Position numbers and translations under genes: made by a program. A stretch of DNA of 64,000 nt from a virus (lineage: Duplodnaviria > Caudoviricetes): the IMG/VR virus record IMGVR_UViG_3300017911_001818, positions 32,003 to 96,002 of that record; one strand, given 5' to 3'. Positions 1 to 64,000 of this stretch are shown piece by piece (the first letter of the stretch is position 1; each line of letters starts with the position of its first letter). The notes below the pieces were generated by a model that saw only the letters and a list, made by a program, of their open reading frames with translations, was not told where the DNA came from and did not search any database.

Positions 1-486
1 ATTGACACCCCTGCCGTAGATATCTTTAGAAATAATCTAAAAGAAAAAAATAATAAAGTGTGCTTTTGGATGTTTGATATGAATGCAATCTCTTTTAGAT
101 ATAAATCTGAAAGCGAATTTCAAAGAGCTGGAAAAATAGAAACTTATTCTCAAGATCAATGGTATGAAATTTTACGTTATTTAAAAAGTAGGTTTGATGT
201 CGTAGAGCTTGATTATAGAACTCCTATTAGGGAAGTGTATTACCATCTCTCAACATGTGAATTCATATTTTCATATTCAGGAATCTATCATAACATAGCG
301 ACTTTTCTTAATAAGCCGATTATATCTATACTAAACATGAAATACTATCCTGCAGGATATCTTCAAATTAGATGTCCATATGAATTATTATGTCTACCAA
401 ATTTTAATGATTTACTGAATGATAAGTATTTTGATTCATTAATACAAGAAGCGAAGAGTCTAAGGAGACTTAAAAATGTACATTGA
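1..486 (+). CDS. 5'-truncated putative GT-B glycosyltransferase (GT9/heptosyltransferase-like C-terminus)
   Basis: Frame is open from base 1. The segment YSGIYHNIATFLNKPII resembles the GT9 (D)SG..H.A..L.KP motif. Lies in a glycan gene context. Confidence 0.45.
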   Translation: MDTPAVDIFRNNLKEKNNKVCFWMFDMNAISFRYKSESEFQRAGKIETYSQDQWYEILRYLKSRFDVVELDYRTPIREVYYHLSTCEFIFSYSGIYHNIATFLNKPIISILNMKYYPAGYLQIRCPYELLCLPNFNDLLNDKYFDSLIQEAKSLRRLKNVH

Positions 487-1432
487 TCGTGCTGTCATTG
501 AGATTAATGGTGGCTGTAATTATTCATGTCAGATGTGCCCACAGTCTCAACCAGGCGGCAGAGGTAAAAACTGGCTAAAGAAGATGTCTTTGGGAAGATT
601 TGAAAGTGTTATTGATCAGTTGGTTAATAGTGGGCTGCGGGTTGTTAACCTTGAGGGTAGTGGCGAGCCTACTCTTAATAGTAACCTTGATGAATATGTA
701 AGAGTTGTCAAGAAACATGGAGCGAAAGCTTTTATGTTCTCTAACGGTAATCGTATGCATGGTGACTACATGAAACGGGTCGTGGATGCTGGCGCAGACT
801 ACTTTCGCTTTTCAATTATCGGCTACAGTCCAGAGACATATTGGGCATGGATGAACTCAAAAGAGTTTACAAAAGTCATTAATAATCTCGAAGCTATGCA
901 GAGATATGTAGAAGACTCAGGCTCAGACTGTACTGTTGCAACATATCATCTTGTTATGGATAATGATAATGTTGATTATGAAGTAGAGCAATATCGCAAG
1001 ATTGTCGATAATGCTGGAGTAAAGACTGAAATCTGGAAGATGCATAACTGGTCAGGCGTATATGAACCAGAGTATGGTCGAGAGGGTAAGGTGAAGACTT
1101 GTGGGCGGCCATTCTCCCCAGACTTAGTTATTCGAGCAGGCGGCGCTCAGGGCAAATGGGGCGCTGTACATCCTTGTTGTCAGGTTCTCGGTAGGGATGA
1201 TGATGCTATTCTTGGGCATATGTCAGATAATACAGCAGAAGAAATTTGGAATGGTCATGAATACGAGCAGCTAAGGAAGCAACATACTACAGGAAATTAT
1301 CCTGACTTTTGTAAAGGTTGTGATTTTCTTATTGACGATCCGGAGGTGTTAGTATATACTAATCATCAAAGAGACCTATATAAGATGCACGGTACTGAGT
1401 TTAATTTAAATGATTACAGGAAAATTATATGA
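476..1432 (+). CDS. radical SAM protein with SPASM/twitch domain
   Basis: CNYSCQMC, GSGEPTL, and C-terminal PCC...C..C. Confidence 0.9.
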   Translation: MYIDRAVIEINGGCNYSCQMCPQSQPGGRGKNWLKKMSLGRFESVIDQLVNSGLRVVNLEGSGEPTLNSNLDEYVRVVKKHGAKAFMFSNGNRMHGDYMKRVVDAGADYFRFSIIGYSPETYWAWMNSKEFTKVINNLEAMQRYVEDSGSDCTVATYHLVMDNDNVDYEVEQYRKIVDNAGVKTEIWKMHNWSGVYEPEYGREGKVKTCGRPFSPDLVIRAGGAQGKWGAVHPCCQVLGRDDDAILGHMSDNTAEEIWNGHEYEQLRKQHTTGNYPDFCKGCDFLIDDPEVLVYTNHQRDLYKMHGTEFNLNDYRKII

Positions 1433-2226
1433 GCAATATTGCAAAGATTGGTATTATCGGTTATGGTTACGTAGGTAAGGCCATGGCTGCAGCCTTTGAT
1501 AAATCTGACCTACTTGATTATGATATTGTCGATCCAGCATATGAAGAGTATAATCAAGATTTAGTAGAGATGATGAAGAACTGCGACGCAGCAGTTGTAT
1601 GTGTGCCAACACCAGAGAGCGATGATGGTAAATGTGATGATTCTATTGTCATTGATGTAATCGAAAAGATTGGTCAAGATAAACCTATCTTGATTAAATC
1701 GACAACAGATATTGACACACTTCAGTTCTTCAAAGATAATTATCCGAATGTATGTTTTTCTCCAGAGTTTCTCCGTGGACGTAATGCTGTTGAAGATTTT
1801 TTAGCAGAGGATAAAATGATTATTGGTGGAGAGCCTGATCAAGCAGAGGGTTGGATGAATGTGTTTCAGTCTTGCTTAAACATTAAGAATGAAGTTTTTA
1901 TTGATATTGTAGAGGCTGGTTATGTTAAGTATGCAGAAAATTCATTCTTGGCTATGCGTGTAACTTTCTTCAATGATCTTTACAATCTAATGCAGAAGGC
2001 ACATCCTCAGCTGGATTATGACTCTACAGTTTATGCTCTTGGTGTTGACCCAAGGATTGGTCATTCGCACAATCAGGTTCCTGGGCCAGACGGGAGATAT
2101 GGTTGGGGCGGTCATTGTTTACCTAAAGATACTGCAGCTTTCGTAAATTTTGCTGAACGTAATAACACAAAGCTCCCGTTAATCGAATCTGTTCGAGACA
2201 TTAATATTACGCATCGGTCAAAATGA
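1429..2226 (+). CDS. ugd: UDP-glucose/GDP-mannose 6-dehydrogenase, short form without the C-terminal domain
   Basis: GYGYVG Rossmann motif, CVPTP, IKST, SPEFLR, KYAENSFLA, GWGGHCLPKD. Confidence 0.88.
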   Translation: MSNIAKIGIIGYGYVGKAMAAAFDKSDLLDYDIVDPAYEEYNQDLVEMMKNCDAAVVCVPTPESDDGKCDDSIVIDVIEKIGQDKPILIKSTTDIDTLQFFKDNYPNVCFSPEFLRGRNAVEDFLAEDKMIIGGEPDQAEGWMNVFQSCLNIKNEVFIDIVEAGYVKYAENSFLAMRVTFFNDLYNLMQKAHPQLDYDSTVYALGVDPRIGHSHNQVPGPDGRYGWGGHCLPKDTAAFVNFAERNNTKLPLIESVRDINITHRSK

Positions 2227-3002
2227 AAAACTTAATTTATCAAGTATCAGTCGGTAAACCATCGAAGCTATATCAGCACTGTATTCAATCAGTAGCTGGA
2301 TATTGTAAGAAACACAATATCGAACATTATGTTTTGACTAAACCAAAGCTGAGGATTAATCCTAATCCTTTTACGTCAAATCGTTCTGAAGGCGCATCAC
2401 GTCTTGGATATTTGCCGATTTATGAAAAAGAGAACGCATTTGATCTGCTCCCAAAGTATGATCAAATAGCTATCGTTGATAGCGATATTTACATTCGTCC
2501 AGACAGCCCAAATATTTTTGATGAGTTTGGTACAGATAAACCTTTTGGTGCTGTCTGTGAACGTGAGATGCCGATTAACAGACAGTATGCATCTAAGATT
2601 CATAACTATTCAGGTATGCAGTATCATAACTTACATGGCCTGAAGGGATTAGATTTTAAACCAAACAAGCTAGGATATGAATTTTATAACATGGGGCTGA
2701 TGTTAATGAACCAGTCTTTCTATGATATTATCCAAAAAATGCCGGCAAAACAATGGGTTACACAATCTGAGTTTCAGCCATTCATTGACGGTGTGGGTAA
2801 CTGGAAGTGGTCTACTGACCAGACGCTACTTAACTATTTCATGAAGTCCAGAAAAGTTGATGTTAAACACATGCATTGGAAATGGAACGGACTTTATACT
2901 GCTAACACTAAAATCTCAGAGTGTCACTTTGTCCACTTTTTTCTAAAAGATAAACTTCCAGAGCGTGGCGAGAATGTTACTCAGTTAATGGAGCAAATTT
3001 AA
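2223..3002 (+). CDS. GT-A glycosyltransferase (GT8/GT34-like)
   Basis: VDSD DxD motif, YNMGLML, DQTLLN, WKWN, HF. Confidence 0.75.
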   Translation: MKNLIYQVSVGKPSKLYQHCIQSVAGYCKKHNIEHYVLTKPKLRINPNPFTSNRSEGASRLGYLPIYEKENAFDLLPKYDQIAIVDSDIYIRPDSPNIFDEFGTDKPFGAVCEREMPINRQYASKIHNYSGMQYHNLHGLKGLDFKPNKLGYEFYNMGLMLMNQSFYDIIQKMPAKQWVTQSEFQPFIDGVGNWKWSTDQTLLNYFMKSRKVDVKHMHWKWNGLYTANTKISECHFVHFFLKDKLPERGENVTQLMEQI

Positions 3003-3449
3003 ATGCGAAAAACATTAATTTCTCATCGTGGTAATGTAAATGGGATTAACAAAGATCTTGAGAATAATCCTGAATATATTGATCAGGCTCTAGATCATGG
3101 TTATCATTGTGAGATCGATGTATGGCGCCACAAAGATAAGTTTTATCTTGGCCACGATGAGCCTATGTACAAGATTCCAATTAAATGGTTGATGAATCGT
3201 AAATGGAATTTGTGGGTACACTGTAAAAATATCGAGGCATTAGAACATATGTCTCGATATTACCTCAACTACTTCTGGCATGAGAGTGATAAGTACACAA
3301 TGACCTCTCGAAGATGGGTATGGGCTTATCCAGGTCAAAGAACCTCTACTAAATATAACAGAACGATTGCAGTATTGCCAGAATGGGACAATACTGATGT
3401 GAGCGAATTTGCCGGAGTCTGTTCGGATTTTATTGAACAATATAAATGA
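3003..3449 (+). CDS. glycerophosphodiester phosphodiesterase/PI-PLC-like protein
   Basis: ISHRGN, EN, EIDV, LGHD, HCKN, GVCSD. Confidence 0.75.
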   Translation: MRKTLISHRGNVNGINKDLENNPEYIDQALDHGYHCEIDVWRHKDKFYLGHDEPMYKIPIKWLMNRKWNLWVHCKNIEALEHMSRYYLNYFWHESDKYTMTSRRWVWAYPGQRTSTKYNRTIAVLPEWDNTDVSEFAGVCSDFIEQYK

Positions 3450-4147
3450 AAATTGCAGTTTGTTTTAGTGGGTTATATCGAAAAAATATAAGAATAAATC
3501 CATATTATTTGCATGCTAATTACGAAAAGGCATTTCCAGATGCTGATTTTTTCTATCACACATGGGATGAATACGTAACAGATATACCTGTAATCTATCA
3601 TGATGCTTTATCTTCATGCCCCGAACCTTTTGTAAATTATCATACCGTTTTTGATGTTTCGGTAAGTAGCCCTCACCCCAAGTTTCCAGAATATAAAAAA
3701 GGCAACATACCAGACACAAAGAAGACAAAGCTTTTGCGTCAAACAAAACAAATCCTAGGGCACGCTGATTTATTGTCTAAAATCCCACAAGATTATGATG
3801 TTATTGTCAGGGCTAGATATGATGTGAACATTTGGGATGTAAATTACGATGAATTTTTAAATATGGCCGCCGAAGGAACGCCAGTTGGTTTCGTTACTAA
3901 GCCAAAACAAGGCCAGGAGTTCGGTAAATTACATGAGGCAACGAAAGAAGACGAAGAAACTTGGCTAGGGCATTTGCCTGATTACATGATAATTCACAAC
4001 CGAAAAAAATTTGATAGTGAATATGTTTTTCGACTTCATCATGAACAAAATTTACTCCCGGGCGAATGGGGTTGGTGGCAAGTTCTGAGTGAACCATATG
4101 GTGATAATCACAGGGTATTTTGTGGATATGCACAGATAGTAAGATAA
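3446..4147 (+). CDS. putative glycosyltransferase-like protein, paralog of 7123..7863
   Basis: MKIAVCFSG..R start, HTW, YD.IVRARYD; QTKQIL.HA and E.GWWQVLS are shared with 7123..7863. Confidence 0.55.
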   Translation: MKIAVCFSGLYRKNIRINPYYLHANYEKAFPDADFFYHTWDEYVTDIPVIYHDALSSCPEPFVNYHTVFDVSVSSPHPKFPEYKKGNIPDTKKTKLLRQTKQILGHADLLSKIPQDYDVIVRARYDVNIWDVNYDEFLNMAAEGTPVGFVTKPKQGQEFGKLHEATKEDEETWLGHLPDYMIIHNRKKFDSEYVFRLHHEQNLLPGEWGWWQVLSEPYGDNHRVFCGYAQIVR

Positions 4148-4162
4148 TATTGAAAGTTTAAA

Positions 4163-5515
4163 ATGATAAAATTAGTTCTTTTTGATTTAGATGGCGTTTT
4201 GATCGACGCAAAAAAAATTCATTATCAAGCATTAAACGAAGCCCTACCCAAAGACTATCAGATTAGTCGAACCGAACATATTAACATTTACGACGGTAAG
4301 AAAACCACTGAAAAGCTGGAAATGCTAACAGAAAGAAAAAGCTTACCTGAAAATCTCCATCAACAAATTAGTGTTCAAAAGCAAAAGAAGACGATGACTT
4401 TGCTTTCGCAACTTAAACCCATAGCAGAGATCGTAAGTCTCTTTAAGGAGCTAGAGAAACAGGGGTATACTATAGGTGTGTGCTCTAATTCTATCCGTCG
4501 CACGGTCCTAACAGCGCTTGCAAAGAGCAAACTAATTGAGTATTGCTCAGTCATTATTTCTAATGAGGATGTGAAAAACTCCAAACCTCATCCAGAAATG
4601 TATTGGAAGGCTATGTCTGTTATGGGAGTGCTGCCCGAAGAAACACTTATTGTAGAAGATTCGCCACCGGGACTTTTAGCAGCCGCTAGAAGCAGGGCTA
4701 AGTATATTCGAGTAGATGATCCTTATGATTTGACACGGGAAAAAATATTCTCGAATTTACAAGGTGGAGAAATTATGCAAAAATGGAAATCTGATAAACT
4801 TAATGTTCTGATCCCCATGGCAGGAGCAGGAACACGTTTCGCTCAAGCTGGGTACAGTTTCCCGAAGCCTTTGATTCAAGTTCATACAAAGCCGATGATC
4901 CAAGTGGTGACAGAAAATCTGGGGCTTGAGGCTAATTTTATCTATGTTGTTCAAAAAGAACATAGAGAAAAATTTAATCTTGATACAATGCTGAACCTCA
5001 TCGCACCAAACTGTAAAATTATTGAAGTGGATGGCATAACAGAAGGTGCAGCTTGTACAGCGTTGTTAGCTAAAGAGCATATTGATAATGAGAATCCACT
5101 ATTTTTTGCTAATTCAGATCAATTTGTGGAATGGAATCCTCTAGAATTTATGTATGAAATGCAGGAACGGGATGCTGATGGTGGGATTGTTACGTTCAAA
5201 GCTACACATCCAAAATGGTCCTTTGCTAAAGTGAATGAAGAAGATATCGTCACTGAGGTTGCAGAAAAGAATCCTATTTCAGATAATGCGACAGTTGGAT
5301 ACTACTATTGGAAACATGGCTCGGATTTCGTTAAATATGCCGAACAGATGATAGAAAAAGATATTAGAGTGAACAATGAATTCTATGTCTGTCCTGTGTT
5401 TAACGAGGCTATCGAGGATAATAAACAAATTAGAATCCATAAAGCCAAGGATATGTGGGGATTAGGTACTCCAGAAGACTTAGAATATTTTTTAAATAAT
5501 TACGGTACGAAATAA
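4163..5515 (+). CDS. HAD-family phosphatase fused to sugar-phosphate nucleotidyltransferase
   Basis: FDLDGVL, KPHP and VEDS in the N-terminal half; IPMAGAGTRF..PKPLI, AEK, EFYV.P and GTPEDL in the C-terminal half. Confidence 0.9.
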   Translation: MIKLVLFDLDGVLIDAKKIHYQALNEALPKDYQISRTEHINIYDGKKTTEKLEMLTERKSLPENLHQQISVQKQKKTMTLLSQLKPIAEIVSLFKELEKQGYTIGVCSNSIRRTVLTALAKSKLIEYCSVIISNEDVKNSKPHPEMYWKAMSVMGVLPEETLIVEDSPPGLLAAARSRAKYIRVDDPYDLTREKIFSNLQGGEIMQKWKSDKLNVLIPMAGAGTRFAQAGYSFPKPLIQVHTKPMIQVVTENLGLEANFIYVVQKEHREKFNLDTMLNLIAPNCKIIEVDGITEGAACTALLAKEHIDNENPLFFANSDQFVEWNPLEFMYEMQERDADGGIVTFKATHPKWSFAKVNEEDIVTEVAEKNPISDNATVGYYYWKHGSDFVKYAEQMIEKDIRVNNEFYVCPVFNEAIEDNKQIRIHKAKDMWGLGTPEDLEYFLNNYGTK

Positions 5516-6357
5516 TGACAAAAGCTGTATTCGTTGCTCCAATTGCTAGTAAACATTTTGATGTAGGTGTAGATTTCGTTGAATCCTACAATAAACATTT
5601 TGATGATGATAACTTATATCTCGTTTTTTCTAATGAAAAGGAATGTCAACTCTTTTTTGATAAATTAAAGGAAGATATTAGATTTAAATACATCGTTTGT
5701 GACGAAGAGTTATATTGTTCAAAGCCGATGACACAGAAAAAAATCTTCGGTGTAAAGTGGGTTTATGATAATGTCCCTGAAGTCGATTATGTCGGGGTCA
5801 TTGATGTCGATTCAAGGTTCGTGCGTAACTTTGATTACCCGAAAAGATTTGAGGAAATTTGCGATAAAAAGACGATTTATGGTTCTCCGATCGCAGATAA
5901 TGGCGTAAGAACCAAGTGTATTATCGACCCTGCAAGAAAGTTTTTTAATGAAATTGATTTTAAGATAATTCAACAGACTACAAAAAACTTTACGATATAC
6001 ACTTGGTTCAATGAAATCCCTGTTTATGATCGAAAATATTTTTATGAGTTTTTGGATTATATTAAATACACAACGATTCTACCTCGACTAACATATGCCG
6101 ACTTTGATTTTACCCTTTACACATATTTTCTTTATGCCAAGGGGTATTATAAATTAGAAGTGATGACAACTCAAAATGGCGATCCTTTGCCGGGAACTAT
6201 TAGTGGTAGTTTCGTCGAAGATCATGTTCGTTCAAACATGTCCAGATTAATTTTCGAGGATGTTTTCGCAAAATACAAGCCCATGTGGATACGTAATCCC
6301 ATTAGCGAAAATCTGATGTCAAACGTTTTCATGCGGTTGCATACTGATTGGAAATAA
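5515..6357 (+). CDS. putative GT-A fold protein
   Basis: VIDVD motif preceded by KK..G; TAATG coupling within the operon. Confidence 0.45.
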   Translation: MTKAVFVAPIASKHFDVGVDFVESYNKHFDDDNLYLVFSNEKECQLFFDKLKEDIRFKYIVCDEELYCSKPMTQKKIFGVKWVYDNVPEVDYVGVIDVDSRFVRNFDYPKRFEEICDKKTIYGSPIADNGVRTKCIIDPARKFFNEIDFKIIQQTTKNFTIYTWFNEIPVYDRKYFYEFLDYIKYTTILPRLTYADFDFTLYTYFLYAKGYYKLEVMTTQNGDPLPGTISGSFVEDHVRSNMSRLIFEDVFAKYKPMWIRNPISENLMSNVFMRLHTDWK

Positions 6358-6358
6358 A

Positions 6359-7123
6359 ATGAAGAATGCTATATTTCAATATTATCTTAATTTTAATGGA
6401 GTTGGTAAGCAAGGCGCTCATTATCCAACAGAAGGTAAACCTGAATGGGTTGAGCGTTCTGTGCAATATTTTAAAGAATACGCTAAAAAGCATGGCGCAG
6501 AATATTTTTTCTTTGAAGATCGTTATGTTAATGCAACGTCAAATTTTTTTGAAATTTTAAGGCTGTATAAAGATCCTATCTTCGATAAATTTGATAATGT
6601 ATTGTATCTAGATGTTGATGTCATGCCAAAAAATATGGATGCTAATATTTTTGATATTCATTTTGGAGATGTAGCTGGATGGCCAGAATGGCGTGCGCCT
6701 GAAATCGCTGTTTCGATAAACTGGAATGCAAATCATCAGATAGCTAGTAGGTTTGCTGACTTTGGTGCACCTGTTGTGCCTTCGAAATCAGCTCCTACTA
6801 ATCTTCGCATGATAAACTCTGGGGTTATGCTTTGGAAAAAGCGAGCTAGAATAAAAGCCAGAGAATCGTTTGACGATCATGAAAAATGGTTTCATCATAA
6901 AAATGCGCTACTTGATTCAAAATGGACTAGCGCAGGACATAGTTCCCACTGTCTTGATCAGCCATTCCTTAATGCCATGTTTAATAAAAATAATTTTAAA
7001 GTAACTGAGCTGGGTATGGAATGGAATAGATTCCCAACAAAAAAAGAAAGTTTTCCTTGTAACTTTGCACATTATGTTGGGGATTACAGATACAATATTC
7101 CAAAGATGTTTGAGGAATTATAA
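6359..7123 (+). CDS. GT8-like glycosyltransferase
   Basis: LYLDVDV, INSGVML, DQPFLN, EWN, HY. Confidence 0.78.
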   Translation: MKNAIFQYYLNFNGVGKQGAHYPTEGKPEWVERSVQYFKEYAKKHGAEYFFFEDRYVNATSNFFEILRLYKDPIFDKFDNVLYLDVDVMPKNMDANIFDIHFGDVAGWPEWRAPEIAVSINWNANHQIASRFADFGAPVVPSKSAPTNLRMINSGVMLWKKRARIKARESFDDHEKWFHHKNALLDSKWTSAGHSSHCLDQPFLNAMFNKNNFKVTELGMEWNRFPTKKESFPCNFAHYVGDYRYNIPKMFEEL

Positions 7124-7863
7124 TGAAAGTTGCAGTTTGCGTCTCGGGCTTGCCAAGAAGCAGTATCAGGGAGGATGTTAGACCTAATATTGAACGGCTC
7201 GAAGAAAATTTCCCTGATGCCGATTTTTATTTTAGCACATGGTTAAGTCAAAAAGAGTATATTAGTAAATATTTTCCTGATAAAACAGTAGCATTTTTTC
7301 CTGAGCCAAAAGTTGATTATCATCCTTTCGTTGATGCAGATATTGACTTTCATGAAGTTACCCCCAAGCTTGAAAAGACTATTAATCAAGCGAAGCAAAA
7401 CAAAGTATTTCGAGAAACTTCTTCTCATCAAACGAAACAAATTTTAGCTCATGCATGTGCAGTTGATTATATTACATCTGATTATGATATTATAATTAGA
7501 GCACGTTGGGATACATGGACAGCTAAAAACGCCAAGAAACATTTTAATAATTTTGCTAAAATAGCCGCAGCGATGAATTGTGCAGTAGGCTTTGGCACTT
7601 TAAAAGAACACTGGAGTATGTTTAATCAACCCTTTAATATTTCTGATAACGAGGGGTATCATTATAATTTTCTTTTTGATCAATTAATTATTCATCCAAA
7701 GAAAATATTTAATACTGATAATGTATGGAAGCTACATAAAGAAAAACTACTTCTCGCTGCAGAGTTTGGCTGGTGGCAAGTTCTTTCTAAAAATAATAAT
7801 CATATTTCTATATCCGGATTAGCCAACCCAGATAGAAGTGTATCTCCAGAGTTTTTAATTTAA
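7123..7863 (+). CDS. putative glycosyltransferase-like protein, paralog of 3446..4147
   Basis: MKVAVCVSG..R, YDIIIRARWD, EFGWWQVLS. Confidence 0.55.
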   Translation: MKVAVCVSGLPRSSIREDVRPNIERLEENFPDADFYFSTWLSQKEYISKYFPDKTVAFFPEPKVDYHPFVDADIDFHEVTPKLEKTINQAKQNKVFRETSSHQTKQILAHACAVDYITSDYDIIIRARWDTWTAKNAKKHFNNFAKIAAAMNCAVGFGTLKEHWSMFNQPFNISDNEGYHYNFLFDQLIIHPKKIFNTDNVWKLHKEKLLLAAEFGWWQVLSKNNNHISISGLANPDRSVSPEFLI

Positions 7864-8558
7864 TGAAGACTTGCATTTTTCAATATTGGATTGGTGAAGA
7901 ACCTCAGTGGGTCAAAATCAGCAAGAGAAAGTTTAAAGAATATGCTGATGCTGTTGGCGCAGATTATATCTTTTCAAATCAACTAAAATACTGTGATAAC
8001 TCTTACTTCGAAAATCTAAGAGTATTACATGATCCATTATTTTCTAAGTACGATAGAGTATTATATGTTGATGTTGATGTAATACCAGAAAATTTTAACA
8101 ATATTTTTGATGAGGAAATTAGAGATATTGGATTAATTCCAGAATACAGGCCAAAGGGTATGAATGCTGATCCATTTTTTGGATTGACAAAAGTCGAAAT
8201 TCAATATAAACTAGCTGCATCATATTTTAAAGTTCCTGTTCACACCCCGAAGACAGTAAAAGCTTCATATTTAATGTTTAACAGTGGTGTTATTCTTTGG
8301 TCAAAAGAAGGAATACAAAAGGCTGCTAAACATTTTATGAACTGGGAAAGATGGCATTATAAACTTGAAGGTAACATGTCTTTAGATCAGCCATATATAA
8401 ATGGTCAGGTTCAGAAACATTTAGATTATACAGAGCTAGAATTAAAATGGAACTGCTATCCTAAATTTAGATTTTATGAAGGTAAAGAGCCTAAAGAAAT
8501 GAACTTCGTTCATTACACTGGCGGTAAGAAAAAATACATAGAGGAATATTATGAGTGA
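7863..8558 (+). CDS. GT8-like glycosyltransferase, paralog of 6359..7123
   Basis: LYVDVDV, FNSGVIL, DQPYIN, KWN, HYTGGKK. Confidence 0.8.
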   Translation: MKTCIFQYWIGEEPQWVKISKRKFKEYADAVGADYIFSNQLKYCDNSYFENLRVLHDPLFSKYDRVLYVDVDVIPENFNNIFDEEIRDIGLIPEYRPKGMNADPFFGLTKVEIQYKLAASYFKVPVHTPKTVKASYLMFNSGVILWSKEGIQKAAKHFMNWERWHYKLEGNMSLDQPYINGQVQKHLDYTELELKWNCYPKFRFYEGKEPKEMNFVHYTGGKKKYIEEYYE

Positions 8559-9132
8559 GTATACAAAAATTAATGTTGGTTGTGGTTGGGAAACTAGAGA
8601 TGGCTGGTTAAACGTTGACAATACACAAAAACATCAACGAGTTAATTATCCAATCACGTTTATGGATGCAACTACAACTTGGCCTCATGAAGATAATACA
8701 TTTGAGTACGTATTAAGCGAGCATATGATTGAGCATATTCCAGCTAAAAAGGGACTAGCATTTCTAAAAGAAGCATTTAGATGTTTACAAAGTGGAGGCG
8801 TGATTCGAGTCTCTTGCCCTGAGCGTGGCTTTTTTGAGTCTCTACCTGGGAATGACGATCATCCGTTCGTCGTAAATTATTCTAGAAAAATTTTTAACAG
8901 AGAGCCTTCTTTTGGCGTTTCCAAGCGCATTTCTGATAGGACTTTGTTTGAACAGGGGCATGTTTGGGTTCCAACAACACAGCAACTTATCGACCAAGTA
9001 GCCAAGGCAGGATTTGTTGATGTTAAAAGTGTTGAGTATGGTAAATCTGAACACGAGGCTTTTAATGGTATCGAAGTTAATGATGGTGTTCGTAATTGGG
9101 AGTCTGTGGTAGTTGAGGGAACTAAGCCATGA
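8551..9132 (+). CDS. class I SAM-dependent methyltransferase (type 11-like)
   Basis: NVGCG, W.NVD, EHMIEH, L..GG.IR..P. Confidence 0.85.
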   Translation: MSEYTKINVGCGWETRDGWLNVDNTQKHQRVNYPITFMDATTTWPHEDNTFEYVLSEHMIEHIPAKKGLAFLKEAFRCLQSGGVIRVSCPERGFFESLPGNDDHPFVVNYSRKIFNREPSFGVSKRISDRTLFEQGHVWVPTTQQLIDQVAKAGFVDVKSVEYGKSEHEAFNGIEVNDGVRNWESVVVEGTKP

Positions 9133-9770
9133 GTGAAATGAGAAAGCTTTTTGATAAATATAAATGTGACAAAGGTCACAAGCATGAATATGATATAGTT
9201 TATGAGCCTGATTTTGAAGCTCTAAAAGAACAACCAATTAATATCTTAGACATTGGCATATGGAAAGGTGCGTCAATGGAGGCTTGGTTGGATTACTTTC
9301 CAAACGCAACGGTTTATGGGATTGATATTTTTACAAGATTAAATCCAGAAGAAGTACCAGCTTTATCAAAAGATAGAACTAAATGGCTGCAGGGAGATAG
9401 CACGTCTCCTAAGATTGTAAAAGAAATTAAGAAAGCTTGGGGTAATGTTAAATTCGATATTATAATTGATGATGGTAAGCATACACCAGAGGCAAATCAG
9501 CTTACATTTAGGCATACCTTTCCTTTCTTAAAAGAAGACGGTAGATATTATGTTGAAGATGTTTTTCCGTTTGATATTATGACTCAGAAAGAACTTCAGG
9601 ATCCTTGGTTAAAAGCAAATCCTGATGAATACAATCTTTTTAAATACATGCAATTTTTAAATGAAATTTCTCCCTATAAAACTAAACATTTTGATGGTCG
9701 ATATAAACACAGATCACCAACACACGTCGGGGTGTACCTTGACAGCTATATTATTAGAGTGAATCGATGA
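9129..9770 (+). CDS. sugar O-methyltransferase (MycE/TylE-like class I)
   Basis: DKGHKHEY, LDIGI..GAS, GIDI, DIIIDDGKH, YYVED. Confidence 0.8.
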   Translation: MSEMRKLFDKYKCDKGHKHEYDIVYEPDFEALKEQPINILDIGIWKGASMEAWLDYFPNATVYGIDIFTRLNPEEVPALSKDRTKWLQGDSTSPKIVKEIKKAWGNVKFDIIIDDGKHTPEANQLTFRHTFPFLKEDGRYYVEDVFPFDIMTQKELQDPWLKANPDEYNLFKYMQFLNEISPYKTKHFDGRYKHRSPTHVGVYLDSYIIRVNR

Positions 9771-10456
9771 AAGCGTATGTGATTGCACTTTTTAATGATC
9801 AGTATAGTATAACCTGTGCTCGAAGGACTGTAGATACTGCTCGACATTTTAATCAAGACTTACATATCGAAATGGTGAAGGCTACTACTCCTGGAGAAAC
9901 TATTGATTGGGAGTACACTTACCCCTTACAGGGAGAGAAGAAAGAAGATCATGGTTTACACTTAGTGGGTTATCGTTCAGACAATCACAGAAAAATTATG
10001 GCATGTGCTATTTCTCATCTTAAACTTTGGGACCTCTGTGTAGAAAAGAACGAGCCAATTATTATTCTCGAGCATGATGCTGTTTTTACTAGAAAATTTA
10101 AACTTTCTAGAATCTCTAACCATATCGAAGATGGCGATATTTGTATGATCAATGATCCACGTGGAGCTACTCGAAGAGGTCAGATGTATCATCAAAACAT
10201 TATTAAATGGGATTATGGTATGCATATTGTTGATGGTGTAAACATGCCTGATGAAAAAAATCCAGACGGTCTCGCTGGAAATAGCGCATATGTAATTACA
10301 CCCTCAGCTGCAAAGAAAGCTGCAGAAATGCAAAGAGAGATTGGTCTTTGGCCGAATGATGCTTTGCTTTGTAAGCAGTTCTTCCCAAGAAAACTCAAGT
10401 CTTATTACCCCTATATAACTAGAGTAGAGCAAAAACGTTCAACAACAACGAGTTAA
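9767..10456 (+). CDS. glycosyltransferase family 25-like
   Basis: C..SH..LW, IILEHDA, AYVITP..A. Confidence 0.82.
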   Translation: MKAYVIALFNDQYSITCARRTVDTARHFNQDLHIEMVKATTPGETIDWEYTYPLQGEKKEDHGLHLVGYRSDNHRKIMACAISHLKLWDLCVEKNEPIIILEHDAVFTRKFKLSRISNHIEDGDICMINDPRGATRRGQMYHQNIIKWDYGMHIVDGVNMPDEKNPDGLAGNSAYVITPSAAKKAAEMQREIGLWPNDALLCKQFFPRKLKSYYPYITRVEQKRSTTTS

Positions 10457-10459
10457 ATT

Positions 10460-11110
10460 ATGATTGCCAAAGTGATTACCTTGATGAATACTCCACAATC
10501 TGTCAAGGTTGCTAAAAGATGTGTTGAATCAGGTGCAGCAAATGGTGTGAATGTTGAGTATTTTAAAGCAATCACGCCTAAGAATGTAGATCAACTTGTA
10601 TATGATCATGAAATCGATACTCGATTTTTTCGAGAAAAGTGGTCTAGATATAAAAATGCTTTGTCAGCATTTATGTCTCATTACAATTTATGGTTAGAAT
10701 GTTTTCGCCGTCAAGAAGATTACTTGATTCTTGAACATGATGCAGTTATAATTGATGATATTCCGACATTCCTTCGAGGCGATATTGTTAATTTAGGAAA
10801 GCCATCTTATGGCAAGTTTGATATTCCTAAAAAGCTTGGAGAGGGTCGACTTACTTCCAAGCCATTCTTACCTGGAGCGCATGGCTATTATATCACACCA
10901 AAAGGCGCAAAAGATCTCATCGTTGAGGCAAAGCGAATGGCAAAACCTACAGACGTTTTCATTCGTAAAGAAAAGTTTGAGATAACTGAATATTACCCTT
11001 GGCCAGTAGAGGCACGTGATTCGTTTACAACGATTCAAAGAGAAGATGGCATTCAAGCTAAACATAATTTCCTGATAAAAGGTAAGATGGATATTATTAA
11101 TGTTCGATAA
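10460..11110 (+). CDS. glycosyltransferase family 25-like
   Basis: SHYNLW, LILEHDA, GAHGYYITPKGA. Confidence 0.82.
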   Translation: MIAKVITLMNTPQSVKVAKRCVESGAANGVNVEYFKAITPKNVDQLVYDHEIDTRFFREKWSRYKNALSAFMSHYNLWLECFRRQEDYLILEHDAVIIDDIPTFLRGDIVNLGKPSYGKFDIPKKLGEGRLTSKPFLPGAHGYYITPKGAKDLIVEAKRMAKPTDVFIRKEKFEITEYYPWPVEARDSFTTIQREDGIQAKHNFLIKGKMDIINVR

Positions 11111-11753
11111 AGCTTTCCTGACAGGCTGTGATGATAACACAGAATGGATGTTGAAGTGGTGGTTTACTGAATACTCAAAGTATAATACTACTCCAGTTAT
11201 CTTTGCTGACTTTGGTGTCAGTGAGGAGATTCGAGAATATGCTGAACAAAATTTCGCCAAGGTCATCACACTAACTGGACGAGAAGATAAAAACTGGTTC
11301 TTGAAACCAGAGGCTATGATTCGTGCATCAAAGTTCTCAAAGAAAACTTGTTGGATTGACACTGATTGTCAGGTTTTACGGAACATTTCAACGATTTTTA
11401 ACTACTGTCAGGAAAATAAGCTGGGAATGGTTGAAGACTTACCCTGGTCAAAACGCAGAGGAGAGACATGGCATAACTCTGGAATCGTTTTATTCGAGGG
11501 CACGCCAAAAATCTTAAGAGATTGGAGAAATCAGATTAATGAAAGTCCGACTGTTGGAGATCAAGAGGTTTTACACTTAATGTTAAGAGGCGATCCTCTG
11601 AAGAAGCGAATATATATTGAAGACTTGCCTAATATTTACAACTGGCTACGTATTCAGCTTCTAGATGGTCAGGACTCTTCAAAGAAAAAGATTATTCATT
11701 GGACAGGTTTTAAAGGTAAAGCGCAAATAAGAAAGATGATTGAAAATGCCTAG
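11100..11753 (+). CDS. nucleotide-diphospho-sugar transferase (GT-A)
   Basis: W..KP, WIDTD, HNSG, GDQE, HWTG..GK. Confidence 0.78.
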   Translation: MFDKAFLTGCDDNTEWMLKWWFTEYSKYNTTPVIFADFGVSEEIREYAEQNFAKVITLTGREDKNWFLKPEAMIRASKFSKKTCWIDTDCQVLRNISTIFNYCQENKLGMVEDLPWSKRRGETWHNSGIVLFEGTPKILRDWRNQINESPTVGDQEVLHLMLRGDPLKKRIYIEDLPNIYNWLRIQLLDGQDSSKKKIIHWTGFKGKAQIRKMIENA

Positions 11754-12354
11754 AGTTGCTCATGTTATTGGTAATGGTCATGCATCCAATCTTTACACTC
11801 CTCAAAAAGGAATGAAGATTTGTTGTAACTTACCTCCTTTTGAAATTCCGAATATTGCTCTATCTTGTATGGTAGATTTTAAGATGATGAAAGCTCTTTA
11901 TGAAGGATCATTAGAAAACCCATATACTTGGGTGTTAGGTATGCGTCCAAAGATGTATATGGAGAAATATAGCGACTTTAGATTAAAGCATATGGCACAA
12001 GTAAAAGAGTTTTATACTACTTTGCCTAAATATGCAGGTAATGGCGGGCAAGGTTATACTAATTTTAATTGTGGGCACTTTGCTTTACACTATACATGTA
12101 ATAAAATTCAGCCAGAGGAAGTGCATATCTGGGGGTTTGATTCATTAATGGACTTTGATATTCGTTCAAGAACAGATTTTTATCTTAACTCTGATAGAGG
12201 CGGAATGAATACACAACGACTGTCGCAGACATGGCGATCAATTACGCATGGCATTTTTAACGAGTTTAACAATATTCAGTTTATAGTCCATCATAAGCAC
12301 AGCAATATGAAAGTTGAGAGGCCAGATAACGTAGAGGTTATGGTGCATAAATGA
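11746..12354 (+). CDS. Maf/sialyltransferase-like (GT29/GT42-fold) putative ulosonic acid transferase
   Basis: HVIGNG.S near the N-terminus, then G..A and VHIWGFD, a pattern typical of CMP-sugar transferases. Start is taken at ATG 11746. Confidence 0.55.
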   Translation: MPRVAHVIGNGHASNLYTPQKGMKICCNLPPFEIPNIALSCMVDFKMMKALYEGSLENPYTWVLGMRPKMYMEKYSDFRLKHMAQVKEFYTTLPKYAGNGGQGYTNFNCGHFALHYTCNKIQPEEVHIWGFDSLMDFDIRSRTDFYLNSDRGGMNTQRLSQTWRSITHGIFNEFNNIQFIVHHKHSNMKVERPDNVEVMVHK

Positions 12355-13991
12355 AAATCTTAATTTTATATCCTAACATCCCAATGATGTTTACTCCAGC
12401 ATTGAGCGTTGGGATATTTAATACTATTTGTAAACAAGAGGGCGCTGAAGTTAGTGTGTTTGAAACAACATACTATTCAGAGCAGTTCTCCAACAGGCAT
12501 GTCAGTTTGACTAGCACTGGTGCAAATAATGGCGGTAATGTAGAGGACTACATGGATATTAAAGATCCGAAGGATATGATTCCGGATCTGAAAGAAAAAG
12601 TTGACACATTTAAACCTGACTTAATTTTAATGTCCCTCGCCGAAGATACGTATCATCAAGGTATTGAATTATTAGAAGCAATTAAAGACAGAAATATTCC
12701 GAATATTGTTGGGGGTGTTTTCGCTAGAGATGCAAAACAAGTATTACTGAAGCATGATGTTATTGATCAAATTTGTCATCATGAAGGTGAATATGTAGTT
12801 CGTGATGCCATTCGTGCATTTAAAAACAATGAGTCTTTTGAAAATATTAAAGGCACGACATACAGGTATGCGGATCATGCGCATACTAATGAAGAACAGC
12901 CACTCTGTAATATTTCTGAGTATGCTCCAGATTATGATCTTTTTGAAGATTTTCGCTGGGCCAGACCTATGGGCGGCAGAATCTTTAAACGTGTAGTCGC
13001 ACTCGAAACATATAGAGGTTGCCCATATAATTGTACTTATTGTAACTCGCCCTCTCAAAGAGCGTTTTCGAAAGAAAATAATCAAGGCAACTTCATGCGT
13101 AGAAAAACTGCAGATGTTGTCGAAAAAGAATTAGTTTCCATCTTGGAAAATCATAATCCGGAAATGATTATGATTATTGACGATTCTTTCTTGGCTAGAC
13201 CAAAGAAAGAGATCGAGTCTTTTTCAAACATGTGGTCGAAGTATAAAATTCCTTTTTGGATGAATACACGTGTCGAGAACTGCAGCCCTGAAGTTTTAGA
13301 TATGATGAAGCACGCTGGCTGTTATCGTATGTCATTTGGCCTTGAGTCTGGCAATGAACAATATCGTAGAGATATACTTTCCAGAAATGTTAAACAAGAG
13401 GTATATCTTGAACATTTTGAATATATTAATGAGTCTAATATTCCATATGCATTGAATATTATCATTGGTATGCCATACGAAACTCCAGAAATGATTGAAG
13501 ACTCTGCGAAGTTATCCCGTGAAGCAAGAGGATATGACGCTCTAACTATTTCTAAATTTATTCCATATCATGGCACAGGGCTAAGAACTATGGCAGTAAA
13601 TGCTGGATTCCTAGATCCCAACTTTATTTCTGGTGGCGGTGGACTTCTCGGAGACTATGCTTTGAATATGCCTGAACCATATGTATCTCCAAAACAGGTT
13701 GATGACTACATTAAAATTTTCTCGCTATTAGCTTACTACCCAGACAGTATGTGGGATGAGGTGAAGGCATCTTTGCATGATGAAGAATTATATAAGAAAC
13801 TTGTTGATGATTATAAATCTTCATATTATACTGAATTTCAACAAGGCGGAAAAGATAGAATTAAAAGGCTTGACAAAAAGATTAAAGAAAAGTATAATGA
13901 ACCTTCTGGTATTAAAGCATGGTCAAAAGGCTGTGCTAAACACGATGAAAGTTCTTCATTTAGATTTGAGATTATGGCAGCGGCATCATGA
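12351..13991 (+). CDS. cobalamin-binding (class B) radical SAM enzyme, putative methyltransferase
   Basis: N-terminal B12-binding region (KPDLI, VGGVFA, EGE), RGCPYNCTYC, IDD.F, GLESG, IIGMP.ET. Confidence 0.9.
   Translation: MKILILYPNIPMMFTPALSVGIFNTICKQEGAEVSVFETTYYSEQFSNRHVSLTSTGANNGGNVEDYMDIKDPKDMIPDLKEKVDTFKPDLILMSLAEDTYHQGIELLEAIKDRNIPNIVGGVFARDAKQVLLKHDVIDQICHHEGEYVVRDAIRAFKNNESFENIKGTTYRYADHAHTNEEQPLCNISEYAPDYDLFEDFRWARPMGGRIFKRVVALETYRGCPYNCTYCNSPSQRAFSKENNQGNFMRRKTADVVEKELVSILENHNPEMIMIIDDSFLARPKKEIESFSNMWSKYKIPFWMNTRVENCSPEVLDMMKHAGCYRMSFGLESGNEQYRRDILSRNVKQEVYLEHFEYINESNIPYALNIIIGMPYETPEMIEDSAKLSREARGYDALTISKFIPYHGTGLRTMAVNAGFLDPNFISGGGGLLGDYALNMPEPYVSPKQVDDYIKIFSLLAYYPDSMWDEVKASLHDEELYKKLVDDYKSSYYTEFQQGGKDRIKRLDKKIKEKYNEPSGIKAWSKGCAKHDESSSFRFEIMAAAS
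13870..13898 (+). promoter_or_regulatory. perfect sigma70-type promoter inside the radical SAM gene
   Basis: TTGACA (13870-75), 17 bp spacer, TATAAT (13893-98); about 90 bp upstream of the kdsB-like start. Confidence 0.7.
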
Positions 13992-14752
13992 CAACATATT
14001 TAATTCCTTGTAGATTAGAAAGCACTCGTTACCCAAATAAACCTTTGCTGGATATTTGTGGACTTCCAATGTTTGCTCATGTATATTTTCGCACTCTGAT
14101 GGCAGTGGAAGATAATGATAACGTTTTCGTTTGCACACATAATTATGAAATTATGGAAGAATGCGAACGTTTGAATATTGAGTATATCGAGACTGATAGG
14201 CTCCCTGTGAATGGCACTGAGCGAATCGCACAAGCAGCAGATAAACTAGGATTATCTGGATCAGACATCGTAGTGAATGTGCAGGGAGATGATCCTATGG
14301 TCGAACCTGAAGATTTAATCACACTCGCAAATTATCACAAGAATCGACCTGATGTGGACATCATGCTTCCGCATTTAAAAATGGACGAGCCGAGAACAGA
14401 TTATCTAACTGGCCATATTGTGACTAATTCTTACGACAATATCTTATATATTTCTAGGAATCCGATTCCGTCAAACTTTAGAAAAAAGATCCCGTACAAG
14501 AAGACTTTGAGTATTCAGTCATTTAGAGCAGATGCTTTGTATGAGTTTGCAGCAGAGCCTGAAACTGAACTTGAAAAAATTGAAGGCATCGAGCATCTTC
14601 GAGCGATAGACATGGGGCTATGTATCGAGACTTTTGAATTAGGAGAAGAATACACTCCTGTCGACGTTCCAGAACAATATGAAATTGTTCGTAAAAAAAT
14701 GGTTGACGACCCATTATTTTTAGAGTATAGTCATCTTGTTATTAAAGAGTAA
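13988..14752 (+). CDS. kdsB: CMP-Kdo synthetase-like cytidylyltransferase
   Basis: IPCRLESTRYPNKPL, GTERIA, VNVQGD.P, YISR.PIP, LE.IE.IE.LR, VD.PE. Confidence 0.85.
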   Translation: MTTYLIPCRLESTRYPNKPLLDICGLPMFAHVYFRTLMAVEDNDNVFVCTHNYEIMEECERLNIEYIETDRLPVNGTERIAQAADKLGLSGSDIVVNVQGDDPMVEPEDLITLANYHKNRPDVDIMLPHLKMDEPRTDYLTGHIVTNSYDNILYISRNPIPSNFRKKIPYKKTLSIQSFRADALYEFAAEPETELEKIEGIEHLRAIDMGLCIETFELGEEYTPVDVPEQYEIVRKKMVDDPLFLEYSHLVIKE

Positions 14753-14763
14753 GGACTAATCTA

Positions 14764-14967
14764 ATGAATGACTGGTATGCAGGCGAACGTCGTCTTTACG
14801 AAAATCGCTCTACCGAAGAGCTCGCTGAAACTGCTCACATTATTGAGTTTGGTGGTGGCTCTGCCCATGCTCGACGTCAAGTTCGTCTTGAGGCTATTAA
14901 AGACATTCTTGCCGAGCGTGAGCAAGGTAACGCTGATATTATCGTCGAAGACAAAGGAGCGCAGTGA
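14764..14967 (+). CDS. hypothetical protein (67 aa)
   Basis: AAGGA Shine-Dalgarno upstream; codon style matches the early module. Confidence 0.6.
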   Translation: MNDWYAGERRLYENRSTEELAETAHIIEFGGGSAHARRQVRLEAIKDILAEREQGNADIIVEDKGAQ

Positions 14968-15293
14968 TGCCACGTGGACGCCCAAAAGGTTCGAAGAATA
15001 AACCCAAAAAATATGATGGGGGTATGACTCGTGCAGATGATATTGAATCAACAGAGAACCTCCAGTTTCAGAAAGGACGTATCGTCTGGTCAAACTACAA
15101 TGCCAAGAAGAAAGGATTGAGCGCAAGGATGTATGGATCCTTGAATAAGGATTGGAAGAAAGTCATCGAAGCTGATGGTGAAATGTCATTCGATGGTGTG
15201 CTTAAACTCACTCAGCCTAAAAATGGTAAACCTTACTATGAACTAAGGGATGGTCGACGCTTCGATGTGTTCGGCTGGCCATTAGATACCTAA
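14967..15293 (+). CDS. AT-hook-containing small protein
   Basis: N-terminal PRGRPKGSKNKPK; TGATG overlap with the previous gene and an AAGGAG Shine-Dalgarno. Confidence 0.65.
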   Translation: MPRGRPKGSKNKPKKYDGGMTRADDIESTENLQFQKGRIVWSNYNAKKKGLSARMYGSLNKDWKKVIEADGEMSFDGVLKLTQPKNGKPYYELRDGRRFDVFGWPLDT

Positions 15294-15361
15294 AACTTTA
15301 CACGATAGTTGAAAAAAAGTTAAAAAAAGGGGTTGCTTTTGCGACCCTTTTTTATTATATT
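15291..15361 (+). promoter_or_regulatory. early promoter cassette 1 (conserved 28-bp box, hairpin, sigma70 promoter)
   Basis: TAAAAcTTTACACGATAGTTGAAAAAAA at 15291-15318; TTGCTT 15333-38, 17 bp, TATATT 15356-61; GGGTTGC-TTTT-GCGACCC-T6 hairpin. Confidence 0.85.
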
Positions 15362-15394
15362 ATATTCATGAGTTTGACATGAAAGGAAATCAAA

Positions 15395-16339
15395 ATGGCT
15401 CACGAAATTGAAATGGTAAACGGTGTTGCTCAGATGGCTTATGCTGGCGAGACTCCTTGGCATGGTCTGGGCACTGAAGTGTCTGACGACATTAGCACTG
15501 ACGGTATGATGAAAGCAGCTGGCCTTGACTGGTCTGTGACCAAGCAGCCTATGTACTACATGGATGATCTTGGTGAGATGGGTGAAGTTCCGGGCAAGAC
15601 TGCCCTGGTTCGCTCCTCTGATAACAAGGTCATGGACATTGTTGGTTCTGACTGGAACCCTGTACAGAACGTAGAAGCATTCGACTTCTTCCGTGAGTTT
15701 GTTGATGCTGGCGACATGCAGATGCATACCGCTGGTTCTCTTAAGGATGGCAAGATGGTCTGGGCTCTGGCTAAGGTCAACGATGGCTTCACTATCAAGA
15801 CCGCACAGGGTGAAGACTCTGTTGAGTCCTACCTGCTGTTCTCTAACCCACACCAGTACGGTAAGTCTATCGACGTTCGGTTCACTCCGATCCGTGTAGT
15901 GTGTAACAACACTCTGACTCTCTCCCTGAACCAAAACGTAGATCAGTATGTACGTGTCGGTCACCAGCGTCCATTTAACGCTGAAGACGCTCATGCTGCT
16001 CTGGGTATGGCTCAGCAGAAGCTGGAGACCTACAAGGAAGCGGCTGAATACCTCTGCCAGAAGAACTACACCAAAGAGGACATGATTAACTACTTTAATC
16101 AAGTCTTCCCTTCTGCTTCTGAGCGTGCTTCTAACAAGGCTCGTGAGGCTCAAGAGGTGATGCACACTCAAGCTGGTGCAAACCTCGGTGAAGGCACCTT
16201 CTGGCAGCTGTTTAACACTGTGACATACATGACTGATCACACTCTGGGTCGCAACAGCGATACTCGCCTTCAGTCTTCTTGGTATGGTTACAACCAGAAT
16301 GTGAAGAAGAAAGCTCTAGAACTTGCAGTCGCAGCATAG
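15395..16339 (+). CDS. DUF932 / phage-plasmid TIGR03299 family protein
   Basis: MAHEIE...AY.GE.PWHGLG, AGLDW.V, PVQN.EAF.FF, TAGSL..G..VW.LA, TPIRVVCNNTL, GT.W..FN.VT...DH; strong Shine-Dalgarno. Confidence 0.9.
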   Translation: MAHEIEMVNGVAQMAYAGETPWHGLGTEVSDDISTDGMMKAAGLDWSVTKQPMYYMDDLGEMGEVPGKTALVRSSDNKVMDIVGSDWNPVQNVEAFDFFREFVDAGDMQMHTAGSLKDGKMVWALAKVNDGFTIKTAQGEDSVESYLLFSNPHQYGKSIDVRFTPIRVVCNNTLTLSLNQNVDQYVRVGHQRPFNAEDAHAALGMAQQKLETYKEAAEYLCQKNYTKEDMINYFNQVFPSASERASNKAREAQEVMHTQAGANLGEGTFWQLFNTVTYMTDHTLGRNSDTRLQSSWYGYNQNVKKKALELAVAA

Positions 16340-16348
16340 GAGATAAAA

Positions 16349-16615
16349 ATGGCTGATGCAAATATGATGAAAGACTTCCTCGATCGAGTACAAAAGGCTG
16401 TTGTTGACGTCCGCTTTGAAAAGGCGGACGGCACCCAGACTAACCGTAAGGTAACTCTTGATCCTAATTATATTCCAGAAGAACGTTCTGTTGATGATCT
16501 TATGGAAAGCCTTGAGGTTATTATGGAGAAAGATTATATTCGAGTATACAGTGTCACAGATCAAGGATGGCGCACTATTAAACCAACAAAATTAATCTCA
16601 TGGATTGGAGCATAA
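16349..16615 (+). CDS. small SH3/Sm-like beta-barrel protein (WYL_2-like)
   Basis: V.FEKADGT...R..TL....IP ... V......GWR pattern; AGGAG Shine-Dalgarno. Confidence 0.7.
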   Translation: MADANMMKDFLDRVQKAVVDVRFEKADGTQTNRKVTLDPNYIPEERSVDDLMESLEVIMEKDYIRVYSVTDQGWRTIKPTKLISWIGA

Positions 16616-16616
16616 G

Positions 16617-16745
16617 ATGCGACCTAATTATGACAGTGTACTTCGGTACTTTTTGCAGTTCATGGTATTGCCTGTAGGGGTAATGATGATGGCTCTTATC
16701 TTTTCATTTATCACTGTAGCGTTTGGTCCTGAATGGTTGCAGTAG
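16617..16745 (+). CDS. 42-aa single-pass membrane protein (not in the ORF track)
   Basis: MRPNYDSVLRYFLQFMVLPVGVMMMALIFSFITVAFGPEWLQ; GGAG at 16607-10; fills the gap before the next promoter exactly. Confidence 0.65.
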   Translation: MRPNYDSVLRYFLQFMVLPVGVMMMALIFSFITVAFGPEWLQ

Positions 16746-16746
16746 A

Positions 16747-16817
16747 TAAAAGTTTACACGATAGTTGAAAAAAATACAAAAAAGGGGGTTGACAGCGACT
16801 CCCTTTTTTATTATATT
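16747..16817 (+). promoter_or_regulatory. early promoter cassette 2
   Basis: 28-bp box at 16747-16774; TTGACA 16789-94, 17 bp, TATATT 16812-17; GGGGGTTG-ACAG-CGACTCCC-T6 hairpin. Confidence 0.9.
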
Positions 16818-16847
16818 CTATATGTGAGTTAATGAAAGGGACTTGAA

Positions 16848-17225
16848 ATGACAAACCGTGCTGCTGTTTCTACTCGCAACGCTCGTCTCGCTACTGACTT
16901 TGGCGAGGAGCTTGCTCGGAAGTGGTTTGGTGATGAGGCGTTTGACTCCATCGATACCAAGTTCGTCCGTGGTAAGAACCAAGGCAAGCTCAAGGGCGAG
17001 ATTGCTTGGGTCAAGGTCGAGCGAGGCGGTTGGGTCTCCGAAGACCAAGATCAAGGCTTCGTTGCTTCGCCTGGTATGAAATGTGCTGTTCTGCTGGATG
17101 GCTACGGTGAAGTTGTTGCTCGAAAGAAGTTTGACTCAGAAGGCAATGGCGTTCTTTACTTTAATAACAAGCTTGGTCAGCATGTTGAAGGCCAATGTTT
17201 TCGGTTTGGTAAAATGAAAAAGTAG
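16848..17225 (+). CDS. hypothetical early protein
   Basis: AAAGGGA Shine-Dalgarno; first gene after the promoter; biased codons. Confidence 0.75.
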   Translation: MTNRAAVSTRNARLATDFGEELARKWFGDEAFDSIDTKFVRGKNQGKLKGEIAWVKVERGGWVSEDQDQGFVASPGMKCAVLLDGYGEVVARKKFDSEGNGVLYFNNKLGQHVEGQCFRFGKMKK

Positions 17226-17238
17226 GAAGGAGAGTAAA

Positions 17239-17532
17239 ATGGCAGGTCGTTTGTTGAAGTTGGATGTTTTCGATGATATGACGGTCTGCACATTGTGGAG
17301 AACCGATCGACCAAACTCCCGTGTACAAGTCCGGGGTAAACCGAACTACACCGGAGACGGTTACGACCCGAAAGATCCTTTGGCTGTCTTCTTGGATGGC
17401 TTCCCCAGAAGCTCTGGGAACTTCTCTGATTTGTGGGCATTCGTGCCCATGAGCTTGAACCCTAAGAATCCTGGTTACGCACAAGGGCGTGATTGGTTTG
17501 ACAAGTACTTTGATGATGCAGATGTGCAGTGA
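17239..17532 (+). CDS. hypothetical early protein
   Basis: AAGGAG Shine-Dalgarno; packed in the operon. Confidence 0.7.
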   Translation: MAGRLLKLDVFDDMTVCTLWRTDRPNSRVQVRGKPNYTGDGYDPKDPLAVFLDGFPRSSGNFSDLWAFVPMSLNPKNPGYAQGRDWFDKYFDDADVQ

Positions 17533-17541
17533 CAAATTGTG

Positions 17542-17612
17542 TAAAAATTTACACGATAGTTGAAAAAAAATCGAATATAGGGCTTTACATTCCTGCAAAA
17601 AGTCCTATATTC
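17542..17612 (+). promoter_or_regulatory. early promoter cassette 3
   Basis: 28-bp box at 17542-17569; TTTACA 17584-89, 16 bp, TATATT 17606-11; 14-bp inverted repeat 17573-86/17599-612. Confidence 0.85.
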
Positions 17613-17640
17613 ATAAGTGTAAGAAAGAAAGGAAATCGAA

Positions 17641-18009
17641 ATGCAGTACAAAGTTCTCCAGATTCAACTCACCAAGGCTGAAGTCGAGATGGTCAACAAC
17701 GGTGTTGAGCTTCGTAAGCACGTTCTCAAGTCTTGGATGTTCGGTAAGAACGTAGTCAAGAATGCTAAGAAAGCTCTTGATGCTGACTACTACGATCACG
17801 TGATGACCGTTGATGCCAAGAACCTCGAAGATGTGTATGCCGTTGGCAACTTTATGCATGATCGTGACCTTGACAAAGTTCAGGTGCATGGCACCTTCTC
17901 CTCCGTCTCTGTAGGTGACGTAGTTGTAGATGAAGAAGGCTTCATGTTCGTAGTCGATATGTTCGGCTTTGAGATGCTCCCTAACAAAATTTATGCATAC
18001 GCTGCATAA
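17641..18009 (+). CDS. YodL-like early protein
   Basis: C-terminal FSSVSVGDVV....F.VD.FGF resembles the YodL signature; AAAGGA Shine-Dalgarno. Confidence 0.6.
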   Translation: MQYKVLQIQLTKAEVEMVNNGVELRKHVLKSWMFGKNVVKNAKKALDADYYDHVMTVDAKNLEDVYAVGNFMHDRDLDKVQVHGTFSSVSVGDVVVDEEGFMFVVDMFGFEMLPNKIYAYAA

Positions 18010-18023
18010 GAAAGGAAATTGTT

Positions 18024-18281
18024 ATGCAAAAGAACATGTTTGGTCAGACTAAAGTTTGGATGGTTTGGCAGACGGTAGACTTTAACCAAGATTGGCTGAT
18101 GGGTGTGTTTGCGGGCAAACGCACAGCCAATGCTGCTAAGGCAAAAATGTTTGCCGATTGGCTGTCTGATCGTGATATGACTCTGGATCAGTGGAAGGCT
18201 AAGCAGGATCAACCATGGTTTGATATGGACGATCCGTTCTTCGTTACCGACGCAGTAGTACAACGAGTAGTACAACGATAA
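18024..18281 (+). CDS. hypothetical early protein
   Basis: AAAGGA Shine-Dalgarno; packed in the operon. Confidence 0.7.
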   Translation: MQKNMFGQTKVWMVWQTVDFNQDWLMGVFAGKRTANAAKAKMFADWLSDRDMTLDQWKAKQDQPWFDMDDPFFVTDAVVQRVVQR

Positions 18282-18294
18282 GGGGATAAAATAA

Positions 18295-18537
18295 ATGTTT
18301 GAAGTAATCTATCGTTTCAACGACCTCTACCGCCGTGAAGACATCAAGGACCTCCAGTGTGGTGTGTTTGACACCATCGAAGCCGCTAAGGAATACATCC
18401 TTGAGCAGTTTGATGATCTTGTTGCTGACACCACGGATGACGAAACTGGTCAAGTTATGGTTGAGGAAGAAGGTTGGTATGAAAACTTTATTCTCGATAA
18501 GTACGAGATTCGTCAGATGGAGGTGACTCTAAATTAA
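18295..18537 (+). CDS. highly acidic hypothetical early protein
   Basis: AAGGGGA Shine-Dalgarno; 80 aa, D/E-rich. Confidence 0.7.
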   Translation: MFEVIYRFNDLYRREDIKDLQCGVFDTIEAAKEYILEQFDDLVADTTDDETGQVMVEEEGWYENFILDKYEIRQMEVTLN

Positions 18538-18821
18538 TGAAAGCTCAAACTGGTTACGTCACTTTGAAGAAGGCTCTAGTAGAAGGAAAAATTATAATGA
18601 GTGATTTAGTAAATCGAATTATTAGAGATAATACCTGTGTTATCGAAGGCTCTGAATCTGAGCTGATGGATTGTCATAGGACAGTTTGTCTATGGCGAAT
18701 GCAAGAGGAATGTAAAGAGCGTAAGCTTGATTACGATTGGATCCGCAAACTGAACGATGCTGATTTTGCCATTCGCACTCGCATTGATGAACTTAAATCC
18801 ATTGACTCTGCAACTGACTAA
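18537..18821 (+). CDS. hypothetical protein
   Basis: TAATG coupling with a GGAGGT Shine-Dalgarno; a downstream Met start is also possible. Confidence 0.55.
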   Translation: MKAQTGYVTLKKALVEGKIIMSDLVNRIIRDNTCVIEGSESELMDCHRTVCLWRMQEECKERKLDYDWIRKLNDADFAIRTRIDELKSIDSATD

Positions 18822-18829
18822 ATAAAATC

Positions 18830-19345
18830 ATGCGATATATTTTTATTCTGTTTCTTTTTATCGGGTCTGCATCTGTATCTCAGGCGCAGACCTATCTTAA
18901 TTGTAATGAGATAACTGTTGAAGCACGTGATTATACACACGTGTCAAAGAATCTTCCTACTCGCAATAATAATCCAGGAAACATTCGAAGAACATCGGTG
19001 AAATACTTTGGAGAGACGAATGCTGATGCAACGTATGAATCTTTTTCTTCTCCAATCTGGGGATATGCCGCTATGTTTGACCTTCTGTATCGTCTGTATT
19101 CTGGACTCACTCTGAAGGAAGCTATCTACAAGTGGGCTCCGCCAACCGAGAATGATTCTGAGCGTTATGTGAGGTTTGTCTCTAGTGAGGTTGGAGTTGA
19201 TGCAGACGAGTATATCATTGATGTTGATAATCCTTCCATTATGACAGTGGCTAAATATATGTCGGTGCTCGAAGGGATGAAAGGATTTTCTGATTCCGAT
19301 ATTGAGCTTGGTTATATGCTTTGGGATACTTGTTATTATGGTTAA
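18830..19345 (+). CDS. lysozyme-fold (NNPGNIR family) protein with an N-terminal signal peptide; putative endolysin or virion muramidase
   Basis: RNNNPGNIR, F.SP..G..A, TL..AI.KWAPPTEND..Y; hydrophobic signal ending SQA; ACTAAATA late-like promoter at 18817-24. Confidence 0.7.
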   Translation: MRYIFILFLFIGSASVSQAQTYLNCNEITVEARDYTHVSKNLPTRNNNPGNIRRTSVKYFGETNADATYESFSSPIWGYAAMFDLLYRLYSGLTLKEAIYKWAPPTENDSERYVRFVSSEVGVDADEYIIDVDNPSIMTVAKYMSVLEGMKGFSDSDIELGYMLWDTCYYG

Positions 19346-20039
19346 AATTTATGTTGGCTGTGCGCCAAAAGGTTTAGACGCTGAAGCGCAGATGGTTCTC
19401 GACTACAGTATTAAAAAATTTACATCAATTGATTATGAAATTATCTGGCTGAAAGATTCTAAACATAAAGGCTCAAAGCTGTATGGCTGGGATATGAATT
19501 ATTGGGATACTCCATTCTGTGGTTTTAAATGGGCAGTTCCGGAGCTTTCAAAATTTAAAGGGGAATCTATCTATCTACAATATAATCATATCGTACTTGA
19601 AGATATTGCACAGTTGGTAGATCAAAAAATAGAAAAAGATGCAGTAATGATTACGCCGAAAACTAATCCATTTTCTGCAATTAAATTTAATAACAAAGCA
19701 ATAAAAGAATATTTGCCTTCGATTGAAGACATGAAGAATTCTTCAGCAGCTCATCAAATATGCACTAAATACTTTTTTGATAATGGAAACTTAATTTCTT
19801 ATTTTGATAGCGACTGGGAAATTGAAATTTTTGATCTTGGCGAAAAATCCGGACTGCCATATAATAATCTGAGGCAAGTATATCTTGATAAGTATACATA
19901 TCCTCGCCTTAGAAAAGTGGGTGTCGACCATTGGTTTAATACTGAATGTTCTAACACGAAATGTATAATTCCAGGAGTTTTCGATCAATATTATGAAGAA
20001 GCTCTAAACGAGGGATATTCGATTGAGAATTATACTTAA
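19338..20039 (+). CDS. GT-A glycosyltransferase-like protein with a degenerate DxD motif
   Basis: KIYVG...VL.YSI, W.TPF..FKWA.PE...F.G..IY; the expected D.D position reads LQYNH. Confidence 0.55.
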   Translation: MVKIYVGCAPKGLDAEAQMVLDYSIKKFTSIDYEIIWLKDSKHKGSKLYGWDMNYWDTPFCGFKWAVPELSKFKGESIYLQYNHIVLEDIAQLVDQKIEKDAVMITPKTNPFSAIKFNNKAIKEYLPSIEDMKNSSAAHQICTKYFFDNGNLISYFDSDWEIEIFDLGEKSGLPYNNLRQVYLDKYTYPRLRKVGVDHWFNTECSNTKCIIPGVFDQYYEEALNEGYSIENYT

Positions 20040-20048
20040 AGGTGTCAA

Positions 20049-20789
20049 ATGTCTTTAACTCGAACATTTTTACCAGCCAGTGGCGCTCTTTCTTTGGGCG
20101 CTGCTGCAGGATCAGGAAGAAGTATCACGGAAAGGTTTGGTGGTTCTACAGCGCATAGTATGTCTGAGTATTATGGTATTGGTGTAAATACAGCGAATGC
20201 AACGTTGCCAGCAAGCGGTCCTTTAAGGTTTAGCGATTTTTATAATCGAACAGAAAACATAACCACTAGCAGAACGACTCAGATTCCGGGTCCGGGTCAA
20301 CCATTCGTTCCAGCTTCTCCGGCAGAGCCAGCACAATTTGTTCCTGCTCAGTCAGGTTCCCCCAGCGTATTTCAACCAGGAAGTCCAGGTCAACCAAACA
20401 ATCCTTCTCAGCCGTCAGAGCCAGCACAACCCTCTGAGTTCGGCCAACCGTTTAGACCGGGACAACCATTTAATTTTGGGCAGCCGACTATTCCGGGAAG
20501 CTTTAATCCTTTCTTTGGTGTATTTCAACCAACAGTATTTGGACAATTTCCTAGTCCTGGTCAGCCAAGCTCAGGACAACCGTTTGTTGCGGGGCAACCG
20601 TTTGTTCCGGGGCAACCCTTTGAGTTTGGTCAACCATTTTTCCCATCAAATTTTCAACCAGGAGTTCCTAGTCAACCGGGAGGCCAGACTCAGCCATTCG
20701 AACCAGCAGTGCCAGAAAAGCCGGCACAACCCGGAACTATAAATCAAGTTACAGAATTTTTAACGAGAGTCGCTCCTGAACCTTCATAG
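20049..20789 (+). CDS. putative fibre-tip/adhesin-like virion protein with Pro-Gly-Gln-Phe repeat tract
   Basis: N-terminal LPASGALSL..SI..FGG...HSMSEYY...PASGPLRFSDFY is an attachment-type domain common in phage tip proteins; residues 79-231 are about 25% Pro. Confidence 0.7.
   Translation: MSLTRTFLPASGALSLGAAAGSGRSITERFGGSTAHSMSEYYGIGVNTANATLPASGPLRFSDFYNRTENITTSRTTQIPGPGQPFVPASPAEPAQFVPAQSGSPSVFQPGSPGQPNNPSQPSEPAQPSEFGQPFRPGQPFNFGQPTIPGSFNPFFGVFQPTVFGQFPSPGQPSSGQPFVAGQPFVPGQPFEFGQPFFPSNFQPGVPSQPGGQTQPFEPAVPEKPAQPGTINQVTEFLTRVAPEPS
20283..20741 (+). repeat. coding low-complexity repeat: (P/F)GQPFx and xxP triplets
   Basis: 10 GQP units; 39 Pro in 153 residues (manual count). Confidence 0.9.
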
Positions 20790-20798
20790 GATTTTATA

Positions 20799-21755
20799 AT
20801 GCTGCCATTACATAATTACAAAGATACTACTCTTGGTATCACGAATGAAAAAAGAATTGGTTCTGCAAACCAACTGACATATACTCCTAAAAAACTGACT
20901 AGATTAAATATTATTGAAAAGATTTTTCAGGAAAAATGTCATCTTCCAGTTCAGTTTGACCTTATGCCTTGTGAAGATTGGTATTACCCAAAGTATTTGA
21001 CGTATACGAATGTAAACAAGTATATGTTCTTGACGACTAATTCATTTGAGTTTAATACTAGATTCTTCATGCATCAGCTTACAGCAATTGACTGGAAGTT
21101 TATGGACACAAACATTGAACAAATTTTTGAAGAAGGAGAAATTTCCGACAAGTATAAGCTCGTTTCATATGAGGGCGATGAACTTGATACTGTATTTTTC
21201 TTGCCAGGAACTAACATCGATTATCTAATCGACTATACTAAGATCGATGAGATTATGCAGAGTAATTCAAATGTTCTGCTGAAGCCACATCCTTTGACTA
21301 GCAAAAAGCATCTTGCAATTTTAGCTAATATGTATGGATGGGAAAATATTATTGAAAAAGAAATTTCAGGTCATGACATTCTTAAGAAAACTAAAAATGT
21401 TTTTTATACAGATAATTCTGAGATTGGAATGAAAGCTTATCAAATGGGTAAGGACCCTAAACATTTTAATATTTTAAATCTAAGTCAGCCAATGATCTAT
21501 CATTCTTTTTATCATATTCTTAGAGCTAATCAATCAGATGTTAAGTCACTAATCTCTGCATTCTTCTCTACTCCTAAATTCGGGATGTTTGATCTAAACG
21601 ATCCGATCGACACTCTTAATAATAATGTTGCATCGTTTCTTGCAGACCTAGAGCATTTTAGACAGCGACTAAAACCAGTCTCTACAACATTTGATAGAAC
21701 CGCATTTAATAATTTTTTAGATATGAGAAGAAAAGAAAAGAATGCTTCCGTTTAA
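20799..21755 (+). CDS. GT-B transferase resembling KpsS/KpsC capsule (Kdo) transferases
   Basis: LLKPHP followed by V...NSEIGMKA..MGK, i.e. an HP motif plus an S..G.EA..GK-like pattern. Confidence 0.55.
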   Translation: MLPLHNYKDTTLGITNEKRIGSANQLTYTPKKLTRLNIIEKIFQEKCHLPVQFDLMPCEDWYYPKYLTYTNVNKYMFLTTNSFEFNTRFFMHQLTAIDWKFMDTNIEQIFEEGEISDKYKLVSYEGDELDTVFFLPGTNIDYLIDYTKIDEIMQSNSNVLLKPHPLTSKKHLAILANMYGWENIIEKEISGHDILKKTKNVFYTDNSEIGMKAYQMGKDPKHFNILNLSQPMIYHSFYHILRANQSDVKSLISAFFSTPKFGMFDLNDPIDTLNNNVASFLADLEHFRQRLKPVSTTFDRTAFNNFLDMRRKEKNASV

Positions 21756-22296
21756 AGTATTTAAAAATTTTATAGATGATGATTTTGTAAGTAAGTATCT
21801 TTCTAATGATGGATATGTAGAGGCATCAGTTACAGACAAAACAGGAACTAATTCCGAGAAAAATGATAAAACTCGGAGAAGTCGAGTAAGATTTTATAAT
21901 AATGATCAGATACCACTTTTTGATAAATTGGTTGATTCCTATTCAAAATATTTTGATGAAGGCGAGATAGATTATTTTGATTATCAGCTAACAAGGTATG
22001 ACGCTGAGGATTCTGGCTTCTTTCATATGCATGATGATACTGTAAGATCAAACACACCTCATATTCGAAGAATATCCTGTAGTATTTTTATGTCTGATCC
22101 TGAGCATTATGATGGCGGAGATTTTATTTTTAGAGACTATGATCTACAATCTGTTCGAGGCTGGAACGATAAGTACAGTTGCGTGATGTTTCCCTCAACA
22201 GGATTGTATCATGCTGTCTTGCCAGTAACTAGAGGGACACGTTACTCTTTAGTATGTTGGGGTATGGGAAAAAATCCAGATTATAAGGCTGATTGA
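21742..22296 (+). CDS. prolyl 4-hydroxylase-like 2OG-Fe(II) oxygenase
   Basis: Q.TRY, HDD, RRIS, Y.GG.F, FPS..YH.V.PVT.G.RYSLV.W. Confidence 0.88.
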   Translation: MLPFKVFKNFIDDDFVSKYLSNDGYVEASVTDKTGTNSEKNDKTRRSRVRFYNNDQIPLFDKLVDSYSKYFDEGEIDYFDYQLTRYDAEDSGFFHMHDDTVRSNTPHIRRISCSIFMSDPEHYDGGDFIFRDYDLQSVRGWNDKYSCVMFPSTGLYHAVLPVTRGTRYSLVCWGMGKNPDYKAD

Positions 22297-22856
22297 TGTT
22301 TAAAAAAATTGATCCTAACTTTCCAGTTCATAGCTTTAAAAACTTTTTTAGTATGACTGACGATCAAAGAGATAAGGCGGTAATGACTTGCCTTCGACAT
22401 CACCATAAGCACATTAAGAGGTTAAGTAAACTGTCAGTAGGGTATAACTATGTTGTACCGAAAGCTGGAGTTCTCGAAGAAATACCTAAAAAAGTAAATG
22501 AGGCTCTTGATGCTGCGTTCGGCGGCAAGCTTACTAATGATAGCATTTATGCATATTCTTCTAACAGTAAAACAAGTTTTGATCTTTGGCACGATCACGC
22601 ACATGTGCACACTACCGTGACAACAGTTTATTATCTACAGCTACCAAATCATAATGAGAGTGGTATTCAGTTTGAGATAGATGATAATATTTTGGATTAT
22701 AAGCCAGAACAAGACGAGCTCGTTATATTTCCAGGATGGCTAAATCATAGGCCATACAAATCTGGCGTTAGTGAAGAGTGGAGAGTTTCTTTAAATATGG
22801 ATCGAATTTATGACATGCCTGATAGAATTTTTACTAGAATGGGAAAAGAACTATGA
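22296..22856 (+). CDS. 2OG-Fe(II) oxygenase (HxH type)
   Basis: WHDH, VYYLQ.P, LVIFPGWLNH, R.SL. Confidence 0.82.
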   Translation: MFKKIDPNFPVHSFKNFFSMTDDQRDKAVMTCLRHHHKHIKRLSKLSVGYNYVVPKAGVLEEIPKKVNEALDAAFGGKLTNDSIYAYSSNSKTSFDLWHDHAHVHTTVTTVYYLQLPNHNESGIQFEIDDNILDYKPEQDELVIFPGWLNHRPYKSGVSEEWRVSLNMDRIYDMPDRIFTRMGKEL

Positions 22857-23437
22857 GTAATATCCAATGTGATTCTTTATTCCCCCAAAAGGTTTGGCGT
22901 ACTGACTTGGATTTAAATTGTTCTAGGCTAAAGCAGTATGTTTTAGGTCTAGAAAAGAAAGATCAAACAGGTAATAACAGAAGTAATGTAAATGGCTGGC
23001 AGAGCAGATCTTTAGATCCTAGACAAGTCGATAATGAAGATGTAAGTAAAATGCTAGAAGCTGTAATCCATAAAGTAAACACTTGTGGAAGCACTAATAA
23101 TATGCCTGAATTAAAAATTAGTAACTATTGGTTTAATATTAATAGAAAGGGTAGTATGAATGCATCTCATACACACCCTGGATCAGTTTTAAGCGGAGCA
23201 TTCTACATCAACAGTAACGAGAAAGACGGAGAAATTATTTTTGAAAGAGGAGATAATGCCCAATGTTACTTACCTGATGGTTTAAACAACGGTAATTTTT
23301 ATACCTCTGTAACATATGTATATCCTCCTAAAATAAATCGCCTATATATCTTTGGCTCTTGGCTTTCACATTGGGTAAAACCAAATACAACTAACTCTGA
23401 TAGAATAAGTTTGAGTTTTAATACACATGTTGCATGA
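22853..23437 (+). CDS. TIGR02466-like 2OG-Fe(II) oxygenase
   Basis: SN.NGWQS, WFNIN, HTHP.S.LSG.FY, IF.SWL.H.V, RISLSFN. Confidence 0.88.
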   Translation: MSNIQCDSLFPQKVWRTDLDLNCSRLKQYVLGLEKKDQTGNNRSNVNGWQSRSLDPRQVDNEDVSKMLEAVIHKVNTCGSTNNMPELKISNYWFNINRKGSMNASHTHPGSVLSGAFYINSNEKDGEIIFERGDNAQCYLPDGLNNGNFYTSVTYVYPPKINRLYIFGSWLSHWVKPNTTNSDRISLSFNTHVA

Positions 23438-24080
23438 TGTCTTACAAAGAATTAAGGAATTTCCAGAAGAACCTTTTATCAGTAGGGTTTGTACACCAGA
23501 GCAAGCTGAAAAACTTTTTAATTGGAATGATGTATCAGAATTAATTAGAACGAATGAAAATAAATTTGAATTAATTAATCAAGATAATAAAAAAATTTCT
23601 GTTAAAGAAATAAATCAGCCATGGCATGGAACTGTACAAGATAAATCTACAATCTATGAAAACATTTTAGATGGACTTGGGTTTGTAATTATTAATCAAA
23701 GTTATTACAACAAAAGTATGAATAGACTCTCTGCAGATATAGAGAGCTCGCTAAAAAAAGCTACCGATATTCATGTATATGGAGCATATGATGGCTCTGG
23801 GAAATCTTTTACAGCCCACAGCGATCCAACATCAAATATTATTGTTCAGTTAGATGGCACATCTCTTTGGAGGATTTACGCAGAAAAACTTGATCAAGTT
23901 CCTAGAGATAAAACTCATTTGCTTACAGAAGTAATTAATCAAAAGCTTTATCCAGGAATGGTTGCGTATATTCCAAATAGAACTTACCATAAGTGCGAGC
24001 CTTTATCTAAAAGATTATCGCTTAGTTTTGCGATTCATTCTAACATACATCCACACACAAGAGAAGAGTATATTTTATGA
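23427..24080 (+). CDS. JmjC/cupin-4 protein hydroxylase-like
   Basis: SF.AHSD, IVQL.G...W, PG...YIP...YH, RLSLS. Confidence 0.8.
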   Translation: MLHDVLQRIKEFPEEPFISRVCTPEQAEKLFNWNDVSELIRTNENKFELINQDNKKISVKEINQPWHGTVQDKSTIYENILDGLGFVIINQSYYNKSMNRLSADIESSLKKATDIHVYGAYDGSGKSFTAHSDPTSNIIVQLDGTSLWRIYAEKLDQVPRDKTHLLTEVINQKLYPGMVAYIPNRTYHKCEPLSKRLSLSFAIHSNIHPHTREEYIL

Positions 24081-25249
24081 CTAAATTTTACAACGATGAC
24101 ATAAAGCTTGATTTTTCTGATGTGTTGATTGTTCCGGGAAGAAATTCAACAGAGCTTTTGGCAGAGAAAAAATTTTATAATAAAAATATGCTATCTAGGA
24201 ATGATGTAAATTTAATTAATAGTTTTCGCTCAGATCCTTCTATACGATTAGTCGACAGTGAAGTTGATAATGACACTACAATTAACATTGTTGCATTACC
24301 AATTATTGCTTCAAATATGGATGGAGTTGGTACAGTAGAAATGCACGATCAGCTACGTAAAAATAAGATGATGACTTCTTTGGTTAAATCTACTACTGAT
24401 GAAGAATTAGATGCGATACAAGAACCAGAATTAGCATTTTTAACCATTGGCATTAATGAATCTGATTTAGATAGAGTTGAACAACATAAACATAAATTTA
24501 AAAATATTTGTATTGATACTCCAAACGGATATTTGGCAAATATTCCGCATTTCGTAAGTAGAGTAAGAGCGATTTGTGGAGAAAAAACTTTTATTATGGT
24601 AGGTAACATTGTAACTGCAGAGCATGCTTTAAATTTATACATGGCAGGAGCTGATTGTGTTAAAGTTGGCATCGGTTCAGGTAGTGTATGCACAACCAGA
24701 ATTAAAACTGGAGTTGGATACCCACAGCTATCCGCTATCTTAGAAGTGTCTAAACAAGCACATCAGATTAATCTTACCATGAGACGTAAGTTATTTGTTT
24801 GTTCTGATGGCGGTTGTACAGACCCAGGAGATATCGCTAAAGCTTTCGTAGCTGGTGCTGATTTTGTTATGCTCGGTGGCATGTTAGCTGGACATGATGA
24901 AGGTGGAGGTGAAATCGTTAAAAAGTATGTAGAGAGCGATGAGCGGATGATGCATCCACAAGGCTCTAGATTCGTTCCAGTTATAGATGAAAAGAAATAT
25001 GTTCAATTTTATGGTATGAGTTCTAAAACTGCCAATGATAAACATAATGGTGGTCTAAAAGGATATCGTGCCGCAGAGGGTAAAGAAGTTTTAATCCCAT
25101 ATAAAGGACCAGTTCAGGATACTATTGATGACATCTTAGGAGGACTTCGATCAGCTTGCACGTATATTAATTCTCCAAATTTGAGAAAAATGTCAGTTTT
25201 TGGAAAATTTGTTAAAGTTAATAATCAGGTAAATAATGTTTTTAAATGA
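24077..25249 (+). CDS. guaC: GMP reductase
   Basis: LDFSDVL, NMDGVGT, CID..NGY, KVGIGSGSVCTTR, DGGC..PGD, FYGMSS, YRAAEGK, LGGLRSACTY. Confidence 0.95.
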   Translation: MTKFYNDDIKLDFSDVLIVPGRNSTELLAEKKFYNKNMLSRNDVNLINSFRSDPSIRLVDSEVDNDTTINIVALPIIASNMDGVGTVEMHDQLRKNKMMTSLVKSTTDEELDAIQEPELAFLTIGINESDLDRVEQHKHKFKNICIDTPNGYLANIPHFVSRVRAICGEKTFIMVGNIVTAEHALNLYMAGADCVKVGIGSGSVCTTRIKTGVGYPQLSAILEVSKQAHQINLTMRRKLFVCSDGGCTDPGDIAKAFVAGADFVMLGGMLAGHDEGGGEIVKKYVESDERMMHPQGSRFVPVIDEKKYVQFYGMSSKTANDKHNGGLKGYRAAEGKEVLIPYKGPVQDTIDDILGGLRSACTYINSPNLRKMSVFGKFVKVNNQVNNVFK

Positions 25250-25914
25250 ACACATTAGTTACAACTTATTATGAAGATCCTGATTATCTTGAAAAATATA
25301 TAGAATACAATTTTCAAGAGGATGTGTTCAGTCACTTAATTATCGTTGATGATGCATCCTCTAAATTTCCCGCAAAAAAAGTCTTGACAAAGTTTAAAAA
25401 TGAGAATATAAGTTTATATGAGATTAAAGAAGATATCGGATTTAATTCTCATGCGGCTAGGAATCTTGCCGCAACTCAATGTAAAACTGAATGGGCTACG
25501 TTTTTAGATGTTGATCATGTATTGACTTCTGAAACTTTTGACGATATAATAAGGTTTGTTGAACTTGAGGAAAATGAATGGCTTTGGTTTGGTGACAATC
25601 AGTTCATGATTCCTAGTAAATATTTCCTCGCTGCTGGTGGTTATGATGAAAGGTTAAATGGATATCGCTGGGGAACATTTTTAATGCAAGATCGCCTTGA
25701 TAAATTGTTCTCTAGAGAAATGTTAAACCCATGGAATAGCACTTTGCTTACTAGAACGTTAAAAGGATTACCTGGAATAACTCGACAATCTAGAGAACAA
25801 ATGCGAAAGAACAAAGCTAAAGAAGCTGAGATTAAACTTAACTCCTCTGCCAATCCTTTGGACTGGCATAAACATAAAATGTTAACTTTTGAATGGAATA
25901 AAATATGTCTCTGA
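25246..25914 (+). CDS. glycosyltransferase family 2/7-like
   Basis: IIVDDAS, ARNL, FLDVD, GGYDE. Confidence 0.8.
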   Translation: MNTLVTTYYEDPDYLEKYIEYNFQEDVFSHLIIVDDASSKFPAKKVLTKFKNENISLYEIKEDIGFNSHAARNLAATQCKTEWATFLDVDHVLTSETFDDIIRFVELEENEWLWFGDNQFMIPSKYFLAAGGYDERLNGYRWGTFLMQDRLDKLFSREMLNPWNSTLLTRTLKGLPGITRQSREQMRKNKAKEAEIKLNSSANPLDWHKHKMLTFEWNKICL

Positions 25915-26096
25915 ACAAACGTACCGTAGGTAAAAAGCAAAACAAGCAGTTTGCAGCTAGTAAGCGTCTAGATTCTCTCGCTGCTTATGATGAAGAGTAT
26001 GCACACTCTCATGACATTAAAGATATCGTAAGCGGTCTAGATGGATATTCTGAATATCTCTCTGATCGAAATGGATCTGGTAGCGACTGGTATTAA
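25905..26096 (+). CDS. hypothetical protein (63 aa)
   Basis: Overlaps both neighbours, with TAATG coupling downstream. Confidence 0.55.
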   Translation: MSLNKRTVGKKQNKQFAASKRLDSLAAYDEEYAHSHDIKDIVSGLDGYSEYLSDRNGSGSDWY

Positions 26097-26965
26097 TGGA
26101 TCATTTTAATTTAATTAAAATTATTGAAATTAATCCAACAGAGCTCTGTAATTTGCAGTGCTCTTTCTGCCCAAGAGCGCATGGATATCCTAATCAAAAC
26201 TTGCATATGTCGATTGATACCGCAAAAGAGATTATAAAGCAAATAGAAAATTGCAATTTTAAGGGAGATGTAGTATTCGCAGGAAGAGGAGAACCTACTT
26301 TAACTAAAAATTTTGATAAAATTGTACAGCTGTTTCTTGAATGTGCAAATATTAAACAAGTCCGTATCACAACGAATGGCAAGAGATTACATTTACTTGA
26401 GAAATTTTTAGAACCATATGGGAATAAGTTTAGAGTAAAATATGATGTTTATACTACAGACGAAAAACAGCAAAGATTAGCCTTAATAAAATATAAAAAT
26501 TATAAGAACGTGTCTGTTGACATTAAAACAGATTTCGGATTAAACTATAATGAATACCCTACTGGTAAAACTTCTGAAAAAAATCCCAATGTCAAATCTA
26601 AATATGGAACAGGCAATATTGAGGGTATGACTAATCGTGCTGGGTTTCTCGGAGAAAGCTTCTACGATTTTACTGACAAAAGCTGTAGAAAATTAACTCA
26701 TAATATGTATATTAACTGGAATGGTGATTATAATCTTTGTTGTGATGATTGGACTCCCTTAGTTTTAGGTAACATATATGAAGAGAGTATATCAGATTTT
26801 GCAAATCATAATGAGGCCATAGCTCATTACAGAAAAAAACTGGTCTGCGAAAACAGTCGAGAGGGATTACCTGCTTGCCAAACTTGTAATAGAAATGCTC
26901 CTCTGAATGCAGAGGTCAGAGTAGATGTTGAAAATTTAATAAAACTGGATGAGTTGATTCCATGA
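26096..26965 (+). CDS. radical SAM protein with SPASM/twitch domain
   Basis: CNLQCSFC, GRGEPTL, TTNG, LCCDDW, C..C. Confidence 0.9.
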   Translation: MDHFNLIKIIEINPTELCNLQCSFCPRAHGYPNQNLHMSIDTAKEIIKQIENCNFKGDVVFAGRGEPTLTKNFDKIVQLFLECANIKQVRITTNGKRLHLLEKFLEPYGNKFRVKYDVYTTDEKQQRLALIKYKNYKNVSVDIKTDFGLNYNEYPTGKTSEKNPNVKSKYGTGNIEGMTNRAGFLGESFYDFTDKSCRKLTHNMYINWNGDYNLCCDDWTPLVLGNIYEESISDFANHNEAIAHYRKKLVCENSREGLPACQTCNRNAPLNAEVRVDVENLIKLDELIP

Positions 26966-27189
26966 TTGCAAATAAAGTATTAACTAAAGAAAATTTTTGT
27001 GCCCTCGTAGAGGACTCTGTTCAGAAATGTAAACATCCATATATGGACGCTGTTTTACTAATTTGTGATGAGAATATGATTGATCCTGCTCAAGTATCGA
27101 CGCTACTAAATATGAGCATCAAAGATAAGATAGAAGCAGAAGCTCGAGATTTAAATTATTTAGAAAAGGTTAATAAATTACCATTATGA
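26962..27189 (+). CDS. gp33: late transcription coactivator gp33
   Basis: F...VE.......YMDAVL..C.E..ID......L...IKDKIEAEA..LNYL...KLP. Confidence 0.85.
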   Translation: MIANKVLTKENFCALVEDSVQKCKHPYMDAVLLICDENMIDPAQVSTLLNMSIKDKIEAEARDLNYLEKVNKLPL

Positions 27190-27527
27190 AAAAATTGAGG
27201 AATTTTATGTTACGTTTAATCGGAATTTACATCCCATTTATTCTAGTCTTTCTTGGAATCGCTGGATGCAGCTATATCTACAGAGATACAATTTTAGATA
27301 GGTTCAAAAACGATGAGCCTGTAATTCAGGAACCAATCGAGGAATCTACAGAAGATGTGTCAACGGAACCAGAATTATCCACTGATGTTGCAGATGCTGA
27401 ACAATCTGGAACCTTTGATGATGTCGTTACAGAAGAAACACCAGAGGAGGTATCAGATGAGCAACCAGAACTTTCCGGAATCGGAGAGTGTGAATGCATC
27501 TGCCCCAAAGCAGATGGAACTCTTTGA
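27186..27527 (+). CDS. acidic membrane-anchored protein or putative lipoprotein
   Basis: Basic N-terminus, hydrophobic helix, IAGC lipobox-like motif, D/E-rich tail, CECICP. Confidence 0.6.
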   Translation: MKKLRNFMLRLIGIYIPFILVFLGIAGCSYIYRDTILDRFKNDEPVIQEPIEESTEDVSTEPELSTDVADAEQSGTFDDVVTEETPEEVSDEQPELSGIGECECICPKADGTL

Positions 27528-27660
27528 AGAATATGAATTAATTGAGCAAGATGGTTTTATTACAACATATCCTGATTTAAAAACACTGCTCACTAAAAAA
27601 GAATCTCCAGAATCTATGGAGGTAGAAGAAGGCTCAATCACCTTTGAAAAAAATGATTGA
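27514..27660 (+). CDS. small acidic hypothetical protein (48 aa, MELFEEY...)
   Basis: 3' part of ORF 27355..27660; fills an otherwise intergenic gap. Confidence 0.4.
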   Translation: MELFEEYELIEQDGFITTYPDLKTLLTKKESPESMEVEEGSITFEKND

Positions 27661-27685
27661 CATTCAATAAAACATATAGTATATT
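27657..27685 (+). promoter_or_regulatory. sigma70-type promoter of gene 32
   Basis: TTGACA, 17 bp, TATATT, with an upstream TTGAAAAAAA A-tract; the -10 matches the early cassettes. Confidence 0.85.
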
Positions 27686-27722
27686 AATATACCATACACT
27701 GTAATATAAGGAAAATACAATT

Positions 27723-28628
27723 ATGTCACTTTCGAATCTCAAACGCTCTCGTGGTTCATCTATTGATAAGCTGGTTTCTGCGGCTGCAAAGCTGGATGAA
27801 AATGCTTCTTCAAATAATAACGGTCCGGATGAACGTATTTGGAAACCAACGGTAGATAAAGCAGGGAATGGCTATGCTGTCATTCGTTTTCTGCCAGCTC
27901 CTGAAGGTGAAGAGTTGCCATGGGTGCGTTACTGGGACCACGGTTTTAAAGGTGAAACCACTGGTATGTGGTACATTGAGAAATCGTTGACTTCTATCGG
28001 TCAAAAGGATCCTGTCAGTGAGGTAAACTCACGCCTCTGGAACTCTGGCGTTGACGCAGATAAAGAAACTGCTCGTCGTCAGAAGCGTCGGTTGCACTAT
28101 GTATCGAATATTTATGTAGTGTCCGATCCGGAGAACCCTCAGAACGAGGGCAAGGTATTCTTGTATGTTTACGGCAAGAAGATCTTTGATAAACTGATGG
28201 ACTCTATGCAGCCACAGTTCCAAGATGAAGACCCTGTTAATCCTTTTGACCTTTGGGAAGGTGCGGACTTTAAACTCAAGATTCGTCAAGTTGAAGGCTA
28301 CCGCAACTATGATCGAGCCGAGTTTGCTAAACCTGCCGCTCTAGCGGATGACGAGCAACTTGAAGAGGTTTATGCAAAAGCATATCCTCTAAATGAGTTT
28401 ACTGATCCTGCTAACTATAAGTCTTATGAAGAGCTCAAAGCTCGCCTTGATGCGGTTCTGGGTGTTGGGGGCGACTTTACCCCTCAGCAGCAAGAAGACC
28501 TGTCAGTGACTGCTGAGAGCGCTCCAATGAAGACTGTAGAACCTTCCGAACCATCTAGTGTAAGTAGCGATGATGACGAGGATGATGACACTATGTCATA
28601 TTTCTCTAAACTAGCTGCTGAAGACTAG
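27723..28628 (+). CDS. gp32: single-stranded DNA-binding protein gp32
   Basis: D.R.WKP..DKAGNGYAVIRFLPAP, WYIE.SL, KRRL.Y, GKKIFDK, NPFD.W.GA.F.LK, acidic tail ending YFSKLA. Confidence 0.97.
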   Translation: MSLSNLKRSRGSSIDKLVSAAAKLDENASSNNNGPDERIWKPTVDKAGNGYAVIRFLPAPEGEELPWVRYWDHGFKGETTGMWYIEKSLTSIGQKDPVSEVNSRLWNSGVDADKETARRQKRRLHYVSNIYVVSDPENPQNEGKVFLYVYGKKIFDKLMDSMQPQFQDEDPVNPFDLWEGADFKLKIRQVEGYRNYDRAEFAKPAALADDEQLEEVYAKAYPLNEFTDPANYKSYEELKARLDAVLGVGGDFTPQQQEDLSVTAESAPMKTVEPSEPSSVSSDDDEDDDTMSYFSKLAAED

Positions 28629-28636
28629 ATGATAAG

Positions 28637-28677
28637 ATGGCTCCCAGTGTTCCTTTCCGCTGGGAGCCATTTTTTTT
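28637..28677 (+). terminator. Rho-independent terminator after gene 32
   Basis: 13-bp stem ATGGCTCCCAGTG/CGCTGGGAGCCAT, 8-nt loop, T-run; sits between convergent genes. Confidence 0.92.
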
Positions 28678-30307
28678 AATCAGAGAGGGTAACTCTTTCT
28701 GTGCTTTCAGACAGAGGAATCGGATTTTGTAACTGATTCACAACAGATGTTTGTGATGGAGCTACGGTAGAGTTATCTACTACGATATTAGTTCCGGCAA
28801 CGCCTGCACCGCCAACATCAGCTAAATTCTGTCTGCTTAATTCAAGGAGCCTAGCATCCAATCTAGCATTTCGCTCTGCGATTCTTCTGGCTGCTCCTTC
28901 TCTCCCACCCACACCAACTTCTGATTCTTCAGCGATAACCAACTCTCTGCCACCAGAGAATGGTACTGGAATCGCAATGCGAGGAATCTGAATACGTAGA
29001 TTATCGCTCAGGAATTTTAGAAGTTGATCTGGAACATTCTGAATTAAATTAACAATTTTTAACAAAGCAATTTCGGCATTAACTCTAAGTTGCCTAACAA
29101 ATTCATTCATTGCTAGACCAATTTTCTCAAAGGTTTCTGGAATAATACCTTTGATTAAATTTACAATCATTCCAACAGGAGACAGACTGAATACTGCACC
29201 AAGTGCTTCTTTCGCTTTTTCTAATGAAAACTCTCCTTTGAAGATATCGCCAACAAACGACCCGACAGCCTTTACATCCTCAGAGATTCCTCCTATTAAA
29301 TTCGAGAAAACGTCTCCAACAAAGCTACCGATCTTCTTTACGTTCTCAAAGATTCCTCCTATTAAATTCGAGAAAACATCTTGAAAAGAAAATGAATTTA
29401 AAGTTTCTTGCGCATTTTCAAAACCAAGTTTACCTAAAACGAAAGCTGCAGCTTGCTTGATTAAATCGAGTGGAGCAAAGATTAATGAATTAAAGAAACC
29501 AGTTACAGCGCCTTCAATACCACCAATAATACCGTCCTCTTTAAAACCATCTACTGCACCTTTAACAGTATCCCATGCAGTAATAAAAATTGTCAGTGGT
29601 AAAAATAGTCTACTAAAAACTTTGACTATGCCTTTAAAAAAATTAAAGACTGGCCCAAGTTTAGTCATTAATGCAGCTACCTCACTCACACCAGCTGTTA
29701 ATATTGCAACTACTGGACGTAATAAGCCAGCTATAAACCCGAAAGCGCTACCGATAATATTTAATGTTCCTCTAATGGTCTTGCGGAGATTATCGGCAGC
29801 ATCAGTCAAAAATTTAATAGAGTCTTCAACAGCAGTTGCAATTCTTGTCAGCTTTGGATTGGTTCTAAAGTCTAAAATTAAATTAGCAATACGTGTAATA
29901 ATTTGATTATCAACAAAAGTACGCAATGCAATCAAACTTTGATTTAAAGTAAAAAAGATCTTTTGCACATCATTAACAAATTTTAAAAGATTATCTTTTG
30001 CCTGATCAATAATTCCTCTTAACTGATCGTTTAAAGCTGCAACAGTCAGTAGCGACCCAGCAAGTAAAGCATCGCCTATGCCAAATGGGCTACTAATATC
30101 TTGTGTCGGAGTTTTTTGTGACTGGGATCTAGCTCGCCCTTGAGCTTCTCTCGCAGCTTCCGCATCGTCTAACTTGGATCGTTTTTGAAAGTCGAGCATA
30201 TCTTGAAAACGGTCGACAAGAGAGCTAACAACATCAGTTGTTCTACCTTGTTCTTCGTTTAACCCTAAGAGAGTATTACGAACGTCTGTGAGTGTAGCTT
30301 CTGCCAT
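28676..30307 (-). CDS. tape measure protein (gp29-like)
   Basis: Helical, G/A/F-rich; 22-aa tandem repeat; lies downstream of gp26/gp51. Confidence 0.75.
   Translation of the reverse strand: MAEATLTDVRNTLLGLNEEQGRTTDVVSSLVDRFQDMLDFQKRSKLDDAEAAREAQGRARSQSQKTPTQDISSPFGIGDALLAGSLLTVAALNDQLRGIIDQAKDNLLKFVNDVQKIFFTLNQSLIALRTFVDNQIITRIANLILDFRTNPKLTRIATAVEDSIKFLTDAADNLRKTIRGTLNIIGSAFGFIAGLLRPVVAILTAGVSEVAALMTKLGPVFNFFKGIVKVFSRLFLPLTIFITAWDTVKGAVDGFKEDGIIGGIEGAVTGFFNSLIFAPLDLIKQAAAFVLGKLGFENAQETLNSFSFQDVFSNLIGGIFENVKKIGSFVGDVFSNLIGGISEDVKAVGSFVGDIFKGEFSLEKAKEALGAVFSLSPVGMIVNLIKGIIPETFEKIGLAMNEFVRQLRVNAEIALLKIVNLIQNVPDQLLKFLSDNLRIQIPRIAIPVPFSGGRELVIAEESEVGVGGREGAARRIAERNARLDARLLELSRQNLADVGGAGVAGTNIVVDNSTVAPSQTSVVNQLQNPIPLSESTERVTLSD
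29284..29377. repeat. 28-bp exact direct repeat with 66-bp period in the tape measure gene
   Basis: AGATTCCTCCTATTAAATTCGAGAAAAC at 29284-29311 and 29350-29377. Confidence 0.9.
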
Positions 30308-30499
30308 TTATCCTGCTCTTTGTTTAATTCTTTCTGATTCTTCTTCAAGATGTGTAATTAACATGGCCAGATAAACCTCTCTCTCCCAAGGTATCATCAT
30401 TTCGATTTCATTTAATGAATAATGATGATGTTGCATCAACTGAAAATTTACCTGAAAATGATTATTCAGGTTGTCGTGAGAGAGGCATACTAAAAAAAA
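30308..30499 (-). CDS. gp51: baseplate hub assembly catalyst gp51 (not in the ORF track; probably the -1 frameshift extension of gp26; first ATG at 30436)
   Basis: ...LSHDNLNNHFQVNFQLMQHHHYSLNEIEMMIPWEREVYLAMLITHLEEESERIKQRAG; the stop abuts the tape-measure ATG. Confidence 0.88.
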   Translation of the reverse strand, partial: FFLVCLSHDNLNNHFQVNFQLMQHHHYSLNEIEMMIPWEREVYLAMLITHLEEESERIKQRAG

Positions 30500-31206
30500 T
30501 CAGCAGTTCCCTGTAACGTTAATGTGTTATCATGATCACAGTTACCACACTTAAAATCAACGTCATGTTTAAGACGTGGCATATTCTCAATAAAATCTCT
30601 AACTTTCATAAACTGATCAGTCGAGAATGATTCGATAAAAGCATTAACTTCTTCATCTGATTCATCAGCTAAAGAGAACCTTTCATCTTTCATCTGCACA
30701 GCATCAATACACTGTGCAATCATATCAAATGCTTGATCAGTTTGATTACCGTTCTTATATTTATTCATCTTTGGCGCAATATCCTTAATTGTAGGATATT
30801 TCATTTCAAGAGTAATATCGTTTGTAAGTTTTACTGTTTTTGCATTCGCACCTTTTGGTACTTTAATATTTACTTTTGAAATATCTACAGTAATCTCATT
30901 CGGAGTATCACACTCTGTACACTTTACTTGAATCGTTGTGGTTTCACCAACAGACTTTGATCGAATCTGTGTGAAGAGATACTCAATGTCAAAGATTGGT
31001 AGGCTGCGTGCACTAATCGGCTCTTCAATACAAGCCTCTAATGTATCTGCGATCGCTTCGAGCGAAATCTGCTCGTCGCCTTGTTCCAGCGCAAGCATTA
31101 ATATTTTTTCTTCTTTAACGAGGTAAGGACGATATCTTACAGTCTCTCCAGTGGAGGGAATCTTAACAGAATATTTAATCGTCTCATTAAGTTTTGGTAA
31201 AGCCAT
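30490..31206 (-). CDS. gp26: baseplate hub assembly chaperone gp26
   Basis: MALPK, IPSTG...YRP.LVKEEKIL, FDIEYLF..IRSKSVGE, two CxxC pairs, ends G..DFF. Confidence 0.92.
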   Translation of the reverse strand: MALPKLNETIKYSVKIPSTGETVRYRPYLVKEEKILMLALEQGDEQISLEAIADTLEACIEEPISARSLPIFDIEYLFTQIRSKSVGETTTIQVKCTECDTPNEITVDISKVNIKVPKGANAKTVKLTNDITLEMKYPTIKDIAPKMNKYKNGNQTDQAFDMIAQCIDAVQMKDERFSLADESDEEVNAFIESFSTDQFMKVRDFIENMPRLKHDVDFKCGNCDHDNTLTLQGTADFF

Positions 31207-31224
31207 AATATACTTTCTCCATTA

Positions 31225-31731
31225 TCAGGCTGGTTCCCATACAGTATATGAGAGTTGTACACTTAATTGTGTTAACTGGTTTTGTGCATCATCACCTAGT
31301 TCAATTGCTTGCATTGTTGTAGGAAATGCTCGAATTAATTTACAAGAATAGACAACAGAGTTATCTCCATGATTTAGCTGTTGAATAATAACGTCTCTTG
31401 CGTATTCACTTTTATACGCAACTTCATAAGTATCAAAGCCAATAATTTTTTGCTGCCAGTTTTCAAAATATGTTCTCATTGAGTAATCATGAGTAAGCAA
31501 GAATGTAAGGTTGACATCTTCAGACAAAAAGGCGTATGGCATTTTTTGTGTCATCATACCAATGGTTCTTTCATTGGTTACAATCTGACGACCCGGAATA
31601 TTAGTTGCACGGCACAATGCATCAACTGTACGGCCATCAACACCAAACTCTGCTGGAAGCAGAACCTTATATCGGTCAGCACGAGACACTCCTCTCGTAA
31701 TCGTTCCTTTTAAATCTTCGATGCTTGCCAT
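31225..31731 (-). CDS. tail tube-fold protein (gp54 initiator/gp19-like)
   Basis: C...NIPG, K.PY, LTF, FE.WQ, I.QL, L..AFP, V..SY..W. Confidence 0.8.
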   Translation of the reverse strand: MASIEDLKGTITRGVSRADRYKVLLPAEFGVDGRTVDALCRATNIPGRQIVTNERTIGMMTQKMPYAFLSEDVNLTFLLTHDYSMRTYFENWQQKIIGFDTYEVAYKSEYARDVIIQQLNHGDNSVVYSCKLIRAFPTTMQAIELGDDAQNQLTQLSVQLSYTVWEPA

Positions 31732-32318
31732 TACGCTCTCATTTTCCTTCTCGAGTCTCTGTAGACTGTTGACGAACTAGCCTTCTCAAAGTCAGCTGTT
31801 GGTAAGAACGTAGCAATCTCCCATTCTGGAGGTGCAACTAAAGCGAATCTTGAGCGTACATGTTTACTAAGATATCTCTTGAAACATGGACGGAATGCTC
31901 GAAGTTTGCTGGCTCTTTTCAACATATCATAAGAAACTCTAAATCGAGTACTGTCGTCATACTTTTCATTATTTAGTGTGTCAAGCAGAGCATCAAGAAA
32001 TTTAGCACGAGTATCAAGCGGAAGATAATGCAGATTTAATCCGTAAAAGCCTCCAGGAGCAGGGCCAACGATAATAGTAAGAGGAAATCTGTCATAAAAT
32101 GGCAGCGTATCTTTGGTCTTTGGATCGTAAAAGTACATATACATATTACCAACTGCAGTTCTACTTCGAAGCTGCACTTGTTCATCTTTCAGCAAAGCAG
32201 TCCTTGAAGGTCTTAACTTGCTCACCTTGCCACGAAACCAAGCGATAGACTCTTTTGATCTAGGTTGAATGCCTTTGCGAAATGCTTCTAACTCTAACTT
32301 TTGAAACAGGCTAGCCAT
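31731..32318 (-). CDS. gp2: DNA end protector protein gp2
   Basis: S..WF, MY.Y.YDPK.K..LP.YD.FPL, GLNLHYLP, PCFKRYL, FLPT..F. Confidence 0.93.
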   Translation of the reverse strand: MASLFQKLELEAFRKGIQPRSKESIAWFRGKVSKLRPSRTALLKDEQVQLRSRTAVGNMYMYFYDPKTKDTLPFYDRFPLTIIVGPAPGGFYGLNLHYLPLDTRAKFLDALLDTLNNEKYDDSTRFRVSYDMLKRASKLRAFRPCFKRYLSKHVRSRFALVAPPEWEIATFLPTADFEKASSSTVYRDSRRKMRA

Positions 32319-32842
32319 TAAAAATCGTATCCAATTTTTTCGATTACTTCTTTATTTAGTTCGGCGACCGCATCGATCATTGTTTGATCAATGTAATAAT
32401 CCTGATAGTTTAAAAATTCTCTTGGGGAGGAGTTAAAGCGAGATAATATTACTTTTTTGTGCGGGGATAATTTCGTATTCACTTCTCTTTCAAGGTCTTC
32501 AAATTTTAAATAAAAATTAGAAATATTTAAATAGCTTTCAGAGGCTCTTTTAATGTAATCATGACTCTCAGAGTAAAACCAATCATAAAATTTAAAATTT
32601 TTATATTCATCATAATGTTTCCTATGATATTCAAACTGACTTACAACTCGATCCCATGGGTTTCTGACAACAACAAATTTAGTTGAATTAGAGTGTGAAT
32701 AAATCATGTCTGCTGGATATGCCACAACTCTTTCATACTTAAACAAATCAAAAAATGTTTTTTGCATTGTCATACCTGCACATTTTGGTGTGCGTATGTA
32801 CGTTAAGTTGCTATCTTCTGCATGATAAAATCTTACTGTCAT
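32318..32842 (-). CDS. sulfotransferase (Sulfotransfer_2-like)
   Basis: PKCAG.T 5'-PAPS motif, VRNPWDR.VS.F 3'-PAPS motif, KFEDL, Y.DYY, GY.F. Confidence 0.82.
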   Translation of the reverse strand: MTVRFYHAEDSNLTYIRTPKCAGMTMQKTFFDLFKYERVVAYPADMIYSHSNSTKFVVVRNPWDRVVSQFEYHRKHYDEYKNFKFYDWFYSESHDYIKRASESYLNISNFYLKFEDLEREVNTKLSPHKKVILSRFNSSPREFLNYQDYYIDQTMIDAVAELNKEVIEKIGYDF

Positions 32843-33279
32843 GAAAACTTCATTCCCATCTTTTTTAATTCGTTCTCAGTCCAAATCTGAAATTCATATC
32901 CATTATCTTTGCAATATTCTACTGCAGCCTTCCACTTACACTGATTGCGAACATACTCAAGGGATTCAGAAATATGCCTTTTCGTTCTTCTTCTACTGAC
33001 AGGAGGTTTTGTCTGTTTCTCTGGCTTAATTTCCACCAAGATAGTTCTGCCGTCTTTCATTGTAATTTTAAGATCGACGAAGTACCTATGATATTTATTA
33101 TCAATCGCACTGATGTATGGAATTACAGCCTCTTCTGATACCCAAGATTCAATTTCAGAATTATTTTCGCACCATTTAAAAGCAAATCTTTCCCACATTG
33201 AACGATATACTACATTCGTATGATCTCCTGCATATTTCTTGGGATTCTTTACTTTATATCTACCTTTGTATGTTTTCAT
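32839..33279 (-). CDS. gp4: head completion nuclease gp4 (TnsA-like)
   Basis: YKGRY...NP.KY.GD...V.YRS.WE, W.SEE..IPY, HRYF.D, EIKP, N..KW.AA; start taken at MKTYKG. Confidence 0.93.
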   Translation of the reverse strand: MKTYKGRYKVKNPKKYAGDHTNVVYRSMWERFAFKWCENNSEIESWVSEEAVIPYISAIDNKYHRYFVDLKITMKDGRTILVEIKPEKQTKPPVSRRRTKRHISESLEYVRNQCKWKAAVEYCKDNGYEFQIWTENELKKMGMKFS

Positions 33280-33287
33280 TTTAACCA

Positions 33288-33318
33288 TATAAATACTTTA
33301 AAGATACTCATATTTATA
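33288..33318. promoter_or_regulatory. divergent, crossing T4 late promoters
   Basis: TATAAATA on + at 33288-95 and on - at 33311-18, at the strand switch. Confidence 0.88.
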
Positions 33319-33332
33319 GGCAGGACTCTAGA

Positions 33333-34157
33333 GTGGCACTAACCTTCCCAATAGAACCAGATGAGAAATATCAGGGACGAATAAACTTTCAGGCGATTAA
33401 CAGCACTTCTTCTTTTGTAGCTAACAGGGTGGGTGGTGCTGCTGGCGTTGGCACAGCTGCAGGAACTGGAGGTTCTGTGCAAACAGTTCAAACGAATGGT
33501 GGCTCTGTTAGTTTATATCTTCCGCAAGGTATTACTATCTCAGATCAGGTTGGATATGAAAACACTGACCTTGGGCTGATCGGTAGTGGGATTGCCTTTG
33601 GTGCTGGTGCGCTTCAGGAACAAGGGCTGGTTAAAGGTATTCAACAAGTCGTCAATGATGGTATCTCGACAATCGACAGAGCGAAGTCTGGGTTTACTAG
33701 CACAGAAGGTAAGGCATATTTGGCTGGCCTTGCTGAACGTTTTGGGGGCGCTGCAGTTGCGGCTGGTACAGGTATTACAGCTAATCCACATAGACGTTCG
33801 ATTTTTAAAGACGTGGCTCTGAGGCAGTTCTCATTTAACTTTATTATGCAGCCTCTCTCTTCCGAAGAGGCTAATGTATCTAAAGAAATCGTACAGTTCT
33901 TCAGAGAAAATCTTTATCCTGAAGAAATTGGTGGCGCTGTTTATAAGTTCCCAACAAAGTTTCAGATCTCATTTACCTATAAAGGAAATGAAGTTGCAAA
34001 CAAGCTTCTTCCTTGTTATTTGACCTCTGCACAAACACAATATAATCCAAGATCAGGTAGCTTTCATAATGATGGCAACTTCACAGAGATTGGTATTTCC
34101 TTAACATTCCAGGAAGAAACAACGCTGACCAGACAGTTAGTTGAACAAGGATTCTAA
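33333..34157 (+). CDS. gp48: baseplate tail-tube cap gp48-like
   Basis: LYLP, NP.....F....LR.FSF.F...P.S..E, FP..F.I, CYL.....Y, L.F.E. Confidence 0.8.
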   Translation: MALTFPIEPDEKYQGRINFQAINSTSSFVANRVGGAAGVGTAAGTGGSVQTVQTNGGSVSLYLPQGITISDQVGYENTDLGLIGSGIAFGAGALQEQGLVKGIQQVVNDGISTIDRAKSGFTSTEGKAYLAGLAERFGGAAVAAGTGITANPHRRSIFKDVALRQFSFNFIMQPLSSEEANVSKEIVQFFRENLYPEEIGGAVYKFPTKFQISFTYKGNEVANKLLPCYLTSAQTQYNPRSGSFHNDGNFTEIGISLTFQEETTLTRQLVEQGF

Positions 34158-35966
34158 ATGGCATACTTTACTAACTTTCCTCAAATTAATTATACTTTTG
34201 GCACACAAGCATCTCCTACTCTGTATCAGAATCTGGGTATTTATGTTGATCTGCTTGATCAAGTAAAGGATGATGTGTCATTTTATACTGAGTATGATTT
34301 GCAAGATGGGGATAGGGCAGATCAAATTTCTCAGAAGCTGTATAATCGCCCAGACTTACACTGGACATTCTTTATATTGAATGATAAAATTAAGTTGCGT
34401 GGTTGGCCGAGAGCATATGCAGATGTTGTTGCTCAGGCAAAAAAGGATTATCCAAATACAACAATCTTGACCCGCACAGACCTAAGCACTAAGTTTAAGG
34501 TTGGTAGTGAAATCGAAGGTAAAACTTCTGGTCAAAAAGCTAAGATTATTCGAAGGCTGTTAGATCAAGGGCAATTAATTGTTGAGCGTGTTCCTGTTGA
34601 GCGCACTGTGACTGTTCAGGCTAATGCTTTCGGTCATGTGACATTAGAGTTATCTACTGTTGGTGAACGGTATACAGACGCATTAAAATGGACTGTGACA
34701 AAAGTTTCTGATGGTAGTATTATAACGCTGACAGAAGCAAATATTTTAGAGGGCGGTTCTGGATATTCTAATTTTAAATATAACTTTGGCGTTGATAATG
34801 AGTTCAAAGAGTATACTTTTACAGTAAAAGTTATTGAATATCAAAACTCTATTAGTTTTATAAATGGAGAGGTTATTTCTGCGACAGAAGATGGCGTCGA
34901 AGTCTCTGCTGTTTTAGACTCTTCCTCTTTAGAATATTTGGCAACACATCATTATGAAGACGCAGAAGGCAACTATGTTGATATTACGCCAAATGCTCCT
35001 TTCGTGCAACGTTTAAGTTTTGATTTAGAGCTTGCTGGTTCCTCAGACGCACAAATTAATGCTGCTGAAGTTAAGGATATTGAAGTTTCTACAAATGTTG
35101 ATTATTCAGCTAATTATGATTTTAGTATACTAAGGTCGAATATTGACAAAGGATTCTTCACATCTGAAGGTTCTTTATTCAGTACAGGTTTTGTTGCTTA
35201 TGAAAAGGTGCAAGATCCAACAGACACCCATACCCTTGACGAACTTCTTGGAGTCTCTGGTTCTACCACTGATAACGATTTCGCAAATAATTTTCCAGCA
35301 GATACTGATCTGACTGAGATTCATGATGAATTAAAGACAGAGCTCGCCGCAGCTGTTGGTTTAGCAGATACGAATACTGCAGGTAAATATGATATTACCG
35401 TACATATGTTCTATATGGTCGATAATCAGTTAGATGTCTTCTTGACAGGAAATATATTTGCTTTCGTTTATGAATACAAAGTTTCTGGAGTTTCTACATT
35501 TAAGAACAATTATATTGTAGGTGGTTCAGCGACAACAACATCCCCAGCAGAAACAACTCAGGCTGGCGCATGGCTCGATGCATCTACAAACCTTGAATCC
35601 TACATCACAGCAAACCTATCAAGTTTTAATCCAGCATTATTAACGCAAGTAACTTATCTTGATAGATACGTTAAAAGTAATAATGATTTGAAAAGCATTA
35701 AAGTATTGCGCCCAGAAGTCGCCAATCGACTTGATGCTGCATATCAAAATATTCTTTTAGAGCAGAGAACTCAACAAGAAATATTAATTTCTCAACAAAC
35801 ACAGACAGGTCGTGGTAGTGTAACAGTCTCAAATAGTACACAACCTGTCACAACTGTTGCTGGTCAAACAGTAACTTCTTCCAGCTCCGGAGCGGTCGCA
35901 GCTGCAACAGGAAGTGGCGGGTCTTCGAGCAGCGGCAGCAGTAGTGGCGGAGGAGGTTATTACTAA
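34158..35966 (+). CDS. gp53: baseplate wedge gp53-like protein with large insertions
   Basis: MAYF.NFP, Y....GDR.DQ.S.KLY....LHW, WP, HHYE, N...+.IKVL+P. Confidence 0.8.
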   Translation: MAYFTNFPQINYTFGTQASPTLYQNLGIYVDLLDQVKDDVSFYTEYDLQDGDRADQISQKLYNRPDLHWTFFILNDKIKLRGWPRAYADVVAQAKKDYPNTTILTRTDLSTKFKVGSEIEGKTSGQKAKIIRRLLDQGQLIVERVPVERTVTVQANAFGHVTLELSTVGERYTDALKWTVTKVSDGSIITLTEANILEGGSGYSNFKYNFGVDNEFKEYTFTVKVIEYQNSISFINGEVISATEDGVEVSAVLDSSSLEYLATHHYEDAEGNYVDITPNAPFVQRLSFDLELAGSSDAQINAAEVKDIEVSTNVDYSANYDFSILRSNIDKGFFTSEGSLFSTGFVAYEKVQDPTDTHTLDELLGVSGSTTDNDFANNFPADTDLTEIHDELKTELAAAVGLADTNTAGKYDITVHMFYMVDNQLDVFLTGNIFAFVYEYKVSGVSTFKNNYIVGGSATTTSPAETTQAGAWLDASTNLESYITANLSSFNPALLTQVTYLDRYVKSNNDLKSIKVLRPEVANRLDAAYQNILLEQRTQQEILISQQTQTGRGSVTVSNSTQPVTTVAGQTVTSSSSGAVAAATGSGGSSSSGSSSGGGGYY

Positions 35967-37309
35967 TGGCAGGACCACCACAGCCGACACCATATGATTT
36001 TGGAGAGTATACTGTAGTTATCACGAATGCTGATGGTAAACGTGTTGATGTTAGTAATCTTGTAATCGAATTAAACTTCTTCGAGTCTCTGAAAGATCCA
36101 TACGTTAGCGGATCTTTTCTTATTCTAGATTCGGCAAACGTTTTTAACTTTACAAATTTTCGTGGGCAAGAGATTGTTGATATTAAGGTTACTGACTTCT
36201 TTGGCGCAGAGAAGATTAATAAAACCTTTGCGATTAAAAGTGTAGTTAGACAAGATAAATTGAATGATACATCCTCTGGGCATATCATTAGTTTTATTGA
36301 CTTACACATGTATAGAAATAAAAAGTATGTATTTTCTAAGACTCTTAATGGCAAACCAGAGGTAATATTAAATCAAGCATTATCAGAGATTGGTACTAGC
36401 GCAAGACTTGAAAGTTCTGCACAATCTAATATGAGATTTATTGTACCATTTACAATGAATCCGATTTCTGTAGCATCATTGATGAAGAATAGATGTACAA
36501 CTAGCGCTGGCGCACCATTCTTTTTACATGCTTCATTGTATTCAAACCAACTAAATCTAGTAAGCATGGCAACACTACTGGGGCAAGGAGCGTTTAATAA
36601 TAAACCATTTAAGTATAGCAGCGTGTCGCAAACTAATGCAGGCGGTTCTTACTCTGTTGAAGAGTTTGATGACTTGAGCCATAGATTGGCAACTCTAGGA
36701 TTAGAAAGAAATCAAGACGCTATTCAACTGTTTGAAGAAGCTGCATATGGCGATCAATATATTTGGATTGATACATTTGAGGACAAAGCTGAAGAGCGTA
36801 GATATAAAGTCACAGAAACTCTTGGCGCTTTACCTAAACCCAATGGTGTTGATGATTATTCTCCTAATATTCCTGGTCAGATCGCTCCTGCCTTACACGA
36901 AAGCGTTTCAAGATATGCTTCTCAGATAACAACTAAAAAATTATTTGAAGATATTTTCTCTTTTAACGAAGAAGAAGAAATAACGAAACATGAATTGAAA
37001 GGTAAGGCTAGAGGTTTGAAGGCATTTTCTATCAAAGGGTTTATCTCTGCTCAATGTCCGGGATACAACTTCTTTGGTAGAGATTTAATTGGACAGAATC
37101 AGATAGATGTTTATATACCAAAGGATCTGCCGATAGATTTTGATACCTCCGAAGATTTTATTATGGATAAAAAACGTTCGGGTAAATATATTATGACTAA
37201 TATTCGTCATATGTTTAAAAACTCTCAATACTCTGTAACTGTTGGTGGAATTAAGATTGATAATTATGCATCAATTAATAACGAACAGTTCTATCCAGGG
37301 CAGAAATAA
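35966..37309 (+). CDS. baseplate hub protein (gp27-like)
   Basis: FESL..P...G....D and SGKY.....RH; lies between gp53 and gp5. Confidence 0.65.
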   Translation: MAGPPQPTPYDFGEYTVVITNADGKRVDVSNLVIELNFFESLKDPYVSGSFLILDSANVFNFTNFRGQEIVDIKVTDFFGAEKINKTFAIKSVVRQDKLNDTSSGHIISFIDLHMYRNKKYVFSKTLNGKPEVILNQALSEIGTSARLESSAQSNMRFIVPFTMNPISVASLMKNRCTTSAGAPFFLHASLYSNQLNLVSMATLLGQGAFNNKPFKYSSVSQTNAGGSYSVEEFDDLSHRLATLGLERNQDAIQLFEEAAYGDQYIWIDTFEDKAEERRYKVTETLGALPKPNGVDDYSPNIPGQIAPALHESVSRYASQITTKKLFEDIFSFNEEEEITKHELKGKARGLKAFSIKGFISAQCPGYNFFGRDLIGQNQIDVYIPKDLPIDFDTSEDFIMDKKRSGKYIMTNIRHMFKNSQYSVTVGGIKIDNYASINNEQFYPGQK

Positions 37310-37668
37310 TGGAAAATTTTACAAATAATTTTTACGGGGATGAATTTCGTTGGTTTATTGGTGTTGTTGAAGATGGAGTCAACGATCCAGAACTATTAGG
37401 TAGAGTGCGTGTTAGAATCTTCGGGCTTCACTCTCCATACCTAGATGATATTGCTGTTGAGGATTTACCTTGGGCAAGTGTTCTTATTCCTGCGACGGAA
37501 GGTGGAATATCAGGCACAGGAAGATCGCCGAATGGCATTCAACAGGGCGCATATGTCTTTGGTATTTTTTTAGATGGCAAGAAATCTCAGAATCCTTTGA
37601 TTCTTGGTTCGTTCGCTAAGTTTGAAACTTCAGATGGTGATAACATTATACCATTTCCACATAAGTAG
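37309..37668 (+). CDS. gp5: gp5 N-terminal OB-fold module
   Basis: WFIGVVE...DP..LGRVRVR.FG.H, LPWA, G..V.G.FLDG...Q.P.ILG. Confidence 0.9.
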   Translation: MENFTNNFYGDEFRWFIGVVEDGVNDPELLGRVRVRIFGLHSPYLDDIAVEDLPWASVLIPATEGGISGTGRSPNGIQQGAYVFGIFLDGKKSQNPLILGSFAKFETSDGDNIIPFPHK

Positions 37669-37674
37669 GCAAAA

Positions 37675-38082
37675 ATGACAGAAATATTTGGAACCAGTAC
37701 ATTTGATAGATTGTTTAATGCTGCTATCTCTCGAGGATACAGCCCCGAAGCTGCAGCTGCAATCGGAGCTACTATCTCTCTAGAAAATGCTGGCGCTGAT
37801 TTAATTGCTTTTAAAGGCGAACGACAGAAAAGATATTTAAAATATTGCGAAAAGAACAGAATTGATTATAGATTTCCAGATAGTAAAATTAAATATATCT
37901 TCGTTGAACTTTCTGCAAATAGAGATTACAAAGCCTCTGAAATAAAGTATGCGCAAACTGTAGATGCTGCTGTTAAATCGTTTAATGAAAATTATCTGGG
38001 AAAAACGTTAAATATTACAGAGCTCTTGACATTAATAGGTCTTGGTAACGAGTTGTACAAAATTTTTGTGAGTAACGAATGA
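37675..38082 (+). CDS. degenerate phage tail lysozyme-like module
   Basis: GYSPEAAAAI...I..E start, Q-less G.R motif, and YI..EL resemble Phage_lysozyme2. Confidence 0.45.
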   Translation: MTEIFGTSTFDRLFNAAISRGYSPEAAAAIGATISLENAGADLIAFKGERQKRYLKYCEKNRIDYRFPDSKIKYIFVELSANRDYKASEIKYAQTVDAAVKSFNENYLGKTLNITELLTLIGLGNELYKIFVSNE

Positions 38083-39302
38083 CAACAATAGGCGATATTA
38101 ATAGTAGGTTAATTAATAATCTTAACTTGCTGACAGAAGACTTAACAGAGGTAGCTACAGCCTCTGGCGCAGCAGCATTACAATATCAACAGATAACTGC
38201 AAGTTCTGTTGATGCTACCACAAATAGTTCTATAGGTGGATTAAACATTATAGGCTCTTCTGGTAGGAGAGTTAATGCTGATGGCTCTTCTAAAAACACT
38301 TCCATCGCTACGTTCTCAGATAATATTACTACCTTTGGCTCGTTAACTGCAGCAACAGGTGGTGCGCTGCTAGTTAAAACTGTTACAGCTGCAACAACTG
38401 ATGCGACCTCCTCTGCGTTTACTCAACAATTTTCTTCTGCCTTAGATACTAAAACTTTATTTCAAGCCACGTTACTTGCATCAGAATCATTTTCAGATTC
38501 TTCTGGCCTTCCTCTTGGCTCTTCTTCAGTAGATTTAGTCACAACTGCAGGAAAATCTCTAATAGAAAAATCTAACAGGATGTTGAATAAGATTGGAAGT
38601 TCTGGATCGTTATTAGAAGACATTTCAAAAGATGATAATATACAAAACAATATAGAAATTACAGCAGCATTAAAAGATATCGTTGGCAGCGCTTCTATAC
38701 CGATCACGAGAGTAGATAATGTTCCATCGAGAACTTTCCTACAAACATATGAGGAAATGGAAGCTTACTTACGTTCAAGCTTTCGAGAGATCACAGAAGT
38801 GATTGTCAGTGATACTGATACAACTAGAGATATTGAAGTAAACTACGATACTTTGCGACTCAATGATGTTGGCGTCCGTAAATTTACTGATGTTGCTAAT
38901 CACTTTTTAATTATGCAAGATGGCGCTCTTCAAGTTTGTAGACCTATCTCTGAGGTCGGTCAACACTCATTACCGATACATAATTCGAACAGTATTGGAC
39001 TTTTATTTGCTGGAGGAATACTTGGCAATAGAAAAAGCACAAGTATTATCAGAGGTAATAAATCGTATACAATGCAACAGTTAAACACATTCGACGCATT
39101 CATGAAAGCATTTTACACTGTTGTTCCTGGAGGGCAGGCATGGGGTCACAATGATATTGATCCGGATCGAAGAGTTGATCCCCACTTTAATGTTCCTCGA
39201 TATGTGCAAAAGAAGTTTAATAAATTTAATACACAAACAATCGAAGAGAAACGCCAAAATGGTTCTTTGACGATTGATCAGTTAATTGAGGCACAGAGTT
39301 AA
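38079..39302 (+). CDS. baseplate-associated protein with a C-terminal amidase_2 (T7 lysozyme/PGRP-like) domain
   Basis: HFLI..DG....RP....G.H....N..SIG..F.GG, T..Q, GHND, DP.F.V. Confidence 0.75.
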   Translation: MTTIGDINSRLINNLNLLTEDLTEVATASGAAALQYQQITASSVDATTNSSIGGLNIIGSSGRRVNADGSSKNTSIATFSDNITTFGSLTAATGGALLVKTVTAATTDATSSAFTQQFSSALDTKTLFQATLLASESFSDSSGLPLGSSSVDLVTTAGKSLIEKSNRMLNKIGSSGSLLEDISKDDNIQNNIEITAALKDIVGSASIPITRVDNVPSRTFLQTYEEMEAYLRSSFREITEVIVSDTDTTRDIEVNYDTLRLNDVGVRKFTDVANHFLIMQDGALQVCRPISEVGQHSLPIHNSNSIGLLFAGGILGNRKSTSIIRGNKSYTMQQLNTFDAFMKAFYTVVPGGQAWGHNDIDPDRRVDPHFNVPRYVQKKFNKFNTQTIEEKRQNGSLTIDQLIEAQS

Positions 39303-40513
39303 TGTCTATTGGTTTTAAGGATCCAGATAAAGGATATCCGGTTAGTGGCTATGAAACTCAGCAGAAAACAAACATTTCTGCCAGAGGAGAGTGGACGCCT
39401 AAGATTGTCCCGCCTCAAGGACAGCCATTTGAGATTCCTCTCGAAGCTCAACCAGAGTATCCGCATAACAAAGTAACAGAGTCTACAAATCCTGATCCAG
39501 AGGAACGCCACCGTTTTGAGATTGATGATACGAAAGGTGGTGAAAGAGTAACATTCAATCATAAGACTGGCACAGCTGTTGAGATGTGGAACCAAGGCGA
39601 GTTAATCGTTAACTCCTTTGGAAAAATGGTACAATTAATCGGCGAAGACTTTGAGATGTTTGTTGCTGGTAATGGCACTGTTATCTACAAAGGCAATCTT
39701 GACTTTACAGTTGAAGGTGATATGAACCTGACTGTTAAGGGTGACATGACGACAACTGTTGAAGGGAACAAGACAGAAGTTGTCAAGAAAACAAAGATCG
39801 AAGAGTATCAGGACGATCAAGAAACTACAGTGACAAATAATAAATCGACGACTGTTGGCGAAACAAGCACAGAACTTGTTCTCGGGGACAAGAACAGTTT
39901 CGTTAAACAGAAACAAAGTAACTGGGTAAAGGGCGACGCTGAGTTTTTATCGGGAGCTAATACTCATATCTCTTCACAGACTAAAACATCTATTTCGTCA
40001 ACTACAGTAAACATGACTGGTTCGACTGTTAATATTGCTGCTGGTGGGGGAACTATTGGTGGCCCAGCAGTCTTTTATTATGGTTTATCTTTTGAAGGGG
40101 ATTTATTTGTAGATGGCAATTTAACAGTTGATGGGACTGGAATTTTTGATGGGTCGATAAGTACTAAGAGGCATATTGAAGCGGCAGATACAATATCAAG
40201 CCAACAAACTATTTCATCGGGAGATGGCTTTGTTACAGATGGGGCGATTAAAGCTACGGGCGACATAACTGCGTTTGACACCAGTGTTGCAGGTGCAGGC
40301 GGTTCGGCAGGAATTGCTGTTGAGGCGACTGTTATTTCAACAGAAAATACCATTGATGGATTCTTTAATTATACAGCGCCAACTGCTTTAAGCATAACTA
40401 CAACTCTTTCCGCTTCTGAAGAGGGCATCATGCAAGTTACTGTAGATCCAGGAGAAAAGATTAAGCAATCTATTGATTTAAGAGAACGTGTTGCATTAGG
40501 ACTGGGGCTGTAA
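39302..40513 (+). CDS. gp5: gp5 C-terminal beta-helix spike module
   Basis: YPHNKV.ES, H..E.DDT.G.ER....H.TG, VxGDxxxx octapeptide repeats. Confidence 0.85.
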   Translation: MSIGFKDPDKGYPVSGYETQQKTNISARGEWTPKIVPPQGQPFEIPLEAQPEYPHNKVTESTNPDPEERHRFEIDDTKGGERVTFNHKTGTAVEMWNQGELIVNSFGKMVQLIGEDFEMFVAGNGTVIYKGNLDFTVEGDMNLTVKGDMTTTVEGNKTEVVKKTKIEEYQDDQETTVTNNKSTTVGETSTELVLGDKNSFVKQKQSNWVKGDAEFLSGANTHISSQTKTSISSTTVNMTGSTVNIAAGGGTIGGPAVFYYGLSFEGDLFVDGNLTVDGTGIFDGSISTKRHIEAADTISSQQTISSGDGFVTDGAIKATGDITAFDTSVAGAGGSAGIAVEATVISTENTIDGFFNYTAPTALSITTTLSASEEGIMQVTVDPGEKIKQSIDLRERVALGLGL

Positions 40514-41341
40514 ATGATTATCCGCAATGAAAATATCACAACAGCAGAAGTCAGAAGACTGCTTCGAGAATCTTCCAACAGAACGGACAGTTTCTTCCTT
40601 GGGTTTGCATTAGCTCGGAATGTTCTTAATTTTAGGTTTGCCCAGTCCACTCCAACTGCACTCAAAAGGTTAAATGGGTTTGAGCCAGACGCCAAGTATG
40701 GAACAAATCGTTATGGTAGATTAAATATCCCTAAACTTAGATACCTTGAAAGTTTAAACTTTAAATTTATTCTTCCTGAGAGTCAGTATAATCCATTGAA
40801 TAAAACTGAGATTAACAATGGTACGAAGATTGGTCCAAGAACACCGATCTCATTATTCACAAATGGATTATTGAATAATTCAAGAACACTTACAGAACGT
40901 AAAGAGATTGCTAAGTATTTTTATTTACAGTCTTTGTTAATTAATGCATTCAATAGTAATAAAAGTAAATTTAGAAAAGCGAGTTTAAGTGTTGTTGAAG
41001 GATTGTATGCTCCAGAAACTAATCAAACTTTAGAAGCTGGTGGTATTCTTGATCTACAAACGAAAGGTCGTGCTGTAGTTTATGAAGTGCGTAATACAAA
41101 TGGCGAACTAGACCCAGCAGCAGCATTTAACATTGCTACTTACTGGAAAGATAATATGTTATTTGATGAATTAATTCTATCTTTTGACACAGTCGATCCG
41201 AATGTAGATTATACTGCACAAATTATTGTGACCATGCCAGAGGTAGATGATAAATATAAAGGAACATTCCGTAGAAAAGTAAGAACAGAATATAATTATA
41301 ATGTTGCTTTGATTGATGGACTTGCTGAGTTTGCGGTATAA
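40514..41341 (+). CDS. baseplate-region protein of unknown function
   Basis: Long ORF between the gp5 spike and gp25. Confidence 0.6.
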   Translation: MIIRNENITTAEVRRLLRESSNRTDSFFLGFALARNVLNFRFAQSTPTALKRLNGFEPDAKYGTNRYGRLNIPKLRYLESLNFKFILPESQYNPLNKTEINNGTKIGPRTPISLFTNGLLNNSRTLTERKEIAKYFYLQSLLINAFNSNKSKFRKASLSVVEGLYAPETNQTLEAGGILDLQTKGRAVVYEVRNTNGELDPAAAFNIATYWKDNMLFDELILSFDTVDPNVDYTAQIIVTMPEVDDKYKGTFRRKVRTEYNYNVALIDGLAEFAV

Positions 41342-41344
41342 ATA
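41337..41344 (+). promoter_or_regulatory. T4 late promoter
   Basis: TATAAATA 13 bp upstream of the gp25 start. Confidence 0.85.
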
Positions 41345-41357
41345 TTAAGGATTTTAA

Positions 41358-41804
41358 ATGGCTGTAGTTAAGTCACTTTCGGTTGAAGATAGAAATCTGA
41401 GTAAGATCAGTCTAGTTGGAACTAGAAACGTCCCTTACTCAGATATTGATTTATCTTTCGTTAAGAGAAGTAATGGAGATATCTTCAAGAAGACTGATGC
41501 TGCAGCTGTAAAGCAGGCAGTAAAAACATTAATTCAAACTAATTTTGGTGAAAAACCATTTAACTATTTCTTTGGGGCGAATATCCGTGCTCTTTTATTC
41601 GAGCCAGTTGGTCCAGATGTTGTAGAAGATATTAAAACGAATGTTCGATTAGCAATCGAAAACTTTGAACCAAGAGTAGAACTTTTAGATACTCGTGTAT
41701 TAGATGAGATTGATAAAAACTCTCTTAATGTTAGTATTCGTTTTAAAATTATCAATACACAAGAAGTAGTTGAGTTAGAAACAGCATTCTCAAGGTTAAG
41801 ATAG
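41358..41804 (+). CDS. gp25: baseplate wedge subunit gp25
   Basis: YSDIDLSF, D..AVKQ.V..L..TN.GE+PF..FG, LLFE, FEPRV, RLR. Confidence 0.93.
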   Translation: MAVVKSLSVEDRNLSKISLVGTRNVPYSDIDLSFVKRSNGDIFKKTDAAAVKQAVKTLIQTNFGEKPFNYFFGANIRALLFEPVGPDVVEDIKTNVRLAIENFEPRVELLDTRVLDEIDKNSLNVSIRFKIINTQEVVELETAFSRLR

Positions 41805-41808
41805 AAAT

Positions 41809-43680
41809 ATGGCAACAGTAATCGCATCAAATCAACTAGACTTTGAGTTTATCAAAGGAAGAATTATTGATTTTATGAAGGCTCAGACAGAGTTCGAAGA
41901 CTATGACTTCGAAGCCTCTGGATTATCTGCTATTGCTGATGTCTTAGCTTTCAATACACACCAGAATGCTTTGCTTGGTAACTTCGCAATTAATGAGTCG
42001 TTCCTTCAAACAGCTCAGTTGCGTTCTTCTCTGGTGAACTTAGCTCTTAACTTTGCGTATATTCCTAGAAGTAAAACTGCAGCATTAGCGCAAGTTAATC
42101 TGACATTGAACCTTACGGCTGCAGCAATTAAACCAGAAACTATTACCCTTCCTGCAGGTACAGAGTTTACCTCTGTTCTTGATGATGTCACATATACATT
42201 TAGAACAGATGTAGAATATACAGCAAGAATTGACTCGGCAGGTCTGGGTATCTATACTTTTGTCGATGAGGATGACAATTTAGCAGTTCCTATTCGTGAG
42301 GGTGTAGAAAAAACTAAAACATTCTTGGTTGAAACTGCACAGGAACGTCAGATTTATGTCATTCCAGATGACAGTCTTGATCTTAGCACTTTAAGAGTAA
42401 GAGTGTTTGAAGACGGCGCAGATACTGAAGGCACTGCATACCTTACGATCGGGCAGTTAACTGGTGGATTTAATGCAGAGTCTAGACTCTACCTTCCTTT
42501 AGAAACATACAATGGTTACTATGAGTTGAACTTTGGCGATGGCACACTGACTGGTGATGCTCCTGATCCTGGAAATATTATTCGAGCCAAGTATATTTCA
42601 TCTAACGGCGCAGCTGCTAATGGCGCTGAAGTCTTTACGCCTTCCTCTACAGTTAGTGTAAATGGAACAAGCTACAACTTAACAGTGACAACTGTCTCTA
42701 AGGCTGCATTCGGAGCAGAGAAAGAATCTGCAGAAAGTATTAGACAAAACGCCCCATTAAACTATCTTGCTCAGGGCAGACTTGTAACCCCTCTGGATTA
42801 CGTCGCTGTAATTTCTAATGCGCTCCCAGGAATTAAATCTATTAATGCTTGGGGCGGAGAAGATAACGTTCCAGAACCAAAGTTTGGTAAAGTATTAGTT
42901 TCAATTATCTATGAAGATGATATTCCTGCAGTAACTAAAACTGCAGTAGAACAAAGGATTCAGAACGAATTTTTAGATCAACTTTCGATTACATCTATTG
43001 GTTCAGAAATTGTACAACCAGAGTTTACTTACTTAAATGTAACAACTCAATTAAAATATAATGCGGGACAAACTGCATTAAGTAGACGTGCATTAGAAAC
43101 TAAAATTCAAAATGCGATTAATGTATACTTCCAAAATAATCTTGGAAAGTTTAATCAGATTTTCCGCAAATCTAAGTTGAGTTCTTTTATTGATGCTTCT
43201 GATGCTTCGATTCTTTCTTCTAAAGTTTCTGTAGATATGGAGAGTAGATTTACACCCGCTTTTGATGCGGTCTCTGTTAAGTTCATTAAAGCGGATTATA
43301 CTTTACAGTTCTTAAATACCATCGCAGCTCCAGATGATGAAAATGTGATTGTTAGTTCAGATCAGTTCGTGTTAAACGGCAAGATATGTTCGATTAGGAA
43401 TAAAATTGGTAGCTCTGCCAGCACAAAACTTCAGATTATTGATGCGGATGGCAATCTAGTTGTTAGCGACATTGGTAATTACGAACCAAGTACAGGTAAA
43501 GTTATTTTGACAGGGTTTGAACCTACATCTATTTCTTCTGGAGAAACCTTCTTAAAAATTATTGCTACTCCTGCGGATGATTCTAATATCAAACCACTTA
43601 GAAATAACATTATCAATTTAAATCAAAATTCTGTATCTGCTCTGCCAGATACGAATGTTGCGAATAGCACGGTAATTTAA
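41809..43680 (+). CDS. gp6: baseplate wedge subunit gp6
   Basis: LDF..IK, F.DYDFE.SGLS...DVLA.NTH, NESFL.TAQLRSS, FGDG, R.VT..DY, WGGEDN. Confidence 0.95.
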   Translation: MATVIASNQLDFEFIKGRIIDFMKAQTEFEDYDFEASGLSAIADVLAFNTHQNALLGNFAINESFLQTAQLRSSLVNLALNFAYIPRSKTAALAQVNLTLNLTAAAIKPETITLPAGTEFTSVLDDVTYTFRTDVEYTARIDSAGLGIYTFVDEDDNLAVPIREGVEKTKTFLVETAQERQIYVIPDDSLDLSTLRVRVFEDGADTEGTAYLTIGQLTGGFNAESRLYLPLETYNGYYELNFGDGTLTGDAPDPGNIIRAKYISSNGAAANGAEVFTPSSTVSVNGTSYNLTVTTVSKAAFGAEKESAESIRQNAPLNYLAQGRLVTPLDYVAVISNALPGIKSINAWGGEDNVPEPKFGKVLVSIIYEDDIPAVTKTAVEQRIQNEFLDQLSITSIGSEIVQPEFTYLNVTTQLKYNAGQTALSRRALETKIQNAINVYFQNNLGKFNQIFRKSKLSSFIDASDASILSSKVSVDMESRFTPAFDAVSVKFIKADYTLQFLNTIAAPDDENVIVSSDQFVLNGKICSIRNKIGSSASTKLQIIDADGNLVVSDIGNYEPSTGKVILTGFEPTSISSGETFLKIIATPADDSNIKPLRNNIINLNQNSVSALPDTNVANSTVI

Positions 43681-44615
43681 TGGCCTCTACATTAACAGAT
43701 TATAACAGAAGAGATCCAAACTTTCAACAGCCACAGGTTGAAACGATTGTTCCTGAGCATTTTAAGGAGCAATACCCAACATTAGTGACTTTTCTTAAAA
43801 AGTTTTATGAATATCTCGAAGTTGCTGCTGGACGCAATAATCTGAGTGATGTTTTTTATATTCGTGATGTAGAAAGCACTTCTGAAGATTTTCTAGACTT
43901 TTTATTTTTTGAAAGTATTAATGGTCTCGGCGCAGACTTTTTCAAGTTCCCAAGACTGACACTCAAGTTTATTCCAAACTTCTATCCGATTAAAGGCACA
44001 CAGGTTTCTGTTCCTGCATTCTTTAGATATATCTATGGTGTAGACTCAGAACAGTTTTATCCAAAAACTAGGATCTTTAATGTCGGGGAAAGTCCGATCG
44101 GCGCTGAATCTTTGAGATTTATTCAAGATTCTAATTTTTATCAGATTCTTTCTATTCAGATTAAATCTCCTCTTGGCATTAATCAGTGGAGAGACGTTTA
44201 TAAAAAATATAATCATCCAGCTGGATTCGCTTTGTTTGCTGAAACACTTTTTGAGAAAACAGCAACAAACTCAATCATGACCGCTCCTCTCTCTATTCAG
44301 GATAGTGCGGCTGGTGAAGTCACCTTGGAACAATTTGGTATAGCCTCTGCAGCTGCAGTTGGTAGTACTACTGGTGTTGATAGTGATGCTGCGCTCAGAT
44401 TCTATGTTGATCGTGGCATTCAGTTCTACCAAGACTCTATTGGCGAACTTACTACTGCACAGAAAGGCGAAAATACTACTATCGCTGATGTCCTTAAGAC
44501 TAATTCTGGCCGCTTCTCTTCAACTGATAGCGATACGTTCTCGGATAGCTCGCTCCAGACGATGGATGAAGACATTTTTATGTTTAGACCAATTAGTGGA
44601 TTAGATTCTGCTTAA
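43680..44615 (+). CDS. gp7: baseplate wedge subunit (gp7-like)
   Basis: PEHF...YP.LV.FL..FYEY, FY..KGT, IQDS.FYQ..S, W...YK...HPAGF. Confidence 0.75.
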   Translation: MASTLTDYNRRDPNFQQPQVETIVPEHFKEQYPTLVTFLKKFYEYLEVAAGRNNLSDVFYIRDVESTSEDFLDFLFFESINGLGADFFKFPRLTLKFIPNFYPIKGTQVSVPAFFRYIYGVDSEQFYPKTRIFNVGESPIGAESLRFIQDSNFYQILSIQIKSPLGINQWRDVYKKYNHPAGFALFAETLFEKTATNSIMTAPLSIQDSAAGEVTLEQFGIASAAAVGSTTGVDSDAALRFYVDRGIQFYQDSIGELTTAQKGENTTIADVLKTNSGRFSSTDSDTFSDSSLQTMDEDIFMFRPISGLDSA

Positions 44616-44618
44616 CGA

Positions 44619-44626
44619 TATAAATA
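44619..44626 (+). promoter_or_regulatory. T4 late promoter
   Basis: Intergenic TATAAATA. Confidence 0.85.
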
Positions 44627-44657
44627 AACTTAAATATCTTTTGTAAGAAGGTAAAAG

Positions 44658-45674
44658 ATGACCAGACAAAATATCTCTACTGGTAGTACAGCAAACGACG
44701 GAACTGGAGATACCCTCCGTAGCGCTGGTACTAAAATGAACGAAAACTTTGTTGAACTATATCAGGCTTTTGGTACAGACAGCAATAATTTGGGCGCAGG
44801 TATTACCTTCGATAGTGCACAGATTATTTTCTCTGGCGCAACAAACACGACCACACTTACCCGTCAAGATCCAAGCACTGACGTAACTATTAATCTTGGC
44901 GATAGTAATGGCGAAGTTGTAGTTATCCGCTCTGATAATACAGTTAATTTTGTTGATTCTACTGGAACAGCCTCTAAGATTCTTTACGGAAACGTATATA
45001 GCAATATTGGTGACCTTCCTTCGGCAACTACCTATCATGGTATGTTCGCACATGTGCATGCTACCCAAAAAGGTTATTTCGCCCATGGCGGAGCTTGGCA
45101 CGCATTAGTAGATAGTGACACATTTACTTCTAGGACAGATTTAAAGTTAGTAAACCCTAGAATTGATACGCATGTATTTGATAATACCGGAAACTTTGAA
45201 ATTTTAAACTTTGATAATGTTTCTGGTTCTCCAGTTAACAATGTTAAAATTTCTAATGCTGAAACAGGTAATGCCCCTACTATTTCTACCGAGGGTGGAG
45301 ATACAAACGTAGGTCTTACTATCTCAGCGAAAAATAATGGCCCGATTACTCTTGAGGGTACAGTAGTTTATGGTTCTTCTGTTTTAACTGCAGGTTCGGA
45401 TTCTGCTTTAGATTCAAACTCAAACTCATACCTTTTTAACTCAGCAAGTATTAGACATTTTGATTTACATGATGGAGCTACTACTGGGGAGATTAAAAGG
45501 TTATTAAATAGAAGAGACATAGATATTATTCTTCATGGTAATTTTGAAACATATTCTGCTGCATTCTCGCAGGTAACTATGACCGATAAAATGCTTGTTA
45601 CTTGTATGTGGGATGGTGTTGGTAATAAATGGTTCTTCGATAAAGATTCAGATGTTAAACTCGTATTTGCTTAA
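44658..45674 (+). CDS. baseplate wedge/tail fibre connector (gp9/gp10 N-terminal domain)
   Basis: RQNI.TG..ANDGTGD.LR.AG.K.N.NF.ELY. Confidence 0.82.
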   Translation: MTRQNISTGSTANDGTGDTLRSAGTKMNENFVELYQAFGTDSNNLGAGITFDSAQIIFSGATNTTTLTRQDPSTDVTINLGDSNGEVVVIRSDNTVNFVDSTGTASKILYGNVYSNIGDLPSATTYHGMFAHVHATQKGYFAHGGAWHALVDSDTFTSRTDLKLVNPRIDTHVFDNTGNFEILNFDNVSGSPVNNVKISNAETGNAPTISTEGGDTNVGLTISAKNNGPITLEGTVVYGSSVLTAGSDSALDSNSNSYLFNSASIRHFDLHDGATTGEIKRLLNRRDIDIILHGNFETYSAAFSQVTMTDKMLVTCMWDGVGNKWFFDKDSDVKLVFA

Positions 45675-45686
45675 AAGGTTCAATAA

Positions 45687-47027
45687 ATGACAGCTATCGT
45701 AACAAATGACATTAAAAGGCAGCTACTGCAAACTGTATTGACAGATGTTGCAGACAGCGCCAACTATTATTACATTGGTATCGGTAAGTCAGATCAGTGG
45801 AACATTTCTGATGAGGCTCCAGTAATCATTAACAGTGAAAAACAGAAGCGTGATTTTAGAACTGGCCTTCAGTCAATTATTAGAACTACAGATGCATCTT
45901 TCGTTGTTTCTAGATATAACTGGACCTCTGGTACTATTTACAATGCATACACTGATTTAAATGTAACGAATACTAATTACTACGTGCTTACTGCTAACAA
46001 CAGAGTTTATCTTTGTGTTCAGCAAGGTAGAAATAACAACGGCGTAGCGCAAACTTCTACAGTAGACCCAGAAACAACTGGTACAACTACTTCTGCTAAG
46101 TCTACATCTGATGGTTACGTTTGGAAATATTTGCTTACGTTAACTGCAGATAATGCAAACAAGTTCCTTTCCGCTAACTTTATTCCTGTTTCTAAAGTCG
46201 ACTCCGCTGCTGGTTTGGGTACTATCTTACAAACGCAATTAGATGTTCAGCAAGCTGCAGATTCTGGCCAAGTTGTAGGATTTAGAGTAACAACACCAGG
46301 ATCTGGATATACTTCCGCCCCAACAGTAACTATTAATGGCGATGGAACAGGAGCTCGAGCAGTTGCTACGCTTACTGATGCAGGTGGTATTGGTAAAGTT
46401 GAAATCAAGGACTCTAGTGGAACATTGGCGTTTGGCTCTGGTTACTCGTTTGCTTCTGTAGCATTAAGTTCTGGTAGCGCTGAAGTTTCTCCTATTATTT
46501 CTGCTATTGGATTGGGGAATGATCCGAGAGAAGATTTAAATGCCACATCAGTAATGTTAAACGCTAAACCTAATGGTTTACAAAATAACTCATTTATTGT
46601 TCAAAATGACTTTAGGCAGATTGGTTTAATTAAAAACCCAAAGAAAGTAGCTACTGACTCTGACTTTACAGATACTGATGCTATGGCTCTCCGTAAATTA
46701 ACCTTGTCAAGTATCGTTAATTTTGATAGTGATAATTCGAGAGACGCTTTAATTGTTGGTGGAACGAGCGGAGCTAAAGCATTTGTAGACGATAAAAGAG
46801 GTTCTCTCTTCTTATATCATCAGAATGACAGTACAGGATTTAAGCCATTCGAAGCTGGCGAGCAAATTAGCGACGTTAATAATGGCAGTAGAACAGCGAC
46901 GATTGATACTGATTCTGATGGTGAAGTTAAATTATTTGATAATCAGATTCTCTATATAGAAAATAGAGCTGCTGTTGTTAGAGATACCGCTCAAACAGAA
47001 GACGTTAAAATTATTGTGCAATTATAA
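45687..47027 (+). CDS. gp8: baseplate wedge subunit gp8
   Basis: RYNW.SGT.Y, YYV.....VY.C, DGYVWKY, DFRQ.GL..NP, LYIENR....R...Q.ED.K. Confidence 0.9.
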   Translation: MTAIVTNDIKRQLLQTVLTDVADSANYYYIGIGKSDQWNISDEAPVIINSEKQKRDFRTGLQSIIRTTDASFVVSRYNWTSGTIYNAYTDLNVTNTNYYVLTANNRVYLCVQQGRNNNGVAQTSTVDPETTGTTTSAKSTSDGYVWKYLLTLTADNANKFLSANFIPVSKVDSAAGLGTILQTQLDVQQAADSGQVVGFRVTTPGSGYTSAPTVTINGDGTGARAVATLTDAGGIGKVEIKDSSGTLAFGSGYSFASVALSSGSAEVSPIISAIGLGNDPREDLNATSVMLNAKPNGLQNNSFIVQNDFRQIGLIKNPKKVATDSDFTDTDAMALRKLTLSSIVNFDSDNSRDALIVGGTSGAKAFVDDKRGSLFLYHQNDSTGFKPFEAGEQISDVNNGSRTATIDTDSDGEVKLFDNQILYIENRAAVVRDTAQTEDVKIIVQL

Positions 47028-47040
47028 GGTAAGAAGATAA

Positions 47041-49887
47041 ATGCCTAACTCTTTTACTAATACAACTTTTAGTACTACGTATAAAGACGATTTTAAAGAT
47101 AGCGATCATTATCATCGGATTCTCTTTAATTCTGGTCGTGCGTTGCAAGCTAGAGAGCTCACTCAATTACAAACTATTACGCAGAATGAGTTAGAGCGCC
47201 TTGGACGGCATATTTTTAAAGAGGGTAGTGTTGTTCTTCCGGGAGGACTTACTCTCGATAGAAATTATGAATTTGTAAAGTTAGAAACATCAGATACATC
47301 AGCATTTTCTGTTGGTGATGTAATTCAAGGTTTAACAAGTTCTGTTCAAGCTAAAATTCTTCAAATCGTAGCGGCTACTGACACAGATCCGGCAACTTTT
47401 TATGTAAAATACATTAATTCGTCTACTTCTACTGGAGTAGTTGATGAACCTGTTAGATTTACTCCTGGTGAGTTTGTTCAACGCACAGCATCTTCGGATT
47501 CTATTCGTGTTCAGGTTGTAAGCATCCTAGGAAACTTTGCAGTTGGCCGTGGTACGAGAGCTTCGGTTAATAATGGAGTTTATTTTACACGTGGCCACTT
47601 CGTCTCAGTGACGCCACAATCGGCTCTGGTGAGCAAATATTCAGATACACCCAATGAAGTTATTGGAATGAAGATTGTCGAGGATGTAATTACTGTTTCT
47701 GACACTAATGCTCTCTATGATAATCAAAATAATAATATTCCTAATTTAACTGCTCCTGGTGCAGACAGATATAGAATCACATTAACATTAGCTATAGAAA
47801 GTGAATTAGATAGCGGAGATAACTTCTTCTCTATTAATGAAGTTTCTAATGGCCTTTTATTAAAAGAAGTCGATGATACTGAGTATGCTCGAATCGACAC
47901 TGAACTGTCAGCTAGAACGAAAGAGGAGTCTGGCGATTATATTGTAGAGGGCTTTACCTCTGTAATGGAGACTGGAGACTCAGATAGAGTATTATCTCTA
48001 AATGTTGGAGGCGGTATTGCTTATGTCGACGGTAGAAGAGTCGCAAGACCAAATGTTGTACCTATCGTAGTAAATAAGCCAAGAGAAACAGAAGTAGTTG
48101 AAGAAACTGTCTCAGCTAATTTCGGTAATTATGTCAGAGTAACAGCTCCAACGCTTTCTGGAATTATTCCCAATATTGATGTTCTTCAAACTGTTACATT
48201 AAAAAATGCTGTAAATTTTGGTGGTTCTGAAATAGGAACTGCTCGAGTTCGCTCTTTAGTTAAAGATGGTGCTAACTATAGATTGCACCTTTTTGATATT
48301 AAAATTAATGATGGTTCTAAATTTAGTGAAGCCAGAAGTATTGGATTAACTACAGGTCACTTTAATTTAATTACTGAAGGTGGCGTAGCAGTTATTAAAG
48401 AAGCTGTTAACAATAACCTTTTCTTTGGGGTTGGTAAGATTAGACCATCCCTCGTAGATGATGTCACATTAACTGTCCAAAGAAGATTCGAAGCAACAAC
48501 TGATGGCACAGGTGTAGCAACTTTGAGTGGGTTGGGTACTGATGAATCATTCTCAAACTCAACCAGCTGGATTGTTGCCTTAGACAGTGCAGCTGCGACT
48601 CAAATCCTTCCCGATGCTACAGCGACGAACGCTGGAGAAATTACAACAGGAAGGCCAGCAGCAGAAACAATTGAAGTAATTGCATTAGTCGATAAAACTG
48701 CCAGCGCTGTTACGATTCGCCCTAAGACTAGAACTGTTTCTAATCAAATCGGTCTTACTGTTGATTCTGATGGTACAGGCGTTAAATTTATTAGACTTGA
48801 CAATCCAGATATCTTTAAATTAAATAGCGCAGTCGATTCTGCTACTAGCGTATCTGTATTAAATAGATTTAGTCTTGACAATGGACAAAGAGATAATTTT
48901 TATCTAAACGGCAGACTTATGCTAAAGTCTGGGTTTAGTGTGCCAGCTGGTCCGATCACAGTAAACTATGAATACTTTGAGCACGGTGCTGGAGATTTTT
49001 TCGCAGTCAACTCTTATGATGTAAACGACATTGGATACCAAAATATTCCGAAACATATTTTATCCAATGGAACAGAGGTTGACTTACGGAACTTCTTAGA
49101 TTTTAGACCATATAGAGATTCTGCTGATGGAAGTTTTACAGCCTCTAATGTTAACGAACTTCCGATTAATACTGATACTATTGCTGCTGACATTACTTAC
49201 TATAAAGGTCGTAATGACATTTTAGTGCTAACTCCAGATCAAGAAGTCAAGTATATTGAGGGTATTCAGGCTCTAGATAATAGATTAACTCCTGAAACTC
49301 CAGCGTTAAACTTAAAGATTAAAGAATTTCAACTTCAACCATTTACAGATGATTTAGAAGATGTCGATGAGACATTTATTGAAAATAGAAGATTTACAAT
49401 GCGTGACATCTCTGCTATTGTAGAGCGCATTGATAATATTGAAGAGGTAGTTTCTCTCAATTTATTAGAAGCTTCTACAGCATCGCTTGAAGTGTTAGAT
49501 TCTGATGGTAACCCGAGATTCAGGAATGGTTTCTTCGCAGATAACTTTGCAAACCTATTCTATTCCGATATCGAGAATGAACAATATACTGCATCATTCA
49601 ACTTACATGATCAGCTACTTCAGCCAGATTTCGTTGAAAATGAAGTTCCTTTAGTTTATGACTCAGCTGATACTGCGACGAGTAACACTAAACTGACAGG
49701 TAATGCTTTAACTCTCGATTATACAAGTAGTGTATATATAAATCAAAACTTGGCCTCTGAAACTGAAAACATCAACCCATTTGAAGTTATTACATTTACA
49801 GGGGAGCTAAAGCTTTCTCCAGAAGTTGACGAATGGGAAGAAAGAAGGTTTATAACTAGAACTGTTAGAAGAATCAGAACTTTTTAA
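47041..49887 (+). CDS. large virion structural protein (DUF4815/VrlC-like), N-terminal part
   Basis: Y.DDF.....YHRILF..GR.LQARELTQLQ, APGADR, RT..ESGDY.V, DFRP, RFTMRDI, GFF.DNF, ENINPF. Confidence 0.85.
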   Translation: MPNSFTNTTFSTTYKDDFKDSDHYHRILFNSGRALQARELTQLQTITQNELERLGRHIFKEGSVVLPGGLTLDRNYEFVKLETSDTSAFSVGDVIQGLTSSVQAKILQIVAATDTDPATFYVKYINSSTSTGVVDEPVRFTPGEFVQRTASSDSIRVQVVSILGNFAVGRGTRASVNNGVYFTRGHFVSVTPQSALVSKYSDTPNEVIGMKIVEDVITVSDTNALYDNQNNNIPNLTAPGADRYRITLTLAIESELDSGDNFFSINEVSNGLLLKEVDDTEYARIDTELSARTKEESGDYIVEGFTSVMETGDSDRVLSLNVGGGIAYVDGRRVARPNVVPIVVNKPRETEVVEETVSANFGNYVRVTAPTLSGIIPNIDVLQTVTLKNAVNFGGSEIGTARVRSLVKDGANYRLHLFDIKINDGSKFSEARSIGLTTGHFNLITEGGVAVIKEAVNNNLFFGVGKIRPSLVDDVTLTVQRRFEATTDGTGVATLSGLGTDESFSNSTSWIVALDSAAATQILPDATATNAGEITTGRPAAETIEVIALVDKTASAVTIRPKTRTVSNQIGLTVDSDGTGVKFIRLDNPDIFKLNSAVDSATSVSVLNRFSLDNGQRDNFYLNGRLMLKSGFSVPAGPITVNYEYFEHGAGDFFAVNSYDVNDIGYQNIPKHILSNGTEVDLRNFLDFRPYRDSADGSFTASNVNELPINTDTIAADITYYKGRNDILVLTPDQEVKYIEGIQALDNRLTPETPALNLKIKEFQLQPFTDDLEDVDETFIENRRFTMRDISAIVERIDNIEEVVSLNLLEASTASLEVLDSDGNPRFRNGFFADNFANLFYSDIENEQYTASFNLHDQLLQPDFVENEVPLVYDSADTATSNTKLTGNALTLDYTSSVYINQNLASETENINPFEVITFTGELKLSPEVDEWEERRFITRTVRRIRTF

Positions 49888-49900
49888 GGGGATTATTTAA

Positions 49901-52171
49901 GTGTCGCATACTATATTTGGCGGTGTAGACGTATCAACTTCACCATTACGAACTGCGAGTGGAGGTTTAGTACGAACTTCTAGTGGAAGTATCGTTCAGA
50001 TCGGCGGTGGTGATCGAGCAGATCGGAATAACGATAGAAGAGATCGCACACGTGATCGAGAAGTCACTTCAAGTACAGAAACCGTGCGACGCACAGTAAG
50101 ACTTCTTCCAGACCTTCGTTCTAGATTAGTATTTTTTAAAGCAGAAGCTTTAAAGCCTAATACTCGTCACTTTATATTCTTTGATAACGTTCTGCTGACC
50201 GATCCGAATGGGAATAACTACACAAGAGAAGAAGCTACATTTGAAGAGTTTTCTAGAAGAAATAAAAATGCATTTATTAATTCTAGACAAACAACTCACC
50301 CTAAAGGTCCAACAGATTTGTACAGCGACAACAAAGGTGAGATTATCGGCTCTTTCTTAGTCCCTAACAACTCAGAGTTGACATTTAAAGCGGGAGAACG
50401 TGAAGTTAAAATTATTGACATTAGTGTAAATGATGATGATAAAGCAACTTCCTTCGCATCAAATGTATATAGAGGGCAAGGCAGAAGAATTACCACCACA
50501 AGAACAATCACTATAACGACAACTCAAAGAAGAAGAGATCCTCTTGCACAATCTTTTCAAATCCAAAATAGTGAAGGTGCATTCATAACTAAAATTGATG
50601 TTTACTTTTCGACCAGACCTGCAGCTGGAACCGCCGACGCAAACATTCCAGTTAGACTTGAAATCCGTCCTCTGAGAAGTGGCGTTCCTGCTCAAGAAGA
50701 GTTTGTAGTTGGTTCTCAAGTAATTAAACAAAGAGACGATGTTAATATTCCAGCAGATTTAGATGATTTGGACACTATCAGAGCTACACCAACTACGTTT
50801 GAGTTTGATCAGCCAATTTATTTACCAGGAAATACGCCTTTTGCATTTATTCTGATGGCAGATACTGTTGACTATAATGTTTATGTTGCTAAGGCTGGCG
50901 ACTTTATTATCGGTACAACCGACAGAAAGATTCGCAAACAGCCATCGCTCGGAAGTTTATTCATGTCTCAGAATGCTGTTACATGGACTCCAGATCAAAC
51001 AAGAGATATGATGTTTAGAATTCATAGAGCTAACTTTGTAAGCTCTGGCACCGCTCTCTTGGAAAATATTGATCTTCCTGAAGCGGTTCTTGATGTCGAT
51101 CCGATTACTACTGATAGTGGCTCTACAACTGTCACTGTGAATTATAATGGGCATGGCTTTGGAGTTGATGACAAAGTACAGTTATTTGGATTGGATTCTA
51201 ATACGACATATGGTGGTATTAGAGGAGCTAGTATACTGGGAGAAAGAACAGTAACAGCTATCGAAGGCAATAACTTTAGATTTAATGCAGATAGTGCAGC
51301 TACTTCAACTACAGTTGCTGGTGGTTCGAATGTAACAGCAACACAAAATATTCAAATGGATGTTGCATTACCTGTAATTGAGTCTTTAATTCCTAGTAGT
51401 GCAGCTACTATGACAATGAAAGGATCGTTCGCTAAAGGACGTTCTATCGTTCCTGCGAGTGGAGCTGTTCCTAATAATAAATCTAAAAATACTTTCCAGT
51501 TAAGCTCTACATTTGATATTGTATCTGGATCTCCAGTATTTTTTGAAAATCCTCAAGTTGTAGCCAGCCGTAGAAATGAAGATTCGGCGACAACTCTACT
51601 TGGCAGTGCGTCGACTCCAAGAAGATCTGTTAATGTTACTGCTTCTATGAGTACAACGAGCGACTTTATTAGTCCTGTTATTTTTACAGATAACACACAG
51701 TTGTTTGCATCTAACAATATTATTGATAATCAAGATTCTTCAGGGACTGTAAATGTATTCCCACATAGTTCTCCGTTTAGTTTTGTCAACGAAACTGATG
51801 CTTCTGGTGGTTCTTCATTATCTAAGCACATCACTAATCCGATTGTAATTGAAGAACCTGCTGTTGGCCTAAAAGTTATTATTGGCGCTAACAGACCTTC
51901 TGGAGCTAATTTTGATTTATACTTCAGAACACTTGAGGTAGGAAGCGACCTAAATATTGACGATGTGGCTTTCGTTAAAGCCACACAAGATACTCTTATT
52001 CAGACAGACGAAAATCGAGGAATTTTCAGGGATTATGAATATACCATTGGTGGTTTAACAGGAACACTAAATCCATTTACAACTTTTCAGTTGAAGATTG
52101 TAATGAGAAGCTCGAACAGTTCTAAGGTTCCAACATTTAGAGATTTAAGAGCTATCGCACTCGGAACATAA
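49901..52171 (+). CDS. large virion structural protein (DUF4815-like), C-terminal part
   Basis: LKPNT, DPLAQSF, TTF.F..PIYL, GSLF.SQN..TW, F..FQ.KIV......VP...DLR.IAL; GTG start with AAGGGGA Shine-Dalgarno. Confidence 0.85.
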   Translation: MSHTIFGGVDVSTSPLRTASGGLVRTSSGSIVQIGGGDRADRNNDRRDRTRDREVTSSTETVRRTVRLLPDLRSRLVFFKAEALKPNTRHFIFFDNVLLTDPNGNNYTREEATFEEFSRRNKNAFINSRQTTHPKGPTDLYSDNKGEIIGSFLVPNNSELTFKAGEREVKIIDISVNDDDKATSFASNVYRGQGRRITTTRTITITTTQRRRDPLAQSFQIQNSEGAFITKIDVYFSTRPAAGTADANIPVRLEIRPLRSGVPAQEEFVVGSQVIKQRDDVNIPADLDDLDTIRATPTTFEFDQPIYLPGNTPFAFILMADTVDYNVYVAKAGDFIIGTTDRKIRKQPSLGSLFMSQNAVTWTPDQTRDMMFRIHRANFVSSGTALLENIDLPEAVLDVDPITTDSGSTTVTVNYNGHGFGVDDKVQLFGLDSNTTYGGIRGASILGERTVTAIEGNNFRFNADSAATSTTVAGGSNVTATQNIQMDVALPVIESLIPSSAATMTMKGSFAKGRSIVPASGAVPNNKSKNTFQLSSTFDIVSGSPVFFENPQVVASRRNEDSATTLLGSASTPRRSVNVTASMSTTSDFISPVIFTDNTQLFASNNIIDNQDSSGTVNVFPHSSPFSFVNETDASGGSSLSKHITNPIVIEEPAVGLKVIIGANRPSGANFDLYFRTLEVGSDLNIDDVAFVKATQDTLIQTDENRGIFRDYEYTIGGLTGTLNPFTTFQLKIVMRSSNSSKVPTFRDLRAIALGT

Positions 52172-52182
52172 GGGAATTAAAG

Positions 52183-53463
52183 GTGCCTTTATATAGAAGA
52201 TATTTAAAACAAGACAGTGATGGTTCTGGTACTATACGCCTAAAAGAGATGAGTGATTCTGAATTTATTAGAATCGCAGCTGTGGCAGGTGAATATTATG
52301 CTAGGAACTTTGATTCGTTAAATGAAGGTAATATCTCAATTACTCAATCAGCAACAACTAATGCTGATAGTATTGGCACCTTTATTGACCAAAGCTATTT
52401 AAACGATCCTGATGGTACTGCGCTTTCTGCTGCCACTTTTATTCAAAGATTTACTCGATTTAAAATGCAGAGCACTAACTTTGGGCTTGGTGCGGCTGCA
52501 AGAGTAGACATTGACAGTGCTTATCAAGAAACCGCAGTAGGGTTAGGATTGCCTTCTGGTCAAGGACAAAACCCTTTAACAGTTAAAGAGGGTCAATCTA
52601 CAACTACTCTAGAGTCCCTTAGTTATAGAGACGATCAAGACAATGCCCAAGTTGAAGAACTGCTTGATGATATCATTGTCAAAATCTTTGAGAATGATCT
52701 TCCGGGCATTTTACATATGGCGGACAGTGCAGGACTGCTTACGACCAGCGGCATTCCTGTAGCTGGTTCTGCACCAAACATGGATCCTAATAAATATCCA
52801 TCAGACGTGCTTGGGAAACATATTCCAGATAGTGATGTTTGGATGAAGTTAATTGAATTTAAAGAAGATAGAGATTATTTTGGAGATTCTTCCAGTGGTG
52901 CCAATGACTTTCTTCATGGACCTAATTATATTTATCAAAAGATTGGTTTAACACCAGGATCAAAAGTAGATAGATTATTTCACGGCGAATCTGGAGGAGA
53001 CGAGCCAAGGCTAACAGATTTAAAGGTAAATCCTGTTTTCGCAGTAGTTGATAATAATAATATTTTCCAAAACCTCAGAGTTGGCGCAGATTCTGAATAT
53101 GGTAAAATTATAGGATCTGCATTATGTAATCGTATATCGGAAAATCATCAAGCTGGAAGAGTTGGTAAGTTGGTATTGGCCAGTGATACTAATGGTCCTG
53201 GAGCTGAGTTCACAGCATTAGGTGCTGGCGTTCAGGATAGAATTAGAGATACTGAAGAAGTTGGTGGTGGTAGCTACTCACGCACTTATCACCGGACCTA
53301 TAGAAGAAATTACACCGGCAATTACGGTTCATATGTTGGCAACGCAAATTTTCAAGGCAACCAGTTCACCGGCAACGCTTTCGTAGGAGACCCAACCACA
53401 GTACTGTCTGATACTAAAGTAGATGGCGTAGGTCAGCAGAAACTTTTTGTTAAAATTATTTAA
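52183..53463 (+). CDS. putative virion protein with a C-terminal (Y/F)xxx / (Y/F)xGN repeat
   Basis: In the structural operon; DS-rich; YSRTYHRTYRRNYTGNYGSYVGNANFQGNQFTGNAFVG. Confidence 0.65.
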   Translation: MPLYRRYLKQDSDGSGTIRLKEMSDSEFIRIAAVAGEYYARNFDSLNEGNISITQSATTNADSIGTFIDQSYLNDPDGTALSAATFIQRFTRFKMQSTNFGLGAAARVDIDSAYQETAVGLGLPSGQGQNPLTVKEGQSTTTLESLSYRDDQDNAQVEELLDDIIVKIFENDLPGILHMADSAGLLTTSGIPVAGSAPNMDPNKYPSDVLGKHIPDSDVWMKLIEFKEDRDYFGDSSSGANDFLHGPNYIYQKIGLTPGSKVDRLFHGESGGDEPRLTDLKVNPVFAVVDNNNIFQNLRVGADSEYGKIIGSALCNRISENHQAGRVGKLVLASDTNGPGAEFTALGAGVQDRIRDTEEVGGGSYSRTYHRTYRRNYTGNYGSYVGNANFQGNQFTGNAFVGDPTTVLSDTKVDGVGQQKLFVKII

Positions 53464-53490
53464 TTTTTAGAATCATAGGATTATTTTAAG

Positions 53491-53973
53491 ATGAGTAAAA
53501 GAGTATATAATAATGTTGTTTGGCAAAATAAATATAAGAATAGTGTTAATATTAAATATACTGATTGGTCTCCAAGAGGTGTAGAGCATACTGCCACCAC
53601 AACAGTAAATCGTTATGAGTATGATGGCGATACCGAAACGACAACTCATACAAAACTTTTTTCTAAGATTTTAGAACAGTGGCCATTAGAAAAAATTGAT
53701 CAAGAAACAGAAGAGCACGAAAAACAAAAAGTTTTACAGCAAGAAGCTAATGATAGAAAGAAAAAAGAGGCAGAAGAGTATAACAGGATTAGAAAAGTTT
53801 TTGAAACTAAAATAGAAATCTTTAATATTCCTGAAATTTCTGAATCAAGTAATAGAGAAATGAAAGCCAAGATTCGAAGGTCTAAAACTTCCACAGAGGC
53901 AATTATTAATTCTGTAATGCTGCTATTGAAAGAATCCGATAATGATTTACAACAAAGTTCAACTAAAGAATAA
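53491..53973 (+). CDS. hypothetical protein with a coiled coil (possible assembly chaperone)
   Basis: Charged helical centre; AT-rich. Confidence 0.6.
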   Translation: MSKRVYNNVVWQNKYKNSVNIKYTDWSPRGVEHTATTTVNRYEYDGDTETTTHTKLFSKILEQWPLEKIDQETEEHEKQKVLQQEANDRKKKEAEEYNRIRKVFETKIEIFNIPEISESSNREMKAKIRRSKTSTEAIINSVMLLLKESDNDLQQSSTKE

Positions 53974-54586
53974 TTATGTCTGCAATCGTTTAAAAACAAT
54001 TGAAGATAATGTTTTAAATTTAGTAGACAAAATAAATTATAAAATAAAATTGGAAGCTACAGATTTTATTTCTGAGAAATATTGTAAAAATATTATAGAT
54101 AGACATGTAGGACATGAAGGCATCCCTGAGAAAGAAGAGATGTTAGATATCTTAAATAGTGAACAATTCAGAGAACTGAAAGAATATAAAGAAATCTATC
54201 CTATAATTTTTTCAGAAAGTATTAAATTGCAAGAATTTTTAAGTTCTACTAATCAAGCTTTATTTGCATATTATCCACCAAAAGGATTTATTTCGTGGCA
54301 TAACAATGCTAATGCCCCAGGATACAATGTATTATTTACTTGGTCAGAGAATGGAGATGGTTGGTTTGCATATAAAGATGATGATGGCAAAACAATTAAA
54401 GTTCAAGACGAGAGGGGCTGGTCTTGTAAAATGATGCATTTCGCCCCATATTATGATAAAAAAAATAGAAATCCCATGTATCATGCAGCGTATACAAACT
54501 GCAAAAGAATTACTATGGCATTCCGATTTGAAGAATCTCAAAATATTTGGAACGATTTAATGGAGGATCTTCAAAGTGAGCAGTAA
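53942..54586 (+). CDS. putative cupin-fold Fe(II) oxygenase/hydroxylase
   Basis: YYPP.GFISWHNN ... YH.A.....R.T, a His-x-x...His...Arg double-stranded beta-helix layout. Confidence 0.6.
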   Translation: MIYNKVQLKNNYVCNRLKTIEDNVLNLVDKINYKIKLEATDFISEKYCKNIIDRHVGHEGIPEKEEMLDILNSEQFRELKEYKEIYPIIFSESIKLQEFLSSTNQALFAYYPPKGFISWHNNANAPGYNVLFTWSENGDGWFAYKDDDGKTIKVQDERGWSCKMMHFAPYYDKKNRNPMYHAAYTNCKRITMAFRFEESQNIWNDLMEDLQSEQ

Positions 54587-55295
54587 CGGAATTATTTTAG
54601 TAGCTACTAAAAAAGAAGCCTACTATAACAGTGCAATTATGTGTGCTAATAGTATTCTAGAATATATGCCTGATGCTAATATTACTTTATTTACCACTCC
54701 GGAATTATATAAAAAGTATCATAGATCTTTATTTGATTCAGTGAATTTAGAAACTCCGAATGAATCTCGAGGAAAACTTTGGGGGATGGCCAATACTCCA
54801 TATGAATTAACTCTTTATATGGACTGTGATATGCTAGTCCAGCACGATGAATTTAATTCGATTTTCAAGTTAATAGGTTCGAATGATATGGTTTGGACGA
54901 AAATTACTGCTGAACGTGAATATGCATACAATATTGAAGGTGGTAGTAATAGAGTTTTTCCAGGAGGCGAGTTTAAAATTCATGGAGGTTTGTGCCTTTA
55001 TACTTCATTATGTAAAAAATTTATGAGCGATTGGTATAATCTTGATAAAAAAATTAGAAGTAACAGTTGGTGGCCAGATGTCAGCTTGTATCCAATTAGA
55101 TTTAAAAGTTGGGATCAGTTTTCTCTTTGGTGGTTGACTGAAAAAGAATGGGATAATTATAGATATTTAAAATATGACTTCTTTGAAGATGATTTTAGAT
55201 GGAACTGGTTGCAAACATACGATTCTATAAAAGAAGGCGGAAATATCCCTGGAAAAGAACCTATTATTTTACATCACACCTGGGTTAAAAGATAA
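54576..55295 (+). CDS. GT-A glycosyltransferase (GT8-like)
   Basis: A...A.SI, R.K.....TPY..TLYMDCD, HGG...Y, WDQ..LW, RWN, I.HH. Confidence 0.78.
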   Translation: MSSNGIILVATKKEAYYNSAIMCANSILEYMPDANITLFTTPELYKKYHRSLFDSVNLETPNESRGKLWGMANTPYELTLYMDCDMLVQHDEFNSIFKLIGSNDMVWTKITAEREYAYNIEGGSNRVFPGGEFKIHGGLCLYTSLCKKFMSDWYNLDKKIRSNSWWPDVSLYPIRFKSWDQFSLWWLTEKEWDNYRYLKYDFFEDDFRWNWLQTYDSIKEGGNIPGKEPIILHHTWVKR

Positions 55296-55297
55296 CT

Positions 55298-55513
55298 ATG
55301 ACTGAAACTCCAATTAAAGATTATCCTAATTTAGTTAAGAACAGTTCTGGAGTCGTTATAAATAAAGATACTAGCGGTCTGGCTGCTGCAAAGGCCAGAA
55401 AGCAGAAACAAAAACAAGAAAAACAAGAACTTGACGAGTTAAAAAACAAAGTAGATAGAATAGAATCAATGCTTAGCACATTGATTGACAAATTTACTGA
55501 CGATGGAAAATAA
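55298..55513 (+). CDS. small coiled-coil protein typical of T4-like tail regions
   Basis: L.+...G.VIN.D followed by a heptad coiled coil. Confidence 0.7.
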   Translation: MTETPIKDYPNLVKNSSGVVINKDTSGLAAAKARKQKQKQEKQELDELKNKVDRIESMLSTLIDKFTDDGK

Positions 55514-55518
55514 CTCTT

Positions 55519-55526
55519 TATAAATA
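55519..55526 (+). promoter_or_regulatory. T4 late promoter (a second copy lies at 55357-55364)
   Basis: Intergenic TATAAATA. Confidence 0.85.
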
Positions 55527-55562
55527 ATGTTATACATGTAATAACAAAAGAGTTTGCTCATC

Positions 55563-55910
55563 ATGGCAGAATATGCAGTGCTGACAGTTGACCAAGGCAC
55601 AGACACAATTTTTCAGCTTGAAGTATTAGATAGTGACAGGACTGCAAAAGACCTCACCGATCTAACCATCAATGCTAAATATAAGAAGTCGTATAACTCA
55701 ACTACTTCTACTTCATTTTCTGTCAATGTACCAACTCCAAAAACACAAGGTATTATTGAATTAACGGTAAATGGCACTGACACAAAAACATTAACTGCTG
55801 GCCGCTATGTTTATGATGTGGAATTAAAAAACGCCAATAAGGTGACTGAGAGAATCCTAGAGGGCATTCTTGAAATTAATCCTGGCGTAACTTTGTCTGA
55901 TTCGGCATAA
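55563..55910 (+). CDS. virion structural protein (BppU-like fibre adaptor)
   Basis: L.VDQG, DLT, KKSY.S, T..L.AGRYVYDVE, RILEG.....PGVT; start at ATG 55563. Confidence 0.75.
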   Translation: MAEYAVLTVDQGTDTIFQLEVLDSDRTAKDLTDLTINAKYKKSYNSTTSTSFSVNVPTPKTQGIIELTVNGTDTKTLTAGRYVYDVELKNANKVTERILEGILEINPGVTLSDSA

Positions 55911-55923
55911 TAAAGGAATAAAC

Positions 55924-58875
55924 ATGGCAAGAAGGATTACAGTCAAAAAGGTACTCTCTAGTATTCCAAATATTACAAAGCTCACGGGCTTTAGTGATGT
56001 TAATGATTCTGGATTGAGTGGAACTAATGGCTTCCTGAGATACGATTCAGACAATCAAAATTTTAAGTTTGTTTCTTTAGCAGATTTAGGTGTACAATCA
56101 GTCAATTCCATAACTGGTGCGGTAACAATCACAGGCGCTTCTGGAGTTTCTGTAAACACATCGGGCGACACTATTACTCTGACTGGTGCTGTAGATTCTG
56201 CTTCTGTTAATACTTTAATTGATGCTGCAGACACACACGATTCAGCAGCAGTACAGGCTCAAATAGATAGTAATCTAAATGCTTTAGACACACACGATTC
56301 AGCAGCAGTACAAGGACAGATTACAAGCACGATAAACGCATCATATATTAATGCTTTGACTATCGATGCTGATACTCTCGCCGGTAATGATTCTGCGTAT
56401 TATCTAAATTATAATAACTTCACAAACACACCAACAATTCCTACGGTCGATTCAGCTTCAATTCAGCCACTCGCCCGTGCTGCGATTTCAGCTGGAAATA
56501 ATGTTACATATGATTCGGCAACTGGTATAATCGGTACAGTCGGAACTGATTCGGCCACTGTAGTTTCGATCGCAGATTCTAGGATCAGCGCTGCTAGTAT
56601 TGGAGATCTTTCTAACGTAGATCTCACAGGAATTGTTGATGGTAGGATCCTTAAATATAATGCTTCTTCCGGTAAATTTATTATAGCAGCAGATGCTACA
56701 GACTCTGGCGGTGGAGTAACTACTGCAGATCTTGTGGTCATAGACTCCAGTGTATTTGGATCTTTATCTTACAATGGTGGGTCTGGTGTTTTTTCATACG
56801 TTGGTGTAGACTCTGACGATATTAAAACTGTAACAAATATTCCCTATGCCAATTTAACTGGCACTCCAACTATTCCTACTGTAGACTCTGCTACAATTAG
56901 ACCTCTTGCCAGAGCAGCTATCGTTGCTGGTACAAATATTACATATGATTCAGCAACTGGTGTAATCGCTTCTACTGCCTCTGGCGGCGAAGATCATGAT
57001 TCTGCCAAAACTCAGGCACAGATTGACTCTACAGTCACTATAGCATTCATTAATTCTTTGACTGGAACTTTGAATGCTGACACTCTTGGTGGCAATGACT
57101 CCACATATTATTTAAATTATAATAATTTTACTAACACGCCAACTATTCCTACTGTTGATTCTGCAACTGTTCAACCTCTAGCACGTGCAGCTATTGTCGC
57201 TGGTGCAAATATTACATATGATTCTGGCACAGGTATTATTGCGAGTATAGCCTCTGGAACTGTTGACTCTGCTGCTGTTAATGTATTAATTGCTGCCGCT
57301 GATACCCACGACTCTGTGGCAGTACAAGGACAGATCGATAGCAACTTAAATGCACTAGATACACACGACTCCGCATTAATTCAAGCTCAAATCGATTCTA
57401 ACTTTACAAACGATACTACATTCGTAAGAGTTGCTGGTGATCAAGTCACTGGGAATATTCAGTTTGTTGATAACGTACAAGCAAGATTTGGTGTAGGTGG
57501 TACTGATCCATACGACTTTAGAATTTATTCTACCGGAACGTCAAATCGAATTGAAGCAGGTGAGATTGACACACTCACCGTTGCGGCAGGAACTTTATTC
57601 TTTACTGATGCAAATCTTTTAACAACACTTCAGATTAATGCCACATCTAGCACTGATCTTTACTACAATAAAGTAAAGGTTGCTGAGACTACCTCTACTG
57701 GTATGTCGATGAACAGATTGGCAGCAGACTCTAGCGTAACTGTTGGTGGTAATGAAGTTCTTACTACTGCTAGTGATACTCATGATAGCGCTGCTGTTCT
57801 TGGTCAAATTAATGGAACAGTAAATAGAGATTATATAGTAAGCGCCATTGAATTTGAAGACGAAGAGTTCTTAACATTCGGGGACGACAGCGACTTTACT
57901 ATTACCCATAATGGGAATCATACTGTATTAAAAGATAAGGGAGCAGGTAGCCTCTTTATTGAAGGTTCTCAAATCCATCTAGCATCGCAGAATAATGGAA
58001 ATCCTATTTTCCTCACAACTGGTGATGGTGATGGTGTTAAGATCTTTGACTCTTCTGGCGATTTAAGACTTAATACTACAGATGCTGGTGTTAGTGTATT
58101 CGCAGGATTAAAATTAGACGGTAATGATGTTCTTACGACAGCAAGCACGATCGATGCTGACACTTTAGGTACAATTAGTAGCACTAGCTTCCTTAGATCT
58201 GATGTTAAAGATCAAAAGACTGCTGGTTCGCTGGTGATGAACGATGGCGTGGCCATTAAGTTTGGTACAGATTCCGATCATACCATTAAAGAAATGTCTG
58301 GCAACTTAGAGGTTAATACTGCTGGATCCGGACTTCTTAAAATGAATACTGCTGGCTTGCGGATTCATAATGAAGCTGGCACTGAAAATATGATTCTGGC
58401 CAGTCAAAATGATGCAGTAACACTTTATTTTGATGGAAACCAGAAAGCTGTCACCAGATCTGATGGATTTGAAGTTACTGGTCATTTAATCACTGACTCC
58501 ATTCAAACTACACATATTGATATTTTTGGAGAAATTACTAACAGACCAACCTCTGTTAATGCAGGTTCTGGTCAAACTATTGTAAAACAAGTTCCACACT
58601 TCAATTTAGCATGTTCCATTACATACAATATTCACATGTTTGATATCAACGGAACTACAACGAAAGGCGAAACATCATTTACCACTGTAGCATGTACTTT
58701 AGACAGCGATCTAAACACAGCATATACAGAGTTTGCCACATTATTTACAGGCGATAGCGAGTTTGGGTTCTTTGATGTTGATGCAGATTCAACTAATATT
58801 AATCTTAAATTTACTAGAAGATCCACTAGAGACGGTGTTATTAGAGTCGCCGCCGCTAAGACAATTTATCAGTAA
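55924..58875 (+). CDS. tail fibre protein with DS-rich modular repeats
   Basis: Repeats TPTIPTVDSA..PLARAAI.AG.N.TYDS, THDSAAVQ.QIDS and ADTL.GNDS.YYL; FG.DSD fibre motifs. Confidence 0.8.
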   Translation: MARRITVKKVLSSIPNITKLTGFSDVNDSGLSGTNGFLRYDSDNQNFKFVSLADLGVQSVNSITGAVTITGASGVSVNTSGDTITLTGAVDSASVNTLIDAADTHDSAAVQAQIDSNLNALDTHDSAAVQGQITSTINASYINALTIDADTLAGNDSAYYLNYNNFTNTPTIPTVDSASIQPLARAAISAGNNVTYDSATGIIGTVGTDSATVVSIADSRISAASIGDLSNVDLTGIVDGRILKYNASSGKFIIAADATDSGGGVTTADLVVIDSSVFGSLSYNGGSGVFSYVGVDSDDIKTVTNIPYANLTGTPTIPTVDSATIRPLARAAIVAGTNITYDSATGVIASTASGGEDHDSAKTQAQIDSTVTIAFINSLTGTLNADTLGGNDSTYYLNYNNFTNTPTIPTVDSATVQPLARAAIVAGANITYDSGTGIIASIASGTVDSAAVNVLIAAADTHDSVAVQGQIDSNLNALDTHDSALIQAQIDSNFTNDTTFVRVAGDQVTGNIQFVDNVQARFGVGGTDPYDFRIYSTGTSNRIEAGEIDTLTVAAGTLFFTDANLLTTLQINATSSTDLYYNKVKVAETTSTGMSMNRLAADSSVTVGGNEVLTTASDTHDSAAVLGQINGTVNRDYIVSAIEFEDEEFLTFGDDSDFTITHNGNHTVLKDKGAGSLFIEGSQIHLASQNNGNPIFLTTGDGDGVKIFDSSGDLRLNTTDAGVSVFAGLKLDGNDVLTTASTIDADTLGTISSTSFLRSDVKDQKTAGSLVMNDGVAIKFGTDSDHTIKEMSGNLEVNTAGSGLLKMNTAGLRIHNEAGTENMILASQNDAVTLYFDGNQKAVTRSDGFEVTGHLITDSIQTTHIDIFGEITNRPTSVNAGSGQTIVKQVPHFNLACSITYNIHMFDINGTTTKGETSFTTVACTLDSDLNTAYTEFATLFTGDSEFGFFDVDADSTNINLKFTRRSTRDGVIRVAAAKTIYQ

Positions 58876-60980
58876 GGAGCTATCGGGGAAAGTGAACCAT
58901 GGCAGCAGATAACAAAAACTTTATTGTAAAAAATGGCCTTACCGCACAGGGAGGTATTCAATCTGATTCTGATGTAGATGTAACTGGTGATATCAGTGCA
59001 ACTGGCACTGTTACCGGAGCTACTCTGAGTGGAAGTCTTGCCGCAACTAATCTTACTGGCAATATCGACTCAGATAGAATTACTCAAGTCGATGCCAGTA
59101 AATTAGTCGGTGGTATTGACTCTGATAGAATTACTCAAGTCGATGCTAGCAAAGTTCAAAACTTGCCAGCAAGTACAGATTCTGCTGCCACCCAAGCAAT
59201 GATCGACAGTTCTTTGGGAGTATTCGACGCTCATGATTCTGCCGCAGTACAAGGTCAGATCGATGCAAGAGTTACGCAATCTTTTGTTAATAACCTTAAT
59301 GTAGATGCTGAAACTCTTGGTGGTAATGATTCAAGCTACTTTACGAATGCCTCGAATATTATTTCTGGAACATTAGACTCTGCTCGTATTCCAACGCTGA
59401 TACTTAGCACAGATACAAACGGCAACTATGTTCAGTCTACAACTGCTGGTGGCGGTATTAAAGCTTTAAGTGCAGCAGGTGAAGGTGTAGACCAAACTAT
59501 TTCTGTTGACTCTAGTTTTGTTACAGGATTGTTTACAGGCGGTGATGGAATTAGTTATAGCACTGGTACTATTTCTCTTGACCCAACAGACAGCGCAACA
59601 TTTGAAAATATAACAGCCAAAAATAAATTATCCATTTTTGACTCTGCAGATGGTGTAGAAGTCGCTAAACTTGAAGGCGACATAGATCAAGGATTAACCA
59701 TTCATTCGCATGCGCATGCAACTGATGGTGGTATTCGATTCGTAATTCATGATACCCAAGATTCAGATTATCTTATTCTTTCTCAACCAACAGGCATTTC
59801 TGTAGTTAATCGTAGGATTAGAAATGTTGGAGCTCCTATTCAAGATCTGGACGCTGCAACAAAATCTTATGTGGATGGTGTCTCTCAAGGTCTTGCGATT
59901 AGAGATGCTGTTAAGGTAGCTACAACTGCAGCTCTTACAAGTACAAACGCCATTACTGCGATCTCATATGATAGTGGCGTTCTAGGATTTGGCGCATTTA
60001 TTGATATTACTGCACCAGCTGGTACAGGACAGGCTCTTGACTCTATTGATGGATTTGCCCTGAGTACTGGCGATAGAGTTTTGATTAAAGATGAAATTGG
60101 TGGAAACTTACCTTTCAACGGTATCTATACTTGGGATTCTGCTCGCAGGATTACAAGAGCAACAGACATGGACTCTGGTAGTGAGTTCAATGGTGGTGAG
60201 TTTGTATTCGTTCAAGAAGGTACTGTTAACGGTGGTAACGGTTTCTCACAGAAAGATAATATAACAGTAGTTGGTGATAGCGCTGTACACTTCGTGCAGT
60301 TCTCTGGTGCTGGACAAATTACAGCTGGAGATGGTATTGTTAAGGATGGCAATACTCTTAGTGTAGATCTTGCTGCCACCTCTGGTCTAGAATTCTTTTC
60401 TAGTGAGTTAAGGGTTGATGTTGATGCTTCGACGATGGAAATTAGTGGTCAGGGCGTTAATCTAAAAGATGGTGTTATTACTACTGATAAGTTTAACACT
60501 GCTGGCGGTACAGGCGTAACTGTTGATAATATTTTAGATAACGCTGGGCATACAACAGATAATATTGACGACGCTCGAATAGGTACTACGAATCAGTTCT
60601 ATAACACAACAAAAGGCGACTCTGATACTAAAGCATTAGTAGACTCTGGTTATGTGCAACCTCTAGCACGTGCAGCTATCGTCGCAGGTTCTAACATAAC
60701 CTATGACTCTGCCTCGGGTGTTATTACTGGGGTCGCAGCTTATGGAGATGCAAACGTTGAGGCTTTAGTAGACTCTGCTTATGTTCAGCCTTTGGCACGT
60801 GCAGCTATCGTAGCTGGTGCGAACATTAACTACGATTCGGGAACAGGCGTTATCAGTGGAGCTGCATCTTATGGTGATGCAGATGTTACTGCTCTTGTTG
60901 ACTCGGCTTATGTACAACCTCTTGCTCGAGCTGCGCTTGTAGCTGGTACGAATGTTACTTTTGATTCTGGCTCTGGTCGA
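56428..60980 (+). repeat. about 30-aa module VDS....PLARAA..AG.N..(Y/F)DS present three times in each of the two fibre genes
   Basis: Copies near 56430, 56865, 57140, 60640, 60770 and 60900 (approximate). Confidence 0.85.
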
Positions 60981-61352
60981 GTTGATTTACCTGCTAGTGT
61001 AGCAATTACAACAGGATTAACCGTAGGCGGTAATAGCGTTCTGACTACAGCCGATGAAGGTACTGGTAATGGGATTGATGCTGACACAGTAGATGGACTT
61101 GAAGCTGGTGCATTCTTAAGAAGTGGTGCAACTGATGCTTATGAAACTGGCACTTTAACATTTAACAGCGGAACAACGCTGACAGCAGCAGATGGAGCTA
61201 CGATCAATTTCGAAGGTGCGTCAGTTCCATTTACTGTAGCAAGCGGAACTAGCACAGTAACACACCTAGATGCAGATAAATTGGACGGTCAGCATGGTTC
61301 TTACTACAGAATTGATATTCTTGATTCTACAGGTACCACTTTGAATGTTTAA
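58899..61352 (+). CDS. tail fibre protein with DS-rich modular repeats
   Basis: NFIVKNGL, DAATKSYVD, GDRVL.KD....NGIY, FV.EGT.N, QFSGAGQITAG.G, DAD.LDG. Confidence 0.82.
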   Translation: MAADNKNFIVKNGLTAQGGIQSDSDVDVTGDISATGTVTGATLSGSLAATNLTGNIDSDRITQVDASKLVGGIDSDRITQVDASKVQNLPASTDSAATQAMIDSSLGVFDAHDSAAVQGQIDARVTQSFVNNLNVDAETLGGNDSSYFTNASNIISGTLDSARIPTLILSTDTNGNYVQSTTAGGGIKALSAAGEGVDQTISVDSSFVTGLFTGGDGISYSTGTISLDPTDSATFENITAKNKLSIFDSADGVEVAKLEGDIDQGLTIHSHAHATDGGIRFVIHDTQDSDYLILSQPTGISVVNRRIRNVGAPIQDLDAATKSYVDGVSQGLAIRDAVKVATTAALTSTNAITAISYDSGVLGFGAFIDITAPAGTGQALDSIDGFALSTGDRVLIKDEIGGNLPFNGIYTWDSARRITRATDMDSGSEFNGGEFVFVQEGTVNGGNGFSQKDNITVVGDSAVHFVQFSGAGQITAGDGIVKDGNTLSVDLAATSGLEFFSSELRVDVDASTMEISGQGVNLKDGVITTDKFNTAGGTGVTVDNILDNAGHTTDNIDDARIGTTNQFYNTTKGDSDTKALVDSGYVQPLARAAIVAGSNITYDSASGVITGVAAYGDANVEALVDSAYVQPLARAAIVAGANINYDSGTGVISGAASYGDADVTALVDSAYVQPLARAALVAGTNVTFDSGSGRVDLPASVAITTGLTVGGNSVLTTADEGTGNGIDADTVDGLEAGAFLRSGATDAYETGTLTFNSGTTLTAADGATINFEGASVPFTVASGTSTVTHLDADKLDGQHGSYYRIDILDSTGTTLNV

Positions 61353-61362
61353 GGAAATATAA

Positions 61363-62118
61363 ATGGCGAATCCATCTACAAGACAAGGCTTGATTGACTA
61401 CTGTAAGCGAAAGCTTGGCGATCCAGTTATTGAGATTAACGTTGAAGAATCTCAATTAGAAGATCGAGTAGATGAGGCTATTCAATTTTATCGTGAGTAT
61501 AACTCTGATGCATTATTAAGAACTTATGTCAAACACCTCGTTACTGCTGATGATGTAACGAATGGGTACATTACACTTAACGATAATATTTTCTTTGTGA
61601 AAAGATTATTCCCAGTAAATGCTTCTGGAACAACATCATCTAACTTCTTTGATCTAAAGTATCAATTATCTCTAAATGAACTTTACGATTTAAATACATT
61701 TATTGGTGACTTGGCTTACTATGAGCAGATGCGTCAATACGTATCATTGCTTGACATGAAGTTAAACGGTCATCCTCAGACGACATTCAGCCGTAATCAA
61801 AATAGACTTTACATTCATGGCGAGTTTGAAGAACAAGAAATTAAAGCAGGCAACTATCTTGTAATCGAGGTGTTTCAAGCTATCGACCCTGATTCGTTTA
61901 CAGATGTTTATAATGATATTTTTTTAAAGGATTATTTAACTCAGCTGATTAAACAGCAGTGGGGCGCTAACCTGATTAAGTTTGAAGGTATGCAGCTTCC
62001 TGGTGGTGTGCAGCTTAATGGTAGACAACTTTATGATGATGCAACACAAGAGCTGGAGAGATTGAGGGAAGAGGTTAGACTTACTCATGAAATGCCAGTT
62101 GACTTCTTTTTGGGATAA
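61363..62118 (+). CDS. gp13: neck protein gp13
   Basis: R..LIDYC.R.LG.PVIEINV...Q..DR.DEA, KQQWG.NL.KF.G.QLPGGV.LNG. Confidence 0.95.
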   Translation: MANPSTRQGLIDYCKRKLGDPVIEINVEESQLEDRVDEAIQFYREYNSDALLRTYVKHLVTADDVTNGYITLNDNIFFVKRLFPVNASGTTSSNFFDLKYQLSLNELYDLNTFIGDLAYYEQMRQYVSLLDMKLNGHPQTTFSRNQNRLYIHGEFEEQEIKAGNYLVIEVFQAIDPDSFTDVYNDIFLKDYLTQLIKQQWGANLIKFEGMQLPGGVQLNGRQLYDDATQELERLREEVRLTHEMPVDFFLG

Positions 62119-62121
62119 ACA

Positions 62122-62994
62122 ATGGCTAGAAATCCGTACATTTCACAAACAGTACGCTCTGAACAAAACCTTTATGAAGATATTATTATCGAATCTCTTA
62201 AGATTTATGGTCAGGAAGTAGAGTATTTGCCGAGAACATTGGTCGCTGAAGATGTAATCTTTGGTGAAGATGTCGTCTCAAGGTTTGATGATGCATATAC
62301 TATTGAAATGTACTTAGAAAATACTGATGGATTTGAAGGTGATCAAGACCTATTCACAAAGTTTGGTGTAGAAATACGGGATAGGGCTACGATGCATGTC
62401 TCTCGTCGTAGATGGGATACTGTTGTTGGAGCGAATGTAGATAACAATAGGCCGAATGAAGGCGATTTAATTTATCTTCCGCTTTCAGACCAAGTATTTG
62501 AAATTATGAGAGTTGTGGACGATAAACCATTCTATCAACTCTCTAATCTACCAACATATAAACTTGACATCGAACTCTTTGAATACAATGACGAAGACTT
62601 TGATACTGGAGTTGAGGTAATTGATGAGCTTGAGGCGCTGGGTAATGTGATTAAGCTTACTCTGAATGCTTCGGATTCTGATGATCTTCAGATTGGAGAG
62701 AATATTCAATATCTGGTCGATAGTGCTGGTGGCCCGAAACTTGTCGCAGAGATTGTAAACTGGGATGCTTCGACTAATATCCTTGAAGTTGCTCATATTG
62801 GCTCTACAGACGGTAAGTTTAGAACATTCTCGGCTGGCACTTCTATTACCTCAGTTACCTCAGATATTACGAAAACAATCTCTGCGATTAATGAAGAATT
62901 ACAACAGGCTAATAGTCAGAATGCCTCCTTTGAAACTACAGGAGATGATATTATTGACTTCAGCGAAGGTAACCCATTTGGTGAGGTGACATAA
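62122..62994 (+). CDS. gp14: neck protein gp14
   Basis: SEQ.LYED.I.ES..IYG, GED..S.F, KFG.E..D, RP.EGDLIY.P, PFYQL, DFSE.NPFGE. Confidence 0.95.
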   Translation: MARNPYISQTVRSEQNLYEDIIIESLKIYGQEVEYLPRTLVAEDVIFGEDVVSRFDDAYTIEMYLENTDGFEGDQDLFTKFGVEIRDRATMHVSRRRWDTVVGANVDNNRPNEGDLIYLPLSDQVFEIMRVVDDKPFYQLSNLPTYKLDIELFEYNDEDFDTGVEVIDELEALGNVIKLTLNASDSDDLQIGENIQYLVDSAGGPKLVAEIVNWDASTNILEVAHIGSTDGKFRTFSAGTSITSVTSDITKTISAINEELQQANSQNASFETTGDDIIDFSEGNPFGEVT

Positions 62995-63782
62995 TGTTTA
63001 ATCAGCACTTCTATCACGAAAAGATTAGAAAATGTGTAGCAGTATTTGGTACGCTGTTTAACAATCTCTATGTGCTTCGTAAGGACTCCTCTGGTGCTGT
63101 TATTAGCCAGATAAAGGTTCCGCTGAGCTATGCCCCAAAACAAAAGTTTTTAGAGCGTATTCGTGAAACAGAAAATTTATCTGACGCTAAGTTAGCGGTC
63201 AAATTACCAAGGATGTCTTTCGAGATCTCCTCAATGTATTTTGACCCAAGTAGACAGTTACCAAAAGTCAATAACTTTACTCGCCTCGTTTCTACAGATA
63301 CTGGTGTTAGAACAAAGTTCTTCACAGCTGTACCTTATGTTATCAACTTTCAACTGAATATTCTTGGCAAGACAAATGAAGACGTAGTTCAGATTGTAGA
63401 ACAAATCCTACCGTTCTTTAATCCTTCTTATACTATTACAATGAAACCATTTAGCGATTATTCTGATATCACTGAAGACTTACCTATCTCTCTGATTGGT
63501 ATTAGTTTCTCTGATGATTATGAAGGGCAGTTAGAGAATAGAAGAACAATTACTTACACCTTAGACTTTGAAATTAAAACGCAGTTCTTTGGTCCGATTG
63601 CTGATAAAAAGATTATTCGCAAGGCTATTGTTGACCTAAAAGACTCTGACACTAATGGCATCATTGAACACTTTGAACGTATTACCGTTGTCCCAGATCC
63701 TGTTTCGCTAAATATTATTGGAGATAGTGACTTTGACACCACAACAACGTTCTTGTATCCAGGTGAAGGCGATAGTATCTAA
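62994..63782 (+). CDS. gp15: tail sheath stabilizer/terminator gp15
   Basis: FYHE.IRK....FGTLFN, VPL.Y.PK.KFL.R, LPRMSFE, QI.EQILP.F.P, DDYEG. Confidence 0.95.
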   Translation: MFNQHFYHEKIRKCVAVFGTLFNNLYVLRKDSSGAVISQIKVPLSYAPKQKFLERIRETENLSDAKLAVKLPRMSFEISSMYFDPSRQLPKVNNFTRLVSTDTGVRTKFFTAVPYVINFQLNILGKTNEDVVQIVEQILPFFNPSYTITMKPFSDYSDITEDLPISLIGISFSDDYEGQLENRRTITYTLDFEIKTQFFGPIADKKIIRKAIVDLKDSDTNGIIEHFERITVVPDPVSLNIIGDSDFDTTTTFLYPGEGDSI

Positions 63783-64000
63783 TGGCAGCATCGAGGTATT
63801 TTGATAACTCACAATTAGCTGAAGGCATTCGTATTGCGAACGGTCAGACCAAAGGCGTTTCACATATTCATAAGTTTGGATTCAATGCTGACATTGATGC
63901 CGCCTATGAAATTATCTGGGAGCAAGGTGGAGCGCTAACTTATCCCACTACTGCTGCTGTCGCTAGTATCAATAGTGCTAGTTCTAATAGTGGCACAGAG
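63782..64000 (+). CDS. 3'-truncated hypothetical (probably virion) protein
   Basis: TAATG coupling with gp15; MAASRYFD...HIHKFGFN...EIIWEQGG; open to the window end. Confidence 0.65.
   Translation, partial: MAASRYFDNSQLAEGIRIANGQTKGVSHIHKFGFNADIDAAYEIIWEQGGALTYPTTAAVASINSASSNSGTE

Follow-up and report, generated by a model that had tools for sequence, protein, structure and literature searches.

In the phage, an uncultured marine member of the T4-like group, the outer proteins of baseplate and fibres really do carry the dipeptide Asp-Ser (DS) about three times as often as chance would give, and the enrichment is specific for serine, conserved, limited to one clade and to these proteins, and independent of an enzyme cassette embedded in the tail genes. 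Pooling of eight outer tail proteins encoded in the window (the whole 64,000 nucleotide stretch analysed) gave 108 DS versus 38.0 expected, an observed/expected ratio (O/E) of 2.84. DS was the top-enriched dipeptide by a wide margin; the runner-up, SA, reached 1.74, and the values for SD, DT, NS, ES and DD were 1.26, 0.83, 0.73, 0.63 and 0.45. Across the other 62 ORFs the O/E of DS was 0.84. The sequence-only reading that drew attention to DS had proposed this kind of dipeptide comparison, and its manual counts (35, 25, 8, 8, 8, 9, 10 and 4) were each reproduced exactly, as was the scarcity in the inner tail proteins (0-3 DS per protein on recount).

All genes described here are on the plus strand. 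The gp7-like baseplate wedge protein (43680..44615, 311 aa; Pfam PF23786 Baseplate_wedge, E 4.6e-12) has 8 DS versus 2.0 expected, the gp9/10-like baseplate protein (44658..45674, 338 aa; PF07880 T4_gp9_10_N, E 9.7e-10) 8 versus 2.7, and the gp8-like baseplate protein (45687..47027, 446 aa; PF09215 Phage-Gp8) 8 versus 3.4. They are followed by a DUF4815 virion protein (47041..49887, 948 aa; PF16075, E 1.2e-59; PHROG 358) with 10 versus 5.5 and, after the gene at 49901..52171, by a 426-aa tail protein (52183..53463) without a match in Pfam or PHROG, with 9 versus 2.9; enrichment is weak in the gp8-like and DUF4815 proteins. Downstream of the cassette are a 118-aa tail-fibre assembly-like protein (55554..55910; PHROG 3304, L-shaped tail fiber protein assembly, E 1.1e-17), a 983-aa fibre (55924..58875) with 35 DS versus 8.7 expected (shuffle z 10) and 9 SD, an 817-aa fibre (58899..61352; PHROG tail fiber 8745) with 25 DS versus 7.7 (shuffle z 7), and the gp15 tail sheath stabiliser (62994..63782; PF16724, E 6.5e-68) with 4 versus 1.5. 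The earlier claim that the outer proteins between 43680 and 63782 are DS-rich therefore stands for eight proteins but fails for the 756-aa virion protein at 49901..52171 (PHROG 358/877), where DS is at expectation (5 versus 5.2). Residues 311-513 of the 817-aa fibre match PDB 9efk orf22 and a capsid decoration protein.

Both fibres are repetitive: the 983-aa fibre contains 19-aa repeats of the DTHDSAAVQAQIDSNLNAL type and TVDSAxxQPLARAA...NITYDSATG, and the 817-aa fibre a 43-aa repeat present three times, with two DS in each. The 108 DS sites fell into 71 context clusters, so that about a third are repeat copies. This proportion, the weak enrichment of two of the proteins, and a cyanophage gp8 that reaches 9 versus 4.9 through chance-level scatter could suggest that the excess is an artefact of composition, repeats or chance, but that is extremely improbable. 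After 66% of the two fibres had been masked as possible repeat copies, 12 DS versus 4.4 remained (p 3e-4), and six non-repetitive, non-fibre outer proteins gave 48 versus 21.6 (Poisson p 7e-7); 60 orthologous loci and 120 fibre homologues show the excess too. Counts, shuffles, repeat masking and this recurrence together refuted the artefact, and bore out the earlier view that repeat expansion alone is insufficient. The varied codons noted before were seen as well: 71% of the Ser codons behind Asp are TCN versus 68% for all Ser, and this agreement with general usage places the signal at the protein level rather than in a DNA motif such as GANTC.

The full motif spans four residues with DS at its centre: a hydrophobic or aromatic residue comes first, then Asp, Ser and finally Ala or Asp, less often Gly or Ser. 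The residue behind DS was A in 38 cases, D in 23, G in 11, S in 10, N in 8, T in 6, I in 5 and E in 4, in agreement with the main forms DSA, DSD, DSG and DSS listed before. W, Y, F, H and I were 2-3.5 times over-represented at position -1, as were A (3.4 times) and D (3.0 times) at +1, and the unit hydrophobic-D-S-[A/D] was observed 36 times versus 2.1 expected, a 17-fold excess. Between +3 and +7 there are again hydrophobic residues, and the flanks look ordered; hairpin-type DSxG sites numbered 15 versus 3.3 expected. Within the fibre repeats, DS sites lie at regular distances of 9/10 and 21/22 residues. The motif also occurs at extreme C-termini, in the gp7-like protein (...GLDSA), the assembly protein (...LSDSA) and gp15 (...GEGDSI), the last in 11 of the 11 orthologues examined, DS-poor lineages included. 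In the non-virion proteins of the phage it was found 4 times versus 1.6 expected, hence it is not avoided there.

Comparison with other phages showed that the DS motif is a property of one uncultured, psbA-less clade of marine T4-like myoviruses. The median O/E of DS was 3.0 in the 120 best homologues of the 983-aa fibre and the pooled gp9/10-like orthologues gave 3.07, while DT stood at 0.53 in the relatives' DS-rich proteins, so that only Ser is used. No DS enrichment was found in the tail proteins of T4, pelagiphage Mosig and cyanophages P-SSM2 and S-BM3, or in most tail proteins of C48C1, whose orthologous baseplate columns have DD, NY, EE and SS in place of DS. Alignments of four baseplate families contained 31 majority DS columns, with a major/expected value of 1.66, where the median of the other dipeptides is 0.38; DS columns specific to particular lineages within the window's clade showed no excess. 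The Ser of DS is conserved above other Ser (0.58 versus 0.35, p 1.4e-4), the Asp slightly so, and the DS at residues 150 and 234 of the gp7-like protein are invariant in 36/36 distinct orthologues. Deep lineages use different DS columns in the gp8-like protein. In the window and in G006 alike the gp7-like and gp8-like proteins are rich in DS, yet of some eight columns no more than one or two coincide.

The tail cassette (53491-55295) comprises three genes and is conserved. The first (53491..53973, a family of about 153 aa) has no Pfam or PHROG family match; its orthologue adjoins the other two genes in 51/59 non-redundant related loci. The second (53942..54586) was modelled by AF2 (pLDDT 94) as a double-stranded beta-helix of the prolyl-hydroxylase type; at an E of about 1e-5, P4H of P. 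putida and PHD2 were the best Foldseek matches, VIA gave Z 10-11, and Pfam had no match. H120, N121, N122, D156, H181 and R189 are invariant, and an H-N-N motif replaces the HxD/E iron ligands. The third (54576..55295; pLDDT 91) is, by its model, a genuine GT8-like GT-A enzyme, as the sequence-only reading had supposed in calling it a glycosyltransferase: Foldseek matched glycogenin (E 2.6e-9, TM 0.55-0.62), LgtC, UGGT and GlyE, and D83-x-D85 is invariant. Among these, glycogenin, UGGT (catalytic domain) and GlyE are protein-directed, the last as part of the serine-rich repeat protein pathway of pneumococci. The GT-A fold and DxD are common to glycogenin, LgtC, GlyE and this protein, but identity is 14-17% only, the glycogenin profile match is weak (E 0.09) and there is no Pfam GT8 match. 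In the host-recognition clusters of pelagimyophages, GT8 enzymes have been interpreted as modifiers of host LPS (PMC7029224).

That this enzyme writes on DS, with DS-rich orthologues co-occurring with it, was not borne out, since cassette and DS richness each occur without the other. In G007 the cassette is intact but no protein is DS-rich, and L089 and L104 are likewise cassette-positive and DS-poor; conversely, G003-G005 have DS-rich tail proteins and no cassette genes in the stretches examined (baseplate to neck in G003, shorter in G004 and G005), and L154-L158 are DS-rich but lack the cassette in the module or within 10 kb. DS richness tracks protein families, cassette present or not. This decoupling makes it quite improbable that the two enzymes would hydroxylate and then glycosylate the fibres at DS, for example via Asp hydroxylation, by analogy with Skp1 or collagen. 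The absence of the usual iron ligands also speaks against such a pathway. In its favour, both folds are confirmed by high-confidence models, DS-rich fibres lie immediately downstream of the cassette in many loci, and proteins two genes downstream pool to 785 DS versus 409 expected (large proteins three genes upstream, 0.80). T4, Mosig, P-SSM2 and S-BM3, all four cassette-less, are without enrichment too, but the contrast between cassette-positive and cassette-negative phages is confounded by phylogeny, all positives belonging to one clade.

DS may serve either to attach sugars or as an element of structure, and the glycan coat proposed by the sequence-only reading may or may not exist. Without its Bacteroidota analogy, and without the 54576 enzyme as necessary writer, that proposal becomes a Ser-specific modification sequon, hydrophobic-D-S-[A/D], for O-glycosylation or another O-linked group, which a putative phage or host enzyme acting in the cytoplasm would use to coat that end of the tail which faces the host; we regard this as possible but doubtful. 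A short linear motif that is Ser-only, 17-fold enriched in exposed, mutually non-homologous proteins of one lineage and lacking in orthologues elsewhere would fit it, as would its place at extreme C-termini and the shift of DS positions at constant density between deep lineages. Candidate writers abound: besides the tail-embedded enzyme, the contig has the sugar-nucleotide and glycosyltransferase island invoked earlier, confirmed by Pfam scans at 1..14752, with four GT8-like and two GT25 genes, methyltransferases and two radical SAM genes; a GT2 is also on the contig. The island further encodes UDP-glucose dehydrogenase-like, HAD-nucleotidyltransferase and cytidylyltransferase genes. Against it, no enzyme co-varies with DS, newly arising DS sites are not in excess within the window's clade, the flanks do not look linker-like, and, with no avoidance in non-virion proteins, nothing points to an enzyme that would have to be kept from acting off target. 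The Bacteroidota system likewise shows in genomes as sequon enrichment in exposed proteins (PMC12871550), and Asp directly precedes the hydroxyl residue there too, DSA (35% here, the commonest form) being a legal sequon. However, that sequon, D-(S/T)-(A/I/L/V/M/T), uses both S and T, is followed by L/I/V/T/A/S in about 90% of cases, and is modified in the periplasm on non-cytoplasmic (exported) proteins only (PMC12871550, PMC8550257), whereas the phage makes no use of Thr, has 56% of +1 residues in that set (L, I and V 6.5%; D, G, N and E 43%), and shows by eye no evident signal-peptide-like N-terminus in the eight outer proteins. The staphylococcal parallel failed similarly: SdgA/SdgB glycosylate Ser beside Asp and the glycans shield exposed adhesive proteins (PMC3794999), but they need long uninterrupted (SD)n tracts and are GT-B enzymes, while the phage DS sites are isolated (no run of at least three DS or SD units; DSDS 0, SDSD 1) and no GT4/SdgB-type (Glycos_transf_1) gene is on the contig.

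It is unlikely that DS sites bind divalent cations, or a ligand on the host surface, and so stabilise or arm the distal tail in seawater. Metals and sugars are commonly bound by Asp and Ser, the motif is limited to host-facing tail parts of marine phages, and a DTHDS repeat puts His beside DS; but a lone Asp and Ser make a weak site, the motif is missing from other marine T4-like phages, and acidic loops of the classical kind show no enrichment (0.91 for D-x-D with x not Ser, DD depleted, DxDxD not significant). We tentatively favour, from the sequence patterns, a clade-specific structural capping or turn motif built into the peripheral baseplate proteins and fibres of the distal tail. The hydrophobic residue would terminate a buried strand, the backbone would be capped by the side chains of Asp and Ser (Asx/ST-type cap) where a short helix or tight hairpin begins, and internal fibre repeats would have multiplied the copies. 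Thr hardly substitutes for Ser, though it caps well too, and other residues occupy the same columns in related phages; the few columns common to the window and G006 look like selection on density over fixed structural sites, and the fact that non-homologous proteins within one genome gain or lack the motif jointly hints at a factor acting in trans. C-terminal sites also count against capping, and proteins in general are not DS-enriched; usual caps use S, T, D, N or G interchangeably with no three-fold dipeptide excess, and T4's own fibres and baseplate have none. On the other side are the excess of DS in conserved alignment columns, the extra conservation of its Ser, the flanks that look ordered, the independence of DS richness from the cassette and the lack of avoidance in non-virion proteins. 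A favoured helix N-terminus has a hydrophobic N', Asp N-cap, Ser N1 and Ala/Asp N2, and known helix-start and hairpin preferences fit the hydrophobic-Asp/Ser-Ala/Asp pattern. With its regular spacing in the fibre repeats, the motif resembles helix N-capping and Asx/ST turns as well as the segmented fibres of the T4 fibritin type.

Among all 400 dipeptides, Asp-Ser (DS) deviates from expectation far more strongly than any other in the eight outer baseplate and fibre proteins, which pooled contain 108 DS against 38.0 expected from the own composition of each protein. The manual DS counts of the sequence-only reading were all found to be exact on recount. Other dipeptides in these proteins were unremarkable, with observed/expected ratios (O/E) of 0.83 for DT, 0.73 for NS, 0.63 for ES, 0.94 for DG and 1.26 for SD; DD was depleted (0.45). 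The DS O/E of the remaining 62 ORFs is 0.84, and the inner virion proteins have a weak DS deficit (19 versus 27.3, p about 0.06). Repeat copies in the fibres, formed by the 19-residue DTHDSAAVQAQIDSNLNAL unit and a unit of about 43 residues with two DS, account for approximately one third of the 108 sites. With two thirds of the fibres masked, 12 DS were still present versus 4.4 expected, and the six non-repetitive outer proteins contain 48 versus 21.6 (p 7e-7). The excess, whose loss after correction for composition and repeats had been anticipated as a possible outcome, thus persisted after both corrections, and an artefact of either kind was rejected. A cause at the DNA level, through GAYTC as a GANTC methylation site, was likewise rejected: Ser codons after Asp mirror the overall Ser usage, and selection therefore operates at the protein level.

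The motif extends beyond the dipeptide. DS is preceded by a hydrophobic or aromatic residue or His, and followed by Ala in 35% and Asp in 21% of cases; the pattern [VILFYWMH]-D-S-[AD] was found 36 times versus 2.1 expected, a 17-fold excess. Versions of it with Thr, Glu, Asn or the reversed SD do not exceed expectation. As a separate observation, gp15 (62994-63782) and its orthologues in related loci (L067-L149) end in a DS-containing tail in 11 of the 11 cases examined (LDSS, GDSI, VDSA and LDSDQF among them), and this C-terminal DS is kept even in lineages without general DS enrichment.

The + strand of the window holds a T4-type tail module, as found by Pfam and PHROG scans. It starts with a gp6-like gene (41809-43680), followed by genes for the gp7-like wedge, gp9/10-like, gp8-like and DUF4815 proteins and two more virion proteins, then a three-gene block, a fibre assembly-like protein, two fibres of 983 aa (55924-58875) and 817 aa (58899-61352), and gp13, gp14 and gp15. 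No homologue of the 983-aa fibre was found among solved structures, and the Mtd_N match in relatives spans the first 37 residues only. Residues 311-513 of the 817-aa fibre are homologous to a domain in PDB 9efk (orf22) and in the capsid decoration protein 9nx3. The window forms the final 64 kb of its parent contig, which is 96 kb in length and estimated to be 54% complete. Megablast against phage records gave no match; the closest public record is the uncultured 'Phage C48C1', with cyanophages and pelagiphage Mosig farther off, and a literature search on C48C1 found nothing relevant. The gene psbA is absent from the contig, from C48C1 and from three relatives that are 83-85% complete. A sequencing-run search detected the phage DNA in seawater and plankton metagenomes only. 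Searches for host clues gave no match among genome contigs, no tRNA by tRNA scans and nothing useful from the CsgG and AspH Pfam families.

Orthologues of the gp7-like protein were collected from 60 IMG/VR loci (39-96% identity). The pooled DS O/E of the orthologues, which are phylogenetically non-independent, is 2.78 for the gp7-like, 3.07 for the gp9/10-like and 1.73 for the gp8-like proteins and 2.3 for the fibre homologues; the similarly non-independent orthologues of inner baseplate and hub proteins range from 0 to 0.9, except for the 40514-like protein (1.29). For the DS-dense N-terminal half of the 983-aa fibre, the median O/E of the best 120 homologues is 3.0. In the gp7-like protein, DS is invariant at residues 150 and 234 (36 of 36 distinct sequences), and the Ser of DS, when substituted, is most often replaced by Thr. 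Conservation of Ser is higher inside DS than elsewhere (0.58 versus 0.35, p 1.4e-4), and the excess sits in conserved columns, not in newly arising ones. In the gp8-like family (14 lineages), independent DS columns per expected site number 9.1 versus a median of 6.8 for other dipeptides, a modest excess. DS is not enriched in T4, Mosig, Prochlorococcus phage P-SSM2 (0.72) or Synechococcus phage S-BM3 (1.06); C48C1 has a weak excess in two proteins, most of its tail proteins being not enriched, and holds DD, NY, EE and SS in columns with invariant DS. DS is therefore not general to T4-type tails, and such a generic property was rejected as an explanation; the differing residues of C48C1 at the invariant columns further indicate that DS is not dictated by the shared folds.

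The sequence-only reading had likened the motif to the O-glycosylation sequon of Bacteroidota. That sequon has a Ser or Thr acceptor with a slight preference for Ser (PMC12871550), and the residue after the acceptor is L, I, V, T, A or S in about 90% of cases, with G, D, N and E rare or not tolerated (PMC12871550, PMC8550257). Its substrates are exported, non-cytoplasmic proteins, which receive their glycans in the periplasm (PMC12871550, PMC8550257). As in Bacteroidota, Asp directly precedes Ser here, DS being in excess (108 versus 38) and ES (0.63) and NS (0.73) not. Unlike in Bacteroidota, Thr is not used (DT O/E 0.83 in the window and 0.53 in 36 DS-rich relatives), and the following residue belongs to the L/I/V/T/A/S set at just 61 of the 108 DS sites (56%), with L, I and V together at 7 (6.5%) and D (23), G (11), N (8) and E (4) making up 43%. 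Asp in first position agrees with the analogy; the use of Thr and the rule on the following residue both fail. Inspection by eye revealed no evident hydrophobic, signal-peptide-like N-terminus in the eight outer proteins. In T4-like phages, tail assembly takes place in the cytoplasm.

Staphylococcal Ser-Asp repeats had been offered as another precedent. The SdgA/SdgB system requires long SD tracts and GT-B enzymes (PMC3794999), whereas DS or SD units are never repeated three or more times in a row here (DSDS 0, SDSD 1) and no GT-B gene (GT4, Glycos_transf_1, PF00534) was found on the 54% complete contig of 96 kb. This comparison therefore does not hold for the contig at its present completeness, both the long SD tract and the GT-B enzyme being missing.

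Between the baseplate and fibre genes, at 53491-55295 in the window and 151149-153029 in the C48C1 record, lies a three-gene cassette for a small protein of about 153 aa (53491-53973), a prolyl-hydroxylase-like protein (53942-54586) and a GT8-like protein (54576-55295). It adjoins fibre genes in dozens of loci from uncultured marine T4-like phages (L065-L150 among them); among 50,697 phage records it was found in C48C1 only. The order in most relatives is small protein, glycosyltransferase and oxygenase-like protein, the last two being swapped in the window. ORF 54576, which had been taken for a glycosyltransferase, and its family members have no Pfam hit (PF01501 not above threshold), and the sole sequence signal of the ORF is a profile match to glycogenin (E 0.09). 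Its AF2 model has a GT-A Rossmann-like fold (pLDDT 91), for which Foldseek found matches to glycogenin (E 2.6e-9, TM 0.55-0.62), LgtC (E 3e-8), the UGGT catalytic domain and GlyE, and D83 and D85 of the DxD metal/nucleotide-sugar motif are invariant in an alignment of 29 relatives. These model matches and the invariant DxD bear out the assignment, and by its predicted structure ORF 54576 is a GT-A, GT8-like enzyme. The AF2 model of 53942-54586 is a double-stranded beta-helix (pLDDT 94), with protein prolyl hydroxylases as the closest structural matches (VIA Z 10-11 over about 150 residues to PPHD, PHD2, Dictyostelium PhyA and ALKBH7). The HxD/E...H iron triad is replaced by an invariant W-H120-N-N122, the segment W-H-N-N-A-N-A-P being invariant at the site of the HxD/E of 2OG oxygenases; H181 and R189 are also invariant. 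Two readings of the protein are possible: a two-His variant, or a non-enzyme acting as a non-catalytic binding protein. Comparison of its family with Mosig Asp_Arg_Hydrox proteins by hhalign gave a 12-residue motif match only.

At first sight the cassette accounts for DS richness: proteins encoded two genes downstream of it contain, when pooled, 785 DS versus 409 expected, and large proteins upstream of the cassette have a pooled O/E of 0.80. Four cassette-less phages have no DS enrichment, a contrast that amounts to one phylogenetic event at best, because the cassette-positive phages form one clade whose base lacks resolution. The sequence-only reading had proposed to check whether DS-rich orthologues co-occur with a specific glycosyltransferase; for the cassette, the association is broken in both directions. 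The related genome G007 (154 kb, 85% complete) has both cassette enzyme genes intact (E 1e-92 and 1e-106) with zero DS-rich proteins and a genome-wide DS O/E of 0.87. Conversely, the 61-kb contig G003, which extends from tape measure to sheath, has a DS-rich gp7-like protein (10 versus 3.6) and DS-rich fibres (38 versus 16.9 and 13 versus 4.4) yet neither cassette enzyme has a homologue there. Over shorter stretches, G004 and G005 are likewise DS-rich without the cassette enzymes, the gene absence being provisional in these fragments, and no cassette was found within 10 kb of more distant DS-rich fibre loci. This phyletic pattern argues against an obligatory link between ORF 54576 and the DS serines, and the cassette was rejected as the writer of DS. 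It remains a candidate for fibre modification, whatever the target, and is separately defined as a conserved cassette beside the fibre genes of an uncultured clade. Some giant proteins (1,500-2,100 aa) three genes upstream of the cassette, in L087, L107, L113, L136, L142 and other loci, are almost DS-free (0 versus 6.7, 5.2 and 6.0 expected), the opposite of the downstream fibres; others at this position have DS at expectation.

We rank first, as plausible though short of probable, the reading from these sequence comparisons that DS would be a clade-specific structural motif. Its sites are conserved by position, the ordered-looking flanks suit the preferences of helix starts and hairpins (DSxG 15 versus 3.3), and the spacing within the fibre repeats is regular. 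The trait also tracks protein families, not any enzyme, and avoidance of the four-residue motif in non-virion proteins was looked for and not seen. Calcium binding, another alternative proposed earlier, found no support: D-x-D (x not Ser), DxDxD and DD are all without enrichment, and calcium-loop motifs were rejected. Ranked second, and doubtful, is a Ser-specific modification with DS as its recognition motif. Pointing to it are the lineage specificity of DS, the strict Ser preference and the presence of DS at extreme C-termini, as well as its joint gain or lack in one genome, non-homologous proteins being rich together in the window's own contig (G000), G006 and G003 and poor together in G007 and C48C1. 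The gp7-like and gp8-like proteins of the window and of G006 are moreover DS-rich to the same degree, yet have only one or two DS columns in common. That hydrophobic-Asp-Ser-(Ala/Asp) would be the Ser-specific sequon of this abundant, uncultured clade, for a cytoplasmic, phage-directed coating of the baseplate periphery and fibres, appears unlikely. Glycosylation is one candidate for the putative modification, with possible coupling to the hydroxylase-like enzymes of the tail module.

Host range is decided by the distal tail. The motif would reflect one of two things: a hitherto undescribed rule by which a large marine phage fibre family is built, or the trace left by a system for virion modification. 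If structural, it would provide a signature for spotting this fibre family in metagenomes. If a sequon, it would mark a sequence-defined bacterial-type O-modification system, a second one alongside that of Bacteroidota and the first in a myovirus tail; decoration of the adsorption apparatus by tailed phages of marine heterotrophs would be shown, modified sites could be predicted by a sequence rule, and some glycosyltransferases of marine myovirus host-recognition clusters would be reassigned from host LPS modifiers (PMC7029224).

Other candidate enzymes lie elsewhere in the window. A sugar island (1-14752) encodes two radical SAM proteins, a UDP-glucose-dehydrogenase-like protein, four GT8-like and two GT25 proteins, methyltransferases, a HAD-nucleotidyltransferase and a cytidylyltransferase. 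Published work has read GT8 genes of pelagimyophage host-recognition clusters as modifying host LPS (PMC7029224), and host LPS modification would be an equally open alternative role for this island. An oxygenase block (21742-25914) contains a PF13640, two PF13759 and a JmjC gene, followed by an IMPDH/GMP-reductase-like gene and a GT2 gene. Profiling of the DS-rich (G000, G006, G003) versus the DS-poor (G007, C48C1) genomes pointed to class II ribonucleotide reductase, PstS-like and IMPDH-like genes and the PF13640 2OG oxygenase (21742-22296), as a lead only, because so few genomes were compared. The PstS-like phosphate-binding protein and class II ribonucleotide reductase-like genes are located upstream of the window (contig positions 2-1072 and 20978-23203; L184, L185) and are common to G006, not G007 or C48C1. 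BLAST found no match of the PF13640 gene in G007 or C48C1; it has relatives in G006 and G003, and in the latter a 438-aa ORF situated among fibre genes contains it as a domain. Small oxygenase genes, including members of the Asp/Arg-hydroxylase family, were also found beside the tail-fibre genes of Mosig (L063, 17702-23955) and an uncultured myovirus (L158, 4337-4876), and the placement of oxygenases next to fibre genes seems to recur across marine T4-like phages.
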